Source: an uncultured Gammaproteobacteria bacterium
Lineage (GTDB): Bacteria; Patescibacteriota; Microgenomatia; UBA12405
Assembly: GCA_964448705.1 (NCBI GenBank)
Contig: CAYUZS010000002.1
Coordinates: 113,577 to 177,576, forward strand
Length of the DNA stretch: 64,000 nucleotides
Reading direction: 5' to 3'
The position numbers and the translations under genes were made by a program. The notes below the pieces were generated by a model. The model searched no databases, was not told where the DNA came from, and saw nothing but the letters and a program-made list of their open reading frames with translations. This document shows positions 1 through 64,000 of the stretch, one piece after another (position 1 is the first letter of the stretch; every line of letters begins with the position of its first letter).

Positions 1-499
1 GAGTAATTTTGAGACCGGTCCAAGTGCCGGAAAGTGTAGAATACCGATCGTAATTACCGTTTATAAAAGCCAGGGGATCATTAGCACCAAGAAGTGAAGA
101 ATATCTTTCGATATAGCCGCCACGATGACGATAAGTAAAAAAAATCGGCTCTGAACCAATAATCTGTTGATCTGTAAAAGGATTTAACATTAACTGCAAC
201 CAATCATTTTGAGGAAGTATATTGTCAGAATCAATAAAAGCAACAAAGGGAGAGTTGGCTTTTTTGAGACCAATTGCCTTACCGGCTTCGGCTGTTTTTA
301 AAGGATTTTTTAAAATACGAGCATGATATTTTTTGGCAATAAGCAGGGTGCGGTCGATAGAGCCACCGTCGCAAATATAAAGATGGACCTTATTTTTGGG
401 ATAATTTTGTAGGGATATTGATCGGAGACATTTAGTTAAAACTTTTTCTGAATTCAGAGTAGGAATAATAATATCGATGTCAAATGATACCGCCATAAC
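1..499 (-). CDS. Glycosyltransferase family 2, 5'-partial (runs off window start)
   Basis: Minus-strand translation starts MAVSFDIDIIIPTLNSEKVLTKCLRSISLQNYPKNKVHLYICDGGSIDRT and contains FIDSDN (DxD-like). This is a typical GT2 N-terminus. It is absent from the ORF track because no stop falls inside the window. It overlaps the 3' end of the rSAM gene by about 20 nt. Confidence 0.7.
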
Positions 500-2066
500 G
501 ATGTATGATACTAAAAATTCGATAATCGAGCGGCAGTTCAAAAAATTTCAATTTCCAACGGAGAGTAACCAAAAATAGGGCGATGTAATAACCGATGTTA
601 AAAGCAATTTTTCCAAAAAAATTATTTATCCGGTTAGACAACATATCATAGGTGTCCCGATCCATGATGCCAAAAATATATTGGGTCAACATCGCCGTCA
701 ACTGAGCATCATGATGGCTGATCCATTTTTGTTTTAAAGTTTCCTGAAAAGCATCCTCCGGAGACATAAGATAATTGCTCCAACCATTGAGACTTTTAGG
801 ATAATTGAGCCCTAATTTAACCGCCCGCTTGAATAAAGGGGCACCGGGATAAGGTAGGAAAATATAATAGGTATAACGATTACGGTTACATATTTTTAAG
901 AGTTTATCGATTAGAGTTAAAGTCGCTTTATATTCTTCGGCAACAAAACGATTATTTTCCTGAGGATTTTTTGACCAAGGTAAACCAACCAGAAAAGAGT
1001 ATAAAATTTTGATCTTATATTGCTGACATCTTTTAGTGAAAGTAATCAGTTCATCAACATTCATATCTTTAGAAATAAAATCCAAGGCATTTTGAGAACC
1101 GGATTCGGCACCGGTTAGAATCATAGCGCAACCAGTTTTCTGCATTAATTTCCAGGTTTTTTCCTGATAACGGGATAATTGACCGGCACGACCATTAGCG
1201 TTTCCCCATTTTAAATGAAGTTTTCTATCTATTAATCCCTGACAGATTTCAGTGACACGTCGTTCATCAACGAAAAAGTTACTGTCATAAACAGCAATAG
1301 AATCGGCCCGGTAAGTTTTTTTTAAAAATGCCCATTCATCAAGGACTTTAGAAGCGGGAACCGGCTGCCAATGACGTTTATTAACGATTTCTTCAACACA
1401 AAAAGCACAACGATGAGGACAACCGTAACTGGAAATATAAGGAATTGTCCGTTGACCGTATTCGGTATTCTGAACACATTTTTCGACATCGATCAGGTGA
1501 TAAGGCAGTGACGGTAGTTGGCGCAAATCAACCGGAGGTGCATCAGGGTTGGAGAAGATTTTTGATTTTTGTTTAAAGGTGATTCCGGGAATATCTTTTA
1601 AGGATTGACGGCGATAAAGGGTGTTAACCAAGAGGGGGAAAGTTATATCACCCGGCCCACGAACGACTATGTCCACATAATGATTTTTTACCGTTTGTTC
1701 GGGAAGAATTGAAGGATGCCAGCCTCCCCATACTATAGGAATATGAGGATATTTTTTTTTGAAAGCTTTGGCGACTTTTAGACCATCATGAATTTGAAAA
1801 CCTGTCATAGCACTGATGCCGAGACAAACAACGTCTTCACCCTGGTTAAGAATTTCTTCTAAATAGTTTTTTTGAAGATGACGGGCATAGATATTAATTT
1901 TATATTTCTGTTTGTCTAATAATCTGGATATAGCCAGGAGAGCCAGGGGGACACCATGCCAATTTCTTTCATACGGCAACGGCGAGGGAAAATATAAAAG
2001 AACTTTTTTTTTAGATTTTGGAATTGATTGGGAAGTCACGGAGTTTTTGGAGATATTTAAAGGCAT
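480..2066 (-). CDS. B12-binding domain radical SAM protein (class B rSAM)
   Basis: The N-terminal Rossmann-like segment (VVCLGISAMTGFQ...IPIVWGGWHPS) resembles a cobalamin-binding domain. The Cys cluster GCPHRCAFC is canonical Cx3Cx2C. A downstream GAESGSQNALD motif is typical of B12-rSAM enzymes. Confidence 0.8.
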   Translation of the reverse strand: MPLNISKNSVTSQSIPKSKKKVLLYFPSPLPYERNWHGVPLALLAISRLLDKQKYKINIYARHLQKNYLEEILNQGEDVVCLGISAMTGFQIHDGLKVAKAFKKKYPHIPIVWGGWHPSILPEQTVKNHYVDIVVRGPGDITFPLLVNTLYRRQSLKDIPGITFKQKSKIFSNPDAPPVDLRQLPSLPYHLIDVEKCVQNTEYGQRTIPYISSYGCPHRCAFCVEEIVNKRHWQPVPASKVLDEWAFLKKTYRADSIAVYDSNFFVDERRVTEICQGLIDRKLHLKWGNANGRAGQLSRYQEKTWKLMQKTGCAMILTGAESGSQNALDFISKDMNVDELITFTKRCQQYKIKILYSFLVGLPWSKNPQENNRFVAEEYKATLTLIDKLLKICNRNRYTYYIFLPYPGAPLFKRAVKLGLNYPKSLNGWSNYLMSPEDAFQETLKQKWISHHDAQLTAMLTQYIFGIMDRDTYDMLSNRINNFFGKIAFNIGYYIALFLVTLRWKLKFFELPLDYRIFSIIHRYGGII

Positions 2067-3543
2067 AAGTAGTTAAATAACGGATATCGTCTATATTTCT
2101 GATGGAAATGACCTTTCTGAGCAGAAACTTGGGAGTTAAGACTCCATAAAATAATTCCCGAACTAATTTTAATTGAGTTTCTTTTTTAATTGGTGATTTC
2201 ATAACTGGTTGGCGCATGTCAAAATCGTTCCAGTCATGGCTTAACAACCAATTGTTTTTTAGACATTCAGCATAGAGCGGTGTGCCGGGATAAGGAATAA
2301 CAATAGTTGCCTGCATACTGTCGGCTAATACGTCTTTAAATAATTGCCTGGCTTCATTTAAAGTATTTTTGGCATCTGATAACTTTTCCCACGGATATCC
2401 AATCATAATTGTGATATGTGGTTGTAGACCTGCTTTTTTGGCCATAACAAGGGTATTTCTGGCATCCTCCGGTTTGGTATTTTTAACCAGACGATTGAGG
2501 GTGTTTTGATTATTGGACTCCAAACCGTAAAGTATAAAACGAAAACCAGCCCGGCCCATGAGATTGTATTGTTCCTGATTTAAGGCTCCGAAACGCATAT
2601 TACAGCCGATAGTAACTTTTTTATTTAAGCCTTTTTTGATTAATTGATGACAAAGATCGTTAAGCCAGGGACCAATCGGTAAAGTGCCGGCATCATCAAA
2701 AATTTCTCTGACTCCGAGCCTGGACAAATTTTCTATTTCTTTAATGATATGTTTAACGGAAAAATTCCGAAAAGTGTTACCCGGATGAGTGGTCGTCCAG
2801 GAACAAAAAGTACATTTCCCCCACCAACAATCCCGACCGGACATAATATATGCGCCGGGCTTATATTTAAAATTAGTGTTGTTCCAACCGTAAAGCTGCC
2901 ACTTGGTCAGTTTTCTATCGATAATAGGCATTGAATCCAAAAAGTGATGTTTTAAGGCAAATTTGCCGGTATTTAGTATTTTAGAGCTTTGGTTCTTTTG
3001 TGTTTTAGAGCGATAGTAAAAACCAGGTTCGAGCTTTGATTTTTTAGAGAGATGATTGGCTAAATTAATCATCATAAAATCGTAATCTCCGCCGGTGATA
3101 ACATAATCGGCCAAGGAGTTTTCCATTGATTCTTCGGGCATAGCAGTGACATGATCACCCATGAGAGCGACTTTGGATTGGGGTAGATAACGTTTTATGT
3201 CGGCAATAATCTGCCAGTGCTTCTTGATAACCGGAGTTTTGGATTCGATAAAAATTAACTGCGGCTTATTTTTGATTAACCTATCCAACCATTGCTGATA
3301 GGAAATTTTTTCAGCAATGGCGTCATCCCAAAATACCCGATAACCCATTTTTTTTAGGGCAGAAGCACCATAGGCCGGGATAACAGGAAGAATGACATTG
3401 CCGGTGTTAGTCCACTGAAATTGACGATTTTGGGCTAAAAACGGTTGACCTTTAGAGGATATAAGTGGCGGGTAAGAAACCGAGATGGAGAATTTCGGCT
3501 TAGCCGCCGAGATAGCCTTTTTCATTGGCTTTGTGTGGTACAA
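2011..3543 (-). CDS. B12-binding domain radical SAM protein, paralog with variant Cys spacing
   Basis: Same architecture as the neighbouring rSAM gene: B12-like N-domain (KVALMGDHVTAMPE), Cys cluster DCWWGKCTFC (Cx4Cx2C) and a YGLESNNQNTL motif matching GAESGSQNAL of the neighbour. Confidence 0.7.
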   Translation of the reverse strand: MYHTKPMKKAISAAKPKFSISVSYPPLISSKGQPFLAQNRQFQWTNTGNVILPVIPAYGASALKKMGYRVFWDDAIAEKISYQQWLDRLIKNKPQLIFIESKTPVIKKHWQIIADIKRYLPQSKVALMGDHVTAMPEESMENSLADYVITGGDYDFMMINLANHLSKKSKLEPGFYYRSKTQKNQSSKILNTGKFALKHHFLDSMPIIDRKLTKWQLYGWNNTNFKYKPGAYIMSGRDCWWGKCTFCSWTTTHPGNTFRNFSVKHIIKEIENLSRLGVREIFDDAGTLPIGPWLNDLCHQLIKKGLNKKVTIGCNMRFGALNQEQYNLMGRAGFRFILYGLESNNQNTLNRLVKNTKPEDARNTLVMAKKAGLQPHITIMIGYPWEKLSDAKNTLNEARQLFKDVLADSMQATIVIPYPGTPLYAECLKNNWLLSHDWNDFDMRQPVMKSPIKKETQLKLVRELFYGVLTPKFLLRKVISIRNIDDIRYLTTYAFKYLQKLRDFPINSKI

Positions 3544-4447
3544 AATTTAAATTTTTAGATAAAAAACCAGTAATAAACATTATACCGTAGTATAGATGGG
3601 TACAGGGGATAGTAATTACAGCCAGGATAGAAATTGAGAGTTTATTTTTCTTTAACAAGAATGAAATAAAGGTGACAATTAATAATAATAGATATAAAAA
3701 AAGGAAAGGATAAAATTTGGTAAAAGGGAGAGTGAGGATATAAAGAAAAAAGATACTAGGGATAAAATAACCAATTCTTCGGCTAGTTTTGGGATAAAGT
3801 TTGGCAAAATTACCACGATGTTTGGCGTATCTGGTTATTTGTTGAAGGTGGGGAAGAATTACTTTCCGACGGTGATGATAAACAATGACTGACGGATGGT
3901 AATAAATTTTTTTGTGAAGTTGATACACAAGGTCGTGGCAAAGAATGGTATCTTCACCAGGCCAATGATGAGTATTAAAACCTTTTACTTTAACAAAATC
4001 AGATTTACGGACTATAAGATTTACCGAGGGATAGTCATCGACAAATCTGGCCGGTGAGACTAAATTACGATAGGTGCCGGCTCCCCCGCTGCCAAGGTAG
4101 CTAGACCATACTAAACCGGATGCTTGTTGAAGAACACTATCATGCGGAGGAGTTAGACAAGGACCGCAAACAGCGGCCAGAGAAGGTTTAAAAATATGAC
4201 GGGCATTTTTAAGCCAATCCGGTGAAGGATATGAATCATCATCGAGAAAAGCAAGATATTTTCCTTTGGCTTTTTTGGCACCAAGATTTCTTTTGATGGC
4301 CGGACTAACCGGTCCGGAAATTTTGTCAGTGATAACTAAAATTTCAAATGAAGTAAACGATTGTCGGGAAAGGTGTTTGATAGTTTCTCTTAGATAGGGA
4401 GTCTCGGTTCGTACAGGAATTATGATTGAAAAGAGTGGTTTTTTCAT
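3500..4447 (-). CDS. Glycosyltransferase family 2 with C-terminal transmembrane region
   Basis: FSIIIPVRTETPYLRETIKHLSRQSFTSFEILVITD and AFLDDDS are GT2 motifs. The C-terminal ~90 aa are hydrophobic. Confidence 0.75.
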   Translation of the reverse strand: MKKPLFSIIIPVRTETPYLRETIKHLSRQSFTSFEILVITDKISGPVSPAIKRNLGAKKAKGKYLAFLDDDSYPSPDWLKNARHIFKPSLAAVCGPCLTPPHDSVLQQASGLVWSSYLGSGGAGTYRNLVSPARFVDDYPSVNLIVRKSDFVKVKGFNTHHWPGEDTILCHDLVYQLHKKIYYHPSVIVYHHRRKVILPHLQQITRYAKHRGNFAKLYPKTSRRIGYFIPSIFFLYILTLPFTKFYPFLFLYLLLLIVTFISFLLKKNKLSISILAVITIPCTHLYYGIMFITGFLSKNLNFVPHKANEKGYLGG

Positions 4448-5274
4448 TAACCTAAGTTAATACGCATTTTTAAATCCTGATCATATTTCCATTGGCGTTT
4501 ATTTTTATCGTCGTAATAATGGAGAATACGCAGTCGATAAAAAATTGCCAGGGCATCGACAAGAGATTTGAAAATTGTTTTGATGCCGGTGGCGTGAGTG
4601 AGACTTGAAAAAACATATTTCAATTTAACAGGAGCTTCGTAAATTCTGGTGAAACCAAGATAATTAGCGACAGAAAGAATCTCCAAATCGAAGGCATAAT
4701 TTTTAACCAACAACCGCGGCAAAACTTTAACTAAAACTTTTCTTTTAAAAATTTTTAAGCCGGCCTGGGTATCTTTGACACGAATTCCCAATAAAAAACG
4801 GGAAATGATTTGGGCTCCAAAACTAATGATTCTCCGGTCGAGAGGATAATTTACAACCGAGGCAGGGTGGCGTTTTGAAGCGACGATTATATCAGCATCA
4901 TACCATTCCAAATGTTCAATTAAGAGTGAAATACCGTTAGGGTCTATTTCCATACCGGAATCGATAAAAGAAATATAGTCACCTTTGGTATGGGCCATGC
5001 CATATCTGACGGCATAACCTTTACCATGATTATGTTGATAGCCAATTACTTTTAAATTTTGATTTCTAATTGATTTGGCAATTTTAAATGATTGATCGAC
5101 TTTTATACCGTCAACTACAGCAATAACTTCATATTGATAACGAATCCGATCCAGGCTGTAGAGAATAGTGGAAAGATCATCGGCAATAGTTTTTTCCTGT
5201 TTATAAACTGGAACGATGACCGATATAAAATGGGAATTATTTACCATAAGATAAAGCCTGTTCATAGGCAGCAA
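4447..5274 (-). CDS. Glycosyltransferase family 2
   Basis: ISVIVPVYKQEKTIADDLSTILYSL...VIAVVDG has a GT2 N-terminal signature. Confidence 0.65.
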   Translation of the reverse strand: MLPMNRLYLMVNNSHFISVIVPVYKQEKTIADDLSTILYSLDRIRYQYEVIAVVDGIKVDQSFKIAKSIRNQNLKVIGYQHNHGKGYAVRYGMAHTKGDYISFIDSGMEIDPNGISLLIEHLEWYDADIIVASKRHPASVVNYPLDRRIISFGAQIISRFLLGIRVKDTQAGLKIFKRKVLVKVLPRLLVKNYAFDLEILSVANYLGFTRIYEAPVKLKYVFSSLTHATGIKTIFKSLVDALAIFYRLRILHYYDDKNKRQWKYDQDLKMRINLG

Positions 5275-6331
5275 GCGTTTGAATGGCAGTATATTTCCAA
5301 TTAAATATTTTAGATCGCTGTAAACCCTTGAAGGAATATTGCTTTTGAAGTTGAGAATCGGTCCATACTTTTTTCAGAGATTTTTTCAGAGCATTATGGT
5401 GGTAAGGATTAAAAAACTCACCATTGTAGTCCATAATTTCAGATAAAGAAGTTTCCTGACTATAAACAACCGGAGTGCCGCAACTCATGGCTTCGACAAC
5501 AGTTAAACCAAATCCTTCAGCATAAGACGGCTGACAATAAATAGTGGCCAAATTGTACAACAGCGGTAGGTCTTCATCCGGAACAAAGCCAAGTAATTTA
5601 AGAGCATGGGAATGCCGATACTTTGAGGCTTTTGATTGAAGCCAATGAATATCCCTAGTCCACGGATGAGAAGGTACTTTTTTAACAGCAGATGAACCGG
5701 CGATAACCAAAGGATATTTTAATTTTAAACATGCTTTAACCAAAGTGCGGATATTTTTATTCCAATTGATATCACCAACAAAAAGGACAAATTTGTCCGG
5801 TAAATCATATTTTGTTTTTATCTTTTTTAGAAGTTGATTGTCGGTAACCGGTTTAAAAACAGGTAAGGCGGCTTCGTGGGTGACATAAATTTTATCGGCC
5901 GGGTAATTTAAAATATCAGAGATAATATATTTGGAATAATGGGAAACAGTAATAATTAAAGTTGAACGGCGGGCAAGAAAGCGCTGGATCAACCATTTGA
6001 TTTCCCCTTTTATGCCGACGGGGAAATGTGATTTGAATTGTCGTGGAATTAAATCGTGGATGGTGATTATCGATGGAATTTTTTGTTGTACGGGTAAAGT
6101 TAATGAAAAAGGATCAAAATAAGGATAGTGGATCAACTGATATGAGCTAATGTCTGTTTTGGGAGTGCTGATGAGGTCTATTTTAAAATGGCGGTACTTA
6201 GGGTTTATTTTTATTTCTTTTTGAAGGTAATCGACTAAATTTCGGGTGTAATAGCCGACTCCCCTGATGGAGTTGCCGTCATTTAGAGGACTGACATCAA
6301 TGGCGACTCTGACGGTTTTACTGGAAATCAT
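5237..6331 (-). CDS. Glycosyltransferase family 4 (GT-B, group 1)
   Basis: C-terminal EGFGLTVVEAMSCGTPVV motif of retaining GT4 enzymes. Confidence 0.8.
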   Translation of the reverse strand: MISSKTVRVAIDVSPLNDGNSIRGVGYYTRNLVDYLQKEIKINPKYRHFKIDLISTPKTDISSYQLIHYPYFDPFSLTLPVQQKIPSIITIHDLIPRQFKSHFPVGIKGEIKWLIQRFLARRSTLIITVSHYSKYIISDILNYPADKIYVTHEAALPVFKPVTDNQLLKKIKTKYDLPDKFVLFVGDINWNKNIRTLVKACLKLKYPLVIAGSSAVKKVPSHPWTRDIHWLQSKASKYRHSHALKLLGFVPDEDLPLLYNLATIYCQPSYAEGFGLTVVEAMSCGTPVVYSQETSLSEIMDYNGEFFNPYHHNALKKSLKKVWTDSQLQKQYSFKGLQRSKIFNWKYTAIQTLAAYEQALSYGK

Positions 6332-7106
6332 TTAAGTTGCCTTTTAAAACCGTTAACTCATAATGTTTGACATACACTGAGGGAAAACGTAAGGCAGAAT
6401 AAAAAGCGTATACAAAACCAGGGAAACCGTCAACAAATCCCAAATGACGAAAATAAATTTGAAAGAAACGATAAAACGGTTTAAAGAAAAAATAACTAAT
6501 AAATGATAGTTTTTGATGTTTATCGGCTAAAAGTTTGGCTTCAATGGAAGTGTAGCGGTTGGCTCTGGCCTGATACCTGAAAAAAGTAGGGTCGGAAAAA
6601 TGCTGAAGGTTAGAGGAAAGATGGCCGACAGATCCGGTAATCTCGGCCTGCTCGTGAACATCAAGACAAGGAAGTTTACCGTAGCCGTTTTTGTACAACC
6701 GAATAGTCGGATCAGGGTAGGCACCGCCTTTTTTAAGAAAACGACCGAGAAAATAATTGGTTCTATTGATCCAATAACCATTATGTTGAGGATTATTGAT
6801 AGTCGAGACAATCTCTTTTTTAAGCTCCGGAGTAACCACTTCATCAGGATCGAGCTGAAGAATCCATTCACCATGACAGGCATCAATAGCCGTTTGTTTA
6901 TTAAGATGAAATAGCGGATGATTAGGACCGGAAATAATTTTAGCCTGAGGATATTTTTTAATAATAGAGACGGTATTATCTAAAGATTGGGCGTCGTAAA
7001 CAACTATTTCATCAGCAATATCTTTGATGGCATCGAGGCAGCGTTTAATAAATTCCTGTTCATTAAAAGAAGCCAAAGCGATGGAGAGTTTAATTTTATT
7101 CTTCAT
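6318..7106 (-). CDS. Glycosyltransferase family 2
   Basis: LSIALASFNEQEFIKRCLDAIKDIADEIVVYDAQSLDNT. It shares the ADEI(I/V)V subtype motif with the GT2 genes at 24360-25142 and 26059-27015. Confidence 0.75.
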   Translation of the reverse strand: MKNKIKLSIALASFNEQEFIKRCLDAIKDIADEIVVYDAQSLDNTVSIIKKYPQAKIISGPNHPLFHLNKQTAIDACHGEWILQLDPDEVVTPELKKEIVSTINNPQHNGYWINRTNYFLGRFLKKGGAYPDPTIRLYKNGYGKLPCLDVHEQAEITGSVGHLSSNLQHFSDPTFFRYQARANRYTSIEAKLLADKHQKLSFISYFFFKPFYRFFQIYFRHLGFVDGFPGFVYAFYSALRFPSVYVKHYELTVLKGNLNDFQ

Positions 7107-7122
7107 AAGATTTTATTTTATG

Positions 7123-8721
7123 CTAGTTTGTGTATATTTTAAAACTTTGACCGGTTATTTGATAGTCAGCGGAGTCGATCACTAAAGAATTTTGAGGGAT
7201 ATTTTCGGGAATACTAAAAAAGATGTTATCAATTTTAGAAATGGTTGAAAAACCAAATTTATCGGGAGGAGTTAACTGACTTTGAACCTGAAAATCTTTT
7301 GGTGGATATTGAGAAAAGAATAAATAAAGAATATATGGCTGATCATATTTATCGGTAATATAGACTTGTTCATAATTAGCTTTTTGTGATTCAACATATG
7401 GGACAAGGGAATCAAATCCGGTGTTCCAGGCAAACGAATATTTTTGGGGGGATCGGATAAAATAAGAGTCAAAATAATAGCCGAAAGAATAGAAGTATAA
7501 AAAGGATAAGATAATGAGAAGAATTTTTTGAGATATTCCTTTAGAGGAAAAGAAACTTAGTAAGCCATAAACACCAGAGGCGATAAAAACAGAGATGGGA
7601 ACAGACATCGGCAATGCCCGGAGAGCCGAGGGCGCCTGGAATGTTAAAGATGAGGCGAGAGGACCGATTAAAAGCCAAAGGAGCATTAATTTACCTAAGG
7701 CATTAGTCTCCCGACGGCTGATTAAAAATATTAGGCCGATGATTAAAAGAGGTATTTCAAACAAATATGCCTGCCCCATGTCCGGAGATTTTGACCTTGG
7801 AACTTCGTCCCCATTTAAGAATAAAAAATTAAAATCAAAATGAGATGTATATTTTTGAGCCCAGGATAAACCATATAGAATTCTTTTATTGTGAATCAAG
7901 CGATAAACAATATCGACACTACCGTGTTGGTTTAATAGTTCTTCGGCTCGAGCAGTGGGCCCGTAATCAGCGGTTAAACCGACTCCGTTGAATCGGGCGG
8001 TTCCACCATTATTCAGAAAAGAAACTATTACCGGAATAGTAAGAACTACAGCAATAAGAAAAGAGAAAATTGAGCGGGGTAAATTTTTAAGAAATAAATT
8101 TTTATTAAAAATAATAATAATGAAAACCAGAACGGGGATAACAATTCTGGCGGAATGATAGACATAAAGGGAAGCAACAAACGGCAGGGGAAATAGAAAA
8201 AGATAAATGTTTTTTTGACGAATAAAATAAGAATACAGCCAATAAACACCCAAAATTAATAAAAACAAGGCAATGGAAGTTTCCCAAGCACCTCTGGAAA
8301 AATGAATATGCCATGGGTTAAGAGTTAAAACCAGAGAACTTAATAAAGATAAGGATTCAGATTTGGTTAACAATAAAACCAGCCGATAAAGAATAAAAAT
8401 AGTTAAAACTGAAAGAATCAAATTCGGCAGACGAATGGCTAAAACATTTAAGCCTAAAAATTTAATAAACGGTAAAGCCAAATAAACATAACCACCGGGT
8501 TTATAGTCGCCGAAGGATTCAAAATGAAGAGGCCAACTGTGTCCATGTTCGTCTTTACCGGTTTCCAAAAGTGAATAGGCATTGTAGCCCAAAGCGGCCT
8601 CATCGGGATTTAAAGCCGGTAGAGTGTTAATTTTGTAGCCTCTAATCAGAAAAGCCAAAAATAGAATAATAACCAGAATAATTTTAGGGTGTTTCATAAG
8701 CATAAAATGAAGAATGGCCAT
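7123..8721 (-). CDS. GT-C membrane glycosyltransferase, GT39/PMT/ArnT-like (paralog 1); likely start near 8697
   Basis: Polytopic membrane protein. The first-loop motif is NPDEAALGYNAYSLLETGKDEHGHSWPLHFESFGDYKPGGYVYLALPF. The DE acidic motif lies in a loop after TM1, as in PMT/ArnT GT-C enzymes. A soluble C-terminal domain carries QPYILYLFFSQYPPKDF. Confidence 0.7.
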   Translation of the reverse strand: MAILHFMLMKHPKIILVIILFLAFLIRGYKINTLPALNPDEAALGYNAYSLLETGKDEHGHSWPLHFESFGDYKPGGYVYLALPFIKFLGLNVLAIRLPNLILSVLTIFILYRLVLLLTKSESLSLLSSLVLTLNPWHIHFSRGAWETSIALFLLILGVYWLYSYFIRQKNIYLFLFPLPFVASLYVYHSARIVIPVLVFIIIIFNKNLFLKNLPRSIFSFLIAVVLTIPVIVSFLNNGGTARFNGVGLTADYGPTARAEELLNQHGSVDIVYRLIHNKRILYGLSWAQKYTSHFDFNFLFLNGDEVPRSKSPDMGQAYLFEIPLLIIGLIFLISRRETNALGKLMLLWLLIGPLASSLTFQAPSALRALPMSVPISVFIASGVYGLLSFFSSKGISQKILLIILSFLYFYSFGYYFDSYFIRSPQKYSFAWNTGFDSLVPYVESQKANYEQVYITDKYDQPYILYLFFSQYPPKDFQVQSQLTPPDKFGFSTISKIDNIFFSIPENIPQNSLVIDSADYQITGQSFKIYTN

Positions 8722-10264
8722 TAATAGGACTTAAAGGGGTTAATAATTTTAAATCAATGTTTTGCCGAAGAGCATCGTCGTAAGTAAGGATCTGAAGAAC
8801 TCCGGGGACTGTTTTTAAATAAGAAAAATCCGGGGTTTTAAAAATAAAGTTATCAACTTGGGCAACTTTACCGGTATCCAAACCGGTTGAAATTAAATTG
8901 GCCTGTTTTTGGTACGAAGCCGGATCATGTCGACTGATAAACAAATAATAAATATAAGGTTGGCCGTAAAAATCTGAAAAATAAACGGTCTTGTTTTGGC
9001 TGTGTTGAAGAGCGTAGGACATGGCCGACTGATAGCCATACAACCAATGATCGGGTTTAACTTTTACCATGTGAGAGTAATAAAGATCGGTGTAATAGAT
9101 AAAACTTAAAAGATAAGCCAGAAAAATTGTTAAATAGACTATTTTTTTTGAAAAGCGATTAATTATGAATTCAATACCGCAAGCAGCAAAATAAATTATG
9201 GCAATGCTAAGAGATAGTGTCCGAACCGGTTGAATAATATCCAAAGTTAAAGCTCCCGGCAAAGGCGAAACCAGAAGCCATATTAGAAAAAAACGAGATA
9301 GAAGAGTTACAGGTTTGGAAAGAGTAAAAAATAAACCGATAACAAAAAATAAAACAGTGGGGTACAAAAATGCGCCAATATAAGGAGCCGACTGACGGCC
9401 GATCTGCCAATCCCCTTCAAAAGCTAAAAATCGAGGTGAAAAATAATTGAAATATCTAAGAAAAAAATTTCTAGCAAAGAAAACGACTTCTGAATGATAA
9501 AGACGATAATTAAGGCTGCCTGATTCTTTTAAAATTTCGGCCACTTCAGTTTCAGGTTGATGATATGACCACAGACCAAAGACCTGAAGACGGTTGGAAT
9601 CCGAGCCAAAGAAAAGACCATAGGCGATAGGCAGAGCAAGTAAGAAAAGCGGCAGTATGAACCTGATCAGCAACTGTTTGAAATTTATTTGTTTATAAAA
9701 AGTAAACAAAAGAGCAAGAATCAGTAAAGGAGACATAATTTTTCCACCCTGATAGGTATATAAAGTGGCAGCAAAAACCAAAGAAGAGAAAAATAATTTT
9801 TTAGAAAGAAAAAGATAAGCAGCGGTTAACAACTCAAATAGAAGGACATTCGTTTCCCAACCACCGCGTGAATAATGAATATTCCAAGGGTTGAAAGCGG
9901 TTAAAGCGGCAGCAATTAAAGCCAGACGTTTATGCTGCGGGAAAAATTTAACAATTAATAAATAAAATATAAAAGGTAGAAGAGAACCTAAGATTACAGA
10001 AGGCAATCTGACGGCTAAAGGAGTTGGACCAAGAATGGCAACGAAGGGAGCAGTTAAATAGATATATAATCCGGGTTTGTAATCACCAAAAGACTTGAAA
10101 ATATAGGGCAAAAAACGGCCGTATTCATCACGTCCGGTTTTTAATATGGAATAAGCATTATAGCCAATTGAAGCTTCGTCCCAAAGAAGCGGAGGATAAT
10201 TAATATTAATTATCCTGATAAAGAATCCAAAAATGAGAATAAGTAGAAGTAGTTTTTTATTCAT
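8684..10264 (-). CDS. GT-C membrane glycosyltransferase, GT39/PMT-like (paralog 2)
   Basis: WDEASIGYNAYSILKTGRDEYGRFLPYIFKSFGDYKPGLYIYLTAPF. The C-terminal domain carries YGQPYIYYLFISRHDPASYQ. Confidence 0.7.
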   Translation of the reverse strand: MNKKLLLLILIFGFFIRIININYPPLLWDEASIGYNAYSILKTGRDEYGRFLPYIFKSFGDYKPGLYIYLTAPFVAILGPTPLAVRLPSVILGSLLPFIFYLLIVKFFPQHKRLALIAAALTAFNPWNIHYSRGGWETNVLLFELLTAAYLFLSKKLFFSSLVFAATLYTYQGGKIMSPLLILALLFTFYKQINFKQLLIRFILPLFLLALPIAYGLFFGSDSNRLQVFGLWSYHQPETEVAEILKESGSLNYRLYHSEVVFFARNFFLRYFNYFSPRFLAFEGDWQIGRQSAPYIGAFLYPTVLFFVIGLFFTLSKPVTLLSRFFLIWLLVSPLPGALTLDIIQPVRTLSLSIAIIYFAACGIEFIINRFSKKIVYLTIFLAYLLSFIYYTDLYYSHMVKVKPDHWLYGYQSAMSYALQHSQNKTVYFSDFYGQPYIYYLFISRHDPASYQKQANLISTGLDTGKVAQVDNFIFKTPDFSYLKTVPGVLQILTYDDALRQNIDLKLLTPLSPINGHSSFYAYETP

Positions 10265-11882
10265 GAATTAAAATATCAAAGGCCGGAGTTCCATCCAAAA
10301 AATTAATTGTTTTTATTAGTTTAAAACTTTGAGAAGGATAAGTACCAGGACTGGTGATTAAGAGACTATTCGGTTTGAATGAAGAGTCTTTTATTTCCCA
10401 GTCATTAATAAATACAAATTTATCGAAACCATCGATCCAATACCAATCGGCATGATTATTCCAGTTGAGATTAGGATCTGATTGATACTTGACTGGATCC
10501 CAGGGCCAATAAAAAAGAATAAATTCGTGCGGTTCGCCATATTTTTTAGTGAAATATATATGCTGATATGATGAATAGTTTTCTTTTAAATAGTCGACTG
10601 CCTGCTTGTAGCCATATTGCCAGGAAGAAGAATATTGAACATTATAATTGAGATAGTTTTGCCAATAAGAAATAAACTGAATAACGGAAAATATGATAAC
10701 CACAGGATAGAGGAAAAATAACTTTTTGGTATTTAAAAGAGACAAGCCATAGACTATTGAAAGAAAGTAAAAAGGAAGAGCAATAGTAGCTCTGATTGAG
10801 GGAAAATCACCGACAGTGAGAGCAGCTGGCAGCAAGCAAATTAAAAAACTGATTAATATTTGAAGATTTAGGTGTTTATTTTTAATTCCCAGAATTAATT
10901 TCAATAAACCAAGATAGAAAAAGGGTAAAAAGACAAAATAGATTAAACCAGTTTGAGGTGGGTTAAATTGATAATTTTGGGAACCAGTAAAAAATATCGG
11001 AAGCGGATTGATTAATGAAAGATAGTTGACAAAAACGGTCTGAGTAAAATAGACAACTTTATTATTAAGAGCAACATTCAAAAAATAAGGACCTGTAAAG
11101 AGACGCCTTTTTTCGTTAATTAAATTTATGGAATTCGGATTTATTATGCCAACCCAGCGATTTCTGGCGGCAGACTCCGGTGAAAACAAGTTAAATAAGT
11201 TAGGCAGGGCTAATATTAGAAAAATAGAAAGTGAAAGGAGAAGAGAAAGGCGATTGGTTTTAAAAATAGATTTGAATTTTGCCCAGTTCATGAAAACCAA
11301 AATCGGCAGCAAAAGCGGAACAATAATTCTGGTGTTATGATAGGAGTAGAGTGAAAGAGCAAACAGAAAAGAAGAAAGAATTAACCAACGCGTTTTTTTA
11401 AGTCCATGGTAAAAAAATATCAATCCGGCCAGTAATAAGGTTTGAGAAAAGTCCGATTGGAAAACAGCTCTGGAAGGAAAAAGATTCCAGGGAGTAATGG
11501 CGGCAATAAACATTGCAATCAGAGCTAGATAATTATTTTTGATAAATATTCTGGTGAAGAAAAAAACTAAGACGACAAAAATAGTGCTGAAAATGGCTGA
11601 AGGCAGCCGGATGCTGAGAGCATTAAGGCCTAAAAATTTTACAAAGGGAATAGTAAGATAAAGATTAAAAGTGGTCGGATAATCACCATAAGCCCGAAAA
11701 TTAAAAATAGGCCAACTGACTCCCCATTGATCTTTACCGGTTTGGAGAAGGGAATAAGCATTGTAACCATGGGAAATTTCATCCCAATTTAAGGAAGAAG
11801 GCAGAGTATCCAGATGCCAGAATCGGAAAAAAACAGCAATCAAAAAAATAAAAATAAAAATTAGTTTATGAATGTTTTTCAC
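10257..11882 (-). CDS. GT-C membrane glycosyltransferase, GT39/PMT-like (paralog 3)
   Basis: WDEISHGYNAYSLLQTGKDQWGVSWPIFNFRAYGDYPTTFNLYLTIPF. The C-terminal domain carries YGEPHEFILFYWPWDPVKYQ. Confidence 0.7.
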   Translation of the reverse strand: MKNIHKLIFIFIFLIAVFFRFWHLDTLPSSLNWDEISHGYNAYSLLQTGKDQWGVSWPIFNFRAYGDYPTTFNLYLTIPFVKFLGLNALSIRLPSAIFSTIFVVLVFFFTRIFIKNNYLALIAMFIAAITPWNLFPSRAVFQSDFSQTLLLAGLIFFYHGLKKTRWLILSSFLFALSLYSYHNTRIIVPLLLPILVFMNWAKFKSIFKTNRLSLLLSLSIFLILALPNLFNLFSPESAARNRWVGIINPNSINLINEKRRLFTGPYFLNVALNNKVVYFTQTVFVNYLSLINPLPIFFTGSQNYQFNPPQTGLIYFVFLPFFYLGLLKLILGIKNKHLNLQILISFLICLLPAALTVGDFPSIRATIALPFYFLSIVYGLSLLNTKKLFFLYPVVIIFSVIQFISYWQNYLNYNVQYSSSWQYGYKQAVDYLKENYSSYQHIYFTKKYGEPHEFILFYWPWDPVKYQSDPNLNWNNHADWYWIDGFDKFVFINDWEIKDSSFKPNSLLITSPGTYPSQSFKLIKTINFLDGTPAFDILIHE

Positions 11883-13479
11883 GGATTACTTTGATTATAA
11901 ACAGGGAAATGGCTAAGAGACTAAGTGAATTAGCAATAGTCCGAATAGGGGTGTTGCGAAGATGGAGTTCGAAAGCATAGTTTCCGGTGGGAAGATTCAG
12001 TTGAATTAAACCAAGCTGTGGTTCTATTTTAATATCCTGGAGAGAATTGTTTATTTTTAACTCCCAATTCGGGAAATAAACCATAGGCAGATTAATGACG
12101 GCATAGTCGGATATAACATCCAAACTACCTTTAGCCTGATGACTATTTTTGGAAAAAGAGAGGTTGCTTACCTCTCCTGATTCAATCGAGGGAACGCCGG
12201 AAGAAAATTGGTCGGGAAAACCGATGGAGTAGTTTGGCCAATAGTCTTTTAAACCGGCACCGCTTTGTCTAATAATTTCTGAGGTAGTTAATTTCTGAGA
12301 ATCAGATAAATTTTGATACCAAATATCTTCTTTAAAATAATTAAAATTTAATAAATATGCAGCGGCAATAATGATAAAAGTAAGAAAAACGGAAAAACGT
12401 TTTAAGGGAGCAATTAAAACAAAAGCACCTGAAATTAGTGAGAAACAAAAAACAGCCAGACCGAGAAAACGCCAGGGAAATTGATAATAGGCCATAAACG
12501 GCAATAGCTGCCAAATAAAAGTTGATTTATTGTGGGTTAAAAATAGAGCTAAAAGACCAATGAAAAATCCACTTAGAATCAGCCAACGATGTGATAACTT
12601 TTTATTAAAAAATGTATAGATGACAACTACTAAAGGCAGAATCCACTGAAGATAACCGATCTGAAAGGACATGTCATCCTGAGGACCCCATAGAGATGCA
12701 CCGTAGCCCCAAAAGCGAGAAAGAAACAACTCGGAAATAGTAGTGAAATGATTAATGTAGCTGAAATAACCCTGAGTCATGGTATCGACAGTAACTAAAT
12801 TTTTTTCCAATAAAGCCGGCAAGAGGAAAAAGGAAGACATAAGAAAAGCCAGAACGGAATTAAGGATTAAATTTTTATTGATGTTTTTGGTTAGAAGAGA
12901 AAAAATTAAAACTAAAGGAACAGCGTATAAAGCAGTCAAATTGTGGCTTAAAAGAAGAAAAAGGAGAGAAACGATATAGAGATTGGATTTTTTGGAAAGC
13001 AGAGCAAATAAAACTAAGGGAATAAAACTGAGCGCCCAATATTCGCCTAACGCTCCCCTGACAAATCCATCAACAGCCTGATATGGAGCCAGAGTATACA
13101 AAACGCTGCTGACTAAACCACCAGCCGGACCAAATAAGAAGTTACCTAAAAGGTAAGTAGAAACGGAACGAATTAAATTTGGAATTATAAAAACAGCTTT
13201 AATACTGTTGATATAATCCAGACCGGTTAGATGAAAAGCTTCGGCAACCAGGTACGGAAGAGGTGAATAATAATTGTAGAGCGGATAACCATAACCAAAT
13301 CCCCCATCAGCAATAAAACGACAGGGAATTTGACCATCATGAAGACAGCTATCAAGCTGCTGCAATCTAAAAATCTGAATATCATCCTGCATGGAAAAAT
13401 AGCCCGGACGAAAGAGTCTTAAACTAATTGAAAAACCGATAAACAGAGAAATCAAAAGGAATATTTTACTTTTGTTCAT
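11866..13479 (-). CDS. Large polytopic membrane protein, family B (paralog of 30072-31859); putative glycosylation-associated
   Basis: N-terminal MQDDIQIFRLQQLDSCLHDGQIPCRFIADGGFGYGYPLYNYYSPLPYLVAEAF aligns with NMHDDMQLIRQLEMEKCFNDGQIPCRWTPDLGYGYGYPLFNFYPPLPYLVGQIF of the other copy. The C-terminal ...LHLRNTPIRTIANSL... matches the other copy as well. It may belong to the PTPS-related membrane-protein family, but that is an unverified recollection. Confidence 0.5.
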   Translation of the reverse strand: MNKSKIFLLISLFIGFSISLRLFRPGYFSMQDDIQIFRLQQLDSCLHDGQIPCRFIADGGFGYGYPLYNYYSPLPYLVAEAFHLTGLDYINSIKAVFIIPNLIRSVSTYLLGNFLFGPAGGLVSSVLYTLAPYQAVDGFVRGALGEYWALSFIPLVLFALLSKKSNLYIVSLLFLLLSHNLTALYAVPLVLIFSLLTKNINKNLILNSVLAFLMSSFFLLPALLEKNLVTVDTMTQGYFSYINHFTTISELFLSRFWGYGASLWGPQDDMSFQIGYLQWILPLVVVIYTFFNKKLSHRWLILSGFFIGLLALFLTHNKSTFIWQLLPFMAYYQFPWRFLGLAVFCFSLISGAFVLIAPLKRFSVFLTFIIIAAAYLLNFNYFKEDIWYQNLSDSQKLTTSEIIRQSGAGLKDYWPNYSIGFPDQFSSGVPSIESGEVSNLSFSKNSHQAKGSLDVISDYAVINLPMVYFPNWELKINNSLQDIKIEPQLGLIQLNLPTGNYAFELHLRNTPIRTIANSLSLLAISLFIIKVIREKHS

Positions 13480-15085
13480 GTGGAGTGATGATTAAAAATT
13501 GAGGCGAGGTGAGATATCTTTTTTCAGTTTGAGAGATGATATCAAACGATGATTTATTGGAAAGAGACTGATATTCATCGCCGGTGATGACATAAACCTG
13601 AGAAGCGGTTGAAGGAATTTTATCCATATTAAGATGGCCAAAATAATAATTATTGTTTAAAGCGGTGCCATCAAAGAAATCGTTTTGGAGATGAGACAAT
13701 TGGTCGGAAAGAGATTTAGAGGGTGAAGAGTAATAGGGAGTATAGAAAAGGAAGAAAGGCATAAATGGTTCGAAACTATCGGAGAAATAAATATCATTTC
13801 CCGGATATTTGGAAGTTAAAAGGATTGCATCTTTCATGCCGGTGTGCCATGTAGCGGCAGAAGACTGAGGATAGTGAATAGTATAGTAATGGGCAAAATT
13901 TAAAAAAAGCAAAAAATATAGAGGCAGTAAAAACTTTTTTTTATTTAAACCAAGATAAGAAAAGTAGATCAACGAGGGAAGCATTAAGATTAACCGGGTG
14001 GCATGGGGAGAAAGGGAATCACGGGTTAGAGAATAGGGAATGGGAGCCAGAATCAACAGCCAAAAAAATAAAGAACCGATTTTGGTTGGTTTTTTAAAAT
14101 AAATAAATATTCCCAAGGGGATAACAAATAAGTCGAGCAAATATAATAATCCATGCCCGCCAAAACCATGACGAAGATTGTCGTCGCCTTTGAGAAACAA
14201 AAATGAGGTAGAGAAAGAAGAAACATAATTTTCGACAAATTTTTGAGCAACTAACTGATACTTGTTGTGTAATATTTTGGAAATAAAGGATGTTTTTACA
14301 CCAACTTCACCGTAATGATTTAAAAGGACATCTTCATATCGAAGATGGTCGGTTACCTGCTCCCGATGGGGTTGAGTAAAAATACCAATATAGGAAAATC
14401 TGAAACCACTTTGACCGGAAAAGGTATCAATGGCTAAGGGAGTTAATAAAAGTAAACCTAAAATTATTCCGGAAAGTAAATGGAGAGGAAGCATTTTTTT
14501 AATATCAGAACGCCAGATAATGAGGATTAACAATAGAAGTATGGGTAAGAATAAATTGGCGGTGCTGTAGAAATAAGGAGCTTGAACGAAAGCGATGACA
14601 GCCAACAATAACCAAGATAATTTATGATTTAAAAGATATCTTTTCCAAAAATAGATTCCGGCCAGTAGAAACATAATCATGCCCGATACTTCAAATCCTG
14701 TTCGACTGTAATGTATAGCCCACGGTGAGATGGCTAATAAAAAGGATGCCAGAGGGGAATTGGTGATCAAATATATTAAAATTACTGAAAGAACACCAAA
14801 AACTGCTGAAGGCAGACGAACAGAAAGTTCCGGACTGAAGCCAATTTTTTGGAAAAAGGCAATACTATATATAAGGGAAGGAGTTCTCCAATCGGAGAAA
14901 GAATGAAAATGAGAAGGAAATTGGTTGCCAAAATAGTCTGATTGAGAGTGATTGAAAACCAGGGCTTGATAGCCGGCATCAACTTCATCTGAAAACAAAG
15001 CCGGAGGAAAATTACTTAAATTAAGGAAACGACTGAAGACAGCTATAAGCAAAATTAAGAATAATATCGATATTTTAGTTTTCAT
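13466..15085 (-). CDS. GT-C membrane glycosyltransferase, GT39/PMT-like (paralog 4, divergent)
   Basis: SDEVDAGYQALVFNHSQSDYFGNQFPSHFHSFSDWRTPSLIYSIAFF keeps the DE..GY...F.SF.D....Y pattern. It has multiple TM segments and a conserved C-terminal domain. Confidence 0.65.
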   Translation of the reverse strand: MKTKISILFLILLIAVFSRFLNLSNFPPALFSDEVDAGYQALVFNHSQSDYFGNQFPSHFHSFSDWRTPSLIYSIAFFQKIGFSPELSVRLPSAVFGVLSVILIYLITNSPLASFLLAISPWAIHYSRTGFEVSGMIMFLLAGIYFWKRYLLNHKLSWLLLAVIAFVQAPYFYSTANLFLPILLLLILIIWRSDIKKMLPLHLLSGIILGLLLLTPLAIDTFSGQSGFRFSYIGIFTQPHREQVTDHLRYEDVLLNHYGEVGVKTSFISKILHNKYQLVAQKFVENYVSSFSTSFLFLKGDDNLRHGFGGHGLLYLLDLFVIPLGIFIYFKKPTKIGSLFFWLLILAPIPYSLTRDSLSPHATRLILMLPSLIYFSYLGLNKKKFLLPLYFLLFLNFAHYYTIHYPQSSAATWHTGMKDAILLTSKYPGNDIYFSDSFEPFMPFFLFYTPYYSSPSKSLSDQLSHLQNDFFDGTALNNNYYFGHLNMDKIPSTASQVYVITGDEYQSLSNKSSFDIISQTEKRYLTSPQFLIITPHEQK

Positions 15086-15109
15086 TTTCTCCTTCTTTAT
15101 TTTATACTA

Positions 15110-16492
15110 ATGCCAATGAAAAAATGGTTGGCAGTAATTTTATGGCTACTGGCATCAATAAACAGTCTGATAACGGCAATAAGTATTAACTATCCGCCAA
15201 CAGGGGAACAATTGGCGGTACTTAACGGCATGAAACTGTCTGGAGAAACAAACTTGTGGATTTTAAGAATAATCACCTTTTTAATGTTGGGAATCAGTTG
15301 GTGGTGCTGGTATGTTTTGATTTCTAAAGTTGATAAAAAGTTGGCATTTTGGACGATAACCGTTTTATCAATATCACCGGTAACTTTGATATTAGGGCTT
15401 ATTCACCCGATTGTGACGTTTAAAATATTGACAGTATCCATAGCCGTCTATTTTTTATTTCATAAAAATCTGGGTTTGAAACAACAGTGGCTGGTTTTTT
15501 TGATTTTGGCAGTATTTAGCGTACTATTTAACATTTTTGTGATTAAGAATAAACCGGCGATATTCAGTAAACTGTCGATTACGGAAGCTCAGGTAGAGGT
15601 TACTAAAAGATTTACCAATGAAGACAGTTTAAATACTAAAATTGAGCTGCCTTTATGGTGGAGGCGGTTATCTTACAATAAATATTTCTTTGTCTATAAA
15701 AGAACTTTAGCGGAAACACTCCCCTTCTTTGATTTTGAATCCTTATTTTTTCAGGAAGTTCACCCTTTGGAACAAAAGTCGGTGGTTATGTTTTACTGGA
15801 TAGAGTTTTATTTGTTTTTGATGGGAATTTATTTTTTTGTTAAAAATAAAGATGTATTTTTAAGAAGAATTTTGATTTACGGAATACTGCTATCGTGGGT
15901 AAATTTTGTCTTCTCGGAAGGACCGGCTTATCTGAGACTTATTTATTTAACACTGCCAATATCGCTGGTTATTTCAAAAGGTTGGATGGAATTGGCACAA
16001 GCAGCTAAAAATAAATATGCTTTAGCATCGGTTCTGTCGCCGATTGTTTTTATACTAATAATTTTTGCTATTCAAGTGAACCATATTGATTTGAGGGTCC
16101 GTACCCAAAAATGGTTTGATAACCGACCTTTGGCCTATCAGTTTTGGTTTGAAAACCTAAAAAAAATTGATTATCGTAAATATGAAAAAATTCAGATAAC
16201 AACTTTAATCGGCGATGCCAAATCATATTGTTTATATTATTTGGGTGATGACTGTAATCAGGAAAAATATGTTTTTAACAGTTTTGACTTAAGCCAGGAA
16301 AAACCGACTGATCATGGTATATATGCCGGTTTTTCAGGAGAATTTGCTGGTCCGGATTTTAAAAACCAAATTTCTGCCAATTGGAAAGAAGTTTCTGTCG
16401 ATAAAGGTTTGGAATTTGTAGGGACAATGAATTTGAACGACAATATTGCCGACAAATTTGGAAACGATATTGGTTTGGCAGTAAAAAAATGA
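15110..16492 (+). CDS. Membrane protein with GT-C-paralog-like C-terminal domain but no DE loop motif
   Basis: After TM1 the sequence INYPPTGEQLAVLNGMKL stands where the paralogs have INYPPLLWDEASIGYNAYS. The C-terminal soluble domain carries DAKSYCLYYLGDDCNQEKYVFN, resembling the QPYIYYLF...DP..Y domain of the GT-C paralogs. Confidence 0.5.
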   Translation: MPMKKWLAVILWLLASINSLITAISINYPPTGEQLAVLNGMKLSGETNLWILRIITFLMLGISWWCWYVLISKVDKKLAFWTITVLSISPVTLILGLIHPIVTFKILTVSIAVYFLFHKNLGLKQQWLVFLILAVFSVLFNIFVIKNKPAIFSKLSITEAQVEVTKRFTNEDSLNTKIELPLWWRRLSYNKYFFVYKRTLAETLPFFDFESLFFQEVHPLEQKSVVMFYWIEFYLFLMGIYFFVKNKDVFLRRILIYGILLSWVNFVFSEGPAYLRLIYLTLPISLVISKGWMELAQAAKNKYALASVLSPIVFILIIFAIQVNHIDLRVRTQKWFDNRPLAYQFWFENLKKIDYRKYEKIQITTLIGDAKSYCLYYLGDDCNQEKYVFNSFDLSQEKPTDHGIYAGFSGEFAGPDFKNQISANWKEVSVDKGLEFVGTMNLNDNIADKFGNDIGLAVKK

Positions 16493-18153
16493 AAAATAAA
16501 TTAAGAAATCTGATATTTTTGGTAATTGTGATAATCGGCATAATAATCCGATTTGCCTCATTGGATAAGTCTCCGCCGTCATTAGGTTTTGATGAAGCAT
16601 CACTGGGATATAACGCCTATTCAATCATGAAAACAGGCAAAGATGAATATGGAAACTTTATGCCGATTTCATTACGTTCTTTTAATGATTTTAAACCGGC
16701 TTTGTACGCTTATTTAAGTATTCCTTTTATATATTTTGGCGGCCTTAATGATTCAACAGTGAGAATGGTTTCAGCATTAGCCGGCAGTGTGTCACTGATT
16801 TTTTTGTTTTTTCTGTTGAAGAAATATATTAAAAATAAATGGCTGGCGGTTGGAATATTTTTACTGCTATCCTTTGAACCATGGAGACTGCACTTTTCCA
16901 GAAATGCCTTTGAAACTCATTTATCAATGTCGCTTTTTACTATCGGTTGCTGGTGGCTTCTGGAAAAAAAGAAAAAGTTTAATAAATTCTGGGCAGTAAT
17001 ATTTTTAGGGTTGGCAGCATACAGTTACCATTCGGCCCGATTAAGCGGTCCACTATTATTAATATTTTGGCTTTTAGACCCAATTAAGTTGTCATTCCGC
17101 AAAGATTTTTTTGTAAAACTAGGAAATTTTGTAAAAAATAATATATTTAAATTTTGGCCGGTATTCGGATTAATTTTAGTATGTGTACCTATTTTTTTAA
17201 TGAACAGCGGTAATTTAGTGTTGACCAGATTTAACCAAGAAAATGTATTTCAAAGATATTTTCCTTATGCTCCAAAAGAAATAGCTAACCCATTAAGTTC
17301 GGCGTATTACCTAATGGGGATAATCAGCGGCCACGTGTTTTCCAATATTTCACCCATAAATTTAAACTGGAGAATTTTTCAATGGGTAAAAATGTCTCCA
17401 CAATTTATTCCGGGGATGGGAATGCTAGGATGGCTGGAAGGAATATTTTTTATTATCGGTCTGACGGAATTGATTAAGATGATAAAAAAATCGAGTAAAC
17501 ATCGATTTCTAGTTTACTGGATTATTGCCGGAGCGGCACCTTCGGCAGCGACATGGACATGGTTTCACCCTTTAAGATCCCTGAATATTTATCCGGCGAT
17601 GGAGATAGTGGTAGCCATGGGAATTCAAAAAATACTTAAAGAACTGAATGCGGCACGAGTTAACCGAATTATTAAAACGGGAGCGATAGCCGCGGGAGTG
17701 GTGATTTTGGGATTAACAACGGTGTTTACAATAAATAATGAATTACTGTACAGTGCCTATGAAAATCACGGTGAATATCAACCTGGCGGTTACAAAGAAG
17801 GAATGCCATTTTTAAAAAGCATTCAGGATAATTATGACCAAGTAGTCATTGATACCCCGCACGCCCAGCAATTTGTATTTTTAATGTTTTATGAACAAAT
17901 GGATCCGACTTTTGTGCAAAAAATTGCCGATATTAGACCAAAACCGGGAATAGAGGGTAATTTAACCTTTAATTTCGATAAATTTGTATTTAGAAAAGTT
18001 GATTGGCCACAAGATCAATTTCTTAAAAAAACAGTTTTTTGGACTGATCAGACGATCTCTTCAGAAGAAATAGAAAGAGTACCGGGAAATAAATTGAGGA
18101 TGAAAGTAGACAACGCACTTTATCAGGCTGCTGATATAATTACCACAGAATAG
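16489..18153 (+). CDS. GT-C membrane glycosyltransferase, GT39/PMT-like (paralog 5)
   Basis: FDEASLGYNAYSIMKTGKDEYGNFMPISLRSFNDFKPALYAYLSIPF. The C-terminal domain carries HAQQFVFLMFYEQMDPTFVQ. Confidence 0.7.
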   Translation: MKNKLRNLIFLVIVIIGIIIRFASLDKSPPSLGFDEASLGYNAYSIMKTGKDEYGNFMPISLRSFNDFKPALYAYLSIPFIYFGGLNDSTVRMVSALAGSVSLIFLFFLLKKYIKNKWLAVGIFLLLSFEPWRLHFSRNAFETHLSMSLFTIGCWWLLEKKKKFNKFWAVIFLGLAAYSYHSARLSGPLLLIFWLLDPIKLSFRKDFFVKLGNFVKNNIFKFWPVFGLILVCVPIFLMNSGNLVLTRFNQENVFQRYFPYAPKEIANPLSSAYYLMGIISGHVFSNISPINLNWRIFQWVKMSPQFIPGMGMLGWLEGIFFIIGLTELIKMIKKSSKHRFLVYWIIAGAAPSAATWTWFHPLRSLNIYPAMEIVVAMGIQKILKELNAARVNRIIKTGAIAAGVVILGLTTVFTINNELLYSAYENHGEYQPGGYKEGMPFLKSIQDNYDQVVIDTPHAQQFVFLMFYEQMDPTFVQKIADIRPKPGIEGNLTFNFDKFVFRKVDWPQDQFLKKTVFWTDQTISSEEIERVPGNKLRMKVDNALYQAADIITTE

Positions 18154-18154
18154 T

Positions 18155-19375
18155 ATGAAAAAAATATTGCTATTAGCGGCGAGTTTGTATTTTTTCCTGG
18201 CACCTTTGACTTACCATCCGGATACAAAACTAGTGCTGTATTATCCAACTTTAAACAACGGCAGAGTGTGGGATATTTATACCTATTTAAACGAGAATGC
18301 CAATGCCGCCCCGAAATTTCATTATCCTCCGGCACATTTTTGGCTGTTAAAGGCAGAATTGCCGGTAGTTAAATTAATCGGAGGAAATCAAATTGTAAAA
18401 TGGCTGAACACCGGCGGGAACATCGCTTTCAGAGATGAAAATATATTTTTAAACAATTTAGCTGTTAAAACACCACTATTAATTTTAGTTTTAATTTCCG
18501 GCTGGTTGATATTTAAGATAGCGGTTAAAAACGGATATAATTTAAAATTTGCAAAAGCAGCGGCAATAATCTGGCTATTTAATCCAATAACTTTATATTC
18601 AGCGGTGATAATGGGTCAGAATGATATTTTGGCCTTACTCCCCTTTTTAATCGGTTTATGGTTTTATTTTGACCATCCTTTTTGGGCATTCACCTGGTTT
18701 GGACTGGCGGGAAGTGTAAAAAGTTATCCTTTGTTATGGGCGTTAATAGCCGGATTGATTTATCCAAAAAGCGGTTGGATTAAAAAAATATCTTTGGCAA
18801 TGTGGCCGATAATAATCTACATAGCGACAATGTTACCTTTTATAAAATATCCATACTTTCGAGAAGATGTTTTGTACAGCGGATTATCAATCAGAATGTT
18901 TGACAGTGCGATTAACATCGGTTTAGGAGACAAAGTTTTACTAGTACCGATGCTGTTGGTGGCTTTGACTCTAATCGGGATTAAAAATAATTTAGGTAGA
19001 AACCTAAAAAAACTAACATTAATTTTGATGTCGGCGACGATGATAATTTTAGGATTTACTCATTTTCATCCGCAATGGTTTATCTGGATTATGCCATTTA
19101 TGGCTTTACAGTTTGCAACTGAAGAAAAACAGCGGCAATGGTGGCTGATTTTGCCGGCATTATTAATAATAATTTTATTATTTGAGGACAAATTCTTGTA
19201 CTGGGGATTGATTTCACCGATTAATCAGGAAGTAATTAATTTACCTTTGATTAATGAGTGGTTGAATTTGAAAGGGATAGATACGAGTCTACTGAACAAT
19301 CTAGCCCATTCAATTTTGGCAGGTTTTGGAATTTATGGATTATTTAATGCGGATAAAAAAGATGATGAAAAATAA
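18155..19375 (+). CDS. Polytopic membrane protein, unknown family (about 10 predicted TM)
   Basis: Hydrophobic throughout. It sits between two GT-C paralogs on the same strand. No diagnostic motif was recognised. Confidence 0.45.
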   Translation: MKKILLLAASLYFFLAPLTYHPDTKLVLYYPTLNNGRVWDIYTYLNENANAAPKFHYPPAHFWLLKAELPVVKLIGGNQIVKWLNTGGNIAFRDENIFLNNLAVKTPLLILVLISGWLIFKIAVKNGYNLKFAKAAAIIWLFNPITLYSAVIMGQNDILALLPFLIGLWFYFDHPFWAFTWFGLAGSVKSYPLLWALIAGLIYPKSGWIKKISLAMWPIIIYIATMLPFIKYPYFREDVLYSGLSIRMFDSAINIGLGDKVLLVPMLLVALTLIGIKNNLGRNLKKLTLILMSATMIILGFTHFHPQWFIWIMPFMALQFATEEKQRQWWLILPALLIIILLFEDKFLYWGLISPINQEVINLPLINEWLNLKGIDTSLLNNLAHSILAGFGIYGLFNADKKDDEK

Positions 19376-19952
19376 GCGAATAATTAGAATTGGGTTGGGT
19401 TTGGCGACAGCGCTGATTATTTATATGCTGACGATAGCGATAGTATCTTTATTACCAAGCAAGATAAGTATCGAAACAAAAGGAAATAATCCGGAAGTAT
19501 TTAATAAAATTGCCGAGATAGAAACATATGAAGAAATGTTTACCGCAGAACACAATCATTTAAATAGAATTGAGGCGCTGTTTAAGAACCCAAACCTGGA
19601 AAGCAGAGACGAATTGGAAATATCTTTAATCGATAATCAAGGATTAACAGTTGCCAGTCAACAATTCAGCGGTTTTAATTTAGGTGATACCTCTCATGCG
19701 AGAATGGATTTTTCTCCCCTAACAAATTCAGAAGGAAAAAAGTACATCATCAAAATAGAGACTAAAAAAATAAATGATGGAATGCTTAGTTTTGGCACTA
19801 AGGATGGTCATCTTGATTTTATTCAATATTACAATCAAAAAAGCGGTTTTGATTTGATGATTAAAAATATGTCTGAAGCAATCAATAAAATTTCTAAACA
19901 GCCAGTGGTGGTGATATTACCGATGGTATTATGGATATTATGGTTATGGTGA
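19362..19952 (+). CDS. Membrane-anchored hypothetical protein (N-terminal TM plus soluble domain)
   Basis: The ORF track gives 19326-19952. An internal start MMKNKRIIRIGLGLATALIIYMLTIAIV fits better with the upstream stop at 19375. Confidence 0.4.
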   Translation: MMKNKRIIRIGLGLATALIIYMLTIAIVSLLPSKISIETKGNNPEVFNKIAEIETYEEMFTAEHNHLNRIEALFKNPNLESRDELEISLIDNQGLTVASQQFSGFNLGDTSHARMDFSPLTNSEGKKYIIKIETKKINDGMLSFGTKDGHLDFIQYYNQKSGFDLMIKNMSEAINKISKQPVVVILPMVLWILWLW

Positions 19953-21553
19953 AATTTTTTAAAGAACACAAATGGCTGATAGGAATATTGATATTGGCAG
20001 CTATAGTCAGAATTGTTGGAATTGATTATTTGGAATTATTCGGCGATGAAATAGATGCAGGATACCAATCGTATTCGTTAATGACGAACGCAAGCGATTA
20101 TAAGGGACATTTTTTACCGACATATATGCAAAGTTTTTCCGAGTGGAGAGCTCCGGGAATGATGTATGCCATGGTTCCGTTTATAAAAATATTCGGATTA
20201 AATGAGTGGGGAGTACGTTTGCCGGCGGCATTATGGGGATTAATGAGCATAGTCGGATTTTATTGTTTACTCCAACTGAGCGGAATAAATAAAAAGACAG
20301 CCTTATGGTCAACATTCTTTTTAGCGATTGCTCCCTGGCATATTCAATACAGTCGGGCGGCATTTGAAATTACCCTGCTGGCTTCAGAAATAATTTGGGG
20401 AACATTTTTGTTGATAAAGGGGATCAAAACTAAACGAAATATTTTTATAATCGGAGCGGGATTAGTTTTGTCACTTGGTTTTTATACCTATAACACCGCG
20501 AATATTTATGTCCCATTAATTTGTCTTTTAACTTTGATTTATTTTAAAGCCCACAAAAAACAATGCTTGGTTTTAATAATATCGGGAATAATTTTTAGTC
20601 TACCAATCGGCTACCAGATATTATTCGGACATGCTTCTGAAAGATTTAAAACTATATCCATATTTAACAACAAAGAAGTGATTGCTGAAGTAAATGAATA
20701 CCGGAACAAGGATAATATTTCACTGGTATCCAAAGTTTTTTATAACAAACTGACTATGGGCGGAAAAAGAATTCTGTTTAATTATTCAAATGCATTTGGG
20801 AGTAATTTTTTATTTTATGAGGGTGATGTTACCTTTAGACACTCTTTACATCAGGTCGGTAACTTATATTGGATTTGGCTGCCGGTAATTATAATCGGTT
20901 TAATATCAGCCAATAAATACTGGCTATGGTTGTTAATGATTACTCCCATCCCCTCCTCGCTAACAATTGATGGATATAACCATGCCACCAGATTGTTGAT
21001 GATGATTTTTCCTTTAGTATATTTAGCCGGTTTAGGAATGTCTAAAGTTAAAAATATATTTAAGGTAGGAATATTGACAGCGACAATATTAAGTTTTGGC
21101 TTTTATCAATACTATTATTGGAATTTTTACAGAAGTGAATCATGGAGATGGTGGCACGTAGGATATAAGGAAGCAATGAATTATATTTCCGATAACAAGA
21201 CTAAATATGCAAAAGTGATAATGGATAATACCTATGAACCGACGGTAGCAAAGTATTTATTTTGGAATAAAATTGATCCCAAAGATATTTTTAATATGGA
21301 CGACAAAATGGATAAAGACATAGACGGTTTTCAGGGATTTTGTATGGATGAGAGAACCTGTTTTGTTAATTACGGACAAAATTTTAAAGTAGAAAATCTG
21401 AAAAGTAAGACTTTATATTTAATCTCTCAGGATAGGAATGTGGGCGGTGATTGGGATTGGACGACATCGGCACCGGAAGGCATTAAGGTTCTTAAAACGG
21501 TACGAAATTATGAAGAAAAACCAATTTTCTATTTAGTCGAGAAAAGCGAATGA
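19931..21553 (+). CDS. GT-C membrane glycosyltransferase, GT39/PMT-like (paralog 6)
   Basis: FGDEIDAGYQSYSLMTNASDYKGHFLPTYMQSFSEWRAPGMMYAMVPF. The C-terminal domain carries YEPTVAKYLFWNKIDPKDIF. Confidence 0.65.
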   Translation: MDIMVMVKFFKEHKWLIGILILAAIVRIVGIDYLELFGDEIDAGYQSYSLMTNASDYKGHFLPTYMQSFSEWRAPGMMYAMVPFIKIFGLNEWGVRLPAALWGLMSIVGFYCLLQLSGINKKTALWSTFFLAIAPWHIQYSRAAFEITLLASEIIWGTFLLIKGIKTKRNIFIIGAGLVLSLGFYTYNTANIYVPLICLLTLIYFKAHKKQCLVLIISGIIFSLPIGYQILFGHASERFKTISIFNNKEVIAEVNEYRNKDNISLVSKVFYNKLTMGGKRILFNYSNAFGSNFLFYEGDVTFRHSLHQVGNLYWIWLPVIIIGLISANKYWLWLLMITPIPSSLTIDGYNHATRLLMMIFPLVYLAGLGMSKVKNIFKVGILTATILSFGFYQYYYWNFYRSESWRWWHVGYKEAMNYISDNKTKYAKVIMDNTYEPTVAKYLFWNKIDPKDIFNMDDKMDKDIDGFQGFCMDERTCFVNYGQNFKVENLKSKTLYLISQDRNVGGDWDWTTSAPEGIKVLKTVRNYEEKPIFYLVEKSE

Positions 21554-22326
21554 ATTTTTTGTCCGGACCAGGAGATAAGAAACAAAAGATAGTGAACAAA
21601 TTGGCCATGATAGAGTTTAGAACCGGGAATAAGCCGACGCCATTGATTGGCAGAATCGGCTAAATTTTTGCCACTGGCACCATGACGATGGACAACCAAA
21701 GCGGAAGGGTAATAAACAATTTTGGAACCTGTTTTTCTGACCTGACGGCATAAATCCAAATCTTCATAATACATAAAATACTTTTCATTCCAGCCGCCAA
21801 GAGAAAGAAAATAATCCTTTTTTATCAACATACAGCCTCCGGATAATGCCCAAACATGATGAGGAACTAATTTTTGCGGAAGATACTTACTGTAAGCCAC
21901 TTGCCCCAACCAAAACTCTTTAAAGGCATTACAAAGGCTTTGAGGAGGAAACACTGAGGATTGAGGAGTGAGATCGGGATTTAAAAATTTAGGACCGATA
22001 ACACCTATTTCCCGGTGTTTTTGAATATATTCAAACATCGACTCTAAAGAGTTATCGATTAGTTCCATATCTGAATTTAGGAATAAAAGATATTCACCTT
22101 GGGCAGACTGAACTCCAAGATTGTTGCCTTTTGCAAAACCCAAATTCTTTTCGGAAAAGACATATTTAATTGATTTATCTGCGGATAATAATTTCTGAGT
22201 ATTGTCGGTGGAACCATTGTCAACAATAATTACCTGACAGTGGGGCAAATATCGTTTAACAGAATCAAGACAGCGTTTGGTGATGAGGGCAGTATTCCAA
22301 GTGACAATAACAACACTTAATTTCAT
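21529..22326 (-). CDS. Glycosyltransferase family 2
   Basis: LSVVIVTWNTALITKRCLDSVKRYLPHCQVIIVDNGSTDNT. Confidence 0.8.
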   Translation of the reverse strand: MKLSVVIVTWNTALITKRCLDSVKRYLPHCQVIIVDNGSTDNTQKLLSADKSIKYVFSEKNLGFAKGNNLGVQSAQGEYLLFLNSDMELIDNSLESMFEYIQKHREIGVIGPKFLNPDLTPQSSVFPPQSLCNAFKEFWLGQVAYSKYLPQKLVPHHVWALSGGCMLIKKDYFLSLGGWNEKYFMYYEDLDLCRQVRKTGSKIVYYPSALVVHRHGASGKNLADSANQWRRLIPGSKLYHGQFVHYLLFLISWSGQKIHSLFSTK

Positions 22327-23198
22327 AAAAATTTATCAAATACTTCCCGGTCGGTAAGTTTTGGAAAAACAACAGGAGAAGGATAATTTTTAATTTGTCT
22401 TTTGGCAGCCAGAATAATTTTTATATAATTAGGACCGGAGAGAACCCGGCCGACCTGAGCAATTTTATTTTCGAGAATCATCTGTTTATCGGTGATATTC
22501 CGCCAGACAGTTAACAAACGGTTTCTTTCTTTGACATAATTTGACAAACTGCGGGGAAACTTGGACATAGTCGCCTCGTGAAGATGTTCGACGACACTTT
22601 TTGGCTCCCATAATAACTGCCAGCCGGATTTCCAGGCCCGATAACCAAGATCTAAATCTTCAGAATAAAAAGGGGCGTATATTTCATCGAAACCACCTAG
22701 TTTTAGGAATTTTTTTCTGTCGATAATTGAGCTGCCTCCGGAAACCCAACCGGAAATATGGGTTTTGGCAATATCGGTTCCCGGTTCATGTTGGAGATAG
22801 CCTTCCGACCATTTTAATCTGGCCCAATTTTCATGATGAAGTTCAGCAAAGCCAACGCCAAATATTTTTGGATCAGAAAAGTGAGTTAATGTTGGCTTAA
22901 TATAGCCGGGATGAGGGCGGATATCATTATTCAATAAAACTACATAATCACCTTTAGCGGTGGTTACTGCCTGATTTGAATTTTTACCAAAACCTAGATT
23001 TTGAGGATGAGAAATAATCTTAATTTGAGGATATTTTTTTTGCAGTTCGGCAACATAAGCGACACTGTTATCTTCTGAAGCATCATCGGCCAAAATAATT
23101 TCTGAGGCCTGGTCGGAGGATTCGATAACAGAAAGAAAATATTTTTTAAGAAGAGAGAGACCGTTCCAATTGGTGACCACAACAGATATTTTTTTCAT
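22323..23198 (-). CDS. Glycosyltransferase family 2
   Basis: ISVVVTNWNGLSLLKKYFLSVIESSDQASEIILADDASEDNS. Confidence 0.8.
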   Translation of the reverse strand: MKKISVVVTNWNGLSLLKKYFLSVIESSDQASEIILADDASEDNSVAYVAELQKKYPQIKIISHPQNLGFGKNSNQAVTTAKGDYVVLLNNDIRPHPGYIKPTLTHFSDPKIFGVGFAELHHENWARLKWSEGYLQHEPGTDIAKTHISGWVSGGSSIIDRKKFLKLGGFDEIYAPFYSEDLDLGYRAWKSGWQLLWEPKSVVEHLHEATMSKFPRSLSNYVKERNRLLTVWRNITDKQMILENKIAQVGRVLSGPNYIKIILAAKRQIKNYPSPVVFPKLTDREVFDKFL

Positions 23199-23200
23199 AT

Positions 23201-24394
23201 TTAAAGCAAAGATTGTAAGTTTTGAACGAATTTAGTTTTAGAAAATATCTGACTGCGGGTTTGACAATCGGCCGACATCTCCTTTAATAATTGAGGTGAT
23301 TTGATTAAAAGAGAAGTTTTGGCAACTAAATCATCAATATTTTCCCACAGATAGCCTGTTTTACCTTCCTGAACAATTTCCGGTAGACCGCCTTTTTTAA
23401 CTACCAAAGGAACTGAGCCTGAGGCCATGGCTTCAACCGGAGCAATACCAAAATGTTCTGTATTTTCCGGATGGAGGGTTTCGTCGACACCATAACCGGC
23501 TGCATGCCAATAAATTTTGGAGCGGGAATAAATATCGGCCAAATCTTTAAAATCGGGATTAATGATAAAAGTAACCGGGAGCTTGCCGGTTAAAGTGTGA
23601 AGATGATTAAGATAACTGTTCTTTTCCGGGGTATCAAAACTGCCGCCAGCCAGAACTAGTTTCCAGTCCGGATGTTGGGTATGAAGTTTTTTAAAAGCGT
23701 CGATGAGAATATCCTGTTTTTTGGAATTGAGAAGATTATCAAAACGACCGACAGAAAGAATAATATTTTCCTTTTGAGAAGAAGAGTGAAATTTTTCTAC
23801 ATCAACCGGAGGATAAACAGTGATACATTTACTACCGAAACGTGCGGAAGCAAAATTTTTTGTAAATTGGGAGTTACAAATTATCCGACGGTGAAACATG
23901 GTTTTTAGACGATTGGCGACATTCTGAAAAACGGAGTTTTCCTGAACAAAGGGAACCTGAACATGCAAAAGATTATTTTTGGAAAATAAAAGCGGTACAC
24001 TCCAATCACTAATATAGAAAAATAAATCGTACTGTCGGGTAATTTTTACTTTGTTAATCAGTGATTTTATTTTATGGGCGTATCCGGAAGTTAAATGATG
24101 TTTGGTAATTATATTTAAACTGGAAACATCTTCGACACAATCTATCTTTTGAGGGACAACATCAAAAATATCGGCGACAAAGCGAGCATCCTGAAGATTC
24201 AAATTAAAACGTTCCTGAGCTTTAGTAAGTAGATTCTGGTCCCCGGACCAAAATATATCGACCTGATAACCTTGCTGAAGCAACATTTCGACTACGGTAA
24301 GACAATATCGTTCTCCACCGCCGAGCGTATCAAGGTAGGGATCGTAGATACCAGCTTTTTTAATCATGTTGTTGCAACTCCCACAGTCTAGCAT
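23201..24394 (-). CDS. Glycosyltransferase family 4 (GT-B)
   Basis: EHFGIAPVEAMASGSVPLVVKKGGLPEIV is the GT4 C-terminal motif. Confidence 0.8.
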   Translation of the reverse strand: MLDCGSCNNMIKKAGIYDPYLDTLGGGERYCLTVVEMLLQQGYQVDIFWSGDQNLLTKAQERFNLNLQDARFVADIFDVVPQKIDCVEDVSSLNIITKHHLTSGYAHKIKSLINKVKITRQYDLFFYISDWSVPLLFSKNNLLHVQVPFVQENSVFQNVANRLKTMFHRRIICNSQFTKNFASARFGSKCITVYPPVDVEKFHSSSQKENIILSVGRFDNLLNSKKQDILIDAFKKLHTQHPDWKLVLAGGSFDTPEKNSYLNHLHTLTGKLPVTFIINPDFKDLADIYSRSKIYWHAAGYGVDETLHPENTEHFGIAPVEAMASGSVPLVVKKGGLPEIVQEGKTGYLWENIDDLVAKTSLLIKSPQLLKEMSADCQTRSQIFSKTKFVQNLQSLL

Positions 24395-25142
24395 AAATCA
24401 TATAAGTGTCGAAAGATTCAAAAATAGCAGATATCCAACCGACAGTACCATCCCGCCACATTTGTTGTTTAATAAGTCTTTCCCAAAGTTTGGTAAAAAT
24501 CATTCTGGGAAAACGCCACCAGACGACAGACGGATGATGATCGGCTAATAATAAACGAGCCTCAGTGTCCGTCCATTTGATACTTTTTTCGAGCATTGAA
24601 GACAAACTGCGATGAGTATAGTGTAAAAGATCTGAAGATATTATTCCTGATTTTCCATCTATTTTCGGCTGTTCGTGAACCTGACCAAAGTAACCATGAA
24701 AACTATTTTTAAGAAACAAACGTTTAACATAATCAGGATAGGTGCCGCCGTAGCGAACCCGTTTACCAAGAAAAAAATTGGCACGGGGAACGTCATAGTT
24801 AGTAATGGAAAGGGAATCAGAATTTACGATTTGAAGAATCTCTTTTTGTAATTGAGGAGTGATCCGTTCATCACAATCAAGATGGAATAACCATTTGGAA
24901 GTAGCTATTTTAGAGCCAAAGTTATGCCAGGCAGAAAAATCGATAGGAACAGGAAGATAACGTTTAACAATTACTTTGGGATTTGTTTTTTTAGCAATTT
25001 GGATGGTTTTAGGTGTGCAGGCCGGGGTGGCAACAATAATTATTTCATCAGCAAAACGACAACTTTTTAGACAGTCAGCAATCATCTCTTCTTCATTTCC
25101 GGCGACAATGATGACAGACAAGGTGTTTTTCATGTCGTCCAC
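24360..25142 (-). CDS. Glycosyltransferase family 2
   Basis: LSVIIVAGNEEEMIADCLKSCRFADEIIIV. Confidence 0.75.
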   Translation of the reverse strand: MDDMKNTLSVIIVAGNEEEMIADCLKSCRFADEIIIVATPACTPKTIQIAKKTNPKVIVKRYLPVPIDFSAWHNFGSKIATSKWLFHLDCDERITPQLQKEILQIVNSDSLSITNYDVPRANFFLGKRVRYGGTYPDYVKRLFLKNSFHGYFGQVHEQPKIDGKSGIISSDLLHYTHRSLSSMLEKSIKWTDTEARLLLADHHPSVVWWRFPRMIFTKLWERLIKQQMWRDGTVGWISAIFESFDTYMIYARLWELQQHD

Positions 25143-26062
25143 CTCCCCTGCTGAAAACGATGAAGATAAAAATCAATAACTCCGAATTTCTGCCAAGAAG
25201 AACCTTTAAATAAGGTCCGTATAGATTCGCGAATTAAGGCAAGTTTTGTCCGGATTGAAGCAAACTTGAATCCAAAAATTAGTCTATTTCTGGTTAAGAA
25301 ATAATCATGAAGATTGCTTTTACTGCCAGATGAAGAGGCAGAATTTAAATGCCATATCCGGGACAGAGGTTGATATCCCAATTTATATCCCGATCTTAAA
25401 ATCTGTTCACCAAAATCTATATCTTCATAATAGAGAAAATAGTCTTCGGAAATAAGACCGACTTTTTTAAAAACTGCGGATGGTACCAATAAACAACAAC
25501 CGTTAACAGCGGGTAAATCGGTTCTTGGTCTATCGAATTGACCATTATCAACTTCGTCGATACCGTAATTACCGCCAATAATATTATTCCAATCGATAGT
25601 AGAGCCAACCGACCAAATTACCCTACCAATTTCATTTTTGGAATAGCGATCCTGATGAAACTCGTATCCCGGAGCGAAATAAATTTTGGGAGAAACGGCG
25701 CCAACTTGAGGGTTTTTTTGGGAAAAATCCAAAAGATGTTTTAAAAAATCAGGATCGACAACGACATCATTATTGAGAAGCAACACGTAATCATATTTTT
25801 TTTGTAGTGCTTTTTTAATAGCCTGATTATTCCCATGAGCATAACCTGAATTGGTAGGATTGGAGATAACAGTTACCAGCGGATTACCGGAGAGAGATTT
25901 TTTAAAAATTTCTAAGGAATTGTCGGGAGAATGATTGTCGACAACAAATAAATGATATTTAAAACCCGAGTGATTAATTTTAGAGAGAGATTTTACTAAA
26001 TCCAGCGTTAACTTAGGTTGTTTCCAATTTATAGTGATGATCGCTATCGATGGCATGATCAA
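25130..26062 (-). CDS. Glycosyltransferase family 2
   Basis: IAIITINWKQPKLTLDLVKSLSKINHSGFKYHLFVVDNHSPDNS; a DxD-like YEDID follows later. Confidence 0.8.
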   Translation of the reverse strand: MIMPSIAIITINWKQPKLTLDLVKSLSKINHSGFKYHLFVVDNHSPDNSLEIFKKSLSGNPLVTVISNPTNSGYAHGNNQAIKKALQKKYDYVLLLNNDVVVDPDFLKHLLDFSQKNPQVGAVSPKIYFAPGYEFHQDRYSKNEIGRVIWSVGSTIDWNNIIGGNYGIDEVDNGQFDRPRTDLPAVNGCCLLVPSAVFKKVGLISEDYFLYYEDIDFGEQILRSGYKLGYQPLSRIWHLNSASSSGSKSNLHDYFLTRNRLIFGFKFASIRTKLALIRESIRTLFKGSSWQKFGVIDFYLHRFQQGRWTT

Positions 26063-27015
26063 AAATTTTTAGTAATCCGATTTAATAAATGTCTAATTTT
26101 AATAAAGACCAATTTAAAAATATTGCCAGAGTACTCTTCTTTAAAATATTTAGTAAACCAATAACTATATTCAAATATTGTTTCCTGACTGGCAGAAACA
26201 AAAGATTCTTTGGAGAGAACTTTATCGGAGGAACCTTGTTTTTCCCAAAGACGAACATAAATTAATAAAATGGCAAAAGCTTGCAACAAGGAAAAAACTA
26301 AACCATGAATTCCATCTTTATATCCACCGGCGGCAAAAAAACGACTATTGAATTCCTGAGTTGGTTTTAATATAAAGTCCGAAGTTTTGAGTTTATAGCC
26401 GGAGGCTTTTAGCTCGTCAGCCTGAACACCACTGTAACGAACGGCCCGGTTAACAAATTGAGTGATACTGTCGTAATTATGATGTCTAATGGCCAGTTTT
26501 TCGGTGTCCAGAATGGTTAAACCATTGCCTTTAGTTTCCGGTTGGCTGTGGATTATTTTACTCCAGGTGACATGGCCTTTTTTGAAAAATCTAATAACGT
26601 AATCCGGCCAGGTACGGGAATGACGAAGCCATTTACCAAAAACTAGGTTCTTACGGGGTATTTTTACCCAATCAATATCGGATCTTTTGGTAATACTTTT
26701 TAATTCCGATTTTAAAGTTTTGTTTAAGTATTCATCCGGATCGAGAAGGATAATCCATTTACCGGTGGCTTTGGAAAGAGCAAAATTTCTAGCAGGTTCG
26801 ACAACTGTGGTCCAACGATAGGGATAAACTATAGCACCATATTCGACAGCAACATTATCACTGCCATCAGTAGAATGCATGTCGACGACAATAATCTCAT
26901 CAGCAAAATTCTTGAGTGATTTTAAACATTTTCTGAGGTTTTCAGCTTCATTTCTAACATTAATTACTGCTGATATTAAGGGTTTATTTTTCATAAGGTA
27001 CTGATAGTTTATCAC
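26059..27015 (-). CDS. Glycosyltransferase family 2
   Basis: ISAVINVRNEAENLRKCLKSLKNFADEIIVVDMHSTDGS. Confidence 0.8.
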   Translation of the reverse strand: MINYQYLMKNKPLISAVINVRNEAENLRKCLKSLKNFADEIIVVDMHSTDGSDNVAVEYGAIVYPYRWTTVVEPARNFALSKATGKWIILLDPDEYLNKTLKSELKSITKRSDIDWVKIPRKNLVFGKWLRHSRTWPDYVIRFFKKGHVTWSKIIHSQPETKGNGLTILDTEKLAIRHHNYDSITQFVNRAVRYSGVQADELKASGYKLKTSDFILKPTQEFNSRFFAAGGYKDGIHGLVFSLLQAFAILLIYVRLWEKQGSSDKVLSKESFVSASQETIFEYSYWFTKYFKEEYSGNIFKLVFIKIRHLLNRITKNF

Positions 27016-28667
27016 CTTTGCACCCGGTAGATAAGACTATCCTCATTTTCGAAAATCTTGGATAAATAAAGATTGGAAACATCCAAAAGATATCTTTCTT
27101 TTTGAACACCAGCTAAGTAGATATAATCGATCTGATTATTGACTAAAAAACCACGATCTTCATAGATATTTTTTTGAGAAAAAAATGATTCCGACTGCTG
27201 CCGTCTGGAAGCAACATCATAACCGGAATTTTGATTGTTCATTTCATCTTCTAAAAATACCGGTAAACGGCTATAAGCAGAAACATAGGCGGTGGTTTCA
27301 TAAGCATATAAAGGAACCGGTTCCGAGAGACTCTGTTTGAGATATTGATCGTATGGAACTGTGAGAACAGTACCTTTAGCCTGTTGGGAAAGATAATCCA
27401 GGGCGGAAAGCTCGCCTGTGGTTAAAACAGCCGGAGGAACACGACCAAGATAATTCGGCCAGGATCCTAATAACGACAAAAAATAGGTAGCAAAAATGAT
27501 AAAGGTTAAACCTTTATGTTTTTGTAAATAAGAAGCTAAAAAAAGATTACTGAGAAATAGGGCATAATACAAAAATTGAATAGTGTTCCAACTGGTACCT
27601 TTTTGAATAAAAAAGGTGGGAATTAAAGTGAGAACAAAAATATTTATTAAAAGAATCAATGAAAATTTGTCCCGAAAGTTAGTTTTTAAAAAGCCCAATA
27701 ATCTCCAACCAAAATTACCAATAATAAACAAGAAAAAAGTAGATAACATGAGGATTAAATATCTGGGACCAATTTTGCCGGAGGCTTCGAGAGTGTATCT
27801 CATATTAGCCAAATAAGGTATGAAAATTCTGTCGGGAGATTCGATCATGGAATTGATAAACCAAAAAGGTCGGAAAATCATTAGACCGGAAGATTGAGGG
27901 TTGTAGTTGAAAAACAAAATTAAAGCAACAAACAGAGAGAATATGGTTAATATGATATTTTTTAACGATTTGGAATGGAGAGCATATAATCCAAAAACAG
28001 AAAATCCAATTACAGCTGAATAAGCCTTGGTTATCGGTAAAAGTATCAATAAGAAAAATACGAAAAGTGACTGAAAAAGAGTTAAATTTTTATTAGAAAA
28101 ATTCCGATAAACAATAATTAACAAGACTAATAAAAAAATAAGTGAAAGAGTGTACGGCGGATTGATCTGATTACTCGGAGACTGCATAGCCCAAAAGATG
28201 GATTCACCGTCAAAATTACCCCGGGTAAGAAGGGTGTATATCCAACCAAAAGAATTGGCCAAGGCATTTAAAGAAAGAAACAAGATACCGCCTCTAAAGC
28301 CGGCAGTAAACATTTTTCCTAAGACAAAACTTAGCCACAAAAAGAGAAAAGAAGAAATAATAGGGAATATTTTAAAATACCAAACAGAAGCAGAAATACC
28401 GGATATTTTGACAAGGAAGCTGATTAAAATATCATAAAAAGGATGATAGTTTTTTAAAGTTTCACCGGCAAAGATAGGCATATCGATTTTTAGAGGATTG
28501 GAAATATTGTTTATTAAACTCAAATGCCAAACAGCATCGTGGCCGTTGGCACCCCAAAAACCGATTCCTATTTGACTTTGATGACCGCTTTTAAAGAGAG
28601 GAATAACCTGAATAATAGTTCCGATAATTAAAAATATGATGAGAATTATTTTTTGGGAACGAGCCAT
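27012..28667 (-). CDS. Large polytopic membrane protein, unknown family (possible polymerase or GT-C-like)
   Basis: About 14 hydrophobic segments. The first loop carries GFWGANGHDAVWHLSLIN. It sits between GT2 genes and the flippase. Confidence 0.45.
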   Translation of the reverse strand: MARSQKIILIIFLIIGTIIQVIPLFKSGHQSQIGIGFWGANGHDAVWHLSLINNISNPLKIDMPIFAGETLKNYHPFYDILISFLVKISGISASVWYFKIFPIISSFLFLWLSFVLGKMFTAGFRGGILFLSLNALANSFGWIYTLLTRGNFDGESIFWAMQSPSNQINPPYTLSLIFLLVLLIIVYRNFSNKNLTLFQSLFVFFLLILLPITKAYSAVIGFSVFGLYALHSKSLKNIILTIFSLFVALILFFNYNPQSSGLMIFRPFWFINSMIESPDRIFIPYLANMRYTLEASGKIGPRYLILMLSTFFLFIIGNFGWRLLGFLKTNFRDKFSLILLINIFVLTLIPTFFIQKGTSWNTIQFLYYALFLSNLFLASYLQKHKGLTFIIFATYFLSLLGSWPNYLGRVPPAVLTTGELSALDYLSQQAKGTVLTVPYDQYLKQSLSEPVPLYAYETTAYVSAYSRLPVFLEDEMNNQNSGYDVASRRQQSESFFSQKNIYEDRGFLVNNQIDYIYLAGVQKERYLLDVSNLYLSKIFENEDSLIYRVQR

Positions 28668-30100
28668 TTTGTTTGTTCAATAAACCAATTAATCTCACGT
28701 TTAGAAAAAATGAAATGATAAACAAAATAAACAGTGACTCCGATTAATATTTTAATTACGATGGACATTATTAAGTTTAAGTGAAGATAATTAACCAATA
28801 AGAGCAAGAAAACGATTGATAGGGAAGCGATCAGCGGATGAAAAATTGTTTTGATTATATTAATAGAAAAAAGCCGGTTGGCGATATACCAGACAACAAA
28901 AGAACTGGAACCGACAATTAAGGCGGCGACAGCTGTTCCCATATAACCATAACGATAACTTAAGAGCGGATAAAAGATCCAGGTGAGAACTGTCCACATA
29001 ATCATGAGTTTGGTGGTGATGCCGATTTTACCGATGGCATTAAAAGCGTTGGTTAGAGGGGTGGTGACAGCGGCAATGGCGGCGTTTATTGCATAAAAAT
29101 ACATCGGAACAATAGCCGGCAGCCATTTTCCATACTTCGGAATTAAGTTAATAAGATCCGGAGCAATCATAGCAATTCCGGCCAGAACCGGAAAAACAAA
29201 AAAAGAAATATAGTAGATACTCTTTTCAATGGAACGGCGGAGAAAATCTTTTTGTTCCTGAATTCTGGCAAAAGTAGGAAAAGTGACTCTCATAATGGCA
29301 TCCATAAAACTAAGCGGAATCCGGGGGCCTTTTTGAGCCCAAGAGAGAATACCAAAAGAATCACGGCCGATAATTCCGGCAACCAAAAGATTGGATAGTC
29401 GATCTTTGGCCATGGCAATAAAAGAATTTAATTGGAAAGGAATTCCAAAACGGAATAGTTTTTTAACCGAGACAAATGAAAAGGAAAAACCGATCGGCCA
29501 CGGACTTAAGCGATAAATAATTATTAGACCGACTAAACTGCGAATAAAAGTAGAGATGGCATAAGAATAAACACCGAAATGAAAAAATGCCAAAACAACA
29601 GCAACGACATAAAAGATTGTATTTTCGATGATATCAATGGTCGATAATATTTTAAAATTTAACTGTCTTTCCAAGAGAACAGAAGGAATGGTTTTGAGTG
29701 AAGCAGCCGCAAAAGAAAAACATAAGGAAATCAAAATCCACATTTCTTTAGAACCGTAACCTTTAGACAGACTGATACGCGGATAAATTAAATAGACAAC
29801 CAACAAAGCAATAAACACTAAAAACTGTTGAATTAAAAATGTAGTCTGTAATTCTTTTTTGGTGACAGATTCTTTTTGTTGAATCAGGGCAGATGCTAAA
29901 CCGACATCAGAAAAATAGCCTAAGATTCCAACAGATTCGGCGACGATAGCAAACAAACCAACCTCTCCGGTACCAAGGAGGATGGTGAGCAAAAAAAAGC
30001 CAATAGTGGAAATTGCCTGAATGCCGATATTTCTGAGAGACAAAAAGACAACACTGACGGTAGTTTTTTGTTTAATTTGTTCGACGTCGATGGATGTCAT
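28646..30100 (-). CDS. Wzx-like oligosaccharide/polysaccharide flippase (MOP superfamily)
   Basis: 484 aa with 12-14 TM. GTGEVGLFAIVAESVGILGYFSDVGLASALIQQKE resembles the conserved N-terminal region of polysaccharide-biosynthesis (Wzx) proteins. Confidence 0.6.
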   Translation of the reverse strand: MTSIDVEQIKQKTTVSVVFLSLRNIGIQAISTIGFFLLTILLGTGEVGLFAIVAESVGILGYFSDVGLASALIQQKESVTKKELQTTFLIQQFLVFIALLVVYLIYPRISLSKGYGSKEMWILISLCFSFAAASLKTIPSVLLERQLNFKILSTIDIIENTIFYVVAVVLAFFHFGVYSYAISTFIRSLVGLIIIYRLSPWPIGFSFSFVSVKKLFRFGIPFQLNSFIAMAKDRLSNLLVAGIIGRDSFGILSWAQKGPRIPLSFMDAIMRVTFPTFARIQEQKDFLRRSIEKSIYYISFFVFPVLAGIAMIAPDLINLIPKYGKWLPAIVPMYFYAINAAIAAVTTPLTNAFNAIGKIGITTKLMIMWTVLTWIFYPLLSYRYGYMGTAVAALIVGSSSFVVWYIANRLFSINIIKTIFHPLIASLSIVFLLLLVNYLHLNLIMSIVIKILIGVTVYFVYHFIFSKREINWFIEQTKWLVPKK

Positions 30101-31859
30101 TTTTTAGAATGCGGATTGATAAAAATAAAATAAAGACAATCGAGATTAAAGAAATTAAATTACCAAGAATTCTGATAGGAGTATTGTGCAGTTGAAGATA
30201 TATTTGATGTTGACCGGCATCTAAATTGAGAGAGATTCTGCCCAGCAACGGTTCGATTTGATAGGCAAGCGGCTGTTGATAATCGTAAATTTTAAATTCA
30301 GGAAAGGCCAGGACCGAGAGATAAACTACTGCCGGTTTTTCCAAATATATATTAAATAATTGCCAATCACTCCCCTTCTTTTGACCGGTAAGTTGATAAT
30401 CGACATCGGCAGGAATGATTTGATCGACATATTCTTTGGCCGGACCTTTGGGAGCAGTGGAAGCAGTTTTAGGAAGATAATCATAGATACCTCCGGTGAC
30501 CTGATTAATCCACGCCTGACCACTGAATTTTTGAGAATCTGTAATCGGTCCGTAGGTAATGGGAGTGAAATGAGAAATATTTAAGATAAACAGAGCGACA
30601 ATCAGAGCAGAAACTAGGTAAAAGTGTCGGGGTTTAAATTCATGTTTTAAACCAAAGATAACCGCAATAAAACCCGGAATTAAAGAGAAGAAAAATTCGG
30701 ATATATTCAAAAAACGCCATGGAAACTGAATTTTTTGAAGGGTAGGAAATAATTTCCAGATAAAAGTCGAACGTTCATGAGCCATGAAAGTGCTGCCAAA
30801 AGCCATTAGAACTAACAAAATTACGACTGTGTCTAACTTATTTAAACGTTTTTTGAAAAATTTGAACGCCAAAGGAATCATTATCAGCAGAGGCAGGAGC
30901 CAATGAAGATAGCCAACCGAAAACGGCATACCATCATCAGTTCCCCAAACTGAAGGTCCATCACCCCAAAAATTACTGATAAATAGCTGTTTAAGACTGA
31001 CAAAGTGGATGGCGTAAGTATAATAGTTAGTAAACATGGTTTCGATTTGAGTAAGTGAGGATTCAAAAATCACCGGCAAGGTGAAAAAAGCCGAAATACC
31101 AAAACCGAGAATCACTGCCAGGGCTAATTTAATAATTGTTGGGATAAGATCGGTTAATTTTTGACGTTTGGAGACAAAAAGCCAATATAAAGACCAGACT
31201 AAAACAAAGGGAGAAAAGATTAATAACATGGGATTATGAGAAAGCATAAGTCCCGATAAAGACAAAGCCAGGCCTAAAAGAAAACCGATTTTTTTAGTGG
31301 AAATTAATTTTTTAGAAAAATAAAATATTAAAGGAAAGAAAACAGCAGCCCAGGCCTCATTCATGGCACCCCGAACATAAATATTTACGGCATGATAGGG
31401 AGCATATGTATAAAATAGGGCGGACAGTAAACCACCTATTTTTCCAAAAAGAGAACTGCCCAATAAATACATGGAAAAAGCGGCGAGAATTATTTGGAAA
31501 ATTGCGGTTAGTTTGACACTGGTGACAAAAGAAAGACCGAAAACCCGGAATATTTGGCCAACAAGATAGGGTAAGGGCGGATAAAAATTAAAGAGAGGAT
31601 ATCCATAACCATAGCCAAGATCAGGTGTCCAACGACAGGGAATTTGGCCATCATTGAAACATTTTTCCATCTCTAACTGCCTGATTAACTGCATATCGTC
31701 GTGCATATTCCAGTAGATTCCCGGACGCAGCAAAAAGGAAAATGCCGGAATGATTAATAAGAAAAGCAGAATAGGGATAAAAAAACGTTTTTGACTAATA
31801 TTTTGGAGACGGGAGTAAATGGTTTTTAGATTCATAAAGATGTCTTTTAATTTAATCAC
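30072..31859 (-). CDS. Large polytopic membrane protein, family B (paralog of 11866-13479)
   Basis: HDDMQLIRQLEMEKCFNDGQIPCRWTPDLGYGYGYPLFNFYPPLPYLVGQIF and the C-terminal LQLHNTPIRILGNL both match the protein at 11866-13479. Confidence 0.5.
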   Translation of the reverse strand: MIKLKDIFMNLKTIYSRLQNISQKRFFIPILLFLLIIPAFSFLLRPGIYWNMHDDMQLIRQLEMEKCFNDGQIPCRWTPDLGYGYGYPLFNFYPPLPYLVGQIFRVFGLSFVTSVKLTAIFQIILAAFSMYLLGSSLFGKIGGLLSALFYTYAPYHAVNIYVRGAMNEAWAAVFFPLIFYFSKKLISTKKIGFLLGLALSLSGLMLSHNPMLLIFSPFVLVWSLYWLFVSKRQKLTDLIPTIIKLALAVILGFGISAFFTLPVIFESSLTQIETMFTNYYTYAIHFVSLKQLFISNFWGDGPSVWGTDDGMPFSVGYLHWLLPLLIMIPLAFKFFKKRLNKLDTVVILLVLMAFGSTFMAHERSTFIWKLFPTLQKIQFPWRFLNISEFFFSLIPGFIAVIFGLKHEFKPRHFYLVSALIVALFILNISHFTPITYGPITDSQKFSGQAWINQVTGGIYDYLPKTASTAPKGPAKEYVDQIIPADVDYQLTGQKKGSDWQLFNIYLEKPAVVYLSVLAFPEFKIYDYQQPLAYQIEPLLGRISLNLDAGQHQIYLQLHNTPIRILGNLISLISIVFILFLSIRILKNDIHRRRTN

Positions 31860-31886
31860 AGTTTTGTAATTAGTGAAATCAAAACA

Positions 31887-33377
31887 CTATTTGAGCATTA
31901 AAAGCAAAAGCGAATCGCCATCCGGTTTGGGATAGCTCTGAACTAAAATTACTTTTTCCTGTTCGTTTAGATTTAATTTTATACGGCTTTGATTAATCAA
32001 CATGTAGACTTCGTCGCCATGATTCCGGGCATCAACAAGTTTTGAGGGTATTTCCGATAAATCGATTCCAACACCAAACACGGTTAATCGGGGCAGACTA
32101 TCGGTGTAAATTTGCAGACCATCGGGAAGAGTACCGAAATAACCTTCTGTGCCGACGATAACGTTGGCCTGAAGAGATCTGGAAACTAAATATTCTGAAG
32201 CCGATTTGATTCCCCAACCGGAAGTCCATCCCTGAAGATATCCGGATTCAGTGGATGGTAATTTGACAGGATACGGATTGGTAGAGATACGATAGAGCCA
32301 AAATATATTAAGAGAAAGAACCAGAACTAAGATTATTATCTGAGGATAAAAAGATTTGAAATAGCGTTTAGTGTTGAGGAAGAAATAATCGATACCGACC
32401 GATAATAATAAAATTAACGGTGGCAAGGTAAATAGGATATAACGGGCAGTAAAGACTTTGGCGATGATGGCGTTAGCAAATAGAGGTAATATCCACCATA
32501 AAGATATTAATAAAAAGTGTTTATCCGAAACTGTTTTTTTCCCGGAGAGGATAAGACCAAGGACACCAAGCAATAAAAGAGGGGGAGAAAGATATTGACC
32601 GTAGAGATGAACAACATCCCAAAGATGAGGAACCAACGGATCAAAAGGATGTTTTAATATTTCAGAAAAGGACCAAACATAGTCCAGATTTCTGACGGCA
32701 ATTTGACTAAACTGAGGCCCCAGACGAAGAATATTGTAAATTAAAAAAGCTATAAAGGCGGAAAGCAGCGGATAATATATTTTTTTATAATTATTTTTTT
32801 GAAAAAATATAAAAGTGACTAGAGATAAAGAGATAAAATAAATGGCGGGAGATTTGGTGAGCCAGGCAATTCCCAAAACCACCCCTAAAATCATCGACAA
32901 ATCCAGCCGGGGATATTTAGCCAGAAGAAAGGAAAACAAAAGGGATAAGGCCCCGAAAGATGAGAGCAGATTGTCGGGAAGAGCCATACGGTCGAAGAAA
33001 AATACAAAAGGCAAAAATAAATAAATTACTCCGGAAATAACGGCTGTCCGAAAGTTAAAAAACAGTAGAGAAAAAAGATAAAGAATAGAAGTAGTGAAGG
33101 CTCCTGAGAAAACAGAAACCAATCGCCCGGCCAGTAAAGGATCACTGATAAATTTATAGGCAACCGCAGTAATCCACATAAATAAAGGCTGTTTACCATC
33201 TGAAAGAGGAACAAAACGAAGGGTATCAACATTTTTTATGAGTTGAGACCAACGAAGGTAAATAGCTTCGTCACCAAAAACGGGAATAGATTGAAGATGC
33301 TGCAACCTTAGGACAAAGTAAACTACCAATATCGGGAGTAGTGGAAGAAAATGCTTAGGCTTTAGAGGCATAGCCAC
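31887..33377 (-). CDS. GT-C membrane glycosyltransferase, ArnT/GT83-like
   Basis: PVFGDEAIYLRWSQ after TM1 resembles the DExRYAE loop motif of ArnT-type GT-C enzymes. It has 10 or more TM segments. Confidence 0.55.
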   Translation of the reverse strand: MAMPLKPKHFLPLLPILVVYFVLRLQHLQSIPVFGDEAIYLRWSQLIKNVDTLRFVPLSDGKQPLFMWITAVAYKFISDPLLAGRLVSVFSGAFTTSILYLFSLLFFNFRTAVISGVIYLFLPFVFFFDRMALPDNLLSSFGALSLLFSFLLAKYPRLDLSMILGVVLGIAWLTKSPAIYFISLSLVTFIFFQKNNYKKIYYPLLSAFIAFLIYNILRLGPQFSQIAVRNLDYVWSFSEILKHPFDPLVPHLWDVVHLYGQYLSPPLLLLGVLGLILSGKKTVSDKHFLLISLWWILPLFANAIIAKVFTARYILFTLPPLILLLSVGIDYFFLNTKRYFKSFYPQIIILVLVLSLNIFWLYRISTNPYPVKLPSTESGYLQGWTSGWGIKSASEYLVSRSLQANVIVGTEGYFGTLPDGLQIYTDSLPRLTVFGVGIDLSEIPSKLVDARNHGDEVYMLINQSRIKLNLNEQEKVILVQSYPKPDGDSLLLLMLK

Positions 33378-34125
33378 CCTTGAGGTCGTTAATTTTTATC
33401 CGTAATATTTCTTTGATCATCTGAATTGATTCTTTTTTATAGCGGTCGTCGCCATTACCACCTTTAGTGTTGCTGGTATCTTCGTTGCGCCAATCTACGA
33501 CAATTTCTTTAATTTTATAACCCCATTTTTGGGCCATAAATAACAATTCAACATCAAAAGAAGAGACACGCCATCCTTTCTTTTCAGATTTATCCTGCAA
33601 AAATTGAAGATGTGGAAACAATGACTTGGCAACATCAGTTTTGAACATTTTAAAACCGCATTGAGTATCCCTAATATTCGGCAGCAGAACAAATCGTCGG
33701 AAGGCTAAAAATACCGGACCACCTATTTTTCTTAATAAAGAATAACCTTCACGGGATAAACCACGGGAACCGATGACGACATCATAGTCGGGAAAATGAG
33801 GTAAAAGCTTTAAAACTTCTTTAAGAGGGGTGGACTGATCCATATCGGTAAATAAAACCAGAGGATATTGAGCTTGTTGAATACCTCCCCAAACGGCTGA
33901 AGGTTTACCACCATGAGGAAGGTCGAGAACCTTAAAGCCTGGATGTTTTTTGGCGTAATCAAGAATAAATTTTAGAGAACCATCGGTGGAGGCATCGTTA
34001 CAGAGTAAAACTTCCCATTTAAAATCCCTAGTCTTTAAAAAGTCGTTAACTTCGTCTAAAACTCCCCGCTGAAGATTGTTTTCTTCGTTGTAACAGGGAA
34101 TTACGATAGATAGGCTGTGATTCAT
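33355..34125 (-). CDS. GT2 polyprenyl-phosphate sugar synthase (DPM1/ArnC/GtrB-like)
   Basis: LSIVIPCYNEENNLQRGVL...VLLCNDASTDGS plus VIGSRG. It is soluble and short (256 aa), as in Dol-P-Man / Und-P-sugar synthases. Confidence 0.7.
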   Translation of the reverse strand: MNHSLSIVIPCYNEENNLQRGVLDEVNDFLKTRDFKWEVLLCNDASTDGSLKFILDYAKKHPGFKVLDLPHGGKPSAVWGGIQQAQYPLVLFTDMDQSTPLKEVLKLLPHFPDYDVVIGSRGLSREGYSLLRKIGGPVFLAFRRFVLLPNIRDTQCGFKMFKTDVAKSLFPHLQFLQDKSEKKGWRVSSFDVELLFMAQKWGYKIKEIVVDWRNEDTSNTKGGNGDDRYKKESIQMIKEILRIKINDLKGGYASKA

Positions 34126-34154
34126 AGTTATATGATAGCATTTAACTCTTTTGC

Positions 34155-35486
34155 TTATCTCCTAACAAGTGAGTAAATTCGGTGATGAAATACTACCTGA
34201 CTATCTTTTGGCAAGGTATCGTTGGTATAGAGAGTATAGAGATGACCATTGGTAAAAATTTTTGAAGGCCGACGATAAAAAGAAAGTAAATAGTCGAAAC
34301 CAAAATCCATACCTAAGCCAGTTTCGTAAGATAAATAAAAAGGTTGATCCTGAGTTTGGGTAATGAGATATCTGATGACAGTTTTTTTGTCGTTTAAAGT
34401 GACTTGGCCGGAAGATGACGAATATTGTTTAAACAAAACAAAGGCAGTTAGAAATATAGAAACAATAATGATTAAAATAGGATTTTTTAAAAACTTAACT
34501 AATATAAGAGCCAGATAGACGGGAATTAATGAAGTAACCAAAGCGTAATAATATTCAGAGATTGCTCCGTGATAAAAAGATAAAATAATCAGCGGAAGAA
34601 GCACCCAAACAAAGGATAACCAGCGATTTAACTTTGATGACATCAAAAAAGGAGAAACCAGAAGAATAAGTAAAAATAAACTTCTTTCGATGAGAGCGGG
34701 CATAATATTCAACAAAGATAAACTACGCCAAAAACTTCTTAGCCATAAAAACGGGGAATAAATTTGGCCGGAAGAATTAGTGCCGGAGATCAATTCTAAA
34801 ATTTTTTGAGTATTCAAAAAATTATGCCTTAAATCAAAAACAACCAGAGGCAAAAAAGGAATTATAAAAGCAACAATGCCCAAAAGAATTTCTTTGAGTG
34901 AAATTTTTTGCCTGCCGATGACAAAAGAAAAAATAATGATAGGAACCAAAGAAATTGGGACAAGATGAATGTTGGAAATTAATCCGGCGAAAAACATAGC
35001 CCAAATAAAACTAAATTTATGATTGATAGCCTGATAGCAAATATAAAAAGAGATAATGCTGATAAGCGGGGCATACATGACACTCCAACAAGTTTTACCC
35101 AAGATGATGGTTAAAAATAGTGATGCCAGAAAACCGGTTAAAGGATTAAAAATTTTGGAGATAAGTATGAAAGCAGTAACGGAAGTGATGACATTAATTA
35201 AAATTAAAGCGTATTGACCGGCGACAGGATCACCTTTGGTGAAAATATAAAAAGGCAAAAGATAATAATAGTGATACGGACCGACAAAAAAACTATTCTG
35301 ATTGCTGACCTGAGGACCGATTAAAAGAGGCTTATGACGGTCGATCATAGAAACAACTTTGGCAGCATCATCCGCCTGATCCCATTCGAAAGAATAGCTA
35401 GTTGAAACTCTTTGAAAAGAAAGCAAAAAGGAAAAGAGACCGATGATTAAAATTAAAACAAGTCCAAATGACTTATTGTTGGGCAT
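34155..35486 (-). CDS. GT-C-like polytopic membrane protein (tandem paralog a)
   Basis: EWDQADDAAKVVSMIDRHKPLLIGPQVSNQNSFFVGPYHYYYLLPFYIF aligns with the neighbour's LGDQGRDVVIVSDFLKKGDLFFIGPQTSIGNMYLGPFYYYLIVAP. Confidence 0.5.
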   Translation of the reverse strand: MPNNKSFGLVLILIIGLFSFLLSFQRVSTSYSFEWDQADDAAKVVSMIDRHKPLLIGPQVSNQNSFFVGPYHYYYLLPFYIFTKGDPVAGQYALILINVITSVTAFILISKIFNPLTGFLASLFLTIILGKTCWSVMYAPLISIISFYICYQAINHKFSFIWAMFFAGLISNIHLVPISLVPIIIFSFVIGRQKISLKEILLGIVAFIIPFLPLVVFDLRHNFLNTQKILELISGTNSSGQIYSPFLWLRSFWRSLSLLNIMPALIERSLFLLILLVSPFLMSSKLNRWLSFVWVLLPLIILSFYHGAISEYYYALVTSLIPVYLALILVKFLKNPILIIIVSIFLTAFVLFKQYSSSSGQVTLNDKKTVIRYLITQTQDQPFYLSYETGLGMDFGFDYLLSFYRRPSKIFTNGHLYTLYTNDTLPKDSQVVFHHRIYSLVRR

Positions 35487-36906
35487 TTAAATTATGAATT
35501 AACCGGAAAACCTTGATGCCATTAATTTCCCATTGGGAGTCGATTTTGGCCCAACCAAAGGCGGCAACATTCCATTCCGGGTTATTAATCGGATTGCAGT
35601 CAATTTGAAAAGGTTCGCAGACAACAAAAAGCTGGTCTGTAACCTGTGAGTCGAGAGTATATAAAGGTGATTGCCATTGATTAAAAAAATATCGATACGG
35701 CGGATCGTAGTTCATTTTTGCCAGCAGAGCAAAATTGAAAGGCTGTTGATTTGAAGCAGCTAAAATTGAGCGATCAATTTCGATGGTAGTAGACAACTGT
35801 TTGGGAGGAGACCAGCGAAAAGGATTTTCCAGGAAAGAAAAAACTGTCAACGAGATTAATAAAGGAATAGCCAGAAGACGAGGCAAACGGCTAAGAAGAA
35901 AGCCAATAAGCATAAAAACTACCGGGAAAAGAAAGGCAAAATAATGGTCGTAGATGTGCTGTTTGTAGAGTCCAAGCCCGACTAATCCGGATAGATACCA
36001 AAGTAAACACACAAGATAGGGATAAAAATGTTTTTTAGAACCTTGTCGAAAAAATAAATAAATAAGACCGACAACAAAGACGATCGATATTATGAGGCCG
36101 AAAGTAACATCTTTACCGGCTAAAAGCCGGGTGTTGACCTGATTAAACAATTCAGGAATAACAGGCAGTGATTTGTAAGCTTTCAAATTAACAGTGGTTT
36201 CTCTTTGAGTAAAAAAGGTAGTTAGAGCTTTAAAATTTTGGCCCTGATGTTTAAGGTCAAATAAAATTTGAGGGGTTAAGGAAAGAATAAAAACCAGAAC
36301 GGCCAATAGCGTTTCTTTAAGATGAAGCCGGGGTTTGTTTTTGAGCCAAATAATAAATGCCGGAGGCAATAAAAGCAGAGCTAAATAATGGGAATTTAAA
36401 CACATGATAAAAGCTAAAGAAGCATAAAGATATTTTTTCTGAGTAACAAAATAAATGAACATAAGTGAAAAAAGAGGCATAACATTGGGATTCCAGGAAA
36501 AATTCGAGTATTTAATAACTACCGGAGAAATAGAATATAGAAAAGCGGATAAATAGGCAGTTTTAGTGTTAAACCAGCGGCGGGAAATATAAAAAATTAA
36601 GGCCACGGTTAAGACGCCCAGGAGTGCCACAAAAACGGCCGGACCGATGGGATTAAAAAAAGCTAAAAGAAGCGAAGGGGCGACAATGAGGTAATAATAA
36701 AAAGGACCGAGATACATATTACCAATACTGGTTTGAGGACCGATAAAAAAGAGATCACCTTTTTTTAGAAAATCACTGACAATAACCACATCCCGTCCTT
36801 GGTCACCTAAAAATTCCATATAATCGGAAACTTTAAAAAGACGGAGAAAAGCTGCCAATACTAAAATTAAAACCAGCAACCAATATTTTGATAAAAATCT
36901 TTTCAT
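35473..36906 (-). CDS. GT-C-like polytopic membrane protein (tandem paralog b)
   Basis: See the tandem-paralog alignment for 34155-35486. It has 12 or more TM. The acidic loop DQGRD follows TM1. Confidence 0.5.
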   Translation of the reverse strand: MKRFLSKYWLLVLILVLAAFLRLFKVSDYMEFLGDQGRDVVIVSDFLKKGDLFFIGPQTSIGNMYLGPFYYYLIVAPSLLLAFFNPIGPAVFVALLGVLTVALIFYISRRWFNTKTAYLSAFLYSISPVVIKYSNFSWNPNVMPLFSLMFIYFVTQKKYLYASLAFIMCLNSHYLALLLLPPAFIIWLKNKPRLHLKETLLAVLVFILSLTPQILFDLKHQGQNFKALTTFFTQRETTVNLKAYKSLPVIPELFNQVNTRLLAGKDVTFGLIISIVFVVGLIYLFFRQGSKKHFYPYLVCLLWYLSGLVGLGLYKQHIYDHYFAFLFPVVFMLIGFLLSRLPRLLAIPLLISLTVFSFLENPFRWSPPKQLSTTIEIDRSILAASNQQPFNFALLAKMNYDPPYRYFFNQWQSPLYTLDSQVTDQLFVVCEPFQIDCNPINNPEWNVAAFGWAKIDSQWEINGIKVFRLIHNLNAQQ

Positions 36907-37628
36907 TTATGAAAGGTCATGTTTAACCAAAGACGGAAAAGATCAGCGAAACTTTTAATAATGACATTTATATGACGACCGGTGGCGGTGCCGGCATTTC
37001 GGGGATAATGGTGAACACCGACTTCGGTAATTTTGAAGCCGGCTTTTTTAGCTTTAATTAAGAATTCACTGCTGATAAATGCTCCCCTCTCCGATTCTAA
37101 CTTGGGAATGGTGTCGATGACCTTTTTATTTACTAACTTGAAGCCGCAATCGATATCCTTAACTTTTAAACCAAAAAGGACAAAAACGATAATTTCCCAT
37201 ATTTTGGAAGTTAAAATAACAACTTTAGGAACCTGACGTTGGAGATAATAGCCGATAACCAAATCGGCATAAGTGCGTTCCTGAGTATCGATAAATTTGT
37301 CTATTTCAGAAAAATCAAACTGACCATCTGAATCAGTAAAAGCGATCCATTGATATTGGCAGTTATAGAAACCGCTTTTAAAAGCAGCACCATATCCACG
37401 ATTGGGATGATGGGTGACAATTTTGGTTTGTCGGGGATAATCCTGATGAATTTCAGCTAAAATCTCGGCCGTTCTGTCTTTGGAACCGTCATCAATGAAT
37501 ATTATTTCCCATTTTTCGGCTGTTTTTTTAATAACCGGCAATGCCTTTTGAAAAGTGGTTTTAATGTTGGCTTCTTCGTTATAACAAGGGAAAAATACTG
37601 AAAGTTCTTTTAGTCGATGTTGACTCAT
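36903..37628 (-). CDS. GT2 polyprenyl-phosphate sugar synthase (DPM1/ArnC/GtrB-like)
   Basis: LSVFFPCYNEEANIKTTFQKALPVIKKTAEKWEIIFIDDGSKDRT. It is 241 aa and soluble. Confidence 0.7.
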   Translation of the reverse strand: MSQHRLKELSVFFPCYNEEANIKTTFQKALPVIKKTAEKWEIIFIDDGSKDRTAEILAEIHQDYPRQTKIVTHHPNRGYGAAFKSGFYNCQYQWIAFTDSDGQFDFSEIDKFIDTQERTYADLVIGYYLQRQVPKVVILTSKIWEIIVFVLFGLKVKDIDCGFKLVNKKVIDTIPKLESERGAFISSEFLIKAKKAGFKITEVGVHHYPRNAGTATGRHINVIIKSFADLFRLWLNMTFHK

Positions 37629-37668
37629 ATTTGAGAGTATAACAAAAACAATTGAGTATCAAGATATC

Positions 37669-37696
37669 TTGACAGAACAGCTATTATTGATATAAT
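37669..37696 (+). promoter_or_regulatory. Near-consensus sigma70 promoter (TTGACA, 16-nt spacer, TATAAT) upstream of 37727 CDS
   Basis: TTGACA at 37669-37674, TATAAT at 37691-37696 and a GTG start at 37727. Confidence 0.5.
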
Positions 37697-37726
37697 ACCC
37701 TATAACGTTTAATTATTACAATATTA

Positions 37727-38359
37727 GTGAATAAAAATAAACTAATTTCTACAATTTGTTTGGGATTAAGCGCGTTATATTTGGCGAGCTTTTTGAATGC
37801 CAAAACTGCTTTTGCCCAGTACTATAGCCAAGGAGAAGGTAGTAAACAGATTATCGTTGACAAAAAAGTACGACCTATAAATGATGATACTTTTTACGAC
37901 AATATTGATCCCGGAAAAAAGACATTTATCGACGGAGAACAATTGGAATTTAAAATTACCGTTAAAAATACCGGTGAACAAATTTTGTACAACATCGAGG
38001 TAAAAGACATCTTACCCCAATATTTAACACTTTTATTTTTTCCCGGTGTTTACAACAAAACTGATAATAATTTGGTTACTAAAATTGATCAGCTTAACCC
38101 CGGAGAAAGCAAAGACTTTTATATCCGAGCCAATATAAGCTCCGTGCCGAAGTCAACAGTCGAAGGTAAAAAATGGCAGCAAATCAATAAAGCTACTGCG
38201 ACCACCGATTCGATCTCGGACAGTGATCAAAGCCAATATTTTATCAGCGGAAAATTGATACCCGCTACCGGTGATGAAGATTTAATGACAAAAACAATGG
38301 GGTTACTGTTGGTTTCAGTGACTGCTTTTGGATTACGTAAACTGGCCCGCGGCTACTAA
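37727..38359 (+). CDS. Secreted DUF11-like (conserved repeat domain) surface protein with C-terminal sortase sorting signal (IPATG)
   Basis: Signal peptide MNKNKLISTICLGLSALYLASFLNAKTAFA. FKITVKNTGEQILYNIEVKDILPQYL resembles a DUF11 repeat. The C-terminus is ...LIPATGDEDLMTKTMGLLLVSVTAFGLRKLARGY, giving an (L/I)PxTG motif, a hydrophobic stretch and a basic tail. Confidence 0.65.
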   Translation: MNKNKLISTICLGLSALYLASFLNAKTAFAQYYSQGEGSKQIIVDKKVRPINDDTFYDNIDPGKKTFIDGEQLEFKITVKNTGEQILYNIEVKDILPQYLTLLFFPGVYNKTDNNLVTKIDQLNPGESKDFYIRANISSVPKSTVEGKKWQQINKATATTDSISDSDQSQYFISGKLIPATGDEDLMTKTMGLLLVSVTAFGLRKLARGY

Positions 38360-38365
38360 AATCGA

Positions 38366-39556
38366 CTATTTGGTAATTAAACGAAGACTCATAATTAATC
38401 CGGGGCTGTAATGTTGACTGAATTCCTGATCGGCACCATACCAAGGATCGTGAATCTTGTAGTTACCATTAGAACCACTGATAATGACGATAAAATGCAT
38501 CCCGGAAACCGTCCCAGACATTTTTATCTGAGCAATAACATAACGACCATTTTTTAGCTCACTATCGACGGTAGCGGCACTATAAGCCACCTGTTTATAA
38601 CTATAACCATCGGGAGGAATCGGCGGCAAAGCGTAAGCGGTGTTAAAGCGAAAATAACCAGGGGTAGCAGCATACACTGAAGGAGTGATGTCGTGACCGA
38701 GTTTTTTATAGACCATAGAGATACTGGTTAAATAACAGCCGACAGCACCGACAGTATCACTTGAATTACCAATAGTCTGACGACACCAACGAGGATCACG
38801 CTGTGAATAAAAATTACCATCGCTGCCGCCGCCCTGAGCCGAATCAAGACAAGTAGAACCACCGGCTGAACTGGCGAAGCTTTTTAGAGCATTTAATTGA
38901 GAAACCGCTTCGGCCAACAACTGCTCGTATTTTGTCTCGTCATTTTTAGTGGCAGTGAGCAGGGCGTTTTTGGAAGCCTTCTGCTGATCCAAACTTTTTT
39001 GTTGAGAAGCCAGTTGAGTTTCTAAAACCTGAAGTTCTTGCTGTTTTCGCGTTTTTTCGTCTTTTTGGGTATCGTAATTGGTGCGGGTTGTTTCCAGTTG
39101 GACTAAAGTATTTTGACTGTTTTCCTGAATAGTCGCCATGTATTTATATTTCTCCAGGATATTGTTGAAGTTGGTGGAAGTGAATATAGAAAAAGAAGGA
39201 TAACGTTTGGACATTTTGTAGTTTTCCGTTACCTGGCGAATATAGACCGAGGACAATTGGTTTAATGAAACATCTAAATCGCCTATTTTTACAGTCAAAT
39301 CAGCAATCTCTGCTTTCAATGATTTAATGCTGTTTTGAGTCTGAGAAATTTTAAGGGTAGTAAGCTCGATTTGAGAATTTAGAATACTGATTTGATTGGC
39401 AAGAGTGTTTTTGGCTTTGCCAAGCTCGGACAGCTTTTTGGTGTACTCGGTAATTCTTTGATTGATTTCTTCGGCTTCGTCGCCACGAATAGTAGAAGGA
39501 GGGACAAATACAAAAAGAAAGATTAGTGAGAGCAGAGCAAAAAACAAATTTTTCAT
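38366..39556 (-). CDS. Secreted coiled-coil cell-wall hydrolase with C-terminal C39-like Cys/His peptidase domain (PcsB/CwlO/EnvC-like FtsEX partner)
   Basis: N-terminal signal/TM followed by about 200 aa of heptad-rich coiled coil. The C-terminal domain has YSQRDPRW...GAVGCYLTSISMV (Gln plus catalytic Cys) and GMHFIVIISG (His). It lies immediately downstream of ftsE-ftsX on the same strand. Confidence 0.6.
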   Translation of the reverse strand: MKNLFFALLSLIFLFVFVPPSTIRGDEAEEINQRITEYTKKLSELGKAKNTLANQISILNSQIELTTLKISQTQNSIKSLKAEIADLTVKIGDLDVSLNQLSSVYIRQVTENYKMSKRYPSFSIFTSTNFNNILEKYKYMATIQENSQNTLVQLETTRTNYDTQKDEKTRKQQELQVLETQLASQQKSLDQQKASKNALLTATKNDETKYEQLLAEAVSQLNALKSFASSAGGSTCLDSAQGGGSDGNFYSQRDPRWCRQTIGNSSDTVGAVGCYLTSISMVYKKLGHDITPSVYAATPGYFRFNTAYALPPIPPDGYSYKQVAYSAATVDSELKNGRYVIAQIKMSGTVSGMHFIVIISGSNGNYKIHDPWYGADQEFSQHYSPGLIMSLRLITK

Positions 39557-39562
39557 TAGAAC

Positions 39563-40435
39563 TTAAAATTTAATGTATCTTTTGACACCCAACCAACTGG
39601 CTAAATAGCCAATAATGCTGCCTAAAAACAAGCAAGAAACAAGAATAAGAGCGTAATGCTGTAGGTTTGTGGAGATAAAAATAATGGGATTAAAGAAAGA
39701 ATTGATTTGATTACGAAAATAAAGAGTAAGGAGGAAAACAATTAAACATCCCAAGAAGCTGCCGACTAGGCCATAAATAATGCCTTCAATCAAAAATGGT
39801 TTTTTAACATAGAAACTGGAAGCGCCAAGAAGACGGCTAATATTGATTTCATCTTTTCGGTTGGTAATTTTCATACCAATAATTACGGAAATGATTAAAA
39901 AGGTGACTGCGGTAGTAATAGAAACTGCAATTATTCCTGTTTTACGGATAAAATCCGTCCAACTGAGAAGCGAATTGATGATATCTTTTTGATAAATTAT
40001 TTCGTCAACCTGGTCTTTTTTAGTAGAAAAGTTTTGGGCAATTTCTTCGAGTATTTTTGGATCCGAGACAGAAACTTCGAAAGAGGCAGGAAGGATGCTG
40101 GCAGTGACCATTTCGGTTAACAGAGGATTGTCTTTATTCTCTTCCTGATAAATTGCCAAGGCTTTTTCTTTGGAAATAAATTTTATTTCCCGAATATTTT
40201 GATAATTGGATAATTCTTTTTGGATATTTTCGACTGTAGAACGATCCAGACCATCTTTAAGAAAGATGGTAATTTCCGGTTTAGTTTCAAAATAATTTAA
40301 GACAGTCGACATTCCCCCGCTGACGATCAGAAAAAAACTGAGAATCATGAAACTGATGGTCATAACAATAGCCGCGATTAAACTTTGGAAGGGAGAACGG
40401 CGAATATGGTGCCAGGCGTTTTTGAAAGGGGTCAT
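39563..40435 (-). CDS. ftsX: Cell division permease FtsX
   Basis: 290 aa with an N-terminal TM, a large extracytoplasmic loop and three C-terminal TM. It overlaps ftsE by 4 nt. Confidence 0.75.
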   Translation of the reverse strand: MTPFKNAWHHIRRSPFQSLIAAIVMTISFMILSFFLIVSGGMSTVLNYFETKPEITIFLKDGLDRSTVENIQKELSNYQNIREIKFISKEKALAIYQEENKDNPLLTEMVTASILPASFEVSVSDPKILEEIAQNFSTKKDQVDEIIYQKDIINSLLSWTDFIRKTGIIAVSITTAVTFLIISVIIGMKITNRKDEINISRLLGASSFYVKKPFLIEGIIYGLVGSFLGCLIVFLLTLYFRNQINSFFNPIIFISTNLQHYALILVSCLFLGSIIGYLASWLGVKRYIKF

Positions 40436-41124
40436 TTCTTTTTTGAATGAGTATGGGGTTTTTTAGTATCGGAAACAATTTCTCCGTTTCTAAGGCCGAT
40501 GATTCGTTTATCCAAGGCATTTACAATTTCCATGTTGTGACTGGTCATAATAATAGTAGTGTCGTATTGTTCGTTAATATCTTTAAGGAGTTTTATTAAA
40601 TTCCAGGAATTTTCTACATCCAGATTGCCGGTGGGTTCATCGGCAAGGATTATTTTTGGTTCAATTACCAAGGCTCGAGCCAAAGAGGCACGCTGCATCT
40701 CGCCTCCGGAAAGTTGAGAAGGAAAAAGATGACGGCGACTACCTAAATTAACCTGTTTAATCACATTTTCTATTTTTTCAGGGATAATCGCCTGTGGAAC
40801 ATTGTTAATATCGAGGGCCAGAGCAATGTTTTCTTCGATAGTTTTATCCGGAATCAATAAATAATCCTGAAAAATAACACCAATTTGACGGCGGACCTGA
40901 TTAACAGAATTCCGATCCAGAGTAGAAAGATCATGATCACCGATAATTATTTTTCCACTTGAAGGGCGGATTTGATTGAGGATTAATTTGAGCAGCGTTG
41001 ATTTTCCGGCTCCGGAAGGACCGACTAAAAATACGAATTCGCCTGAATCTATGGAGAAATCTATGTCCTTTACAGCATTGATGACACCAAATGATTTGGT
41101 GACGTGGTCAAAAATGACTTTCAT
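40432..41124 (-). CDS. ftsE: Cell division ATP-binding protein FtsE (ABC ATPase)
   Basis: Walker [13 protein letters not shown] signature [15 protein letters not shown] and Walker [12 protein letters not shown]. Confidence 0.85.
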
Positions 41125-41128
41125 TTAA

Positions 41129-41608
41129 TTATTCTATGATTTTTATGTTGCCAACATCCAGCAACCAGGAAACTTTATTTGATTTGTTGGTTTGGCCTTT
41201 TATTTCGACTTTCTTACCAACAAACAAACTTAAATCAACTGTAGAAGAAGTCAGAGCAGCACTTTGAGAAGGGCCACCTTCGCGAATCAGGGTGTGGGTT
41301 CCTTCCCCGTTAATACCACCTTCCTGAACAGAACCGGTAGCAAAATCTTTAAAGGTGTCATCCTGACTGCCATAGACCGTGCCGACTTGAAGCTGACTTT
41401 GGCCGGTAATTGAATCAGTAGAGACTGTTTGATTACCACCAAGGGTTAATAAAGGACCAGAAGTTTGACCTTGAGGAAAGACTCTGGATAAACCGTAGCC
41501 GGTAATTAAAGCGGCAACTGAGACTAAAACAATCAAATAAAGAGGGAAACCGGAGCTGGTTTTAGAAGCAGACGAATTCTTTGGGGTTGATAAATTTGGA
41601 ATTTCCAT
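41129..41608 (-). CDS. Membrane-anchored hypothetical protein (probable start at internal Met MEIPNL...)
   Basis: TM segment LYLIVLVSVAALITGYGL followed by a Ser/Thr/Gly/Gln-rich soluble region. No recognisable domain. Confidence 0.35.
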   Translation of the reverse strand: MEIPNLSTPKNSSASKTSSGFPLYLIVLVSVAALITGYGLSRVFPQGQTSGPLLTLGGNQTVSTDSITGQSQLQVGTVYGSQDDTFKDFATGSVQEGGINGEGTHTLIREGGPSQSAALTSSTVDLSLFVGKKVEIKGQTNKSNKVSWLLDVGNIKIIE

Positions 41609-41668
41609 AAAATGTATAAATTTTAATAATTCAGTATAGCAAATCGAAGATAGGATGACAGCCAAAGC

Positions 41669-42700
41669 TTAAAGAGATTCTTTGAGGGAATCGCTGATAA
41701 ATTTCTGGAAGCTACGGTAGTTTTTGTCTTGAGGAATAAACACCCACTGTTTGTTGATAAAAGTCTTAGGATGATAAAGGAGATCTGATTTTGGATTTTC
41801 TCCGGTAGTAAGGTTTATTTTGTTAAAGGAGAGATTTTGGAGATGAGTTAAACCCTGAAGGCCTAAACTGAACAAATCCCTGTCGGTGAGATTGGTCTGC
41901 AATTGCTGATGGAAAAAATTATAGAGATTAACCAAATTGTCAGGACGGTAATAAAAATCAGGAGATTTAATTTTGGCCAACAAGGCATCCAGTAATAATT
42001 GTTGACGTTGAATTCGGCCAATGTCAGTTCCCCCCAGAGAGGCAGTTTCGGCACTTTTGCGGGAACGGACAAAAGGAGCAATGTTTTGACTGTTTAGATG
42101 ATTGATTCCGGAGGGAAATTCAACAGTAATGTACACAGGAATAGAAGCAGAAGGGCTGGCAACGTACGCCGGATTAGGATATTGATCGTCACGAAAACCG
42201 TTCTCTAAATTAACATCGACACCGCCGACTAAAGAAACTAAATCGATCAGATTTTGGGTGGTAATAACTAAAGTACGATCAACCGGTTGATCTAACAATT
42301 GCGAAAACTGTTGTTGAATATATTCAAACTGATCAGAACGACCGATAGACTGCGGGTAAATTTGATTTATTTTGGCATTTAGAGGATAACTCCATAAATC
42401 ACGAGGCAGGGAAATCAGATTAATCCGATAATTCGGAGTAAGATTGCTAAAAATTATCGTGTCAGTGGTTTCAGATTTTTCCAAACTATCATTACGGGGA
42501 TCGAGACCAAGAATCATAAAATTTAAAGGCGGAGAAATAGACGGCTGTTTTTTGGCCGATATTATCTCTTTAGGAAAGTATAAAAATTCAGTATTGGTAG
42601 CCAGGGAAATTGTTTTTAAGCAGACAAAAACCACAATTACTGCCAATATAATGATGGATATTAAGGTGTAAACAAAAGAAGTAAATATTTTATGTGGCAT
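41669..42700 (-). CDS. LytR-CpsA-Psr (LCP) family glycopolymer phosphotransferase
   Basis: N-terminal TM, then FMILGLDPRNDSLEKSETTDTIIFSNL...LISLPRDLW, which matches the LCP domain pattern (G.D.R...R.DTI...SIPRD). Confidence 0.65.
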   Translation of the reverse strand: MPHKIFTSFVYTLISIIILAVIVVFVCLKTISLATNTEFLYFPKEIISAKKQPSISPPLNFMILGLDPRNDSLEKSETTDTIIFSNLTPNYRINLISLPRDLWSYPLNAKINQIYPQSIGRSDQFEYIQQQFSQLLDQPVDRTLVITTQNLIDLVSLVGGVDVNLENGFRDDQYPNPAYVASPSASIPVYITVEFPSGINHLNSQNIAPFVRSRKSAETASLGGTDIGRIQRQQLLLDALLAKIKSPDFYYRPDNLVNLYNFFHQQLQTNLTDRDLFSLGLQGLTHLQNLSFNKINLTTGENPKSDLLYHPKTFINKQWVFIPQDKNYRSFQKFISDSLKESL

Positions 42701-42702
42701 AA

Positions 42703-43779
42703 TTACAATTTTAATTCGGCTTCGATAAAAGCGTCAAGATCGCCGTCCAGAACAGCAGCCGTATCTGAAGTTTCATATCTGGTACGAAGATCTTTAACCA
42801 TTTTATAAGGATGCAAAACATAGGAACGGATTTGATGGCCCCAACCGGCGATAACATTGTCGCCTTTGATACTTTTCTTTTCTGCAGCCTGTTTTTCCAT
42901 TTCAACCGCCCACAGTTTGGAAGTTAACATCTGCATGGCAATTAAACGATTCTGATCCTGAGAACGCTGACTTTGACAGGAAACAGTGATTCCCGTGGGA
43001 CGATGAACTAAACGAACAGCAGTGGAAACTTTATTGACGTTCTGACCGCCGTGTCCACCGGCACGGTAGGCAGCAAATTCGATATCTTCCGGCCGAATAT
43101 TTATTTCTTCGGAATTATCAATTATCGGAGAAACTTCTACTTTGGCAAAAGATGTTTGGCGTAACTGATCGGCATTAAAAGGTGACAACCTGACTAAACG
43201 ATGTGTGCCGCTTTCACCTTTTAAATATCCATAAGCAAACGACACATTAACTTTAAAATAGACCGATTTGATTCCCGCCTCATCACCGGGTGTAATGTCC
43301 AAAAGATCATATTTCCAGTTTTTTCTTTCAAAAAATCTCATATACATTCGTTGTAGAATCGATGACCAATCCATAGCTTCGGTGCCGCCCTGACCGGAAT
43401 GAATTGAAAGCAGACAATAATTTTTATCGTATTTTCCGGATAAATATGTTTGCAACTCCAATTCGGAAACTTCTTTTTCCAATCTTTTTTGAGTAATCTC
43501 CAGCTCGGAGTACATCGAATCGTCGGGCTCGGATTCCAGAATTTTTTCCATTTCCATTAAATCACTGATTTCAGTACTAAGACGGTCAATGGTTTGAATA
43601 TTTTTCTCCAGATCGGATAGTTCCTGCATTAAATCAGCAGCCTGTTGAGGATTGTCCCACAAACGGGAATCGACCGATTGTTGTTTTAGTTCCTGAAGCC
43701 GAATCTGATTACCATCATAGTTAAGTTTAAGTTTAAGTGTTTTTATTTTTTCGGATAATTCCAATAGATTAGAAGACAT
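42703..43779 (-). CDS. prfB: Peptide chain release factor 2
   Basis: GGQ motif ([18 protein letters not shown]) and the RF2-specific SPF tripeptide (RLSPFNADQ). It is a contiguous 358-aa ORF with no programmed frameshift site. Confidence 0.9.
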
Positions 43780-43783
43780 ATGT

Positions 43784-44197
43784 TTATGGTTGTTCGGAAG
43801 AGTCGAGGCTTTTCATGATTTCTTCATAAATCATTTTGACGACTGATTTTTTTATATCAGCGATTTGTTTTTGAGGAAAACCAGAGGACTGTTCCTTGAT
43901 AACATTAAATTTTTCCTGAATAAGGATTATAGCAGGCGAATTATCCAGATTGTTTAAAGTCTGTTGAGATTCCGGAGGAAGTTTCCGATATAAATCGTCA
44001 TATATTTTTTTGGCAGGAGGAATTGAAGTGTTGTTGGAAATAGAATTACCAAGAACATTAAGATTAGAGTTAGTAGGCGGTGTTTTGGCACCGGAAAAAT
44101 AACTGATCAATAAATAAACAATTAAGACAAATAAAAGTAGTCTTAAAAATACCTTGAAACTGAAGTTAAACTCACGGTGCTTTAAACTTTTAGACAC
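43784..44197 (-). CDS. Membrane-anchored hypothetical protein
   Basis: N-terminal [19 protein letters not shown]. No recognised domain. Confidence 0.4.
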
Positions 44198-44222
44198 AAT
44201 TCATTTTAGCATTCAAAAGCGT

Positions 44223-44597
44223 CTATTTTTGGCTTAACCAGTCGATTATCGGCTGATCACCATAAAGACATTTTTGAGTTTGTTTATCAAAAGCCAAAGG
44301 AACACCGATACCCTGAGAGGTATCTATTTCAGGACAAAGTTTGACGGTTTCGGCTAATTGCTGCTGGTTTTGGGAATCACGAAAGACTTCTTTGTATGAT
44401 ATTTTTACCTTAGATTCCATGTTGTTTTGTGTTATGTATTTCTTGACAGTTTCACAATGAGAACAACCTTCACCCCAATAAAAGAGCAGCTGCGCTTCGG
44501 AATCACTGACCCCGATAATTTTTGTTTGGGTGGAAGTGATTTTGAATAAGAATAATAAACCGACGATTACGGCCAGGATTACAGGAAAATTTTTCAT
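44223..44597 (-). CDS. Thioredoxin-fold thiol-disulfide oxidoreductase, membrane-anchored/secreted
   Basis: N-terminal TM and a CxxC active site (WGEGCSHCETVKKYI). Confidence 0.6.
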   Translation of the reverse strand: MKNFPVILAVIVGLLFLFKITSTQTKIIGVSDSEAQLLFYWGEGCSHCETVKKYITQNNMESKVKISYKEVFRDSQNQQQLAETVKLCPEIDTSQGIGVPLAFDKQTQKCLYGDQPIIDWLSQK

Positions 44598-45205
44598 TTT
44601 GTTTTGGTAGTAATTTCTAATATTTTGTCGCCCTGTTGGATTTTGTCTAAGATATCCAAACCGGAAACAACTTCACCGAAGTTGACATAATCGCCGGTAA
44701 GCGATTGACAACCATCAGTAGTAAAGCAAATGTAAAATTGACTGTCGTTGCTATATTCCTTAGTATCCGGGGTTCTGGCCAAACCGACTGAACCGCGAAC
44801 AAAAGGACGGTTATTTAACTCTGATTTTTGCCGTCCACCTCCGGTTCCACTACCGGTCGGATCCCCTCCCTGAGCAACAAATCCAGGTATAACCCGATGA
44901 AATGTTAAACCGTTATAAAATCCTGAATTAACTTTATTCAAAAATGTAGAAACAGTATTAGGAGCATCCTGTTGATAGAGTTTGATGACAATCTGACCGT
45001 TTTTAGTTTTAAGGGCAACCATTGGTTCCGAAGTATTTGCCGATGGAGAGGCAGTTATGGAAGACGATGGTTCCGGTGAAACCATGGCGATGTCAGAGGT
45101 GGGAGTGGTATTAAGATCAATGTTTTGCTCTGAAGATTTGGGACCGCAGGCAGATAATAAAACAGAAGAAATAACTACTACAAATGTAACAATTTTTTTA
45201 TTCAT
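44594..45205 (-). CDS. Cyclophilin-type peptidyl-prolyl cis-trans isomerase, lipoprotein
   Basis: Lipobox LLSAC. LTFHRVIPGFVAQGGDPTGSGTGG is the cyclophilin signature. Confidence 0.85.
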   Translation of the reverse strand: MNKKIVTFVVVISSVLLSACGPKSSEQNIDLNTTPTSDIAMVSPEPSSSITASPSANTSEPMVALKTKNGQIVIKLYQQDAPNTVSTFLNKVNSGFYNGLTFHRVIPGFVAQGGDPTGSGTGGGRQKSELNNRPFVRGSVGLARTPDTKEYSNDSQFYICFTTDGCQSLTGDYVNFGEVVSGLDILDKIQQGDKILEITTKTK

Positions 45206-45208
45206 GGT

Positions 45209-45958
45209 TTATTTTAGCAAAACCAAAATATTTTTGGCACCAGAGTCGATATCCTCTTTACGGCCACTATCAGGAAAATCATGGATACTATCCATTAATA
45301 ATTCATAAGAATAGTGAAAATAAGCACCATGCCTGGTGCCGACATCGTGAACAATAAATTGTCGGCGGGAGTCGTCATAACCTAAAATTACTAAATTGTG
45401 GTACCACGGTCCGCCGGAATTGAAATGTTTATTTTCCTGATAGAGAATTTTACCGTTGGCAGGAACAATGATCGGAATATCCTTGGATATATAATCTTTT
45501 ATTATTTCTATGGTTGGTTCGTTGATTATTTCCGATTTATAGTTAAAAACTTCATCGGCGACAACGGCCATTTGAGAGAGATTAATGTCGTGGCTAAACC
45601 CAAGTTCGTTTTCGGTCTGAAATAAAATTTGATAATCGTTTAAAAACTGAGATATTGAGGGTGAAGATTGTTTATAATAGTAGTTGACAGTTAATAAAGC
45701 TGCTTCTTCGCAAGCGTCCTGCCAGGGTTGATCCCAATTTTTTTCCGGAGACTGAGGGACAAAAGTAGTTTTGATTAAGTGAGAAGAGGGCAAACCATTT
45801 GAGTCCAAAGTTGTTGGTTTGGGAAAGATGGCGGTTGGTAGATCAACTAAGTCCACTGAAGCGGGCAAAAAACGGGAAGCAAAATAGTTTTTCCGGAGGA
45901 AAATAGTGAAAAAAACAATTAAGACAACAACAATGACGACTATTAGAAATTTCTTCAC
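45209..45958 (-). CDS. Membrane-anchored C39-like (papain-fold) peptidase domain protein
   Basis: N-terminal TM. QSPEKNWDQPWQDACEEAALLTV (Gln ... Cys-x-x-AAL) and later HNLVILGYDD...VHDVG resemble Peptidase_C39-like domains. The pattern parallels the C-terminal domain of the 38366-39556 protein. Confidence 0.45.
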   Translation of the reverse strand: MKKFLIVVIVVVLIVFFTIFLRKNYFASRFLPASVDLVDLPTAIFPKPTTLDSNGLPSSHLIKTTFVPQSPEKNWDQPWQDACEEAALLTVNYYYKQSSPSISQFLNDYQILFQTENELGFSHDINLSQMAVVADEVFNYKSEIINEPTIEIIKDYISKDIPIIVPANGKILYQENKHFNSGGPWYHNLVILGYDDSRRQFIVHDVGTRHGAYFHYSYELLMDSIHDFPDSGRKEDIDSGAKNILVLLK

Positions 45959-45980
45959 AATTATTAGAAGTATATCAATT

Positions 45981-45999
45981 TATAATTTAATGGTAAAAT
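45981..45999 (+). promoter_or_regulatory. Candidate -10 elements upstream of typA (TATAAT at 45981-45986; extended -10 TGGTAAAAT at 45991-45999)
   Basis: Read directly from the sequence. There is no clear -35 element. Confidence 0.25.
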
Positions 46000-46005
46000 C
46001 GAGGA

Positions 46006-47850
46006 ATGCCTAAATATACCGATATTAAAAATGTGGCGGTGATTGCCCATGTGGATCATGGTAAAACTACTCTGGTCGATGCCCTATTAAAACAAACACA
46101 CACTTTTAGGGAAAATCAGGCGGAAATGACCGAAACCCGGATAATGGACAGCAACGATTTGGAAAGAGAAAAAGGAATCACGATTTTATCGAAAAACACA
46201 TCCGTATTTTATAAAGATATCAAAATTAATATTATAGACACTCCCGGACATGCTGATTTTGGCGGAGAAGTAGAAAGAGTTTTGAATATGGCCGACGGCG
46301 CTTTACTGATTGTAGATGCAGCCGAAGGACCTTTGTCACAAACCAAGTTTGTGTTAAAAAGAGCTTTGGATTACGGATTAAAGATTATTTTGGTGATTAA
46401 TAAAATCGACAGAAAAGATGCCGATGTGAAAAGAGTGGTTGCCGATACCGAAAATCTATTTTTATCGTTGGCTTCTGACCCGGATTTATTGGATTTTCCT
46501 ATTATTTACGCCATCGGAAGAGACGGAAAAACTTTTTATGAAATGCCCGAATCAATGGAACAAACCGGCGACACCACACCTCTATTTGAAACTATTTTAA
46601 AAACAATTCCAACGGCTATTAAAGATAAAGAAAAGCCTTTTCAAATGTTAATCTCCTCATTTGAAAAAAATGAATATCTGGGCAGATTAGCTGTGGGCCG
46701 GGTTTCAAAAGGAGTAATTAAAAAGAATCAATATGTGTCGCTAGTAAACGCTAACCAAGTTGTCTCCGGCAATTTTAAAGTGGAACGATTATACGTAAAT
46801 GAAGGGATAAATAAAGTTGAAGCCGATGAAGCTGAGAGCGGAGAAGTAGTGTATTTGGCTGGTATTTCTGAAATTGAAATCGGACAAACTTTAACCGATC
46901 CCAGTTTTCAGGTGGCACTACCAACAATTGAAGTGGCAGAACCGACTCTTAAAGCCAGTTTTGGCCCAAACACTTCTGTTTTTGCCCGGGATGAATCAAA
47001 ATTTTTAACCAGCAGAGAATTAAAAGAAAGATTAAAGGAAGAAGTCGAGACCAATTTAGGACTTAAAATGGAAGATGATCCGACCGATAGCATTAGAGTA
47101 TTAGTGTCCGGCCGGGGAGAAATGCACTTAGCCGTTTTGATCGAAAAATTAAGAAGAGAAGGTTATGCCATGGAAGTCGGCAAGCCGGAGGTTATTTTAA
47201 AAACTATTGAAGGCAAAGTGTGCGAACCGTTTTCGGAATTGACTATATTAACACCCGAAGATTATGTAGGAATAATAACCTCAGAATTGGGTAAAAGAAA
47301 AGCTCAGATGTTGGATATGACCACGGACGACAGATCGGGGGTAAAAATGGTTTATAAAATCAGCGAAAAAAATGCTTTAGGTTTAAGAAGTGCCTTGATG
47401 ACAGAAACTAAAGGCTCGGTTTCATTGAGCTTTTTGTCTTTAGGCTATGAACCAAAATTGGATGACACTCAAAGAATCCGAAACGGAGTTTTAATTACTT
47501 CAGAAAGCGGAAAAGCACTATCTTTCGGACTGGAACTGGCTCAGAAAAGAGGTATTACTTTTATTGCTCCAACCGAACAAGTTTATGAAGGGCAAATTGC
47601 CGGAATCAGACCGGTACAAGGTGATTTGGAAATTAATATTTGTAAAGGCAAACAGTTGACCAATATGAGGTCGGCCGGAAATGACGACGCGATTATGTTG
47701 GCACCGGCGGTTAAGTACAGTATAGAGGAAAGTCTGGACTTTATTGAAGATGACGAATTGATCGATATTACCCCAAAAAGTATTAGACTTAGAAAAAAGT
47801 ATCTGACTAAAGTGGATAGAGTGAGAGCGGATAGAGTTAAAAAGTCTTAA
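46006..47850 (+). CDS. typA: Translational GTPase TypA/BipA
   Basis: [20 protein letters not shown]1 motif and DTPGHADF. At 614 aa it has EF-G-like domain architecture without the EF-G G' insertion. Confidence 0.9.
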
Positions 47851-48079
47851 GACCTGGAGAACTTTGCTGAAGAATTTCAAGTAACCTTTGAGTAAGACTG
47901 AGACGAGATAAAAAGTAAACGACAAGAACAGTGACGACAAGGGTGCCAATAAGTGATCCCAGAGATTGAAAAAATCCGGAACGAAAACTATGAAAAGCAC
48001 TTTTCCAAGGATTGTTGAGGGTATTAAGGTGTTTATTAAGTTTTTTGATTTCGATTATAAGTGCCTGTTGTTCGGTCAT
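47837..48079 (-). CDS. Small hypothetical protein with C-terminal TM (doubtful)
   Basis: An 80-aa ORF fills the convergent gap between typA and the HIT gene. There is no homology signal. Confidence 0.2.
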   Translation of the reverse strand: MTEQQALIIEIKKLNKHLNTLNNPWKSAFHSFRSGFFQSLGSLIGTLVVTVLVVYFLSRLSLTQRLLEILQQSSPGLKTF

Positions 48080-48468
48080 GGATTTATTTTAACAGCTATT
48101 TTCTGTAAATCTTCTGAGGAAGAATTCAGGCGCAGATTATCATTAAAAAGGCCGGTAAAATTATCCTGAGGGTATCGAGGAATAAGGTGAAGATGAGCAT
48201 GTTCAACTTCGTTGCCGACAGTTAAGAGAGTAACAAAATCCGGGTTAAGAGTGGAATTAAGTTGATGAACAATAGTATTGGCAAAATTCCAAAAACCGGT
48301 GACATTTTCGATTTCATAAACCCAACGAAAATGTTTTTTAGGAACTACAAGAGTATGTCCGGGCGTATAGGGCCGGATGTCTAAAAAAGCGATAAACTCT
48401 TCGTTTTCAGCAATTTTGTAACAGGGAATTTCCCCTTTAATAATTTTACAAAAAATACATTCTTCCAT
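48076..48468 (-). CDS. HIT family (histidine triad) hydrolase
   Basis: HTLVVPKKH ... HAHLHLIP matches the HxHxHxx triad. Confidence 0.85.
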   Translation of the reverse strand: MEECIFCKIIKGEIPCYKIAENEEFIAFLDIRPYTPGHTLVVPKKHFRWVYEIENVTGFWNFANTIVHQLNSTLNPDFVTLLTVGNEVEHAHLHLIPRYPQDNFTGLFNDNLRLNSSSEDLQKIAVKINP

Positions 48469-48478
48469 AGATGTTTGT

Positions 48479-49489
48479 TTAAATTTCGCCTAATTGTGGG
48501 TATGTTTTTTGAATGACTTTTAATAAATATTTTTTGGCTTTAGGAATGGAATACGGCAAAGTAGCCCCGGCGGCTGCCTTATGACCACCACCAAAACCAG
48601 TGTTCACTGCGATTTGACTAAGATCATAATTATTAAGACGTTTACGTAAACTAACTTTAACCTGGCCGGGAGATGTTTCCATAAGACTGATACCGATTTC
48701 ATAACCAACAACAGCTTTTAATTGATTAGCTATTTCAATATTGCCATACTCTCCGGAGTCGAGGCCCATTTTTTGAAATTGACGATAACTGATAGTGGAA
48801 ATTGCCACCTGACCGGAAAAATATTTTTCGATATGGGATAAAAGATAGCCAACCAGAAGCAACCTTTCCGGAGTGTCGGAATTTTCGATTTCAAAAATAT
48901 AATTAAAATAATCGGGACAAGCAGCAGCCAACTTGGAGGCGATTCTAAATGTTTCCGAAGAAGTTGGTGAATATTTGTAACCATTGGTGTCGGTGTGAAG
49001 ACCAACAAGAAGACAGGCTGATTCGTCATAGGTGAATGGATGCTGATATTTTTCCATTATTTGGGCAACAATCTGACAAGTGGCCGGAGAAGATTCATCA
49101 ACATAATTTAATTTTCCGTATTTTGTATTTGATGAATGATGATCGATAACTAAAATATTGAGATCTGAAGGAAAAGTAAAACCTTCGGCCTTGGTGACTT
49201 GGCTTGGAGAAGAGGCATCGAGGGAGATAAATAAATCAAATTTACTTAGATCGATTTCGGTGATATTTTTATCAACGATATTTTCAAATCCCGGAAGATG
49301 AGACAAGTATCGTGACATTGGAGAATCCCCTTTTATCAGGGTTACTTTTTTGCCGATGGCAGTTAGAAAATGAAACATTGCCAGAGATGAACCGACAGAA
49401 TCACCGTCCGGACTGGGATGAAGGTGAAGAAGAATTTTTTTGGCTTGATCAATTTCTGATTTGATTTTGGTAAAGGATGAAGGTGACAT
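48479..49489 (-). CDS. nrnA: DHH/DHHA1 phosphoesterase, NrnA-like (oligoribonuclease / pAp phosphatase)
   Basis: HPSPDGDSVGSS, IDHHSSN (DHH motif) and GGGHKAAAG (DHHA1 GGGH). Confidence 0.8.
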   Translation of the reverse strand: MSPSSFTKIKSEIDQAKKILLHLHPSPDGDSVGSSLAMFHFLTAIGKKVTLIKGDSPMSRYLSHLPGFENIVDKNITEIDLSKFDLFISLDASSPSQVTKAEGFTFPSDLNILVIDHHSSNTKYGKLNYVDESSPATCQIVAQIMEKYQHPFTYDESACLLVGLHTDTNGYKYSPTSSETFRIASKLAAACPDYFNYIFEIENSDTPERLLLVGYLLSHIEKYFSGQVAISTISYRQFQKMGLDSGEYGNIEIANQLKAVVGYEIGISLMETSPGQVKVSLRKRLNNYDLSQIAVNTGFGGGHKAAAGATLPYSIPKAKKYLLKVIQKTYPQLGEI

Positions 49490-49496
49490 GGGGTTA

Positions 49497-51047
49497 TTAT
49501 AAATCCGAAGGGAGGTTATAACAATTCTGATTCAAATAATTCGGATTGGTTAGGTAACCCCTAAAAAGTGGTTGGCCTTGATAATCGTTGAACTCGAAGA
49601 TTTTAGTTAAACAATATTGTTTTATTTGATCCGGAGAAAAATCTCTATAGACAGAGTAAATTAACACCTGTTTTCGGTTGACATCGGACTGTTTATCGAT
49701 CCTTTTTATTACTATGTTGGGAAATTTGCCGGTGTTAACAAAGAGAGTGTTGTAATAGTAATTTTTTAAAACACCGTTTTGTTGTTGAAACTTTTCGGGC
49801 GGATATTTAGAAAAGAAGAGATATTCAATATGGGGTATGTGATATGAGTCATCAATTATAAAGTTCATATCCTGGTGATTATTAATAAATTCAGTTATTT
49901 CCTTAAATCCATCGTACCATTGAAAAGCCCTTTCTTTTGGTAAATATATAAAGTATGACCGCCAAATAAGAAGGAGGGATAGCGGTACAATTAACAGAAA
50001 CAGATATTTAGTGATTGGATAATCGAGCAATTTAATTATTCCTAAAGAGATAATGAGAGAATAGGGAAAGAGCAGGGCGACAGCCCTTTGGGTGGCATAA
50101 TTAGCGTTGGCGAAAGCGGCTGGAAGCGGTGCCAACAGTAACAGTAAAAATATGAGTCGATATAGGTAGTGATGACGGTTTTTAAATAAGTAGACAAAGC
50201 CAACAATCAAGGGAATAAATTGCCAAAAGTAAAAAATGGCGATTTGGGGAATTGACCGCTGAGGATCGATATCTTCCTGAGAAAAGATATTACTGGGAGA
50301 GAAAAAAGTGAGATATTGATTGAGGAAATTAATATTCAAGTAGCTACTTTTTATCCAAAAGGCCGGAGTAAATACCATATAGAAATTTGGGATCTGAATT
50401 ATAACTGTGGGAATTAATGCCTTTATAGTTTTTTTAAGTTCCGGTTTGAAGAGAAGAAGATAAATTAAAATAAGCAATGGTGACAAATAGCGGTAAGGAT
50501 GGGCGGCATAGGTACTGAAGGACAACAGAATAAAGGCAGGAGTCAATTTCTTTTCGGCCAACAAATAGGCTGCCCAACAAAATAAAAAGTAAGCGAAGGT
50601 GACCTCGTAGCCCAAACGGGCATTAAAGACAGACCAAGGTGTTAGATAATAACAAAGGAGGGCGAGCAGCAAAAAATAAGTATTATGGCGGGGAAGTAGT
50701 TTTTTTAAAAATAGATATAAAAAAACACCAGTAAGAATCATTAAAACAGCATTCACTCCCCTAACAGTAAGGACCGAAAGTCCAAAGATTTTTATAAAGG
50801 GTACCAAAAAATAAACAAACAAACCCGGGGTGTAGGATCCAAAAAATCTAAAAAGAACGGGTAGAATTTGGCCATATTCGTCACGACCGGTTTTGAGAAT
50901 GGAATAGGCATTATAGGCAACCACGGCTTCATCGGAATAGAATCCGGGCGGATTGTTTGACAAGTTGTAAAAATATAAAAAGGCGGCCAATAAGATAACG
51001 GGGAAAATCAACAAGTTTAATTTGGTGGTTATTTTTTTAGTAAGCAT
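49497..51047 (-). CDS. GT-C membrane glycosyltransferase, GT39/PMT-like (paralog 7; start moved to internal Met MLTKKITTKLNLL...)
   Basis: YSDEAVVAYNAYSILKTGRDEYGQILPVLFRFFGSYTPGLFVYFLVPF. The C-terminal domain carries SYHIPHIEYLFFSKYPPEKFQ. The ORF track extends to 51221, but the paralog alignment supports the Met at about 51047. Confidence 0.65.
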   Translation of the reverse strand: MLTKKITTKLNLLIFPVILLAAFLYFYNLSNNPPGFYSDEAVVAYNAYSILKTGRDEYGQILPVLFRFFGSYTPGLFVYFLVPFIKIFGLSVLTVRGVNAVLMILTGVFLYLFLKKLLPRHNTYFLLLALLCYYLTPWSVFNARLGYEVTFAYFLFCWAAYLLAEKKLTPAFILLSFSTYAAHPYRYLSPLLILIYLLLFKPELKKTIKALIPTVIIQIPNFYMVFTPAFWIKSSYLNINFLNQYLTFFSPSNIFSQEDIDPQRSIPQIAIFYFWQFIPLIVGFVYLFKNRHHYLYRLIFLLLLLAPLPAAFANANYATQRAVALLFPYSLIISLGIIKLLDYPITKYLFLLIVPLSLLLIWRSYFIYLPKERAFQWYDGFKEITEFINNHQDMNFIIDDSYHIPHIEYLFFSKYPPEKFQQQNGVLKNYYYNTLFVNTGKFPNIVIKRIDKQSDVNRKQVLIYSVYRDFSPDQIKQYCLTKIFEFNDYQGQPLFRGYLTNPNYLNQNCYNLPSDL

Positions 51048-51777
51048 TTTAGGTTTAGCCAGGCGATAAGCGGGCAGAAAGCATACATATATCGATTGTT
51101 GTAACCGATGATATTTATCAAAATTAACGGCAAAGCCAGCAGTATAACCAGAGTTGAGGTATCTTTTCTTTTTAGCCCAAAAAGACCGACAATAAAGAGC
51201 GGCAAGAAAATAATTTTCCACTCAGAAAAGTTGAGGTTGAAATTTAATGGATAAAAGAAACGATCGAGGGTTTTGAAAAATAGCTGGGAGTATTTTTTGT
51301 TTTCCAGCTGATTGCCGATCCTTAGGGCAGAAGCCGGATACATATTGATGTTGTGATATTGGTACAAATGGTATTCAGCCGGAGTCTGGATCCAAAGCCA
51401 TTGAATTTCGGTAGTTTTAAGCTGCCAAACAAGACAGGGAATTAGAGAAAGTATAAAAATAAGATTGAACAGACGTCTAGTTATAAGTTATTTTAGACCA
51501 CTTTGGACCAAGAAAAAGAGGTGGAAGTTTCTTTCACTAAAAGAGTTCGCAATTGTTTGTGAGTTATAACCTATGGAATATCATAATTATTTTTAGTAGA
51601 CAGGGATGAAGTGATAGCCGCGGATAAAATTAGTAGACCGCCGAAATAGGTTGAAATTTGGAGGACCTCTTTAAAGAAAATATAACCGAAGATAGAAGCA
51701 AATAATAATTCCAACGGCAGAATCAGAGAGCCGTGCTGCGCCTGAACATATTTAAATCCTTTCGTATTGGTTTTCAT
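51029..51777 (-). pseudogene. Possible decayed membrane-transporter gene remnant (EamA/DMT-like fragment)
   Basis: The 68-aa ORF 51571-51777 (GSLILPLELLFASIFGYIFFKEVLQISTYFGGLLILSAAI) looks like the end of an EamA repeat. A hydrophobic 112-aa ORF lies in another frame at 51029-51367. About 200 nt between them are non-coding. Confidence 0.25.
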
Positions 51778-51785
51778 AGGTTATT

Positions 51786-54461
51786 CTACCCTATTTCCGG
51801 ATAATGGCACTTCTTCCATTTTTTACCCGAACCGCACCAACAAGGATCGTTTCGGCCGATAGTATTATGAGAAACAACCGGAGTTGAAGGCAAAACAGAA
51901 GATGTTTTTTCAGTATTCCCGTCAACAGGTGCATGAGGATCGATCACCTCACCACGGCCTTCAGTGGCAGCTTCCGGCTTTGACTGAGGAACAGCAGTAA
52001 CAGGTTCAAGTCGATAGAACATCCGGGTTAGATTGTATTCAAACTGATGCATTAATTTTTGAAACATTTCATAACCCTCTTTACGATATTCAACTAAAGG
52101 ATCTTTCTGGGCATAACCCCGAAGACGGACACCGTCACGAAGATCATCGAGAGCGGTTAAATGCTCCACCCAAAGTGGATCCAAACTGCGGATGATAGCA
52201 TAAGAAAGAATATTGTTGCTAATATCGGCACCAAAATAATCTACCCGCTGCCGCCATTGTTTTTGAAGAATATCCATTAAAAATTCAACCGGATTATCGG
52301 CTTTTTCCAGATCTTTCTTCAGCCGACTGCGATCTGATTCAGAATAGGGCAGAATTTCTGAAAATTCCAAAATGATTTTATCGTAATCAATTTTTTCCTG
52401 AAGTGAATCGGTATTCATGGAAACAAGGGAGGAGATTTCTTTTTCCAAATATTTATTGATTTCTTCAAGATTTTTTTCGGGATTGTCTTTGGCACTGATT
52501 AAAGTCTGATCGCGGAGACCATAGATTATTTTTCGTTGTTTATTAATAACATCGTCATATTCCACCAGACTTTTTCTGACATCAAAATTGTAACCTTCAA
52601 CTTTAACCTGAATTTGTTCAATAACTTTGGAAACCAGAGGATGAGTTAATGGGGCATCATCGGGCATATTAAAACGTGTCATTAGTTCAGATATCTTTTC
52701 ACCACCAAAAATTCTCATCAAATCATCATCCAAAGCGACGTAAAATTGGGAAAAACCAGGATCACCCTGACGACCGGCCCGGCCCCGAAGCTGATTATCT
52801 ATCCGACGGGATTCATGACGTTCGGTACCAATAACATAAAGTCCGCCCAGATCGACAACTTTTTGATGATTGGCTTTCCAAACTTTTTTATCTATTTTGT
52901 CCTTGGGGCCACCTAAAATAATGTCGACTCCCCTTCCGGCCATATTGGTGGCGACAGTGACAGCACCGGGGACACCAGCCTTAGCGATGATTTCGGCTTC
53001 TGATTGGTGGTTTTTGGCATTAAGCATCTGGTACGGAATATGTTTTTTAGACAATAGAGAAGAAATGATTTCATTCTTTTCTATCGAGGTGGTACCGATT
53101 AAAACCGGCTGGCCTTTACGGTGTAGCTCTTCAATTTTGGCGGCAATAGCGGCATACTTAGAACGTTGTGTCTTGAAAATTAAATCATCGCTGTCCTGTC
53201 TTTGGAGAGGACGATAAGTGGGGATAGTGATAACGTCGAGATTATAAATCTTGCGAAACTCTTCGGCTTCGGTGGCGGCAGTTCCGGTCATACCGGCTAG
53301 TTTATCGTAGAGACGAAAATAGTTTTGAAAAGTGATAGTGGCCCACGTTTGAGATTCGCGTTGGACAGTAACATTTTCTTTGGCTTCGATAGCCTGATGA
53401 AGTCCATCAGACCAACGACGACCGGGCATAAGACGACCGGTAAATTCGTCGACGATAATTATTTCGCCGTCTTTAATGACGTAATCTTTATCTTTGTGGA
53501 ATAAGGCTCTGGCTTTGATGGCATTTTCAATGTAATGAATAGTTTCAAAAGATTCTTCGTAAAGATTATTAACATTGAGTACTTTTTCAACTTTACGGAT
53601 GCCGAATTCAGAAAGGGTGGCGGAACGGGATTTTTCATCAATCACGTAATCACTTGGCTGCAGCTGGGCGGATATTTGGGCAAATTTATAATATTTATCG
53701 GTAGGCTGATTATTGGGTGAGGAAATAATCAACGGAGTCCGGGCTTCGTCAATCAAAACAAAATCAACCTCGTCGACGATAGCAAAATAATGATTGTTCC
53801 GTTGAACTTTTTCCGATAGTTCGGAAACCATGTGATCACGAAGATAATCGAAACCAAATTCGTTGTTGGTTCCGTAAGTAATATCTGCCTGATAGGCCTC
53901 TTGTCGGGAAATCGGACGAAGATGAGCTAAACGATCATCTATTTTTTCTGTAGGATCGGTAAAATCTAGGTCTAAAAGACAGGACTGTTCATGGACGATA
54001 CAGGCAGTAGAAATACCAAGAAGATGGAGAGCCCTGGGATACCATCCGGCACCGACACGGGTTAAATAATCATTAGGAGTGATGACGTGAACTCCCTGAC
54101 CAGTTAGAGCATTCAGATAAGCCGGAAAGATAACCGAGTGTGTTTTTCCTTCACCGGTTCGCTGTTCGGCAATAGCACCATGATGAAGAGTGATGGCGGC
54201 CATAAGCTGAACGTCATAAGCCCGTTCACCGATAGTACGATTGATGGCTTCACGAACTACAGCGTAAGCTTCGGGTAATATGTCATCAAGGGTTTTTCCT
54301 TTTTGAATAAGTTCTTTAAAATATTCAGTTTTGGCGGATAACTGTTTGTCGGTAAGTTTAGAAATTTCCGGTTCTAATTTATTGATTTTATCAATTATCG
54401 ATTTATACGAAGAAATGCGGCGGTGATTGTCGTCAACTAAATTTTTTAGGAATGAAAGCAT
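51786..54461 (-). CDS. secA: Preprotein translocase ATPase SecA
   Basis: 891 aa. It has the SecA N-terminus, DEAD-like motor motifs and a C-terminal zinc-binding tail CWCGSGKKWKKCH. Confidence 0.95.
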   Translation of the reverse strand: MLSFLKNLVDDNHRRISSYKSIIDKINKLEPEISKLTDKQLSAKTEYFKELIQKGKTLDDILPEAYAVVREAINRTIGERAYDVQLMAAITLHHGAIAEQRTGEGKTHSVIFPAYLNALTGQGVHVITPNDYLTRVGAGWYPRALHLLGISTACIVHEQSCLLDLDFTDPTEKIDDRLAHLRPISRQEAYQADITYGTNNEFGFDYLRDHMVSELSEKVQRNNHYFAIVDEVDFVLIDEARTPLIISSPNNQPTDKYYKFAQISAQLQPSDYVIDEKSRSATLSEFGIRKVEKVLNVNNLYEESFETIHYIENAIKARALFHKDKDYVIKDGEIIIVDEFTGRLMPGRRWSDGLHQAIEAKENVTVQRESQTWATITFQNYFRLYDKLAGMTGTAATEAEEFRKIYNLDVITIPTYRPLQRQDSDDLIFKTQRSKYAAIAAKIEELHRKGQPVLIGTTSIEKNEIISSLLSKKHIPYQMLNAKNHQSEAEIIAKAGVPGAVTVATNMAGRGVDIILGGPKDKIDKKVWKANHQKVVDLGGLYVIGTERHESRRIDNQLRGRAGRQGDPGFSQFYVALDDDLMRIFGGEKISELMTRFNMPDDAPLTHPLVSKVIEQIQVKVEGYNFDVRKSLVEYDDVINKQRKIIYGLRDQTLISAKDNPEKNLEEINKYLEKEISSLVSMNTDSLQEKIDYDKIILEFSEILPYSESDRSRLKKDLEKADNPVEFLMDILQKQWRQRVDYFGADISNNILSYAIIRSLDPLWVEHLTALDDLRDGVRLRGYAQKDPLVEYRKEGYEMFQKLMHQFEYNLTRMFYRLEPVTAVPQSKPEAATEGRGEVIDPHAPVDGNTEKTSSVLPSTPVVSHNTIGRNDPCWCGSGKKWKKCHYPEIG

Positions 54462-54480
54462 AGGGATATTATATTCGATT
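54462..54480 (-). promoter_or_regulatory. Candidate -10 (TATAAT, minus strand, 54468-54473) placing a near-leaderless TSS for secA
   Basis: The minus strand reads aatcgaaTATAATatccctATG. Only 6 nt separate the -10 from the secA ATG. Confidence 0.25.
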
Positions 54481-54504
54481 TAAGATTAATTAGTGAAAAA
54501 GCAT

Positions 54505-54552
54505 CCGGGCCCGCCCAAAGGTTGAATTAATTCAACCAATGTGGCGGGCGGG
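54505..54552 (-). terminator. GC-rich hairpin with embedded 18-nt perfect palindrome; candidate serS terminator and/or operator in secA upstream region
   Basis: CCCGCCC (54510-54516) pairs with GGGCGGG (54546-54552). These flank the perfect palindrome GGTTGAATTAATTCAACC (54520-54537). On the minus strand a T5 run follows 9 nt after the stem. Confidence 0.3.
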
Positions 54553-54560
54553 TGGCTCCT

Positions 54561-55826
54561 CTACAATTTAGGGGAGATAACTTTGAAGCCGGTATACGGC
54601 CAGAGTACCTCAGGGATATTAATACTACCGTCTTTGTTTTGATGATTTTCTAAAATAGCCAATACAGCCCGGTCGGTAATAACGGTAGCATTTAAAATAT
54701 GGACCAGTTTGGTTTCACCATTAATTTTTACTTTGGTGTTTAACCGTCTGGCTTGATAATCGGAACAGTTACTGCAGCTCTGAGTTTCCCGATATTTGTT
54801 TTGTCCGGGAAACCAGGTGTTTATATCGTACATCCGTCGATTCGGTTGAGGGAGATCGCCGGTGCAGCACTTCATAACCTGATAAGACAATTTAAGCTCC
54901 TGCATAATTTCCTCTTCTACAGAAAGCATTTCCAAACACATATCATCGGAAATTTTAAGATCGGGAAGAGTGAAGACATTCATTTCCACTTTATTAAAGA
55001 AATGAACACGGAAAAGTCCGCGCATATCTTTTCCGTAAGTGCCGGCTTCACGACGAAAACACGGAGAATAATTTACATATTTTATGGGGAATAATTTTTC
55101 TTCCAAAATTTCTTTACTATGATATGGGACAACGGAATGTTCAGAAGAGCTGATGAAAATTAAATCGTCTTCGGGGATGGAGTAGGCAGCGTTAAAAAGA
55201 TTTTTGTTGCTGGTGTAACCACAACCCCATTCAGTCTGAGATTTGATCATGACCGGAGGGATCATCCCTCTAAAACCTTTGGAGACTAATTTAGTGAAAG
55301 CATAAAACATGACGGCCATTTCCAAAACAGCACCTTCATTTTTAAAATAACCAAAACGGCTTCCGGATAATTCTCCGGCTTTTTTAACATCAAGAATATC
55401 CAATTTTTCCCCTAAATCTATATGATCCAGAGGGGTAAAATCGAATTTCGGCGGTTCACCGACAGTCTTAAAGACAACGTTATCGGCATCGTCCTTACCA
55501 ACCGGAACATCTTCTGCCGGTAGATTGGGAATCTCTTCGAGAAGAGAATAAAGTTTTGTTTCACTTTCTTTGAGTTTCGTTTCAACATCACGAAGTTGAT
55601 CTTTTATTTTTTTGGCTTCTGATAATTGATCTTCGGTTGGTTTACCTTTAAAGTTTTTAGCCAATGAATTTTGTTCGGAACGAAGTTTTTCAGCTTGAGC
55701 CAAGACAGAACGATAATCCTGATCAAGAGTAATTACCTGATCAAGCAAAGAAGGATCTTTTTGGCGGTTTTGTAAAGCGAGTCGGACACTATCCGGATTG
55801 GTGCGAATTAAATTTATATCGAGCAT
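54561..55826 (-). CDS. serS: Seryl-tRNA synthetase
   Basis: The N-terminal coiled-coil arm (MLDINLIRTNPDSVRLAL...) and a class II catalytic core of 421 aa. Confidence 0.9.
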   Translation of the reverse strand: MLDINLIRTNPDSVRLALQNRQKDPSLLDQVITLDQDYRSVLAQAEKLRSEQNSLAKNFKGKPTEDQLSEAKKIKDQLRDVETKLKESETKLYSLLEEIPNLPAEDVPVGKDDADNVVFKTVGEPPKFDFTPLDHIDLGEKLDILDVKKAGELSGSRFGYFKNEGAVLEMAVMFYAFTKLVSKGFRGMIPPVMIKSQTEWGCGYTSNKNLFNAAYSIPEDDLIFISSSEHSVVPYHSKEILEEKLFPIKYVNYSPCFRREAGTYGKDMRGLFRVHFFNKVEMNVFTLPDLKISDDMCLEMLSVEEEIMQELKLSYQVMKCCTGDLPQPNRRMYDINTWFPGQNKYRETQSCSNCSDYQARRLNTKVKINGETKLVHILNATVITDRAVLAILENHQNKDGSINIPEVLWPYTGFKVISPKL

Positions 55827-56079
55827 TCTATACCTCTATTTTATCAAAATTAATAAAAGTTTTTATCGCAAATAAACAGCAAAATGCGATAGCAAATTGG
55901 TTTTGATGGGGACCAACTTATAACCCCAACGTAGAGGATAGTCCGGATTCGAAGCTGAAATGAAATGACGAAGCAAAGGTGTTCATAATAATTTTATTTT
56001 TTAGAAATATACCCTAGTATACAACTTATTGTGTTAATATTAACATAATTAGGCTGTTTAGAAAGGATGGTGAGAATAT

Positions 56080-56337
56080 TTGGATTATTTGAAAGTAGGA
56101 AAAATTAATCATTACTTTGACAAGATAGGAGTCGCAATTTTAGATGTCAGTGAGAATTCGGTAAAGGCCGGCGACAAAATCAGAATAGGAGAATTTGGTG
56201 AAGGTTTTGAACAGAAAGTCGAATCGATGCAGGCAGAACATCAGGTAGTAAAGGAGGCAAAAATCGGCGACCAGGTGGGGCTGAAAGTGGATAAGGAAGT
56301 TAAACCGGGAACCATGATCTACAAAATTGCCGACTAA
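56080..56337 (+). CDS. Small conserved hypothetical protein (beta-barrel, EF-Tu domain-2-like)
   Basis: 85 aa. GDKIRIGEFGEGF...IGDQVGLKVDKEVKPGTMIYKI resembles a translation-factor-like beta-barrel domain. Confidence 0.35.
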   Translation: MDYLKVGKINHYFDKIGVAILDVSENSVKAGDKIRIGEFGEGFEQKVESMQAEHQVVKEAKIGDQVGLKVDKEVKPGTMIYKIAD

Positions 56338-56340
56338 CTG

Positions 56341-57870
56341 TTACTTCTTTTTAGCCTTAGATTTGGGAGTTTTTAATTTATAGATTTTTATGGTTTCCGG
56401 ATTAAGTTCGTATTTAACCTGAGGAAAAAGCGTTCCTTCTCTGGCAGTGACATTTTCCAAAAACCAGAAGAGACGTTCACTGAAACCAAAACCGGAGGTT
56501 GGAGGCATACCGTATTCCAACATTTCTACAAAATCGATATCCATCATCTGGGATTCTTCATCACCTTTTTCCCGATTTTCCTGCTGCTCTTTAAAACGTT
56601 CGAACTGATCTACCGGATCATTTAATTCGGAGTAACCGTTGCCTAATTCGGAGCCGGCAATAATACAGTGAAAACGTTCAGTTAAGGTCTCATCATCAGC
56701 CCGTGATTTTGCCAAAGGAGATGAAAATTTCGGTTCATCGATCACAAAGAGAGGTCCGGATATTTCCTGACGGACAATTTTCCAAAGATTATCGACAATA
56801 CGACCGCGATTATTTAAACCGGTAGTATCAAGATGCTGTGTTTTAAGAATTTGAAGAATTTCTTCTTCACTATCGTTAAAAATGTCCACTGAAAATCGTT
56901 TTTTAATTAAATCAGCATAGCTGATTCTCTCCCATTTGTCGGCTAAATCAAATGTATGATTCCCTTTTTCAAATTTAGTTTTGCCGTAAATATTTTCAGC
57001 TAAATATTTATATAATTTCTCGACTAAGTCCATATTTTTAGTGTAATCAGCGTAAGCCCAATACCATTCGCCGCTGTAATATTCCTGGAGATGTTCATCA
57101 TCGATACCTTCATTCCTAAAATTGGGAGCCAAAGTAAATATTTTTTCAAATCCACCGCCGATTAATCTTTTTTGAAAAAGCTCCGTGGAAATACGTAAAT
57201 AAAAATCCTGATCTAAGGCATTATGGTGAGTGATAAAAGGTTTGGCATCGGCACCGCCGGTAACCAATTCCAAAACCGGGGTCTCGACTTCTATGAAACC
57301 ATTTTCGTTTAAAAATTGACGGGTTAACTGCCAAAATTTTGATTTGCGAATAAATAGTTTTTGACGGTCGGGGTTCATGACCAGATCCAAATATCGACGT
57401 CGGAAAATAATTTCCGGATCAGTGAGACCACTCCATTTTTCCGGCAAAGAACGAATGGATTTGGAAAGCATCCGGATATCACCGGGAAAAATCGAGACTT
57501 CACCGCGGATCGATTTACCAACTTTGCCAAAGACTTCAATAAAATCGCCAATGTCGATCAATTTTAAATTATCGGCACCGATGGTCTGATTTTTGGAACT
57601 GGTAGGTGATAAATCTTTTTTGTTGATAAAAACCTGAATTTTACCGGACTGATCCTGAAGATGACAAAAAATCAAAGCGCCGTGTTCCCGCCAGGAAACA
57701 ATTCTGCCGGCAACATGAATTTGTTTATCGGCTAAAGTTTCGTATTTTTCGACAACCTCCAAATTAGGATAATCTTTTTGGGACTGGGCCGGATAGGGAT
57801 TAATCCCTAATTTACGAAGAGACTCTACTTTCTCAAGACGAATCCGCCTAATTTCATCAAAGGTTGACAT
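56341..57870 (-). CDS. lysS: Lysyl-tRNA synthetase, class II
   Basis: The N-terminal OB anticodon-binding domain and class II motifs over 509 aa. The N-terminus MSTFDEIRRIRLEKVESLRKLGINPYP is typical of LysS. Confidence 0.9.
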   Translation of the reverse strand: MSTFDEIRRIRLEKVESLRKLGINPYPAQSQKDYPNLEVVEKYETLADKQIHVAGRIVSWREHGALIFCHLQDQSGKIQVFINKKDLSPTSSKNQTIGADNLKLIDIGDFIEVFGKVGKSIRGEVSIFPGDIRMLSKSIRSLPEKWSGLTDPEIIFRRRYLDLVMNPDRQKLFIRKSKFWQLTRQFLNENGFIEVETPVLELVTGGADAKPFITHHNALDQDFYLRISTELFQKRLIGGGFEKIFTLAPNFRNEGIDDEHLQEYYSGEWYWAYADYTKNMDLVEKLYKYLAENIYGKTKFEKGNHTFDLADKWERISYADLIKKRFSVDIFNDSEEEILQILKTQHLDTTGLNNRGRIVDNLWKIVRQEISGPLFVIDEPKFSSPLAKSRADDETLTERFHCIIAGSELGNGYSELNDPVDQFERFKEQQENREKGDEESQMMDIDFVEMLEYGMPPTSGFGFSERLFWFLENVTAREGTLFPQVKYELNPETIKIYKLKTPKSKAKKK

Positions 57871-57892
57871 GAAAGTATTTTAGCAGATCAGT

Positions 57893-58357
57893 TTATTTAA
57901 TGGAGACAATTTTGTAAGTGATTTTGCCGATAGGAGCATCAACTTCAAATTCGTCATTCAACTTTTTACCGATCAGGGCAATACCTAAAGGTGATTTATC
58001 AGAAATTTTGTTTTGAGTAGGATCTGATTCCATATGGTTAACGATACTAAATTCTTTTTCCTGTTTGCCGGAAAGTCTGATTTTTACAGTGGCGCCGATT
58101 TCGACGATACTTTTTTTACCGCATTTACCGGTTATAATTTTAGATATTTTAAGGGCTTCATCAATGTTATCGATTTTATCGTTAACGACTTCCAATTCTT
58201 CTTTTAGTTGAGTGGCCAGACCATCTTCTCCTGATTCATCAGGCTGGGCGACTTCTTCTATTTGGGTAATCAGGTGATCATGTCTGCTTTTTAGGGCAAT
58301 TAATTCCTGGGTTAGGCGGTCATAACCTTCCTGAGTCAATAGGTTTTTGTTGTTCAT
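57893..58357 (-). CDS. greA: Transcription elongation factor GreA
   Basis: The LTQEGYDRLTQELIALK N-terminal coiled-coil and a C-terminal FKBP-like domain over 154 aa. Confidence 0.85.
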   Translation of the reverse strand: MNNKNLLTQEGYDRLTQELIALKSRHDHLITQIEEVAQPDESGEDGLATQLKEELEVVNDKIDNIDEALKISKIITGKCGKKSIVEIGATVKIRLSGKQEKEFSIVNHMESDPTQNKISDKSPLGIALIGKKLNDEFEVDAPIGKITYKIVSIK

Positions 58358-58444
58358 TGATTGATAACAAAATAAAAACCTCTCTATTATGAGTAAAAAG
58401 GCTCGTTTTGAACACGAACCAAATTAAAAAGAGAGGCAATCTTT

Positions 58445-59251
58445 ATGAAACGAATATTTCGGATAATAAATCCCAACTTGTTTCATAGGTTTATATATTA
58501 CGGTAACGAATTTGATTTGTCAATTTCAATAAAATTGATAGAATTATTTATGATATTTGGCGATTTCTTCCGAATAACCCCGAAAACCAGGAAGATAAAA
58601 GTGAGGAACAAACAAGGTGTTTTGTACAGTAATCCGGGAATGTTTAAGAAAACAATTTTTTATGTCGGTAATTGGCTTTTAGTGGCAGCCGGATGCATGC
58701 TGGTTTATCTTTATTACCCCTTAGGTAAGGCGATAGTTATGTATGAATGGTCACAAAATTCCCAAAAGGAAAATGTGGCCACGAATATACCATTGCCTAC
58801 CCCAACGCCGCAGCCGGGATTTAATATCACAATCCCTAAAATTTTAGCCAACTCAGAAATTGTGGCCGATGTCTCCCCTTTTAAAAGAGAAGAATATTTG
58901 AAAGTTTTAGAGAACGATGTAGTGGCACAAGCTACGGGGTCGGATAAACCGGGTTTAGGACCGGGAAAAATGACTTATATTTTTGCTCACTCGACAACTC
59001 AAAGTCTGGATATGCTGCGAAAAAACTCAGTATTTTACTTATTGGGTGAATTAAAAAATGACGACATTATATTTATTAACAAAGACGGGGTGGTATATAC
59101 ATATATAGTATATAAGCAAGAAGTGGTTAAGGCGACACAAACCGAATACCTAAAATACAGTGAACCGGATAAAGAAGTTTTGATTTTACAGACCTGTTGG
59201 CCGATAGGAACTAACTGGAAGAGATTGTTAGTATTTGCCAAAAGGGTTTAA
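58445..59251 (+). CDS. Sortase family transpeptidase
   Basis: N-terminal TM anchor. Catalytic His in MTYIFAHST, the TLxTC motif (VLILQTCWP) and a downstream conserved Arg (NWKRLLVFA). Confidence 0.75.
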   Translation: MKRIFRIINPNLFHRFIYYGNEFDLSISIKLIELFMIFGDFFRITPKTRKIKVRNKQGVLYSNPGMFKKTIFYVGNWLLVAAGCMLVYLYYPLGKAIVMYEWSQNSQKENVATNIPLPTPTPQPGFNITIPKILANSEIVADVSPFKREEYLKVLENDVVAQATGSDKPGLGPGKMTYIFAHSTTQSLDMLRKNSVFYLLGELKNDDIIFINKDGVVYTYIVYKQEVVKATQTEYLKYSEPDKEVLILQTCWPIGTNWKRLLVFAKRV

Positions 59252-59314
59252 CCCAACCATTTGGCAGAGAGGCAAGAAAGGTAAAAATCGAAAATTTTAG
59301 GTATACTAAGCAGT

Positions 59315-60430
59315 ATGAACACAGAAGAAAAAGTTAATCTTATTTCCAGAAATTGTCAGGAAATTTTAACCAAAGAAGATTTAGTTAAATTAGTTGAATC
59401 CGGAAAAACGATTCAACATTATATTGGTTTTGAAATATCAGGACTGGTTCATTTGGGAACGGGATTGATGTCGATGGGAAAAATCGCTGATTTTTTACAA
59501 GCCGGAGTTAAATGTAAAATATTTTTGGCAGATTATCATAGCTTTTTAAATAATAAATTGGGCGGTAAATGGGAAGATATCCGCTGGGCATCGGAACATT
59601 ATTTCAAAGAAGCGTTGATTGCTTCATTGAAATGTTTTGGAGTAGAGGAAAATCAGGTGGAATTTGTCAGCGGAAAAGACTTGTACGAGAAAAACCCGAT
59701 ACATTGGCAAAACTTTATGGAGATTGGTAAGCAAGTTACCTTGTCCAGAAATTTAAGAAGTATTTCCATAATGGGTAAAAAACAAGGCAATGATGTGGAT
59801 ATGGCCACTCTTTTTTATCCGCCGCTACAGGTAGCCGACATTGCGACAATGAATGTGAATTTAGCCCATGCCGGAATGGATCAAAGAAAAGCCCATGTGA
59901 TTGCCAGAGAAGCAATTAAAAAAATTCCCGGAGATCATCAAACACCGGTGGCGATACATCAAAATTTAATCGCCGGATTAACAGGGCCGGATATGTCGAC
60001 AAAAGTTAATGATGATAACGAGATTACAGCTGAGGAATCGTTAAAAATGAGCAAATCAAAACCAAATAGCGCAATTTTTGTTCATGATACTCCGGACGAA
60101 ATCAGAGAAAAAATTAAAAAAGCCTACGGACCGCCAAAAGAAGTGAAATTTAATCCCCTGTTAAACTGGGTAAAAACTATTGTTTTTTGGGGAGAAGAAG
60201 AGGGTAATTTTGTAATTGAAAGACCGGAAAAGTTCGGCGGAAATAAAAATTATAGCCGCTACAGCGAGGTAGTAAACGACTATGCCAGCGGAGAATTATT
60301 TCCATTGGATTTAAAAAATTCATTGGCGGAATGGATAATCAAAAAATTAGAACCTGCCAGAGCTCATTTTGAAATTCCTAAAAATAAAGAGGCTTTGGAA
60401 AAAATGAAAACTTTACTTAGTAAGAACTAA
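59315..60430 (+). CDS. tyrS: Tyrosyl-tRNA synthetase, archaeal/eukaryotic-type
   Basis: HIGH-like HYIGFEISGLVHLG, GMDQRKAHVIARE, KMSKS, IERPEKFGG and LFPLDLKNSLAEWIIKKLEP. By recollection this aligns block by block with archaeal TyrRS (M. jannaschii type). Confidence 0.85.
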   Translation: MNTEEKVNLISRNCQEILTKEDLVKLVESGKTIQHYIGFEISGLVHLGTGLMSMGKIADFLQAGVKCKIFLADYHSFLNNKLGGKWEDIRWASEHYFKEALIASLKCFGVEENQVEFVSGKDLYEKNPIHWQNFMEIGKQVTLSRNLRSISIMGKKQGNDVDMATLFYPPLQVADIATMNVNLAHAGMDQRKAHVIAREAIKKIPGDHQTPVAIHQNLIAGLTGPDMSTKVNDDNEITAEESLKMSKSKPNSAIFVHDTPDEIREKIKKAYGPPKEVKFNPLLNWVKTIVFWGEEEGNFVIERPEKFGGNKNYSRYSEVVNDYASGELFPLDLKNSLAEWIIKKLEPARAHFEIPKNKEALEKMKTLLSKN

Positions 60431-61660
60431 ATTTTGCTTCATCAATTCTTTTCGATAGCGGTTGGCAAAACGATGAGCTTCGTCGCGGAGTGACTTTAAG
60501 AGATTAAGAGCTGTGGAATTCTGGGGAAGATTAATTTCCTGCCAATTATCTCCGGATTTAATAACAATCGTTTCAAATTTTTTAGCCAAACCAATAAGAG
60601 GAAGATCCGTAATACCGGAAACAGCCGTAACTTGGGGTTTACCGCCATCAACAACGATCAGATCAGGGGTTTCCCACTCCGGATGCCGGAGACGACGCCA
60701 AACAACTTCTTTTAACATAAACTGATCGTCCGGGGTAACTTTGGTGTTGATTTTGAATTTACGATATTCGGAGGAATCATTGCGACCGTTTTGCCAAACA
60801 ACCATGGAACCGACAAAATATTTATCGACCATTTGGGAAATATCGTAACACTCGATGCGGTTGATTTTAGTTAGAGGCAGAAAAGGTTTGAGAACGGTTA
60901 ATAATTCATTAATCGCCGAACTTTGCCTATCTTCTGGTAATTCCACCTGATCAAAAAGATGGCGTAAGTTTTTCCAACCGGAAACAATATAGTCCAAGGA
61001 TTCAATTTGACGGCGGAGAATTAAAGCGGTCTCATATTCCTGCAGTTTACCCGCCTGAGTCATCTCTTTGACTAACTGCCGGCGTAGAAGGGTGAATTTG
61101 TTGTTGAGAATTTTTTTAATTTTAGTGACAGTCCGACGATAATCGGCAACAGAAATATCGGGGCCAGGGCAAATTCCCAAATGACAGTAGAGGCATTTGG
61201 CAGCACCATGTTTTTTGGTATAAAAAGGGAAAATCCGGCGGATAGTTTTTAGAAGAATTTGAACATCGGAACCGGAGGGAAAAGGACCGTAGAAATCGGA
61301 ATTCTTTGGAATGTTGGAAAGATGTGCTGAAAATATGAGAGGATATTTATCTTTGGTGATGACAATAAAAGAATAGGAACGGTCGTCTTTTAAAAGTGAA
61401 TTGAATTTAGGCCGATATTTTTTGATTAAAGCGGCTTCCAAAATCAGAGCTTCGATTTCCGAGCCGACAATTTTGGTTTCGACTGAGGCAATCTGAGAAA
61501 CTAAAGCGGAAGTTTTTGGCCCGAGAGCATCATCACGCTGGAAATATTGAGTAACCCGCTTTTTGAGATTAATGGCTTTACCGACGTAAATAATTTCCCC
61601 GGAAGAATTCCGATAGAGATAACAACCGGGTGTGGTGGGTAATTTCTGGAGGTTGATCAC
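60413..61660 (-). CDS. uvrC: Excinuclease ABC subunit C, short form (GIY-YIG + Cys-rich + UvrBC domain + start of RNase H-like domain; no (HhH)2)
   Basis: GIY-YIG GCYLYRNSSGEIIYVGKAINLKKRVTQYF and the Cys cluster KCLYCHLGICPGP. It is only 415 aa and ends inside the C-terminal nuclease domain region. Confidence 0.7.
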   Translation of the reverse strand: MINLQKLPTTPGCYLYRNSSGEIIYVGKAINLKKRVTQYFQRDDALGPKTSALVSQIASVETKIVGSEIEALILEAALIKKYRPKFNSLLKDDRSYSFIVITKDKYPLIFSAHLSNIPKNSDFYGPFPSGSDVQILLKTIRRIFPFYTKKHGAAKCLYCHLGICPGPDISVADYRRTVTKIKKILNNKFTLLRRQLVKEMTQAGKLQEYETALILRRQIESLDYIVSGWKNLRHLFDQVELPEDRQSSAINELLTVLKPFLPLTKINRIECYDISQMVDKYFVGSMVVWQNGRNDSSEYRKFKINTKVTPDDQFMLKEVVWRRLRHPEWETPDLIVVDGGKPQVTAVSGITDLPLIGLAKKFETIVIKSGDNWQEINLPQNSTALNLLKSLRDEAHRFANRYRKELMKQNLVLTK

Positions 61661-61699
61661 AAAGTATTATATAATATCCTATAAACTGATGAGATAAAT

Positions 61700-61975
61700 A
61701 TGAAAAGAAGTGAAGATCTGCCAAATAAAATTAAAGATTTGATCGATGACGAAGTGACACAATTGGCTTTTAATAATCTTGGAGTTAGAGAAATCACAAA
61801 CGAAGGAGCTATTGAATTGCCTTCAGTCTTGTCAAAAATGAATGATTCAACAATTAACTATCAGAACATATCTAAAATAGCTAATCGATTTGGGGAAAAA
61901 TTGATACCACCAAAAAATGGCATACACCTGTTTCATGTTTTGCAATCACTGGCTACAAGAGAATGGAAACATTAA
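61700..61975 (+). CDS. Hypothetical small protein
   Basis: A 91-aa ORF with a TATAAT-like element about 15 nt upstream. There is no homology signal. Confidence 0.3.
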   Translation: MKRSEDLPNKIKDLIDDEVTQLAFNNLGVREITNEGAIELPSVLSKMNDSTINYQNISKIANRFGEKLIPPKNGIHLFHVLQSLATREWKH

Positions 61976-64000
61976 CGTTTTAGCAATTTTTTCAGATATT
62001 GGCCAGTGTAGGAACGGGAGCAATTAACAACATCATCAACAGTTCCCTGAACAACAACTTCTCCGCCTTTTTCACCACCTTCCGGACCCATATCAATAAT
62101 CCAATCGGCATTTTTAACAACATCAAGATTGTGTTCGATAACGACAACGGTATTACCCATATCAACTAAACGACGAAGGACTTTAATCAATTTATCGATA
62201 TCATAAAAATGAAGACCGGTGGTCGGCTCGTCAAGAACATACAAAAGACGGCCATTGATCTTTTTTACCAATTCACGGGATATTTTTAATCTCTGAGATT
62301 CCCCTCCCGACAAAGTGTTGGACGGTTGGCCTAATTGAAGATAACCGAGACCGACTTCCTGAATAGTGGCAATTTTCCGACGAAGAGAAGAAATATTTTT
62401 AAAAAACTCCGAAGCTTCATCAAAGGTCATTTTTAATATTTCATCAATGTTTTTATCTTTGTACGTTACTTCCAAAGTTTCGTCTTTAAATCTAGTGCCA
62501 TGACACTCATCGCAAGTGACGTATATATCGGGTAAAAATTGCATTTCTATTTTAATCTGCCCCTGCCCTTGACAGGCTTCACAACGACCGCCTTTGGTAT
62601 TGAATGAAAATCTGCCGGAGTTATAGCCTCTGATTTGAGACTCGGTGGTTTTGGATAAAAGAGTACGGATATCATCAAAAACTTTGGTATAGGTGGCCGG
62701 ATTGCTGCGGGGAGTACGACCAATAGGAGATTGATCGACTAATAAAACATCACTCAAATTTTCAGCACCGGTAATCCGGTCATACTGACCGATAGTGCCA
62801 TAATAAGCGCCAAGAGTGGCCTTGCGAACACCGCCATAAAGAGTATCGTGGACTAAAGTTGATTTGCCGGAACCAGAAACCCCGGTGACACAAACTAGTT
62901 TGTTTAAAGGAAAATCAACATCGATATTTTTTAGATTCCATTGACGACACCCGGAGATATGAATATTGGAAGTACTTTTTTCAGAAAATAAAAATTGGTT
63001 GGCAGCAGCCGCGATAGATTTTTTACCGGATAAATATTGGCCGGTAAGCGATTTTTTGTTGGCCAGAATATCATCCAAGGAGCCTTGAGCAATGATTTCT
63101 CCTCCATTTTTACCGGCATACAAACCAAAATCAACGATATAATCGGCAGAACGGATAACGTCCTCATCATGTTCAACAACAACCAGAGAATTACCGACAT
63201 CTTTTAGTTTCTGTAAAGTGGCAATCAGACGGTCGTTATCACGGGAATGAAGACCGATAGTCGGTTCATCCAAAATATACAGCACACCGGTTAAACCCGT
63301 ACCGATTTGAGATGCTAAACGAATTCTTTGTGACTCACCGGAAGATAAAGTACCGGCTTCCCTTTCCAGAGATAAATAATCCAAACCGACGGCGACTAAA
63401 AATTCCAGTCTGGAACGAAGCTCTTTTTTAATCGGATCGAGAATATCTTTTTCCTGACCACTGGCCAAAAGTTGATCTAAGTTTTCTATCCAATGAAATA
63501 AAGTTTCGATCGGCAGCTGACAGACCTGATAGATATTTTTGCCATCTACAGTAATTGATAAGGCTTCTGGATTGAGACGAGAACCATGACAAACCTGACA
63601 TTCTTTTTTAATCATGTACTGTTCTATTTCTTCCCGAATACCTTCAGAGGAAACATTGAAGTATCGATTTTCAAGCATTTTTGCCTTCCATTCGGGAAAT
63701 TTGGAACGATCTACCTGAAATTTGGAACCTAAACCTTTACATTCAGGACAAGCACCCTGAGGGGAATTAAATGAGAAAAGACGGGGTTCAATTATTGGCA
63801 GAGATAAATTACAAACCGGACAGGCATAATTTTCTGAAAATAAAGTATCGATTAAATCTACCGGTTTTTCGGGGAAATCCAAGGAGACATCATTAACTTT
63901 AACTACTAGACAGAGACCATTGCTTAATTTTAAAGCTGCTTCAACATCATCTATTAAACGGCCATAAAGATCGGATTCATTTTTTAACGATTCTTTTGTA
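61972..64000 (-). CDS. uvrA: Excinuclease ABC subunit A, N-terminally truncated by window end
   Basis: The zinc finger CPVCNLSLPIIEPRLFSFNSPQGACPECKGLG and two ABC signature/Walker B sets. The reading frame stays open from 63882 to 64000 (...GRLIDDVEAALKLSNGLCLVVKVNDVSL), so the gene continues off-window. The ORF track's apparent Met at 63882 is a TTG codon. Confidence 0.9.
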   Translation of the reverse strand, partial: TKESLKNESDLYGRLIDDVEAALKLSNGLCLVVKVNDVSLDFPEKPVDLIDTLFSENYACPVCNLSLPIIEPRLFSFNSPQGACPECKGLGSKFQVDRSKFPEWKAKMLENRYFNVSSEGIREEIEQYMIKKECQVCHGSRLNPEALSITVDGKNIYQVCQLPIETLFHWIENLDQLLASGQEKDILDPIKKELRSRLEFLVAVGLDYLSLEREAGTLSSGESQRIRLASQIGTGLTGVLYILDEPTIGLHSRDNDRLIATLQKLKDVGNSLVVVEHDEDVIRSADYIVDFGLYAGKNGGEIIAQGSLDDILANKKSLTGQYLSGKKSIAAAANQFLFSEKSTSNIHISGCRQWNLKNIDVDFPLNKLVCVTGVSGSGKSTLVHDTLYGGVRKATLGAYYGTIGQYDRITGAENLSDVLLVDQSPIGRTPRSNPATYTKVFDDIRTLLSKTTESQIRGYNSGRFSFNTKGGRCEACQGQGQIKIEMQFLPDIYVTCDECHGTRFKDETLEVTYKDKNIDEILKMTFDEASEFFKNISSLRRKIATIQEVGLGYLQLGQPSNTLSGGESQRLKISRELVKKINGRLLYVLDEPTTGLHFYDIDKLIKVLRRLVDMGNTVVVIEHNLDVVKNADWIIDMGPEGGEKGGEVVVQGTVDDVVNCSRSYTGQYLKKLLKR

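What the first reader, a model, noticed from the sequence alone, without database searches (positions are those of the whole stretch)
1..37628. 37-kb contiguous glycosylation super-locus combining GT2/GT4 enzymes, lipid-P-sugar synthases, a flippase, about 11 GT-C membrane transferases and B12-radical-SAM enzymes
Almost every gene from the window start to 37.6 kb belongs to glycan assembly. There are 11 GT2 genes (one partial), 2 GT4 genes, 2 DPM1/ArnC-like polyprenyl-P-sugar synthases, a Wzx-like flippase and 6 GT39/PMT-like GT-C paralogs. An ArnT-like GT-C, a tandem pair of GT-C-like proteins, two family-B giant membrane proteins and two B12-binding radical-SAM enzymes are also present. No nucleotide-sugar biosynthesis genes, ABC exporters or Wzy/Wzz-type chain-length machinery are visible, so a capsule or O-antigen locus is a poor fit. 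Lipid-phosphate-sugar synthases together with many GT-C enzymes argue for extracytoplasmic, lipid-carrier-dependent glycosylation of proteins or wall polymers. That chemistry is PMT/ArnT-like, but it is multiplied here far beyond described bacterial systems such as actinobacterial Pmt/Ppm1 and Arn. This is my best candidate for an undescribed system: a multi-transferase surface O-glycosylation or glycan-decoration factory.
Basis: partly seen in the sequence, partly recalled or inferred. Interest (0 to 1): 0.8.

Follow-up and report, generated by a model that had tools for sequence, protein, structure and literature searches.

The report
Giant envelope-glycan factory in CPR bacterium
A tiny-genome, uncultivated bacterium (Candidatus Shapirobacteria) spends about 5% of its DNA on one conserved block of some 38 sugar-handling genes, including 14-15 membrane enzymes that add sugars outside the cell. 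This points to an unusually elaborate, so far undescribed surface sugar coat built by known types of chemistry.

Summary
All 31 ORFs in 1-37,628 are glycan-assembly genes:
- 11 GT2 (three DPM1/GtrB/ArnC-like, one cut by the window edge)
- 2 GT4
- one Wzx/MOP flippase
- two B12-radical-SAM enzymes
- 14 GT-C-type membrane proteins, not about 11

The window comes from a Candidatus Shapirobacteria (Microgenomates, CPR) genome. The locus continues about 8.4 kb past the window start. That stretch holds 2 GT4, a methyltransferase, a SPASM and a third B12 radical-SAM enzyme, a TPR-tailed GT-C and an NDP-sugar epimerase. The total is about 46 kb, so "no nucleotide-sugar genes" is an edge artefact.

Gene order is conserved ortholog by ortholog in 29 of 33 long Shapirobacteria/Collierbacteria loci, around a variable GT-C cassette (15,110-21,553).

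Best reading: a two-stage, lipid-carrier-based envelope-glycan assembly line with an unusually elaborate extracytoplasmic stage. The logic is known from streptococcal/lactococcal wall polysaccharides, mycobacterial LAM/arabinogalactan and ER N-glycan assembly. I found no description of this configuration, scale and lineage. The acceptor (wall polymer, lipid or protein) and the sugars remain unknown.

New variant of a known kind; interest 0.6.

The parts
1..496 (-). GT2 glycosyltransferase, N-terminal part only. The full gene is 334 aa and continues beyond the window start.
   Evidence: The translation of the left edge starts MAVSFDIDIIIPTLNSEKV. The full-length copy in L003 11571-12575 carries Pfam Glycos_transf_2.
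480..2066 (-). rSAM1: class-B (B12-binding) radical-SAM enzyme with a CX3CX2C motif at C216/C220/C223
   Evidence: Pfam B12-binding E 6.1e-13 and Radical_SAM. Best NCBIfam hit is HpnJ at 120.5 bits against a cut-off of 577.6. Cys motif. Orthologs are 68-79% identical.
2011..3543 (-). rSAM2: second B12-binding radical-SAM enzyme, with a variant CX4CX2C motif (C239/C244/C247)
   Evidence: Pfam Radical_SAM E 8.4e-13; B12-binding is below the cut-off. HpnJ 131 bits against 577.6. Cys positions.
3500..4447 (-). GT2a: GT2 with about 3 C-terminal hydrophobic helices
   Evidence: Pfam Glycos_transf_2 and Glyco_trans_2_3. Hydropathy. Only weak generic GT2 hits in the PDB.
4447..5274 (-). GT2b: DPM1-like GT2 subfamily; candidate polyprenyl-P-sugar synthase or primer
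   Evidence: Pfam GT2 E 5.6e-20. Paralog of GT2i and GT2j. NCBIfam hits PgfS and PpgS are far below their cut-offs.
5237..6331 (-). GT4a: GT-B fold glycosyltransferase
   Evidence: Pfam Glycos_transf_1 E 9.5e-29 and Glyco_transf_4.
6318..7106 (-). GT2c: member of the GT2c/f/h subfamily
   Evidence: Pfam GT2 E 1.2e-18. Paralog of GT2f and GT2h at E about 1e-30.
7123..8721 (-). A1: family-A GT-C glycosyltransferase with a 'PDE' motif after TM1
   Evidence: Pfam PMT 26.7 bits (cut-off 22.7). BLAST paralogy. Motif.
8684..10264 (-). A2: family-A GT-C
   Evidence: 34.9% identical to A1, E 8e-77. Weak PMT_2 hit. 'WDE' motif.
10257..11882 (-). A3: family-A GT-C with no Pfam hit of its own
   Evidence: BLAST to A1 at E 3.5e-51. 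'WDE' motif.
11866..13479 (-). B1: family-B GT-C (PTPS_related/YfhO-like) with a 'QDD' motif after TM1
   Evidence: Pfam PTPS_related 29.1 bits (cut-off 26.4). Of 23 family members, 16 hit PTPS_related, 6 hit YfhO and 4 hit PMT_2. hhalign to A4 gives 68%.
13466..15085 (-). A4: family-A GT-C; the member that was modelled
15110..16492 (+). U460: family-A-related multi-pass membrane protein that lacks the acidic motif after TM1. Its catalytic status is uncertain. First gene of the variable cassette.
   Evidence: No Pfam hit for it or for 13 orthologs. hhalign to A1 gives 97.2%, E 3e-11, aligned from A1 residue 91. No conserved D or E before residue 163.
16489..18153 (+). A5: family-A GT-C (variable cassette)
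   Evidence: Pfam PMT 28 bits and PMT_2 27.8 bits. 'FDE' motif.
18155..19375 (+). U406: N-terminal membrane part of a split GT87/DUF2029-like GT-C (variable cassette)
   Evidence: Homologs 37-52% identical over the full length carry PF09594 (GT87) and are named 'glycosyltransferase 87 family' or DUF2029. H21, P22 and D23 are conserved.
19326..19952 (+). U208: C-terminal part of the same GT87-like protein, encoded separately here
   Evidence: Many U406 homologs are 590-640 aa, equal to U406 plus U208. The two are separate adjacent ORFs in the window's clade.
19931..21553 (+). A6: family-A GT-C (variable cassette)
   Evidence: Pfam PMT_2 40 bits. 'GDE' motif.
21529..22326 (-). GT2d: member of the GT2d/e/g subfamily
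   Evidence: Pfam GT2 E 1.7e-27. Paralogy.
22323..23198 (-). GT2e: generic nucleotide-sugar GT2
   Evidence: Pfam GT2 E 1.4e-25. Best PDB relatives are chondroitin synthase and ppGalNAc-transferases, not ArnC or GtrB.
23201..24394 (-). GT4b
   Evidence: Pfam Glycos_transf_1 E 2.3e-27.
24360..25142 (-). GT2f
   Evidence: Pfam GT2 E 2.6e-9. Paralog of GT2c and GT2h.
25130..26062 (-). GT2g
   Evidence: Pfam GT2 E 2.4e-18.
26059..27015 (-). GT2h
   Evidence: Pfam GT2 E 2.3e-20.
27012..28667 (-). U551: GT-C-fold enzyme of a family with no Pfam model. It overlaps the Wzx gene and has an AglB-like C-terminal globular domain.
28646..30100 (-). Wzx-type MOP-family flippase
   Evidence: Pfam Polysacc_synt_3 E 6.5e-47 and Polysacc_synt E 1.8e-23.
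30072..31859 (-). B2: family-B GT-C with an 'HDD' motif after TM1
   Evidence: 37.5% identical to B1, E 1.4e-105. PTPS_related 21 bits, below the cut-off. Family scan.
31887..33377 (-). C496: PMT_2/ArnT-like GT-C, paired with GT2i
   Evidence: Pfam PMT_2 47.5 bits. 'GDE' motif. hhalign to A4 gives 90%.
33355..34125 (-). GT2i: DPM1/GtrB-like candidate polyprenyl-P-sugar synthase with no TM helices
   Evidence: PDB best hits: GtrB sll0501 E 5.4e-12, DPMS 3.8e-7, ArnC 4.8e-7.
34155..35486 (-). U443: GT-C, divergent paralog of C477
   Evidence: BLAST to C477 at E 6.4e-17. hhalign 97.6% over 381 columns. 'WDQ' motif.
35473..36906 (-). C477: PMT_2-type GT-C
   Evidence: Pfam PMT_2 33.3 bits. hhalign to A4 gives 95.6%.
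36903..37628 (-). GT2j: DPM1/ArnC-like candidate polyprenyl-P-sugar synthase. First gene of the long minus-strand block and the right-hand end of the locus.
   Evidence: PDB best hits: ArnC E 8.9e-17 (residues 6-217 of 241), GtrB 8.1e-15, DPMS 4.6e-8. Best NCBIfam hit is ArnC at 73.7 bits, below the cut-off.
41669..42700 (-). LytR-CpsA-Psr (LCP) family protein. Possibly associated as a candidate ligase of a lipid-linked glycopolymer to peptidoglycan.
   Evidence: Pfam LytR_cpsA_psr E 2e-20. The association with the locus is an inference only.
49497..51221 (-). A7: seventh family-A GT-C copy, outside the locus
   Evidence: BLAST to A1 at E 2.3e-31. Weak PMT_2 hit. 'SDE' motif.

Best explanation
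The finding is the larger part (37.6 of about 46 kb; 31 of about 38 genes) of a vertically inherited envelope-glycan assembly locus. The host is a Candidatus Shapirobacteria bacterium (Microgenomates, CPR/Patescibacteria).

Proposed mechanism:
1. Inferred. At the cytoplasmic face, soluble GT2 and GT4 enzymes (8 + 2 in the window, 1 + 2 beyond it) build an oligosaccharide on a polyprenyl-phosphate carrier.
   - No phosphoglycosyl-transferase is present in the locus. Priming is therefore probably done by one of the three DPM1/GtrB/ArnC-like GT2s making a polyprenyl-monophosphate sugar, as WpsA does in Lactococcus.
   - B12-radical-SAM, SPASM radical-SAM, SAM-methyltransferase and epimerase enzymes tailor the sugars.
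2. Inferred. The Wzx/MOP flippase moves the lipid-linked glycan outward, and possibly the polyprenyl-P-monosaccharides too, since no GtrA-type flippase is present.
3. The fold is shown; the activity is inferred. Fourteen GT-C-fold membrane enzymes (15 with the TPR-tailed one outside the window) act outside the membrane.
   - Most are ancient, separately conserved ortholog groups with an acidic motif in the first outer loop.
   - They would use polyprenyl-P-sugars to elongate and branch the glycan, possibly polymerise it, and finally transfer it.
   - The Pfam-less GT-C U551 overlaps wzx and carries an OST-like C-terminal domain. It is the best candidate for the step that takes the flipped lipid-linked glycan.
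4. Acceptor unknown. My ranking is a wall-linked or lipid-anchored polymer (about 0.45), surface proteins (about 0.3), or both.

A cassette of GT-C genes between GT2d and A4 (15,110-21,553 here) differs between species and would diversify the glycan.
For: GT-C fold:
- AF2 models are confident: pLDDT 87.9 and 90.0.
- The other members are linked by BLAST or hhalign, by Pfam scans of the whole family, or by GT87-annotated homologs.
- A D[E/D/Q] motif follows TM1 in 12 of the 14, and U406 has a conserved Asp (HPD) in the same loop.

Lipid-P-sugar synthases: GT2j and GT2i have ArnC, GtrB and DPMS as best solved relatives over the whole catalytic domain. GT2e instead hits generic GT2s. GT2j-C477/U443 and GT2i-C496 are adjacent GT-A/GT-C pairs, as in known three-component systems (PMC8035078).

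One functional unit:
- The same gene order with 1:1 orthologs appears in 29 of 33 loci of at least 15 kb from Shapirobacteria (45-72% identity) and Collierbacteria (about 28-46%). Paralogs within the window are only 24-35% identical.
- Both flanks are conserved too.
- Genes overlap or lie no more than 29 bp apart.

Other support:
- A rare Wzx-X-U551 fusion exists (P0396).
- Precedents for this logic are PMC8035078, PMC10821137 and PMC12041528.
- An LCP ligase and a sortase are encoded nearby.
Against: - Nothing biochemical is known for any of these proteins or any close relative.
- All NCBIfam hits of the GT2s and radical-SAM enzymes are far below the family cut-offs. Donor sugars, linkages and radical-SAM chemistry are therefore guesses.
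- No initiating phosphoglycosyl-transferase, GtrA-type flippase, Wzy, chain-length regulator or nucleotide-sugar synthase was found in the window or the extension. Only 64 + 10 kb of the genome could be examined.
- U460 lacks the catalytic acidic motif and may be non-catalytic.
- Only two of the 14 GT-Cs were modelled.
- Conserved synteny does not prove a single product. The locus could hold several independent pathways.
- The Wzx-U551 fusion is a single sequence and could be a gene-calling artefact.
Confidence: 0.6

Rival explanations
1. Protein O-glycosylation factory. The DPM1-like GT2s make polyprenyl-P-sugars. The GT-C enzymes attach and extend sugars directly on Ser/Thr of secreted, membrane-anchored or sortase-anchored proteins. 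This would resemble actinobacterial Pmt/Ppm1, streptococcal PgfS/PgfM1 and GtrB/PgtC2, or TMTC enzymes.
For: - Three family-A members pass the Pfam PMT cut-off marginally.
- Family B is YfhO/PTPS_related-like, as are the protein-glycosylating PgfM1 and PgtC2 (PMC12041528).
- GT2b, GT2i and GT2j hit the PgfS model weakly.
- A TPR-tailed GT-C (TMTC-like architecture) lies in the extension.
- A4's and U551's top structural neighbours include the oligosaccharyltransferases AglB, STT3 and PglB.
- A sortase substrate (LIPATG) is encoded right next to the locus.
- A membrane-anchored cyclophilin has an S/T-rich linker.
Against: - Thirteen cytoplasmic GTs plus a Wzx flippase and sugar-tailoring enzymes are far more than direct protein monoglycosylation needs.
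- Family A is no closer to PMT than to ArnT, ALG12 or AglB, and it has no MIR domains.
- No WWDXG-type OST motif was noticed in U551.
- No S/T-rich target set could be established from this window.
Confidence: 0.2
2. A co-located collection of independent systems rather than one pathway. It would comprise two or three classic GT-A/GT-C 'three-component' decoration modules (GT2j-C477/U443, GT2i-C496), a separate Wzx-dependent oligosaccharide pathway, an array of family-A enzymes for another polymer, and an unrelated radical-SAM module.
For: - GT-A/GT-C pairs look like self-contained modules known from Bacillus, Listeria and Lactococcus (PMC8035078).
- The central cassette is gained, lost and inverted independently of the flanks. 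L033 has no cassette.
- Extra PMT_2 genes are inserted in some relatives.
Against: - The order of the blocks relative to each other is conserved across two phylum-level candidate lineages.
- Overlapping reading frames imply co-transcription in three long units.
- Only one flippase is present for all the modules.
Confidence: 0.15
3. An ordinary Wzx/Wzy-type capsule, EPS or O-antigen-like locus. The unassigned membrane proteins would be the polymerase, ligase and chain-length machinery, and the GT-C label would be incidental.
For: - Wzx plus many GT2 and GT4 genes is the hallmark of such loci.
- An epimerase lies in the extension and an ABC-2 permease lies just outside the window.
- One family-B relative gave a weak Wzy_C hit.
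Against: - The best Wzy candidate by position (U551) is GT-C-fold.
- No Wzy_C, EpsG or Wzz hit was found for any window protein, even at E up to 5 for the six ORFs without a Pfam family.
- No initiating phosphoglycosyl-transferase is present.
- Fourteen GT-C genes is far outside the composition of such loci.
Confidence: 0.05

Closest known systems
Multi-component transmembrane glycosylation systems of Gram-positive bacteria (CsbB/GtcA/YfhO, GtlA/GtlB, GacI/J/K/L, CsdAB/CD/EF; review PMC8035078)
   Same: A GT-A (GT2) enzyme makes a C55-P-sugar, a flippase (GtrA-type or Wzx-type) moves it, and a multi-pass GT-C enzyme of PMT_2, YfhO or 'no Pfam' type transfers the sugar outside the membrane. The GT-A and GT-C genes are adjacent, as for GT2j-C477 and GT2i-C496.
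   Different: Known systems have one GT-C per module and up to about three or four modules per genome, scattered. Here 14-15 GT-C genes sit in one conserved locus with only three candidate lipid-P-sugar synthases and one Wzx. There is no GtrA. The small GT2s lack the C-terminal TM helices, and no GacJ/WpsB-like partner was seen.
Lactococcal/streptococcal rhamnose-rich wall polysaccharide pathways (cwps: WpsA/B, WpsC-F, Wzx WpsG, GT-C WpsH/WpsJ; PMC10821137)
   Same: A repeat unit is built on polyprenyl-monophosphate by a DPM1-like GT2 plus cytoplasmic GTs, then flipped by a Wzx. GT-C-fold enzymes then polymerise and/or transfer it outside the cell. The locus has a conserved part and a variable part.
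   Different: There is no rhamnan backbone machinery (RmlABCD, RgpA-F) and no TagO in the window. Far more GT-C genes are present, along with three B12-radical-SAM enzymes. The lineage is CPR rather than Firmicutes.
Corynebacterineae lipomannan/LAM and arabinogalactan assembly (Ppm1, PimE/GT87, MptA/B/C, EmbA/B/C, AftA-D). The comparison rests on my own knowledge plus fold matches.
   Same: A cytoplasmic GT4 stage is followed by flipping, then extensive extracytoplasmic elongation and branching by a dozen or more GT-C enzymes fed by polyprenyl-P-sugars from a DPM1-like GT2. A GT87-like member is present (U406/U208).
Eukaryotic ER / archaeal N-glycan lipid-linked-oligosaccharide pathway (ALG1/2/11 GT4, DPM1/ALG5 GT2, RFT1, ALG3/9/12/6/8/10 GT-C, STT3/AglB)
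   Different: There is no evidence of en bloc transfer to Asn, and no WWDXG motif was noticed. Identities are only 10-15%, so this is an analogy of logic, not membership.
Bacterial protein O-glycosylation by GT-C enzymes (actinobacterial Pmt/Ppm1; S. mutans PgfS/PgfM1/PgfE/PgfM2; GtrB/PgtC2; PMC12041528)
   Same: A GT2 lipid-P-sugar synthase works with PMT- or YfhO-type GT-C enzymes. An epimerase sits in the operon. Sortase substrates are encoded next to the genes.
   Different: Those systems add one or a few sugars with one or two GT-Cs. Here there are also 13 cytoplasmic GTs, a Wzx and radical-SAM enzymes.
Arn pathway (ArnC/ArnT)
   Same: GT2j's best solved relative is ArnC (E 8.9e-17). C496 and C477 are PMT_2/ArnT-like.
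   Different: ArnA, ArnB, ArnD, ArnE and ArnF are absent, and a monoderm-like CPR cell has no lipid A. Scores are far below the ArnC equivalog cut-off (73.7 against 529 bits).

Membership tests
GT-C glycosyltransferase superfamily (fold level) | Multi-pass membrane core whose fold matches solved GT-C enzymes | tested here: met
GT-C glycosyltransferase superfamily (fold level) | Conserved acidic residue(s) (DxD, DE, DD or a modified form) in the first extracytoplasmic loop | tested here: met
   DE in A1-A7 and C496, DQ in C477 and U443, DD in B1 and B2, HPD in U406, and H43-D44 in U551. These are invariant in orthologs where checked. The feature is not met for U460, which has no conserved acid before residue 163.
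GT-C glycosyltransferase superfamily (fold level) | Uses a polyprenyl-phosphate-linked sugar donor on the extracytoplasmic face | not testable with these tools
   This is inferred only from the fold and from the co-encoded DPM1-like GT2s.
GT39 / PMT protein O-mannosyltransferases | Significant match to the PMT family model | tested here: inconclusive
   PF02366 is just above its cut-off for A1 (26.7), A4 (25.8) and A5 (28.0) against 22.7. It is absent for A2, A3 and A6. PMT_2 (PF13231) is a broad ArnT/PMT-like model.
GT39 / PMT protein O-mannosyltransferases | Closer to PMTs than to other GT-C families; MIR-domain luminal loop in eukaryotic PMTs | tested here: not met
GT39 / PMT protein O-mannosyltransferases | Transfers mannose from polyprenyl-P-Man to Ser/Thr of proteins | not testable with these tools
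Three-/multi-component transmembrane glycosylation system (GT-A + flippase + GT-C) | GT2 polyprenyl-phosphate sugar synthase (GtrB/CsbB/ArnC/DPM1-like) | tested here: inconclusive
   Best PDB relatives of GT2j and GT2i are ArnC, GtrB and DPMS across the catalytic domain. However, NCBIfam scores are far below the cut-offs, and the C-terminal TM helices typical of GtrB and ArnC are absent.
Three-/multi-component transmembrane glycosylation system (GT-A + flippase + GT-C) | Adjacent GT-A and GT-C genes | tested here: met
   GT2j (36903-37628) is followed by C477 and U443. GT2i (33355-34125) is followed by C496. The reading frames overlap.
Three-/multi-component transmembrane glycosylation system (GT-A + flippase + GT-C) | Dedicated flippase (GtrA-type or Wzx-type) | tested here: met
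   A Wzx-type flippase is present. No GtrA-type gene exists, and the locus has no room for one.
Wzx/Wzy-dependent polysaccharide locus | Wzy polymerase, initiating phosphoglycosyl-transferase (PF02397 or PF00953) and chain-length regulator | tested here: not met
   None was found among all window ORFs of at least 120 aa that were scanned, or among the L003 extension genes. The positional Wzy candidate U551 is GT-C-fold. The rest of the genome was not examined.
ABC-transporter-dependent wall glycopolymer (WTA/rhamnan-like) pathway | TagGH/RgpCD-type ABC-2 exporter and TagO-type primer in or near the locus | tested here: inconclusive
   An ABC2_membrane gene starts about 9.4 kb beyond the window start, after a CofD/YvcK-family gene. 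Its ATPase and its link to the locus could not be read. No TagO was seen.
Class B (cobalamin-dependent) radical-SAM enzymes | N-terminal B12-binding domain plus a radical-SAM core with a Cys triad | tested here: met
   The Pfam domains are present. The Cys triad is CX3CX2C in rSAM1 and CX4CX2C in rSAM2.
Named class-B subfamilies (HpnJ, BchE, PhpK, GenK-like and others) | Score above the NCBIfam equivalog cut-off | tested here: not met
   The best hit is HpnJ at 120.5 and 131.1 bits against a cut-off of 577.6. All other hits are lower.
GT87 (PimE-like polyprenyl-P-mannose-dependent mannosyltransferases) | Match to PF09594 | tested here: inconclusive
   U406 itself has no hit. About 25 homologs at 26-55% identity carry PF09594 in the precomputed annotation. 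A conserved Asp (D23) lies in the first loop.

The most novel reading that the evidence does not exclude
The locus encodes a bacterial counterpart of the ER/archaeal lipid-linked-oligosaccharide pathway with a full extracytoplasmic maturation stage.
- A polyprenyl-linked oligosaccharide is made in the cytoplasm, tailored by cobalamin-dependent radical-SAM chemistry, and flipped by Wzx.
- A series of dedicated GT-C enzymes using polyprenyl-P-sugars then remodels it stepwise outside the membrane.
- An OST-like GT-C (U551 or a family-A member) finally transfers it en bloc to surface proteins or to the wall.
- The result would be a hyper-branched, species-variable glycan coat that mediates host or phage recognition in episymbiotic CPR bacteria.

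U551 would then define a new, widespread family of bacterial oligosaccharyl- or glycan-transferases, with about 1,300 representative clusters and no Pfam model.
Probability: 0.15. Interest if true: 0.85.

Novelty: new variant of a known kind. Interest (0 to 1): 0.6.

Why it matters
CPR/Patescibacteria make up a large share of bacterial diversity. All cultivated members live attached to other microbes, yet their envelope chemistry is essentially unknown.

- **Likely importance to the organism.** A locus of about 46 kb takes roughly 5% of a genome of about 1 Mb. It is kept gene for gene across Shapirobacteria and Collierbacteria, with a species-variable cassette in the middle. This suggests the surface glycan is both indispensable and under diversifying selection, as expected for a host- or phage-recognition structure.
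- **Value for glycobiology.** The locus is the densest array of GT-C genes I am aware of. It offers a natural set of 14-15 diverged GT-C enzymes with presumably distinct specificities.
- **New targets.** It contains a sizeable GT-C family without any Pfam model, and cobalamin-dependent radical-SAM enzymes embedded in a glycan pathway. All of these can be taken into heterologous biochemistry.

Tried and rejected
- **U551 as the missing Wzy polymerase.** Suggested by its position next to wzx and its lack of a Pfam hit. Rejected because its model is GT-C-fold.
- **Invertible (phase-variable) cassette at 15,110-21,553.** No flanking inverted repeats beyond chance-level AT-rich matches were found. 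The orientation differences between genomes look like fixed rearrangements.
- **Sequence-profile searches of family A4 and U551 against PDB sequences.** They found nothing meaningful. Only fold comparison worked.
- **Relaxed Pfam scan (E up to 5) of the six unassigned ORFs.** Nothing was found. A Pfam scan of 14 U460 family members also found nothing.
- **N-terminal secreted domain fused to U551 homologs in other organisms.** I hoped it would reveal the acceptor type. It gave only a weak DUF3863 / PDB 3lm3 hit, which is uninformative.
- **Naming the source assembly.** The exact proteins are in NCBI on a 186,675-bp contig, but no accession or name was returned. The taxon was inferred from orthologs.
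- **RiPP or natural-product reading of the radical-SAM genes.** Rejected as the main reading. There is no intergenic space for a precursor peptide, and the genes are embedded among GTs.
- **tRNA and Rfam scans of the window.** Nothing was found.
- **Search for Ser/Thr-rich disordered regions in neighbouring secreted proteins as glyco-targets.** The sample was too small. Only one modest linker was found.
- **Literature searches for CPR, Shapirobacteria or Patescibacteria GT-C or glycosylation loci.** No relevant paper was found.

Full report
**1. What is in the sequence**

The region 1-37,628 holds 30 complete ORFs plus one ORF cut by the window edge. They form three blocks:
- minus strand, 1-15,085
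- plus strand, 15,110-21,553
- minus strand, 21,529-37,628

Neighbouring ORFs overlap or lie no more than 29 bp apart, so there is no room for further genes. GC is 34-39% throughout, with no compositional island.

Pfam and translation of the left edge give the following:
- 10 complete GT2 plus a partial GT2 (1-496)
- 2 GT4
- a Wzx/MOP flippase (Polysacc_synt_3, E 6.5e-47)
- two B12-binding radical-SAM proteins
- seven proteins with PMT or PMT_2 hits
- two with PTPS_related/YfhO hits
- six multi-pass membrane proteins with no hit

All-vs-all BLAST groups the membrane proteins:
- Family A has six members, here called A1-A6, at 24-35% identity. A seventh copy, A7, sits at 49,497-51,221.
- Family B has two members, B1 and B2, at 37.5% identity.
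- The 443-aa and 477-aa proteins form a pair.

The GT2s fall into three subfamilies of three:
- DPM1-like: 4447-5274, 33355-34125, 36903-37628
- GT2c/f/h
- GT2d/e/g

GT2a and the partial GT2 stand outside these groups.

**2. Are the membrane proteins really GT-C enzymes?**

*A4 (13466-15085).* I modelled it with an alignment of 34 orthologs (pLDDT 87.9, pTM 0.87).
- Foldseek against the PDB returns only GT-C-fold proteins in the top 36: STT3, PglB, AglB, Pmt4, ArnT, ALG12, ALG9, DPY19, Emb, AftD and PIG-U. E-values go down to 2e-7.

*U551 (27012-28667), which has no Pfam match.* The model has pLDDT 90.0 and pTM 0.90.
- It is therefore a GT-C, not a Wzy.

*The remaining unassigned proteins.*
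- U443 links to its PMT_2 neighbour (hhalign 97.6%).
- U460 links to family A (hhalign 97.2%, E 3e-11).
- U406 has many homologs at 37-52% identity that carry PF09594 (GT87/DUF2029). These are 590-640 aa long, which equals U406 plus the next ORF, U208. The pair is thus a split GT87-like enzyme.
- Of 23 family-B members, 16 hit PTPS_related, 6 hit YfhO and 4 hit PMT_2.

*The acidic motif.* A D[E/D/Q] motif follows the first TM helix in 12 of the 14, and U406 has a conserved HPD there. It is invariant in orthologs where I checked. U460 is the exception. It has no conserved acid before residue 163 and no Pfam hit in 14 family members. It may be a non-catalytic GT-C-like subunit. PIG-U and GAB1 are a precedent for such proteins, and both appear among the fold hits.

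The tally is 14 GT-C-type proteins in the window locus.

**3. The small GT2s**

- GT2j (241 aa) has ArnC (E 8.9e-17, residues 6-217), GtrB (8.1e-15) and DPMS (4.6e-8) as best solved relatives.
- GT2i has GtrB (5.4e-12), DPMS and ArnC.
- A member of another subfamily, GT2e, hits chondroitin synthase and ppGalNAc-transferases instead.

The assignment as polyprenyl-P-sugar synthases is reasonable but not proven. NCBIfam scores are far below every equivalog cut-off. The proteins also lack the C-terminal TM helices of GtrB and ArnC. In that respect they resemble WpsA and GacI, which need a small membrane partner (PMC10821137). No such partner is encoded here.

**4. Origin and extent**

*Taxon.*
- Orthologs of three locus proteins are 50-70% identical. 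Where they are named, they come from Candidatus Shapirobacteria, Microgenomates or Patescibacteria MAGs.
- The lineage is Patescibacteria group > Microgenomates group > Candidatus Shapironibacteriota.
- The flanking genes fit a monoderm-type CPR cell: FtsEX, LCP, SecA, sortase and aminoacyl-tRNA synthetases.

*The locus runs past the window start.* On the source contig (L003), the following genes come after the partial GT2:
- a GT4
- a SAM-methyltransferase
- another GT4
- a SPASM radical-SAM enzyme
- a 583-aa protein with at least 7 TM helices, an 'SDDY' motif and C-terminal TPR repeats. hhalign links it to family A at 90%, and the architecture is TMTC-like.
- a third B12-radical-SAM enzyme
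- a short NAD-dependent sugar epimerase/dehydratase

A CofD/YvcK-family gene and an ABC-2 permease follow these. The locus is therefore about 46 kb with about 38 genes.

**5. Conservation**

A scan of one genome per GTDB species with the A4 alignment returned 55 loci. My ORF calling plus BLAST against the window proteins shows the same gene order in 29 of the 33 loci of at least 15 kb:

[B2-Wzx-U551-GT2h-GT2g-GT2f-GT4b-GT2e-GT2d] - variable cassette - [A4-B1-A3-A2-A1-GT2c-GT4a-GT2b-GT2a-rSAM2-rSAM1...]

- Orthologs are 45-72% identical in Shapirobacteria and about 28-46% in Collierbacteria.
- For A1-A5, the median identity to the best-matching window paralog is 43-52%, against 29-34% for the second best. 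The duplications predate the split of these lineages, and each copy has been kept.
- The left end (GT2j-PMT_2-PMT_2-GT2i-PMT_2-...-B2) is conserved.
- The extension beyond the window start is conserved too.
- The radical-SAM pair is the most conserved part, at 68-79%.
- The cassette between GT2d and A4 varies. It is absent in L033, it contains other GT-C-like genes in L004 and L018, and it is partly inverted in L022 and L025. In the window it is the plus-strand block 15,110-21,553.
- Relatives sit on scaffolds of 0.95-1.0 Mb. I infer from this that the locus is about 5% of the genome.

**6. Mechanism**

Shown: gene content, GT-C fold, conserved acidic loop motif, synteny.

Inferred from established knowledge of these families:
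- Cytoplasmic GT2 and GT4 enzymes build a lipid-linked oligosaccharide.
- Wzx flips it.
- DPM1-like GT2s supply polyprenyl-P-monosaccharides.
- GT-C enzymes elongate, branch, polymerise and transfer the glycan outside the membrane.
- Radical-SAM, methyltransferase and epimerase enzymes tailor the sugars.

The lack of a phosphoglycosyl-transferase suggests priming on polyprenyl-monophosphate, as in the lactococcal PSP pathway (PMC10821137). U551's overlap with wzx, its OST-like C-terminal domain, and a single Wzx-X-U551 fusion protein (P0396) make it the candidate for the step that handles the flipped glycan.

The acceptor is open:
- An LCP ligase 4 kb away fits a peptidoglycan-linked polymer.
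- YfhO-like and TPR-tailed GT-Cs, a sortase substrate next door and streptococcal precedents (PMC12041528) keep protein glycosylation alive.
- A lipoglycan in the style of mycobacterial LM/LAM is equally possible.

**7. Comparison with known systems and novelty**

The parts and the logic are known. The closest systems are:
- multi-component transmembrane glycosylation systems (PMC8035078)
- lactococcal and streptococcal wall polysaccharides
- Corynebacterineae LAM and arabinogalactan
- the ER/archaeal LLO pathway

What differs:
- 14-15 GT-C genes in one conserved operon-like locus
- a single Wzx and only three candidate lipid-P-sugar synthases
- three cobalamin radical-SAM enzymes
- a Pfam-less GT-C family with 1,288 representative clusters at 50% identity
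- a reduced-genome CPR host

Family A should not be filed as GT39/PMT, because it is equidistant from OST, ALG, PMT and ArnT.

Eight literature searches found no description of this locus, or of GT-C expansions in CPR. The library lacks most subscription journals, so this is absence in what could be searched.

Verdict: a real, non-chance feature; a new variant of a known kind; interest 0.6.

Noticed in passing
window 37727-38359 (+); sortase at 58445-59251 (+): The DUF11-domain protein next to the locus ends in LIPATG, a hydrophobic stretch and RKLARGY, which is a sortase sorting signal. A sortase gene lies 20 kb away. The protein is a possible surface-anchored glyco-target, but this is speculative.
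   Followed up: partly
window 38366-39556 (-), downstream of ftsX/ftsE at 39563-41124: This secreted protein has a long coiled coil and a C-terminal Peptidase_C39_2-like domain, and is encoded right after ftsEX. The arrangement resembles FtsEX-controlled wall hydrolases (PcsB/EnvC type). A second C39_2-like protein is at 45209-45958.
   Followed up: no
window 44594-45205 (-): A membrane-anchored cyclophilin carries a Ser/Thr/Pro-rich linker (TSDIAMVSPEPSSSITASPSANTSE). This recalls the O-glycosylated disordered region of the PPIase PrsA in streptococci (PMC12041528).
   Followed up: no
window 49497-51221 (-): A seventh family-A GT-C paralog lies outside the locus, between a DHH phosphoesterase and SecA. 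It has an N-terminal extension of about 60 aa.
   Followed up: partly
window 18155-19375 and 19326-19952 (+): The GT87-like protein is split into two overlapping ORFs here and in the closest relatives. In many other Shapirobacteria and Woesebacteria it is a single 590-640-aa protein.
   Followed up: yes
homologs of window 27012-28667 (P0367-P0450; P0396): About 40 of the top 150 U551-family representatives carry an extra N-terminal secreted domain of 430-600 aa. Its conserved start is FVTIVNPVRG.EFW, and it gives only a weak DUF3863 hit. One protein (P0396, 1,639 aa) fuses Wzx, this domain and U551.
   Followed up: partly
window 2011-3543 (-): rSAM2 has CX4CX2C (C239/C244/C247) in place of the canonical CX3CX2C radical-SAM motif that rSAM1 carries.
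   Followed up: no
loci L009, L012, L013, L018-L020, L025, L049, L059 and others: Many database records with clearly Shapirobacteria-type loci are titled 'uncultured Gammaproteobacteria', 'Pseudomonadales', 'Candidatus Methanoperedens', 'Pacearchaeota' or 'Bacteroidales'. These are mislabelled or misbinned contigs.
   Followed up: no
window 15085-15110 and 21529-21553: The divergent start codons of A4 and U460 are only 24 bp apart, so any promoters must lie inside coding sequence. The convergent 3' ends of A6 and GT2d overlap by 25 nt. No flanking inverted repeats were found.
   Followed up: partly
L003 16492-18243 (beyond the window start): This 583-aa protein has at least 7 TM helices, an 'SDDY' motif after TM1 and C-terminal TPR repeats. 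It looks like a TMTC-like GT-C with TPR. hhalign gives 90% to the family-A core.
   Followed up: partly
window 47518-48000 (-): A 160-aa ORF lies antisense within the BipA/TypA gene (46006-47850) and is probably spurious. The whole 64-kb window has no tRNA or Rfam match.
   Followed up: no

Follow-up and report, generated by a model that had tools for sequence, protein, structure and literature searches.

Two adjacent genes in the glycan locus of a Candidatus Shapirobacteria (CPR/Patescibacteria) bacterium, here named rSAM1 and rSAM2, may well encode two distinct class-B-type enzymes that tailor a sugar of a membrane-bound glycan intermediate by radical chemistry, as judged from domain architecture, motif conservation, predicted fold and conserved synteny. 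The operon in which they lie would build a cell-envelope glycan. rSAM2 is the conserved core enzyme of this module, being present in all 80 of the related loci compared; rSAM1 is an accessory or optional insertion carried by a minority of genomes, with orthologues in 12 of the 80. The features that bear on this proposal are listed here by their position in the window, that is, the whole 64-kb stretch of DNA that was analysed.

1..496, minus strand: 5′ part of a GT2 gene (in full 334 aa, with a C-terminal TM segment) that runs off the window
480..2066, minus strand: rSAM1, 528 aa, class-B radical SAM protein whose B12-binding domain is canonical; an accessory member of the module
1398..1421, minus strand: canonical Cx3Cx2C motif of rSAM1, C216-P-H-R-C220-A-F-C223, read from the DNA
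2011..3525, minus strand: rSAM2, 504 aa, class-B-like radical SAM protein; core gene of the conserved module
2803..2829, minus strand: Cx4Cx2C [4Fe-4S]/SAM cluster motif of rSAM2, C233-W-W-G-K-C238-T-F-C241, read from the DNA
3403..3432, minus strand: rSAM2 loop Q32-N-R-Q-F-Q-W-T-N-T41, invariant in alignment A1 (n = 57)
3500..4447, minus strand: GT2 glycosyltransferase, 315 aa, with C-terminal TM segments (Pfam; hydropathy segments 225–292)
4447..5274, minus strand: GT2, ~266–275 aa, with weak matches to the polyprenyl-phosphate sugar synthases PpgS, ArnC, AglJ and PgfS; in 59–60 of 80 loci
5237..6331, minus strand: GT4 glycosyltransferase, 364 aa (Pfam); in 48–50 of 80 loci
6318..7106, minus strand: GT2 glycosyltransferase, 262 aa (Pfam); in 48–49 of 80 loci
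7123..15085, minus strand: five consecutive GT-C-type (PMT_2/PTPS_related-like) integral membrane proteins, 526–541 aa
28646–30100: Wzx-like flippase, further glycan context in the window
41669–42700: LCP ligase, further glycan context in the window

The genes of the operon are all co-directional, with ends that overlap by 17–56 nt, and their order on one strand (GT-C ×N, GT2, GT4, GT2, GT2 with TM segments, rSAM2, GT2 with TM segments) is conserved across 80 species-level genomes, where it was found both by targeted tblastn and by unbiased clustering. The first-pass annotation had described the pair as flanked by GT2 genes, and this is the case. The GT2 at 3500..4447 lies directly upstream of rSAM2, overlapping its start by 26 nt, and its family occurs in 67–70 of the 80 loci at a median gap of −5 nt to rSAM2; the partial gene at 1..496 shares 17 nt with the end of rSAM1, and in most related genomes it directly follows rSAM2 (family in 52–61 of 80 loci, median gap +14 nt). 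Hydropathy places C-terminal TM segments in both of these GT2s and none in rSAM1 or rSAM2. The GT-C family is found in 45 of the 80 loci, mostly in several copies, and at least 10 GT-C-like membrane proteins matching PMT_2/PTPS_related are encoded in the window; those of 7123..15085 presumably use polyprenyl-phosphate sugar donors. The pair had also been placed at the edge of the locus, a description that does not hold: a contig identical to the window across 13,524 nt extends for 7,990 nt beyond the first position of the window and there carries more glycosyltransferases, one SPASM radical SAM gene and a third class-B radical SAM gene. In the source organism up to four radical SAM genes thus accompany the GT2–radical SAM–GT2 core within one glycan locus. 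Homologues of both proteins also occur on a Nitrospirae contig (rSAM2 45% identical, with CWYHKCSFC; rSAM1 47% identical), where their neighbours are an NTP-transferase, NDP-sugar epimerases/dehydratases and glycosyltransferases. Neither genes for cobalamin transport or salvage nor a riboswitch occur in the 64-kb window, and CPR bacteria as a rule do not make B12; both points count against the main proposal. Neither the window ORFs that were scanned with Pfam nor the 8-kb extension yielded any of the hopanoid genes shc, hpnH, hpnI and hpnK.

Both radical SAM reading frames are real, and Pfam finds the same two domains in each: Radical_SAM (PF04055, gathering cut-off 29.5 bits) at 30.7 bits in rSAM1 and 49.3 in rSAM2, and B12-binding (PF02310, cut-off 32.1 bits) above the cut-off in rSAM1 (49.1) and below it in rSAM2 (28.1). 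Each protein has the three cysteines of the CXnCX2C pattern that defines the radical SAM superfamily. While the rSAM2 ORF was called as 2011..3543 on the minus strand, its real start is the ATG at 3525, which yields a 504-aa protein identical to the database protein P0001 and consisting of an N-terminal Rossmann/B12-like domain, a radical SAM TIM-barrel core and a C-terminal helical domain. For rSAM1 the start is less sure: translation may instead begin at a GTG at 2039, and the model shows residues 1–14 as disordered. Foldseek matched the AF2 models (pLDDT 92.2 for rSAM1; pLDDT 85.9 and pTM 0.88 for rSAM2) to many solved radical SAM enzymes with probabilities up to 1.00, the nearest being AprD4 for rSAM2 (also MgmA, TsrM and OxsB) and TsrM/OxsB for rSAM1 (also MgmA, AprD4 and TokK). 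Both models superpose full-length on the class I enzymes TsrM, OxsB, TokK and MgmA, and equally well on AprD4, which does not bind cobalamin (PMC12931638). The two proteins had been called tandem paralogues; with only 21% identity between them (BLASTP E 3e-15; hhalign probability 99.6%), they are superfamily relatives belonging to different class-B subfamilies rather than products of a recent tandem duplication. The G(A/L)ES(G/N)xQNxL motif is common to both as had been stated, but it is generic to this radical SAM clade and recurs in the MgmA, AprD4 and OxsB alignments.

The HMM search against class-B subfamilies that the first-pass annotation had proposed returned HpnJ (TIGR03471) as the best family for both proteins, yet no curated cut-off was reached by either. 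HpnJ scored 131.1 bits with rSAM2 and 120.5 with rSAM1, roughly one fourth of the required 577.6 bits; BchE (TIGR02026) scored 97.5 and 92.9 bits against 481.35, the AprD4 family (NF033070) 40.3 and 44.5 against 500, and TIGR04295 (B12_rSAM_oligo) 56.7 with rSAM2 and 38.9 with rSAM1 against 400. The model for the RiPP enzyme ApyD matched rSAM1 at 106 bits, far below its family cut-off. Thus the chemistry of these families is not transferable to rSAM1 or rSAM2, and according to a 2026 review methylating and non-methylating class-B enzymes are indistinguishable by sequence or structure (PMC12931638).

Re-reading the DNA bears out both cysteine motifs, GCPHRCAFC in the first protein and DCWWGKCTFC in the second. 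In rSAM1 the codons at 1421..1398 (TGT CCT CAT CGT TGT GCT TTT TGT) give CPHRCAFC, in which C216, P217, C220, F222 and C223 are invariant in alignment A2. In rSAM2 those at 2832..2803 (GAT TGT TGG TGG GGG AAA TGT ACT TTT TGT) give D-C-W-W-G-K-C-T-F-C. That the Cx4Cx2C spacing of rSAM2 might be an assembly, frame or sequencing artefact, or the mark of a decaying, non-functional gene, is extremely improbable. In the wider family a few full-length proteins (P0256, P0259, P0267, P0269 and P0276) have indeed lost all three cysteines, but the 504-aa frame is intact, CWWG[KR]C.FC is kept in 120 of the 120 closest homologues (64–100% identity), the identical protein is found on contigs from two sequencing runs (SRR8925805 and SRR8925774), about 160 columns are invariant in alignment A1 (n = 57) and the protein is modelled confidently. 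The conservation refutes the artefact or decay reading, and the homologues and the two runs together exclude a frame or sequencing error. Nor is the spacing the oddity it was taken for: it occurs in OxsB, GenD1/Sis14, a queuine lyase and Megacluster-4-11 of RadicalSAM.org, and in view of such precedents it carries little weight by itself. In a profile alignment CIWGKCSFC of the queuine lyase aligns residue by residue with CWWGKCTFC of rSAM2, and in the OxsB structure a Cx4Cx2C loop is seen to bind the cluster and SAM (PMC9204698).

Inteins in relatives of rSAM2 interrupt the motif exactly at Cys1 or Cys3. Inteins usually target functionally essential sites, and their placement is thus in line with a need for these cysteines. 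Across the family, the loop between Cys1 and Cys2 varies from X3 to X18, a useful natural series on how much variation a radical SAM cluster loop tolerates. A second conserved element, the Q32–T41 loop, lies at the strand 1/helix 1 junction of the Rossmann domain, where pLDDT falls below 50 at residues 30–39. It has no counterpart in rSAM1, to which the hhalign match begins only at residue 54, and is a candidate cofactor- or substrate-binding loop.

We suggest that a [4Fe-4S] cluster on C233/C238/C241 of rSAM2, or C216/C220/C223 of rSAM1, would cleave SAM reductively, and that the resulting 5′-deoxyadenosyl radical would attack a sugar of the glycan intermediate at an unactivated carbon and remove a hydrogen, the substrate radical then being resolved. 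Because rSAM2 sits between two membrane-anchored GT2s, its most likely substrate is what the upstream GT2 makes, held at the membrane through polyprenyl phosphate, and the downstream GT2 would extend the rSAM2 product. The Nitrospirae context suggests that the substrate of the two enzymes could equally be a nucleotide sugar. Radical SAM remodelling of a lipid-linked sugar after a glycosyltransferase step has precedents in HpnI/HpnK/HpnJ and the calditol synthase Cds (PMC13459092). The latter (Saci_1489), a radical SAM enzyme that makes a carbocycle of the hexose head group of a lipid once the sugar has been transferred, is a working analogy; it is archaeal and acts on GDGT lipids. HpnJ, like the role proposed for rSAM2, follows a GT2 step (HpnI) and has a sugar on a membrane lipid as its substrate. 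This hopanoid-associated class-B protein has been proposed, from a knockout, to convert BHT-glucosamine into a cyclitol ether by contracting its glucosamine ring; hopanoid genes, as noted above, are absent from the window.

As to how the substrate radical is resolved, rSAM1 is most likely a methylcobalamin-dependent C-methyltransferase. Its B12-binding domain exceeds the Pfam cut-off, and among PDB sequences the methylase TokK matches it best (E 2e-11, from the B12 domain through the Cys motif). D261-S262-N263 of rSAM1 aligns with D-A-N, the ‘GGE’ motif of TokK (for the role of this motif see PMC9204698). TokK differs in its length (681 aa, with an extra C-terminal domain), in its carbapenam substrate and in a structural identity of only ~17%. 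For rSAM2 we put transfer of a methyl group from cobalamin narrowly ahead, sugar ring contraction or dehydration being almost as likely. The invariant R231 (Cys1−2) and W243 (Cys3+2) correspond to R204 and W215 of TokK, which contact cobalamin or stack between cofactors (PMC9204698). The aminoglycoside sugar C-methyltransferases GenD1/GenK/Sis14, and Fom3, are cobalamin-dependent and methylate unactivated sugar carbons, as the first-pass annotation had envisaged here, their sole link to rSAM2 being the Cx4Cx2C spacing of GenD1 (reported for GenD1 and, as worded there, GenK and Sis14; PMC4340712); GenD1/GenK/Sis14 act on soluble pseudo-oligosaccharides in actinomycete antibiotic pathways, not in envelope glycan operons. 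Against methylation by rSAM2, its nearest characterised relatives are non-methylating, namely HpnJ in the HMM search and AprD4 in the fold and profile comparisons; its B12-binding score is sub-threshold; and in a profile alignment it has no counterpart of rSAM1 F90, the aromatic that an ungapped extension of the TokK alignment puts at the lower-axial position. The earlier suggestion of sugar modification is supported by the carbohydrate context (GT2s across 80 genomes, and the Nitrospirae contig), while its more specific form, C-methylation, is not established; HpnJ and AprD4 both act on carbohydrate, and neither is a methylase.

It is possible, though we lean against it, that rSAM2 is a sugar remodeller that does not methylate, either contracting a hexose to a cyclitol in the manner of HpnJ and Cds or dehydrating a 1,2-diol to a deoxy sugar in the manner of AprD4, with its Rossmann domain serving as a structural part or an electron sink rather than a methyl carrier. 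The HpnJ match spans residues 74–499 against model positions 51–465 of 472, C-terminal domain included, and the GT-then-radical-SAM adjacency resembles hpnI/hpnJ. AprD4 (PDB 6FD2), a radical SAM 1,2-diol dehydratase acting on a sugar substrate, the aminoglycoside paromamine, is both the best solved structure (Foldseek E 2e-20, TM 0.66/0.73) and the best PDB profile match (E 1e-11), and shares the two-domain layout with an N-terminal Rossmann-like domain; it differs in its sequence (16% identity), in the motif CPYPCRFYC (Cx3Cx3C) that it shows in the alignment and in being cobalamin-free. CDYSRCTFC of OxsB (PDB 5UL2-4), which carries out a cobalamin-dependent ring contraction in oxetanocin A biosynthesis, aligns position by position with CWWGKCTFC of rSAM2, and OxsB has the class I B12-radical SAM fold; its similarity to rSAM2 is weak (E 2e-4, 23 bits), however, and it is a 744-aa protein that has a helix bundle and an additional N-terminal domain, acting on a nucleotide in a natural-product pathway. 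A non-methylating rSAM2 would also fit its sub-threshold B12-binding score and the invariant polar residues E94, K96 and T97, which lie in the segment aligned around the probable lower-axial F90 of rSAM1; hydrophilic lower faces are reported in TsrM and OxsB, neither of which is a radical methylase. Yet the scores are far under their cut-offs (HpnJ 131 against 577.6, AprD4 40 against 500), neither an AprD3-type reductase nor an HpnK-type deacetylase is conserved beside rSAM2 in the 80 related loci, R231 and W243 match cobalamin-contacting residues of a methylase, and a sugar C-methylase, GenD1, has the same Cx4Cx2C spacing.

We regard it as unlikely that the enzymes act on something other than carbohydrate, whether the lipid or polyprenyl that carries the glycan or a peptide or protein that the PMT-like GT-C enzymes glycosylate, as the lipid- or protein-methylating class-B enzymes HpnP/R, Gmm, MgmA and PoyC do. 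In single-sequence searches of the PDB rSAM2 matches best MgmA (E 1e-9), which C-methylates a protein glutamine, rSAM1 has its 106-bit match to ApyD, and a TPR protein is conserved downstream in 25 of the 80 loci. PMT-type GT-C enzymes classically O-glycosylate proteins, which also favours such a target. In the 80 related loci, however, neither a small ORF for a precursor peptide nor a gene for lipid synthesis is conserved in the module; its tightest and most conserved neighbours, on both sides, are GT2s, the Nitrospirae context is one of nucleotide-sugar metabolism, and the matches to protein- and lipid-modifying families all fall far below their cut-offs.

rSAM1 and rSAM2 are thus uncharacterised representatives of a known enzyme class, and the Cx4Cx2C motif of rSAM2 is real, conserved and precedented. 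Almost nothing of CPR/Patescibacteria envelope chemistry has been characterised experimentally, and the GT2–radical SAM–GT2 core, conserved in at least 80 species-level genomes, together with the up to four radical SAM genes in the glycan locus of this organism, predicts C-methyl, deoxy or carbocyclic sugars beyond ordinary glycan pathways. The triad is a concrete unit that could be tested by heterologous reconstitution, and it would tie envelope synthesis to the supply of Fe-S, SAM and possibly cobamide in organisms of minimal metabolism. A bolder and less probable reading is that rSAM2 performs a CPR-wide radical C–H functionalisation (C-methylation, carbocycle-forming ring contraction or deoxygenation) of a sugar linked to polyprenyl phosphate, at a stage between the reactions of the two membrane GT2s; if so, this would be the first radical SAM step in the assembly of a bacterial envelope glycan. 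Should cobalamin indeed be needed, these episymbionts, which make no B12, would rely for building their envelope on cobamide taken from their hosts or the surrounding community.

Two radical SAM genes, rSAM2 (504 aa) and rSAM1 (528 aa), lie near the start of the window in a run of four genes, given here in transcription order.

3500-4447, minus strand, GT2 glycosyltransferase upstream of rSAM2
2011-3525, minus strand, rSAM2
480-2066, minus strand, rSAM1
1-496, minus strand, 5' part of a GT2 glycosyltransferase downstream of rSAM1

Because neighbouring genes overlap (by 26, 56 and 17 nt for the successive pairs, from ORF calls and DNA reading), the four make up a single operon with translational coupling. 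Mechanical ORF calling starts rSAM2 at TTG 3543; the identical protein in the database, P0001 (504 aa), starts at ATG 3525. For rSAM1 the start at 2066 is less secure: most homologues are ~12 residues shorter, residues 1-14 are disordered in the predicted model, and translation could instead begin at GTG 2039.

A scan of GTDB species representatives found 145 relatives, and 80 of their loci were retained. Gene order was established both by targeted tblastn and by unbiased clustering of all ORFs, and the methods agree.

Conserved one-strand gene order among the 80 loci (neighbour counts are lower bounds; many contigs are short)
First, GT-C paralogs (PMT_2/PTPS_related-like integral membrane proteins): 45 loci, often multicopy
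Second, GT2 of ~269 aa: 48 loci
Third, GT4 of ~361 aa: 50 loci
Fourth, GT2 of ~268 aa: 59 loci
Directly before rSAM2, GT2 of ~323 aa: 70 loci, median gap -5 nt
rSAM2: 80 loci
After rSAM2, GT2 of ~338 aa: 61 loci, median gap +14 nt

The GT2 genes that the first-pass annotation placed on both sides thus recur around rSAM2 in most related loci. Both adjoining GT2s have C-terminal transmembrane segments, and none were found in rSAM1 or rSAM2. An rSAM1 orthologue (at least 60% identity) occurs in only 12 of the 80 loci, and in six of the 34 with a full downstream flank, positioned between rSAM2 and the downstream GT2 and at times alongside an FkbM-type methyltransferase; rSAM2 therefore belongs to the core of this gene set, and rSAM1 is an accessory gene inserted into it. 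The stretch between rSAM2 and rSAM1 may be a variable tailoring island: some Microgenomates have the FkbM-type methyltransferase (Methyltransf_21) between the two genes (L003:11421-12191), and in loci L020, L021 and L023 they are separated by a gap of ~660-690 nt.

Named homologues come from Candidatus Shapirobacteria, Microgenomates and other Patescibacteria (CPR). Many contigs bearing the typical CPR operon (L010, L013, L017, L027 and others) are recorded as ‘uncultured Gammaproteobacteria bacterium’, ‘Candidatus Methanoperedens’ or ‘Methanosarcinales archaeon’; these labels are probably placeholders or mis-binned MAGs, and are therefore not evidence of wider taxonomic spread. Beyond the CPR, homologues of both rSAM2 (45% identical, CWYHKCSFC) and rSAM1 (47% identical) occur on a Nitrospirae contig, surrounded by GT2s, a GT2-GT4 fusion, an NTP-transferase and two NDP-sugar epimerases/dehydratases, a neighbourhood that is independent evidence linking both families with sugar metabolism. 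The context of a Verrucomicrobia rSAM1 homologue is less informative.

Contrary to the earlier proposal, the pair does not mark the edge of the glycan locus. Contig L001, which matches the window exactly over 13,524 nt, extends 7,990 nt past window position 1, and there (L001:13525-21515) carries the remainder of the GT2, a GT4, a GT1-type gene, a TPR gene, an NAD-dependent sugar epimerase/dehydratase, an oppositely oriented class-I methyltransferase, a SPASM/twitch radical SAM gene (343 aa) and a third class-B radical SAM gene (500 aa; Sden_1168, HpnJ and BchE each ~180 bits). One glycan locus holds four radical SAM genes, counting rSAM1, rSAM2, the SPASM gene and the third class-B gene. In the opposite direction the glycan region reaches ~37.6 kb, with many GT2/GT4 genes, at least 10 GT-C-like membrane proteins matching PMT_2, PMT or PTPS_related, and several ORFs of comparable size without a Pfam match.

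7123-21553, 27012-28667, 30072-33377, 35473-36906 and 49497-51221, GT-C-like paralogs (~480-600 aa) in unusually high number
7123-15085, five GT-C-like genes head to tail
28646-30100, minus strand, Wzx-like flippase (Polysacc_synt_3)
41669-42700, minus strand, LCP ligase (LytR_cpsA_psr), after the glycan region
58445-59251, plus strand, sortase

The flippase, LCP ligase and sortase are consistent with a Gram-positive-type wall bearing a polyprenyl-linked glycopolymer. Sizeable ORFs inside or beside the glycan region gave no Pfam match (E <=0.001): 15110-16492(+), 18155-19952(+), 10257-11882(-), 27012-28667(-), 34155-35486(-) and 41129-41665(-). An Rfam scan of the whole window (1-64000; GC 35-40%) returned no family at gathering score, and tRNA, rRNA and riboswitches were undetected.

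rSAM1 and rSAM2 are only 21% identical over 345 residues, with homology spanning the Rossmann and radical SAM domains in profile-profile comparison (99.6% probability), and therefore represent different subfamilies of one superfamily. The motif that the earlier description gave them in common, G-x-E-S-x-x-Q-N-x-L, is generic to this radical SAM clade, and alignments place it in MgmA, AprD4 and OxsB as well. Pfam matched Radical_SAM and B12-binding in both proteins, yet of the B12-binding domain and radical SAM core first read in each, the B12 match is above the cut-off of 32.1 bits in rSAM1 (49.1 bits) and below it in rSAM2 (28.1 bits). Neither protein reached a curated NCBIfam cut-off; the best model was HpnJ (131 bits for rSAM2 and 120 for rSAM1, versus a cut-off of 577.6), followed in order by BchE, PhpK, ladderane, ApyD and BzaD. 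AlphaFold2 models were confident (pLDDT 85.9 for rSAM2, 92.2 for rSAM1). Foldseek against the PDB ranked AprD4 top for rSAM2 (TM 0.66/0.73), then MgmA, TsrM, OxsB, CysS and TokK, and for rSAM1 ranked TsrM, OxsB, MgmA, AprD4 and TokK in that order. From these matches the predicted folds are class I B12-rSAM-like, a likeness in sequence and fold that cannot tell cobalamin binding or reaction type. According to a 2026 review (PMC12931638), no distinguishing features set the non-methylating members apart from methylases, and AprD4 and ArsL have Rossmann-like domains but do not bind cobalamin.

Direct reading of the DNA confirmed both cysteine motifs, the canonical C-P-H-R-C-A-F-C of rSAM1 (1421-1398, minus strand) and the D-C-W-W-G-K-C-T-F-C of rSAM2 (2832-2803, minus strand). 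The Cx4Cx2C spacing of the latter is genuine: CWWG[KR]C.FC or a one-residue variant occurs in all 120 of the closest rSAM2 homologues (64-100% identity) and Cx3Cx2C in none, and assemblies of two different sequencing runs both yield contigs that encode the same protein. These results rule out a sequencing or frame error. The spacing also has precedents and, alone, is uninformative on chemistry. Cobalamin-dependent OxsB has it, with crystal structures showing cluster and SAM binding (PMC9204698); it is reported for GenD1 and, in that paper's wording, GenK and Sis14 (PMC4340712), and for RadicalSAM.org Megacluster-4-11 (PMC9477430). In the rSAM2-family profile, CDYSRCTFC of OxsB and CIWGKCSFC of queuine lyase align position for position with CWWGKCTFC.

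The spacer between Cys1 and Cys2 varies among the best 150 rSAM2-family representatives (50% clustering): 61 have X3, 38 have X4, seven have X7 and a handful have X9-X18. Closer relatives tend to have expanded loops and those at ~30% identity have canonical spacing, so the loop is an insertion hotspot in the rSAM2 clade. The representative search also revealed inteins inside the Fe-S cysteine motif of some relatives, at the third cysteine in P0241, P0244, P0246 and P0247 (CWWGKCTF|C...N|CSWTT, with LAGLIDADG-like blocks; P0247 is a mini-intein) and at the first in P0243, whose host loop is Cx18Cx2C. The window's rSAM2 has no intein. Five full-length family members (P0256, P0259, P0267, P0269 and P0276; ~470-510 aa) have lost all three cluster cysteines and may be catalytically dead paralogs.

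Architecture, motif conservation, fold and synteny are established for the pair; what follows on substrate, cofactor and chemistry is inference. The three cysteines of each enzyme would bind a [4Fe-4S] cluster, at which SAM would be cleaved to a 5'-deoxyadenosyl radical that takes hydrogen from an unactivated sugar carbon. Methyl transfer from methylcobalamin is a plausible but tentative next step for rSAM2, in cofactor as in chemistry, and a somewhat more plausible one for rSAM1, whose B12 domain is canonical, with F90 at the lower-axial position by ungapped extension of the TokK alignment and D261-S262-N263 aligning with D-A-N of the TokK ‘GGE’ motif. In rSAM2, the invariant R231 (Cys1-2) and W243 (Cys3+2) align with two TokK residues, the cobalamin-contacting R204 and W215, stacked between cobalamin and cluster, and would favour a cobalamin site; against one would speak the missing counterpart of F90 in the profile alignment, where the corresponding segment has invariant polar E94, K96 and T97. 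Strand 1 and helix 1 of the rSAM2 Rossmann domain are joined by an invariant 10-residue loop of low model confidence (QNRQFQWTNT, residues 32-41) that is missing from rSAM1. Ring contraction or dehydration instead of methylation is a slightly less plausible alternative for rSAM2. A non-carbohydrate substrate is improbable. The carbohydrate context is well supported; of the sugar modification first proposed, that context stands, and GenK/Fom3-like C-methylation specifically found neither support nor contradiction.

The most likely substrate of rSAM2 would be a polyprenyl-phosphate-linked glycan intermediate in the membrane, which the upstream GT2 would make and the downstream GT2 would extend, since rSAM2 is fixed between membrane-anchored GT2s in a locus rich in GT-C enzymes that also encodes a flippase and an LCP ligase. 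The step would resemble those of HpnI/HpnK/HpnJ and of calditol synthase, in which a lipid-linked sugar is remodelled by a radical SAM enzyme once glycosyl transfer has taken place (PMC13459092). rSAM1 and rSAM2 are uncharacterised radical SAM enzymes of the class-B-like group, and the conserved CPR operon for envelope glycan in which they lie provides, with its GT2-rSAM2-GT2 triad, a clear experimental handle.

Follow-up and report, generated by a model that had tools for sequence, protein, structure and literature searches.

Predicted GT-C Glycosyltransferase Paralogs in a Conserved Gene Array of Microgenomates Bacteria

Introduction

In a known paradigm, a polyprenyl-phosphate sugar synthase works with a flippase and a GT-C transferase to glycosylate targets outside the cytoplasm, and some GT-C enzymes bear extra extracytoplasmic domains that bind the acceptor (PMC11127046). 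Three-component systems with one GT-C enzyme each are represented by GtrA, GtrB, and Gtr* of Shigella and Salmonella, by GacI/GacL, by CsbB, GtcA, and YfhO, and by the GT136 system (PMC11127046). In mycobacteria, several GT-C paralogs (EmbA/B/C, AftA-D, PimE, and Mpt) form distinct linkages outside the membrane from polyprenyl-phosphate sugars, and their C-terminal extracytoplasmic domains are the sites of acceptor binding. The undecaprenyl-phosphate-L-Ara4N:lipid A transferase ArnT (GT83; PDB 5F15 and 5EZM) has 13 transmembrane (TM) helices and a small soluble alpha/beta domain at its C terminus, on the outer side. In protein O-mannosyltransferases (PMTs; GT39; PDB 6P2R for Pmt1-Pmt2 and 9E61 for Pmt4; Pfam PF02366), the first loop opens with Asp-Glu, as it does in yeast Pmt1. 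No specific description of the array reported here was found in the literature on CPR/Microgenomates; the only related text, on Peribacteria (PMC4736985), mentions in passing that dolichol-phosphate mannosyltransferase annotations occur there in multiple copies.

Organization of the Array

The window, i.e., the whole stretch of DNA analyzed, comprises 64,000 nucleotides. The six open reading frames (ORFs) of 526-554 amino acids (aa) reported in a preliminary description were all confirmed in position, strand, and length. Paralogs 1 (7123-8721, 532 aa), 2 (8684-10264, 526 aa), 3 (10257-11882, 541 aa), and 4 (13466-15085, 539 aa) are encoded on the minus strand, and paralogs 5 (16489-18153, 554 aa) and 6 (19931-21553, 540 aa) on the plus strand. 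Paralog 7 (49497-51047, minus strand, 516 aa) is unlinked and lies amid housekeeping genes. The longest ORF at its locus reaches 51221, but sequence alignment, together with conservation of the N terminus, places the start at 51047.

The six genes are not contiguous and are interrupted by four conserved membrane genes (11866-13479, 15110-16492, 18155-19375, and 19326-19952), which were overlooked in the first reading, as was the eighth paralog that one of them encodes. The gene at 11866-13479 (minus strand) encodes a YfhO/PTPS_related-like polytopic membrane protein of 537 aa (Pfam PF10131, 29.1 bits), which is not a member of the family. It has a paralog at 30072-31859 (BLASTP, 37.5% identity) and relatives in 42 ORFs of related loci (BLASTP), almost all of the 25 listed being at the corresponding position. 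The polytopic membrane protein encoded at 18155-19375 (plus strand, 406 aa) is conserved in 22 loci, and its gene travels with that at 19326-19952 (plus strand), whose product is about 200 aa long and has hydrophobic segments near its two termini. Neither protein has a Pfam or NCBIfam match, even at E values up to 10. The hhalign comparison of the 406-aa protein with the family was insignificant; therefore, GT-C membership is not claimed for it.

Start overlaps of 8-38 nt do occur for the longest ORFs, but several of them are with non-family neighbors. Similarly, the 24-bp intergenic gap between the two divergent arms (15086-15109) is present but divides paralog 4 from the gene at 15110-16492, and not from paralog 5. 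The gap contains a GGAG Shine-Dalgarno sequence for the paralog 4 gene, and a promoter and terminator scan around it gave nothing above the shuffled background.

Surrounding Glycan Genes

The array is part of a glycan island extending over 1-37.6 kb of the window, roughly 4% of the ~1 Mb genome. Three GT2 genes on the minus strand encode candidate polyprenyl-phosphate sugar synthases, whose best solved relatives are ArnC (E 9e-17), GtrB (8e-15), and DPMS for 36903-37628; GtrB (E 5e-12), followed by DPMS and ArnC, for 33355-34125; and DPMS (E 8e-11) and GtrB (E 8e-10) for 4447-5274. A Wzx-like MOP protein (flippase) is encoded at 28646-30100. Also present in the island are GT2 and GT4 genes, an LCP ligase, two proteins of YfhO type, and three additional PMT_2 proteins; genes for SecA, a sortase, and a surface-type protein with DUF11 likewise lie within the window. 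Taken together, the GtrB/ArnC/DPMS-like GT2 enzymes, the Wzx-like flippase, and the LCP ligase are consistent with glycans being decorated outside the cytoplasm from polyprenyl-phosphate sugars.

As in the three-component systems, a GtrB/ArnC/DPMS-like GT2 and a GT-C transferase occur in one glycan locus, and YfhO-like proteins are present, here interleaved with the paralogs. In contrast to those systems, seven GT-C proteins with an intact Asp-Glu loop and one degenerate copy are found in place of a single GT-C enzyme, and no small flippase of the GtrA/SMR/MATE type was detected in the window, in which positions 480-43779 have no unassigned gaps and none of the small ORFs at 43784-44597 looks like a multi-pass membrane protein. 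The membrane proteins encoded at 18155 and 27012, both of unassigned family, could be substitutes for it. An initiating phosphoglycosyltransferase was likewise not found in the window.

Homology of the Paralogs

All-against-all BLASTP of the seven paralogs gave 24-35% identity over ~430-560 aligned residues with E values from 1e-14 to 1e-76. The family HMM scored the seven proteins, which are among the sequences of its source alignment, at 412-803 bits (537 bits for paralog 1). Paralogs 3 and 7 were assigned by BLASTP, alignment, and the family HMM. Among the residues that never vary in the seven-way alignment are D40, E41, Y46, D57, G60, P64, R97, P136, W137, R143, and R368 (numbering of paralog 1).

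The region has a G+C content of 35% and the proteins are highly hydrophobic, so that the shared motifs might be ascribed to the composition of low-GC membrane-coding DNA, the ORFs then being unrelated or partly decayed, functionless duplicates. This explanation is refuted by the BLASTP, HMM, ortholog, and tree data, and its probability is practically nil: full-length BLASTP E values go down to 1e-76, each array slot has orthologs with 36-64% identity in dozens of genomes, and the AF2 model is confident. Moreover, the YfhO-like and Wzx-like proteins and a 551-aa ORF of the same window, which are equally hydrophobic and low-GC, gave no match to the family HMM. The homology proposed for the array copies is thus real.

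An eighth, degenerate paralog of 460 aa is encoded at 15110-16492 on the plus strand (family HMM E 1e-9). TM4 through TM11 are retained, together with the C-terminal domain or at least its first part, while the Asp-Glu loop and TM2-3 are missing. Profile-profile hhalign, with a profile built from 12 orthologs, aligned aa 48-378 to positions 134-444 of the family with 97.8% probability (E 6.7e-13). The relationship was significant only with this profile, the single-sequence hhalign of the protein against the family giving just 6.8% probability. The orthologs from the 12 loci show no conserved Asp-Glu, and the 15110-16492 protein lacks the acidic first-loop feature of GT-C_A enzymes. Without the catalytic loop, this copy may act as a non-catalytic partner.

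Topology and the First External Loop

The predicted topology of the family comprises eleven TM helices with the N terminus inside and with the Asp-Glu loop and the C-terminal domain outside; paralog 2 was the copy modeled structurally. Its first extracytoplasmic loop (aa 23-84; 10013-10198, minus strand) contains D29, E30, Y35, D46, G49, P53, and Y69, which are invariant in the alignments. This loop has 0.06 K+R per residue. Across 50 family members, the predicted inside loops have 0.31 K+R per residue and nearly no D/E, and the short outside loops have 0.12. The extracytoplasmic position of the Asp-Glu loop was therefore supported by the positive-inside count. D29 and E30 are invariant in the seven paralogs and in the 50 family members. 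By reading of the alignment against the predicted topology, all invariant polar residues (D29, E30, Y35, D46, R86, and R348) fall in an outside loop or at the outer end of a helix.

The placement of the Asp-Glu pair at the GT-C catalytic position, as originally suggested, agrees with its location: the pair immediately follows TM1, and its loop is outside by the positive-inside rule and by the GT-C fold. Since solved GT-C enzymes show no sequence match to the family, the putative catalytic role of D29/E30 is argued from position and fold only. The loop motif GYNAYS...FGDYKP, described as nearly invariant, is present in five copies but not in paralogs 4 and 6, which group together and form a divergent-loop subtype (DEVDAGYQ...SFSDWRTP) in which nothing but the invariant residues of the shared motif is preserved.

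Class Assignment and C-Terminal Domain

The modeled fold and the loop position indicate that the seven proteins are polytopic GT-C glycosyltransferases of the GT-C_A type; the enzyme class is known, and the family itself is uncharacterized. Two features of GT-C_A enzymes were found, namely the polytopic membrane fold common to ArnT, PglB/STT3, PMT, and ALG enzymes and the conserved acidic residues in the first extracytoplasmic loop, right after TM1. Sequence searches of the PDB returned zero chains with the family profile (E up to 1) and with the best-scoring protein, paralog 6 (E up to 10), so that the tie of the family to solved enzymes is one of fold comparison only. Sub-threshold NCBIfam matches to Agl23, a repeat-unit polymerase, and LA_3751 were rejected as fold-level noise.

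ArnT showed the closest structural similarity. It shares with the family the GT-C_A fold and the acidic residues directly after TM1; however, the identity is 11% with no sequence-level match, ArnT has two more TM helices than the eleven predicted here, and lipid A would be an implausible acceptor for a CPR bacterium, which is monoderm. ALG12, STT3, and AglB were, like ArnT, closer than any PMT. PimE, AftA, AftB, AftD, and EmbA were also among the structural matches.

The GT39 label initially given to the proteins was not upheld, because their scores straddle the curated Pfam cut-offs for PMT and PMT_2 and the PMTs in the PDB show no sequence match. The PMT model (PF02366) was narrowly passed by three of the seven copies (26.7 bits for paralog 1, 28.0 for paralog 5, and 25.8 for a third, vs. 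22.7) and gave no match in the other four; PMT_2 scored 38.8, 27.8, and 40.0 bits for paralogs 4, 5, and 6, respectively, and paralog 3 has no GT-C Pfam match at all, nor any other Pfam match at E 0.01 or better. Nevertheless, the paralogs might be PMT-type protein O-glycosyltransferases that transfer mannose or another hexose from polyprenyl phosphate to Ser/Thr of proteins that are secreted or belong to pili or the surface layer, either while these are being exported or afterward, with a separate protein set for each paralog. A protein acceptor would be favored by the best Pfam label and by Pmt4, whose sequence identity (18%) exceeded that of every other structural match; the Asp-Glu opening of the loop, as in Pmt1, and the SecA, sortase, and DUF11 genes of the window point the same way. 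We nonetheless consider this somewhat unlikely, since PMTs are structurally more distant than the enzymes named above, Pmt1 ranked only 25th in Foldseek (E 0.25), no sequence relationship to characterized PMTs was found with Pmt1, Pmt2, and Pmt4 all in the PDB, and the adjoining genes are of polysaccharide type (Wzx-like, GT2, GT4, YfhO-like, and LCP). A further difference from PMTs is the C-terminal domain, which is specific to the family. MIR and PMT_4TMC domains were not detected with Pfam, the corresponding outside loop being ~78 aa long. MIR domains are not known from bacterial PMTs either, and their absence by itself is compatible with a PMT of bacterial type.

In paralog 2, the C-terminal extracytoplasmic alpha/beta domain spans aa 400-526 (8687-9067, minus strand), and paralog 1 likewise carries it. 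The domain is shared by the copies as described earlier, but the (Q/E)PY(I/V)xYLF core attributed to it is loose, only one Gly and one Phe being invariant in the domain. It has no Pfam or NCBIfam match, even at E values up to 10, no solved structural relative was found, and no likeness to known carbohydrate-binding modules was detected. It is a family-specific domain, and the earlier view of it as uncharacterized holds.

Proposed Function

The function we favor, at even confidence, is that the seven paralogs decorate a wall-associated surface glycopolymer from the outside using polyprenyl-phosphate sugars. Each paralog, embedded in the cytoplasmic membrane and with the N terminus on the inner side, would take a single sugar, at the outer leaflet, from a donor supplied by the three GtrB/ArnC/DPMS-like GT2 enzymes. 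Catalysis would involve the invariant Asp-Glu and other acidic and basic residues of the first and neighboring external loops. The acceptor is taken to be a cell-wall-associated glycopolymer. Its synthesis would begin in the cytoplasm with the flanking GT2 and GT4 enzymes; the Wzx-like flippase would then export it, and the LCP ligase would finally attach it. A distinct linkage or branch may be added by each paralog, and the C-terminal domain, outside the cell, may help to hold the acceptor.

The mycobacterial GT-C proteins among the structural matches suggest another acceptor, i.e., a membrane-anchored glycolipid or lipoglycan instead of a protein or a wall-linked polymer, after the model of ArnT acting on lipid A or of PimE, Mpt, and Emb acting on PIM, LM, and LAM. 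Multi-paralog GT-C sets are the rule in mycobacterial lipoglycan assembly (cf. PMC11127046). The mycobacterial enzymes are much larger, have recognized carbohydrate-binding modules, share no sequence similarity with the family, and belong to another phylum with another envelope. Lipid A is not expected in these monoderm bacteria, and genes of the lipid A and phosphatidylinositol pathways were not found in the window. With the ArnT likeness reflecting a shared fold only and the LCP ligase and Wzx-like exporter pointing to a wall-linked polymer, we regard a glycolipid acceptor as quite improbable.

Distribution in Microgenomates

Related loci of Microgenomates contain three to seven family copies within ~21 kb; the 43 loci longer than 20 kb have a median of six. 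The order of the paralog 3-, 2-, and 1-like genes is kept in nearly all related loci tabulated, and the slot of paralog 1 is occupied by an ortholog in essentially all of them. In the tree, orthogroups span Shapiro-, Woese-, and Amesbacteria, and the gene order is common to the same groups; paralog 3 belongs to a conserved orthogroup. Accordingly, the array is old, and the suggestion of ancient, maintained duplications was borne out. Orthologs of paralog 5 in Shapirobacteria have 51-65% identity and the same divergent position.

The investment of ~4% of a tiny genome and the conservation of the array across several candidate phyla argue that an externally assembled complex surface glycan is central to the biology of these bacteria. 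On a broader and, in our estimation, unlikely reading, the conserved block would form an extracytoplasmic assembly line peculiar to Microgenomates, by which, in analogy to mycobacterial arabinan construction, most of a complex surface heteroglycan is built outside from lipid-phosphate monosaccharides. The C-terminal domain would then be a previously unseen acceptor-binding module, and the degenerate copy a scaffold or acceptor-presenting pseudo-enzyme. The block so understood consists of the seven GT-C proteins, all taken as active, the degenerate paralog, the YfhO-like protein, and the membrane pair of 406 and 200 aa. If true, the glycan could be the main host-attachment determinant in episymbiotic bacteria with ~1 Mb genomes.

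More generally, the surface glycan of CPR/Patescibacteria is possibly tied to host contact. The findings leave the existing understanding of how GT-C enzymes work unchanged, and the family provides a naturally diverged GT-C set for studies of donor and acceptor specificity, together with an uncharacterized extracytoplasmic domain and a natural candidate pseudo-enzyme paralog. Relatives of the family are labeled 'ArnT-like' by JGI.

Paralogous Membrane Proteins and Their Fold

The six open reading frames starting at 7123, 8684, 10257, and 13466 (minus strand) and at 16489 and 19931 (plus strand) were found where the preliminary description had placed them, with products of 526-554 aa. An all-against-all BLASTP of the 50 window ORFs of at least 150 aa not nested in a longer ORF linked these six with ORF 49497-51221 (minus strand) at 24-35% identity over ~430-560 aligned residues (E 1e-14 to 1e-76). 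The seven-way alignment set the start of this seventh protein at 51047 and contained 22 invariant columns, among them the Asp-Glu pair (D40, E41), D57, R97, P136-W137, R143, and R368 (numbering of the 7123 protein). The family HMM gave 412-803 bits for all seven paralogs, which were part of its source alignment, and no score for two YfhO-like proteins, a Wzx-like flippase, and a 551-aa ORF of the same base composition from the window. Since these equally composed polytopic membrane proteins were not scored, the motifs shared by the paralogs, also linked by BLASTP, reflect homology and not an artefact of low-GC composition. Five copies retained the loop GYNAYS...FGDYKP, previously assigned to all six array proteins; a divergent loop defines a subtype made up of the 13466 and 19931 proteins. 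The proposed C-terminal core 'QPYIxYLF' is loose.

The assignment to GT39 was not upheld. Pfam PMT and PMT_2 matches to the paralogs were marginal, with some under the curated cut-offs and none for the 10257 protein. Sequence searches of the PDB retrieved no chain, either with the profile of 50 family sequences (E up to 1) or with the 19931 product as query (E up to 10). The closest structural relatives of the modelled 8684 protein were ArnT (score 20.1; 388 residues aligned, 11% identity), ALG12 (19.7), and STT3B (18.8), ranking above Pmt4 (16.9; 18% identity) and Pmt2 (15.8), with AglB at 17.3, PglB at 15.6, and AftD, AftA, AftB, PimE, and EmbA at 8.7-14.3. Foldseek returned an identical set, so the paralogs are GT-C fold glycosyltransferases.

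The helices of the model and the hydrophobicity indicate 11 transmembrane helices with the N terminus inside. Counted over 50 family members, K+R amount to 0.31 per residue in the proposed inside loops, where acidic residues are almost absent, and to 0.12 in the short outside loops. From this charge count and the model helices, the Asp-Glu loop (aa 23-84 of the 8684 protein), suggested earlier to be extracytoplasmic, is indeed predicted outside, as are the C-terminal domain (aa 400-526) and the long fourth outside loop of ~78 aa. When the family alignment was read against this topology, all invariant polar residues lay in outside loops or at outer helix ends, where the active site of GT-C enzymes sits.

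When 1.84 billion cluster representatives were screened with a profile of the C-terminal domain, 1853 proteins matched at E ≤0.001 and 477 at ≤1e-10. In all but two of the best 150 of the 1853 matches, the domain was at the C terminus; complete proteins among these 150 had ~505-634 aa, and the shorter matches resembled fragments. This near-constant placement marks the domain as family-specific and, as proposed before, uncharacterised. Emb, AftD, and GT136 enzymes offer an analogy (PMC11127046) that makes an acceptor-binding role plausible.

Interleaved Genes of the Array

Four further genes, overlooked in the preliminary description, break up the array. A YfhO/PTPS_related-like membrane protein (11866-13479, minus strand; Pfam) shares 37.5% identity with a second one at 30072-31859 (minus strand); its in-array position is conserved in many related loci, and its BLASTP relatives comprised 42 ORFs. 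The other three, all on the plus strand, had no match in Pfam or NCBIfam at E up to 10. The first of them (15110-16492, 460 aa) was recognised by the family HMM at E 1e-9, and its profile, built from 12 orthologs in related loci, aligned with the family profile at 97.8% probability (E 6.7e-13), residues 48-378 corresponding to family residues 134-444. The 'NYPP' end of TM1 is kept, the catalytic loop of ~60 residues and TM2-TM3 are absent, and the Asp-Glu position is unconserved among the orthologs. This gene heads the plus-strand arm, a position kept in 12 Shapirobacteria-type loci. The simplest reading is that its product is an eighth paralog, catalytically degenerate yet maintained, and a candidate pseudo-glycosyltransferase. 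The remaining two genes, encoding a 406-aa polytopic protein (18155-19375) and a ~200-aa protein with a hydrophobic segment at each end (19326-19952), travel together beside the GT-C array, in either orientation, in 16-22 related loci.

The 24-bp gap (15086-15109) between the arms exists, parting the 13466 gene from the degenerate paralog and not from the 16489 gene. It is the whole distance between the divergent start codons and is occupied by the GGAG ribosome-binding site of the minus-strand gene, so both promoters must lie inside the opposite coding sequence; a consensus promoter scan around the gap detected nothing over background.

Distribution and Age of the Family

Full-length homologs with 50-70% identity occur in Candidatus Shapirobacteria, Woesebacteria, and Microgenomates MAGs under the names 'phospholipid carrier-dependent glycosyltransferase' (NCBI) and 'ArnT-like' (JGI). 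The 8684 product has an identical counterpart on a 56-kb Logan contig, where the gene order is the same. A scan of one genome per species revealed at least 596 family loci; among the best 80, nearly all named loci had Microgenomates-type CPR or 'Patescibacteria group' titles, the other titles being many 'uncultured Gammaproteobacteria', two 'Candidatus Parcubacteria', and one 'Clostridia'. Loci L011, L012, L014, L016, and others are titled 'uncultured Gammaproteobacteria bacterium' (binchicken and SRP co-assemblies) or, in one case, 'Clostridia bacterium'. These loci carry the Microgenomates-type array at 50-57% identity, and their titles are probably mislabels in the deposits.

The 43 loci longer than 20 kb have 3-7 family copies (median 6), nearly all in the order 10257-like, 8684-like, 7123-like. 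Each copy is nearest to its window counterpart (36-64% identity) and further from the other window paralogs, and in Shapirobacteria the 16489 and 13466 genes are conserved as a divergent pair flanking the degenerate copy. In a neighbour-joining tree, each orthogroup contained Shapiro-, Woese-, and Amesbacteria sequences; hence the duplications are older than these lineages and the slots were kept, in agreement with the suggestion of an old, maintained family. The paralogs may have distinct specificities.

Glycan Island and Proposed Mechanism

The glycan island (window 1-37.6 kb) encodes two B12-radical SAM enzymes, many GT2 and GT4 enzymes, the Wzx-like flippase, and the second YfhO-like protein, and is followed by an LCP ligase, FtsEX, a sortase, and housekeeping genes. 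Three GT2 proteins, with ArnC, GtrB, or DPMS as best solved relatives, are candidate polyprenyl-phosphate sugar synthases. Three further minus-strand GT-C-type proteins belong to another subfamily without the C-terminal domain: those at 31887-33377 and 35473-36906 match Pfam PMT_2, and that at 34155-35486, without a Pfam match, is linked only by BLASTP paralogy with the 35473 protein. Counting the array and the YfhO-like pair as well, ~13 GT-C-type genes lie in 51 kb of the window.

Three-component extracytoplasmic glycosylation is a known scheme (PMC11127046). The best-supported reading is that this scheme would be multiplied here, with several linkage-specific GT-C enzymes acting on a wall-linked glycopolymer. 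A weak point of this reading is that searches of the window yielded neither a GtrA-like flippase nor an initiating phosphoglycosyltransferase; the 18155/19326 pair might account for the missing flippase or serve as a different accessory component. The acceptor may instead be a protein, giving the enzymes a PMT-like role, or a lipoglycan. The initial observation was confirmed and extended, and its interpretation partly supported. The fold, mechanism class, and automated annotation are conventional. As far as the literature searched shows, three features are undescribed: an array conserved across Microgenomates, a C-terminal domain specific to the family, and a degenerate paralog that has been maintained.

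The neighbouring radical SAM enzymes (480-3543, minus strand), both B12-binding, lie at the edge of the island and may serve sugar methylation or another modification; in one related locus (L003), such a pair stands beside the same GT2/GT4 block with a Methyltransf_21 gene in between. Directly downstream of the flippase gene, the 551-aa ORF (27012-28667, minus strand) had no Pfam match at E up to 10 and could encode a polymerase- or ligase-type membrane protein. Immediately past the island, on the opposite strand, 37727-38359 (plus strand) encodes a DUF11-repeat product of the surface-protein type, possibly a glycosylated surface protein.
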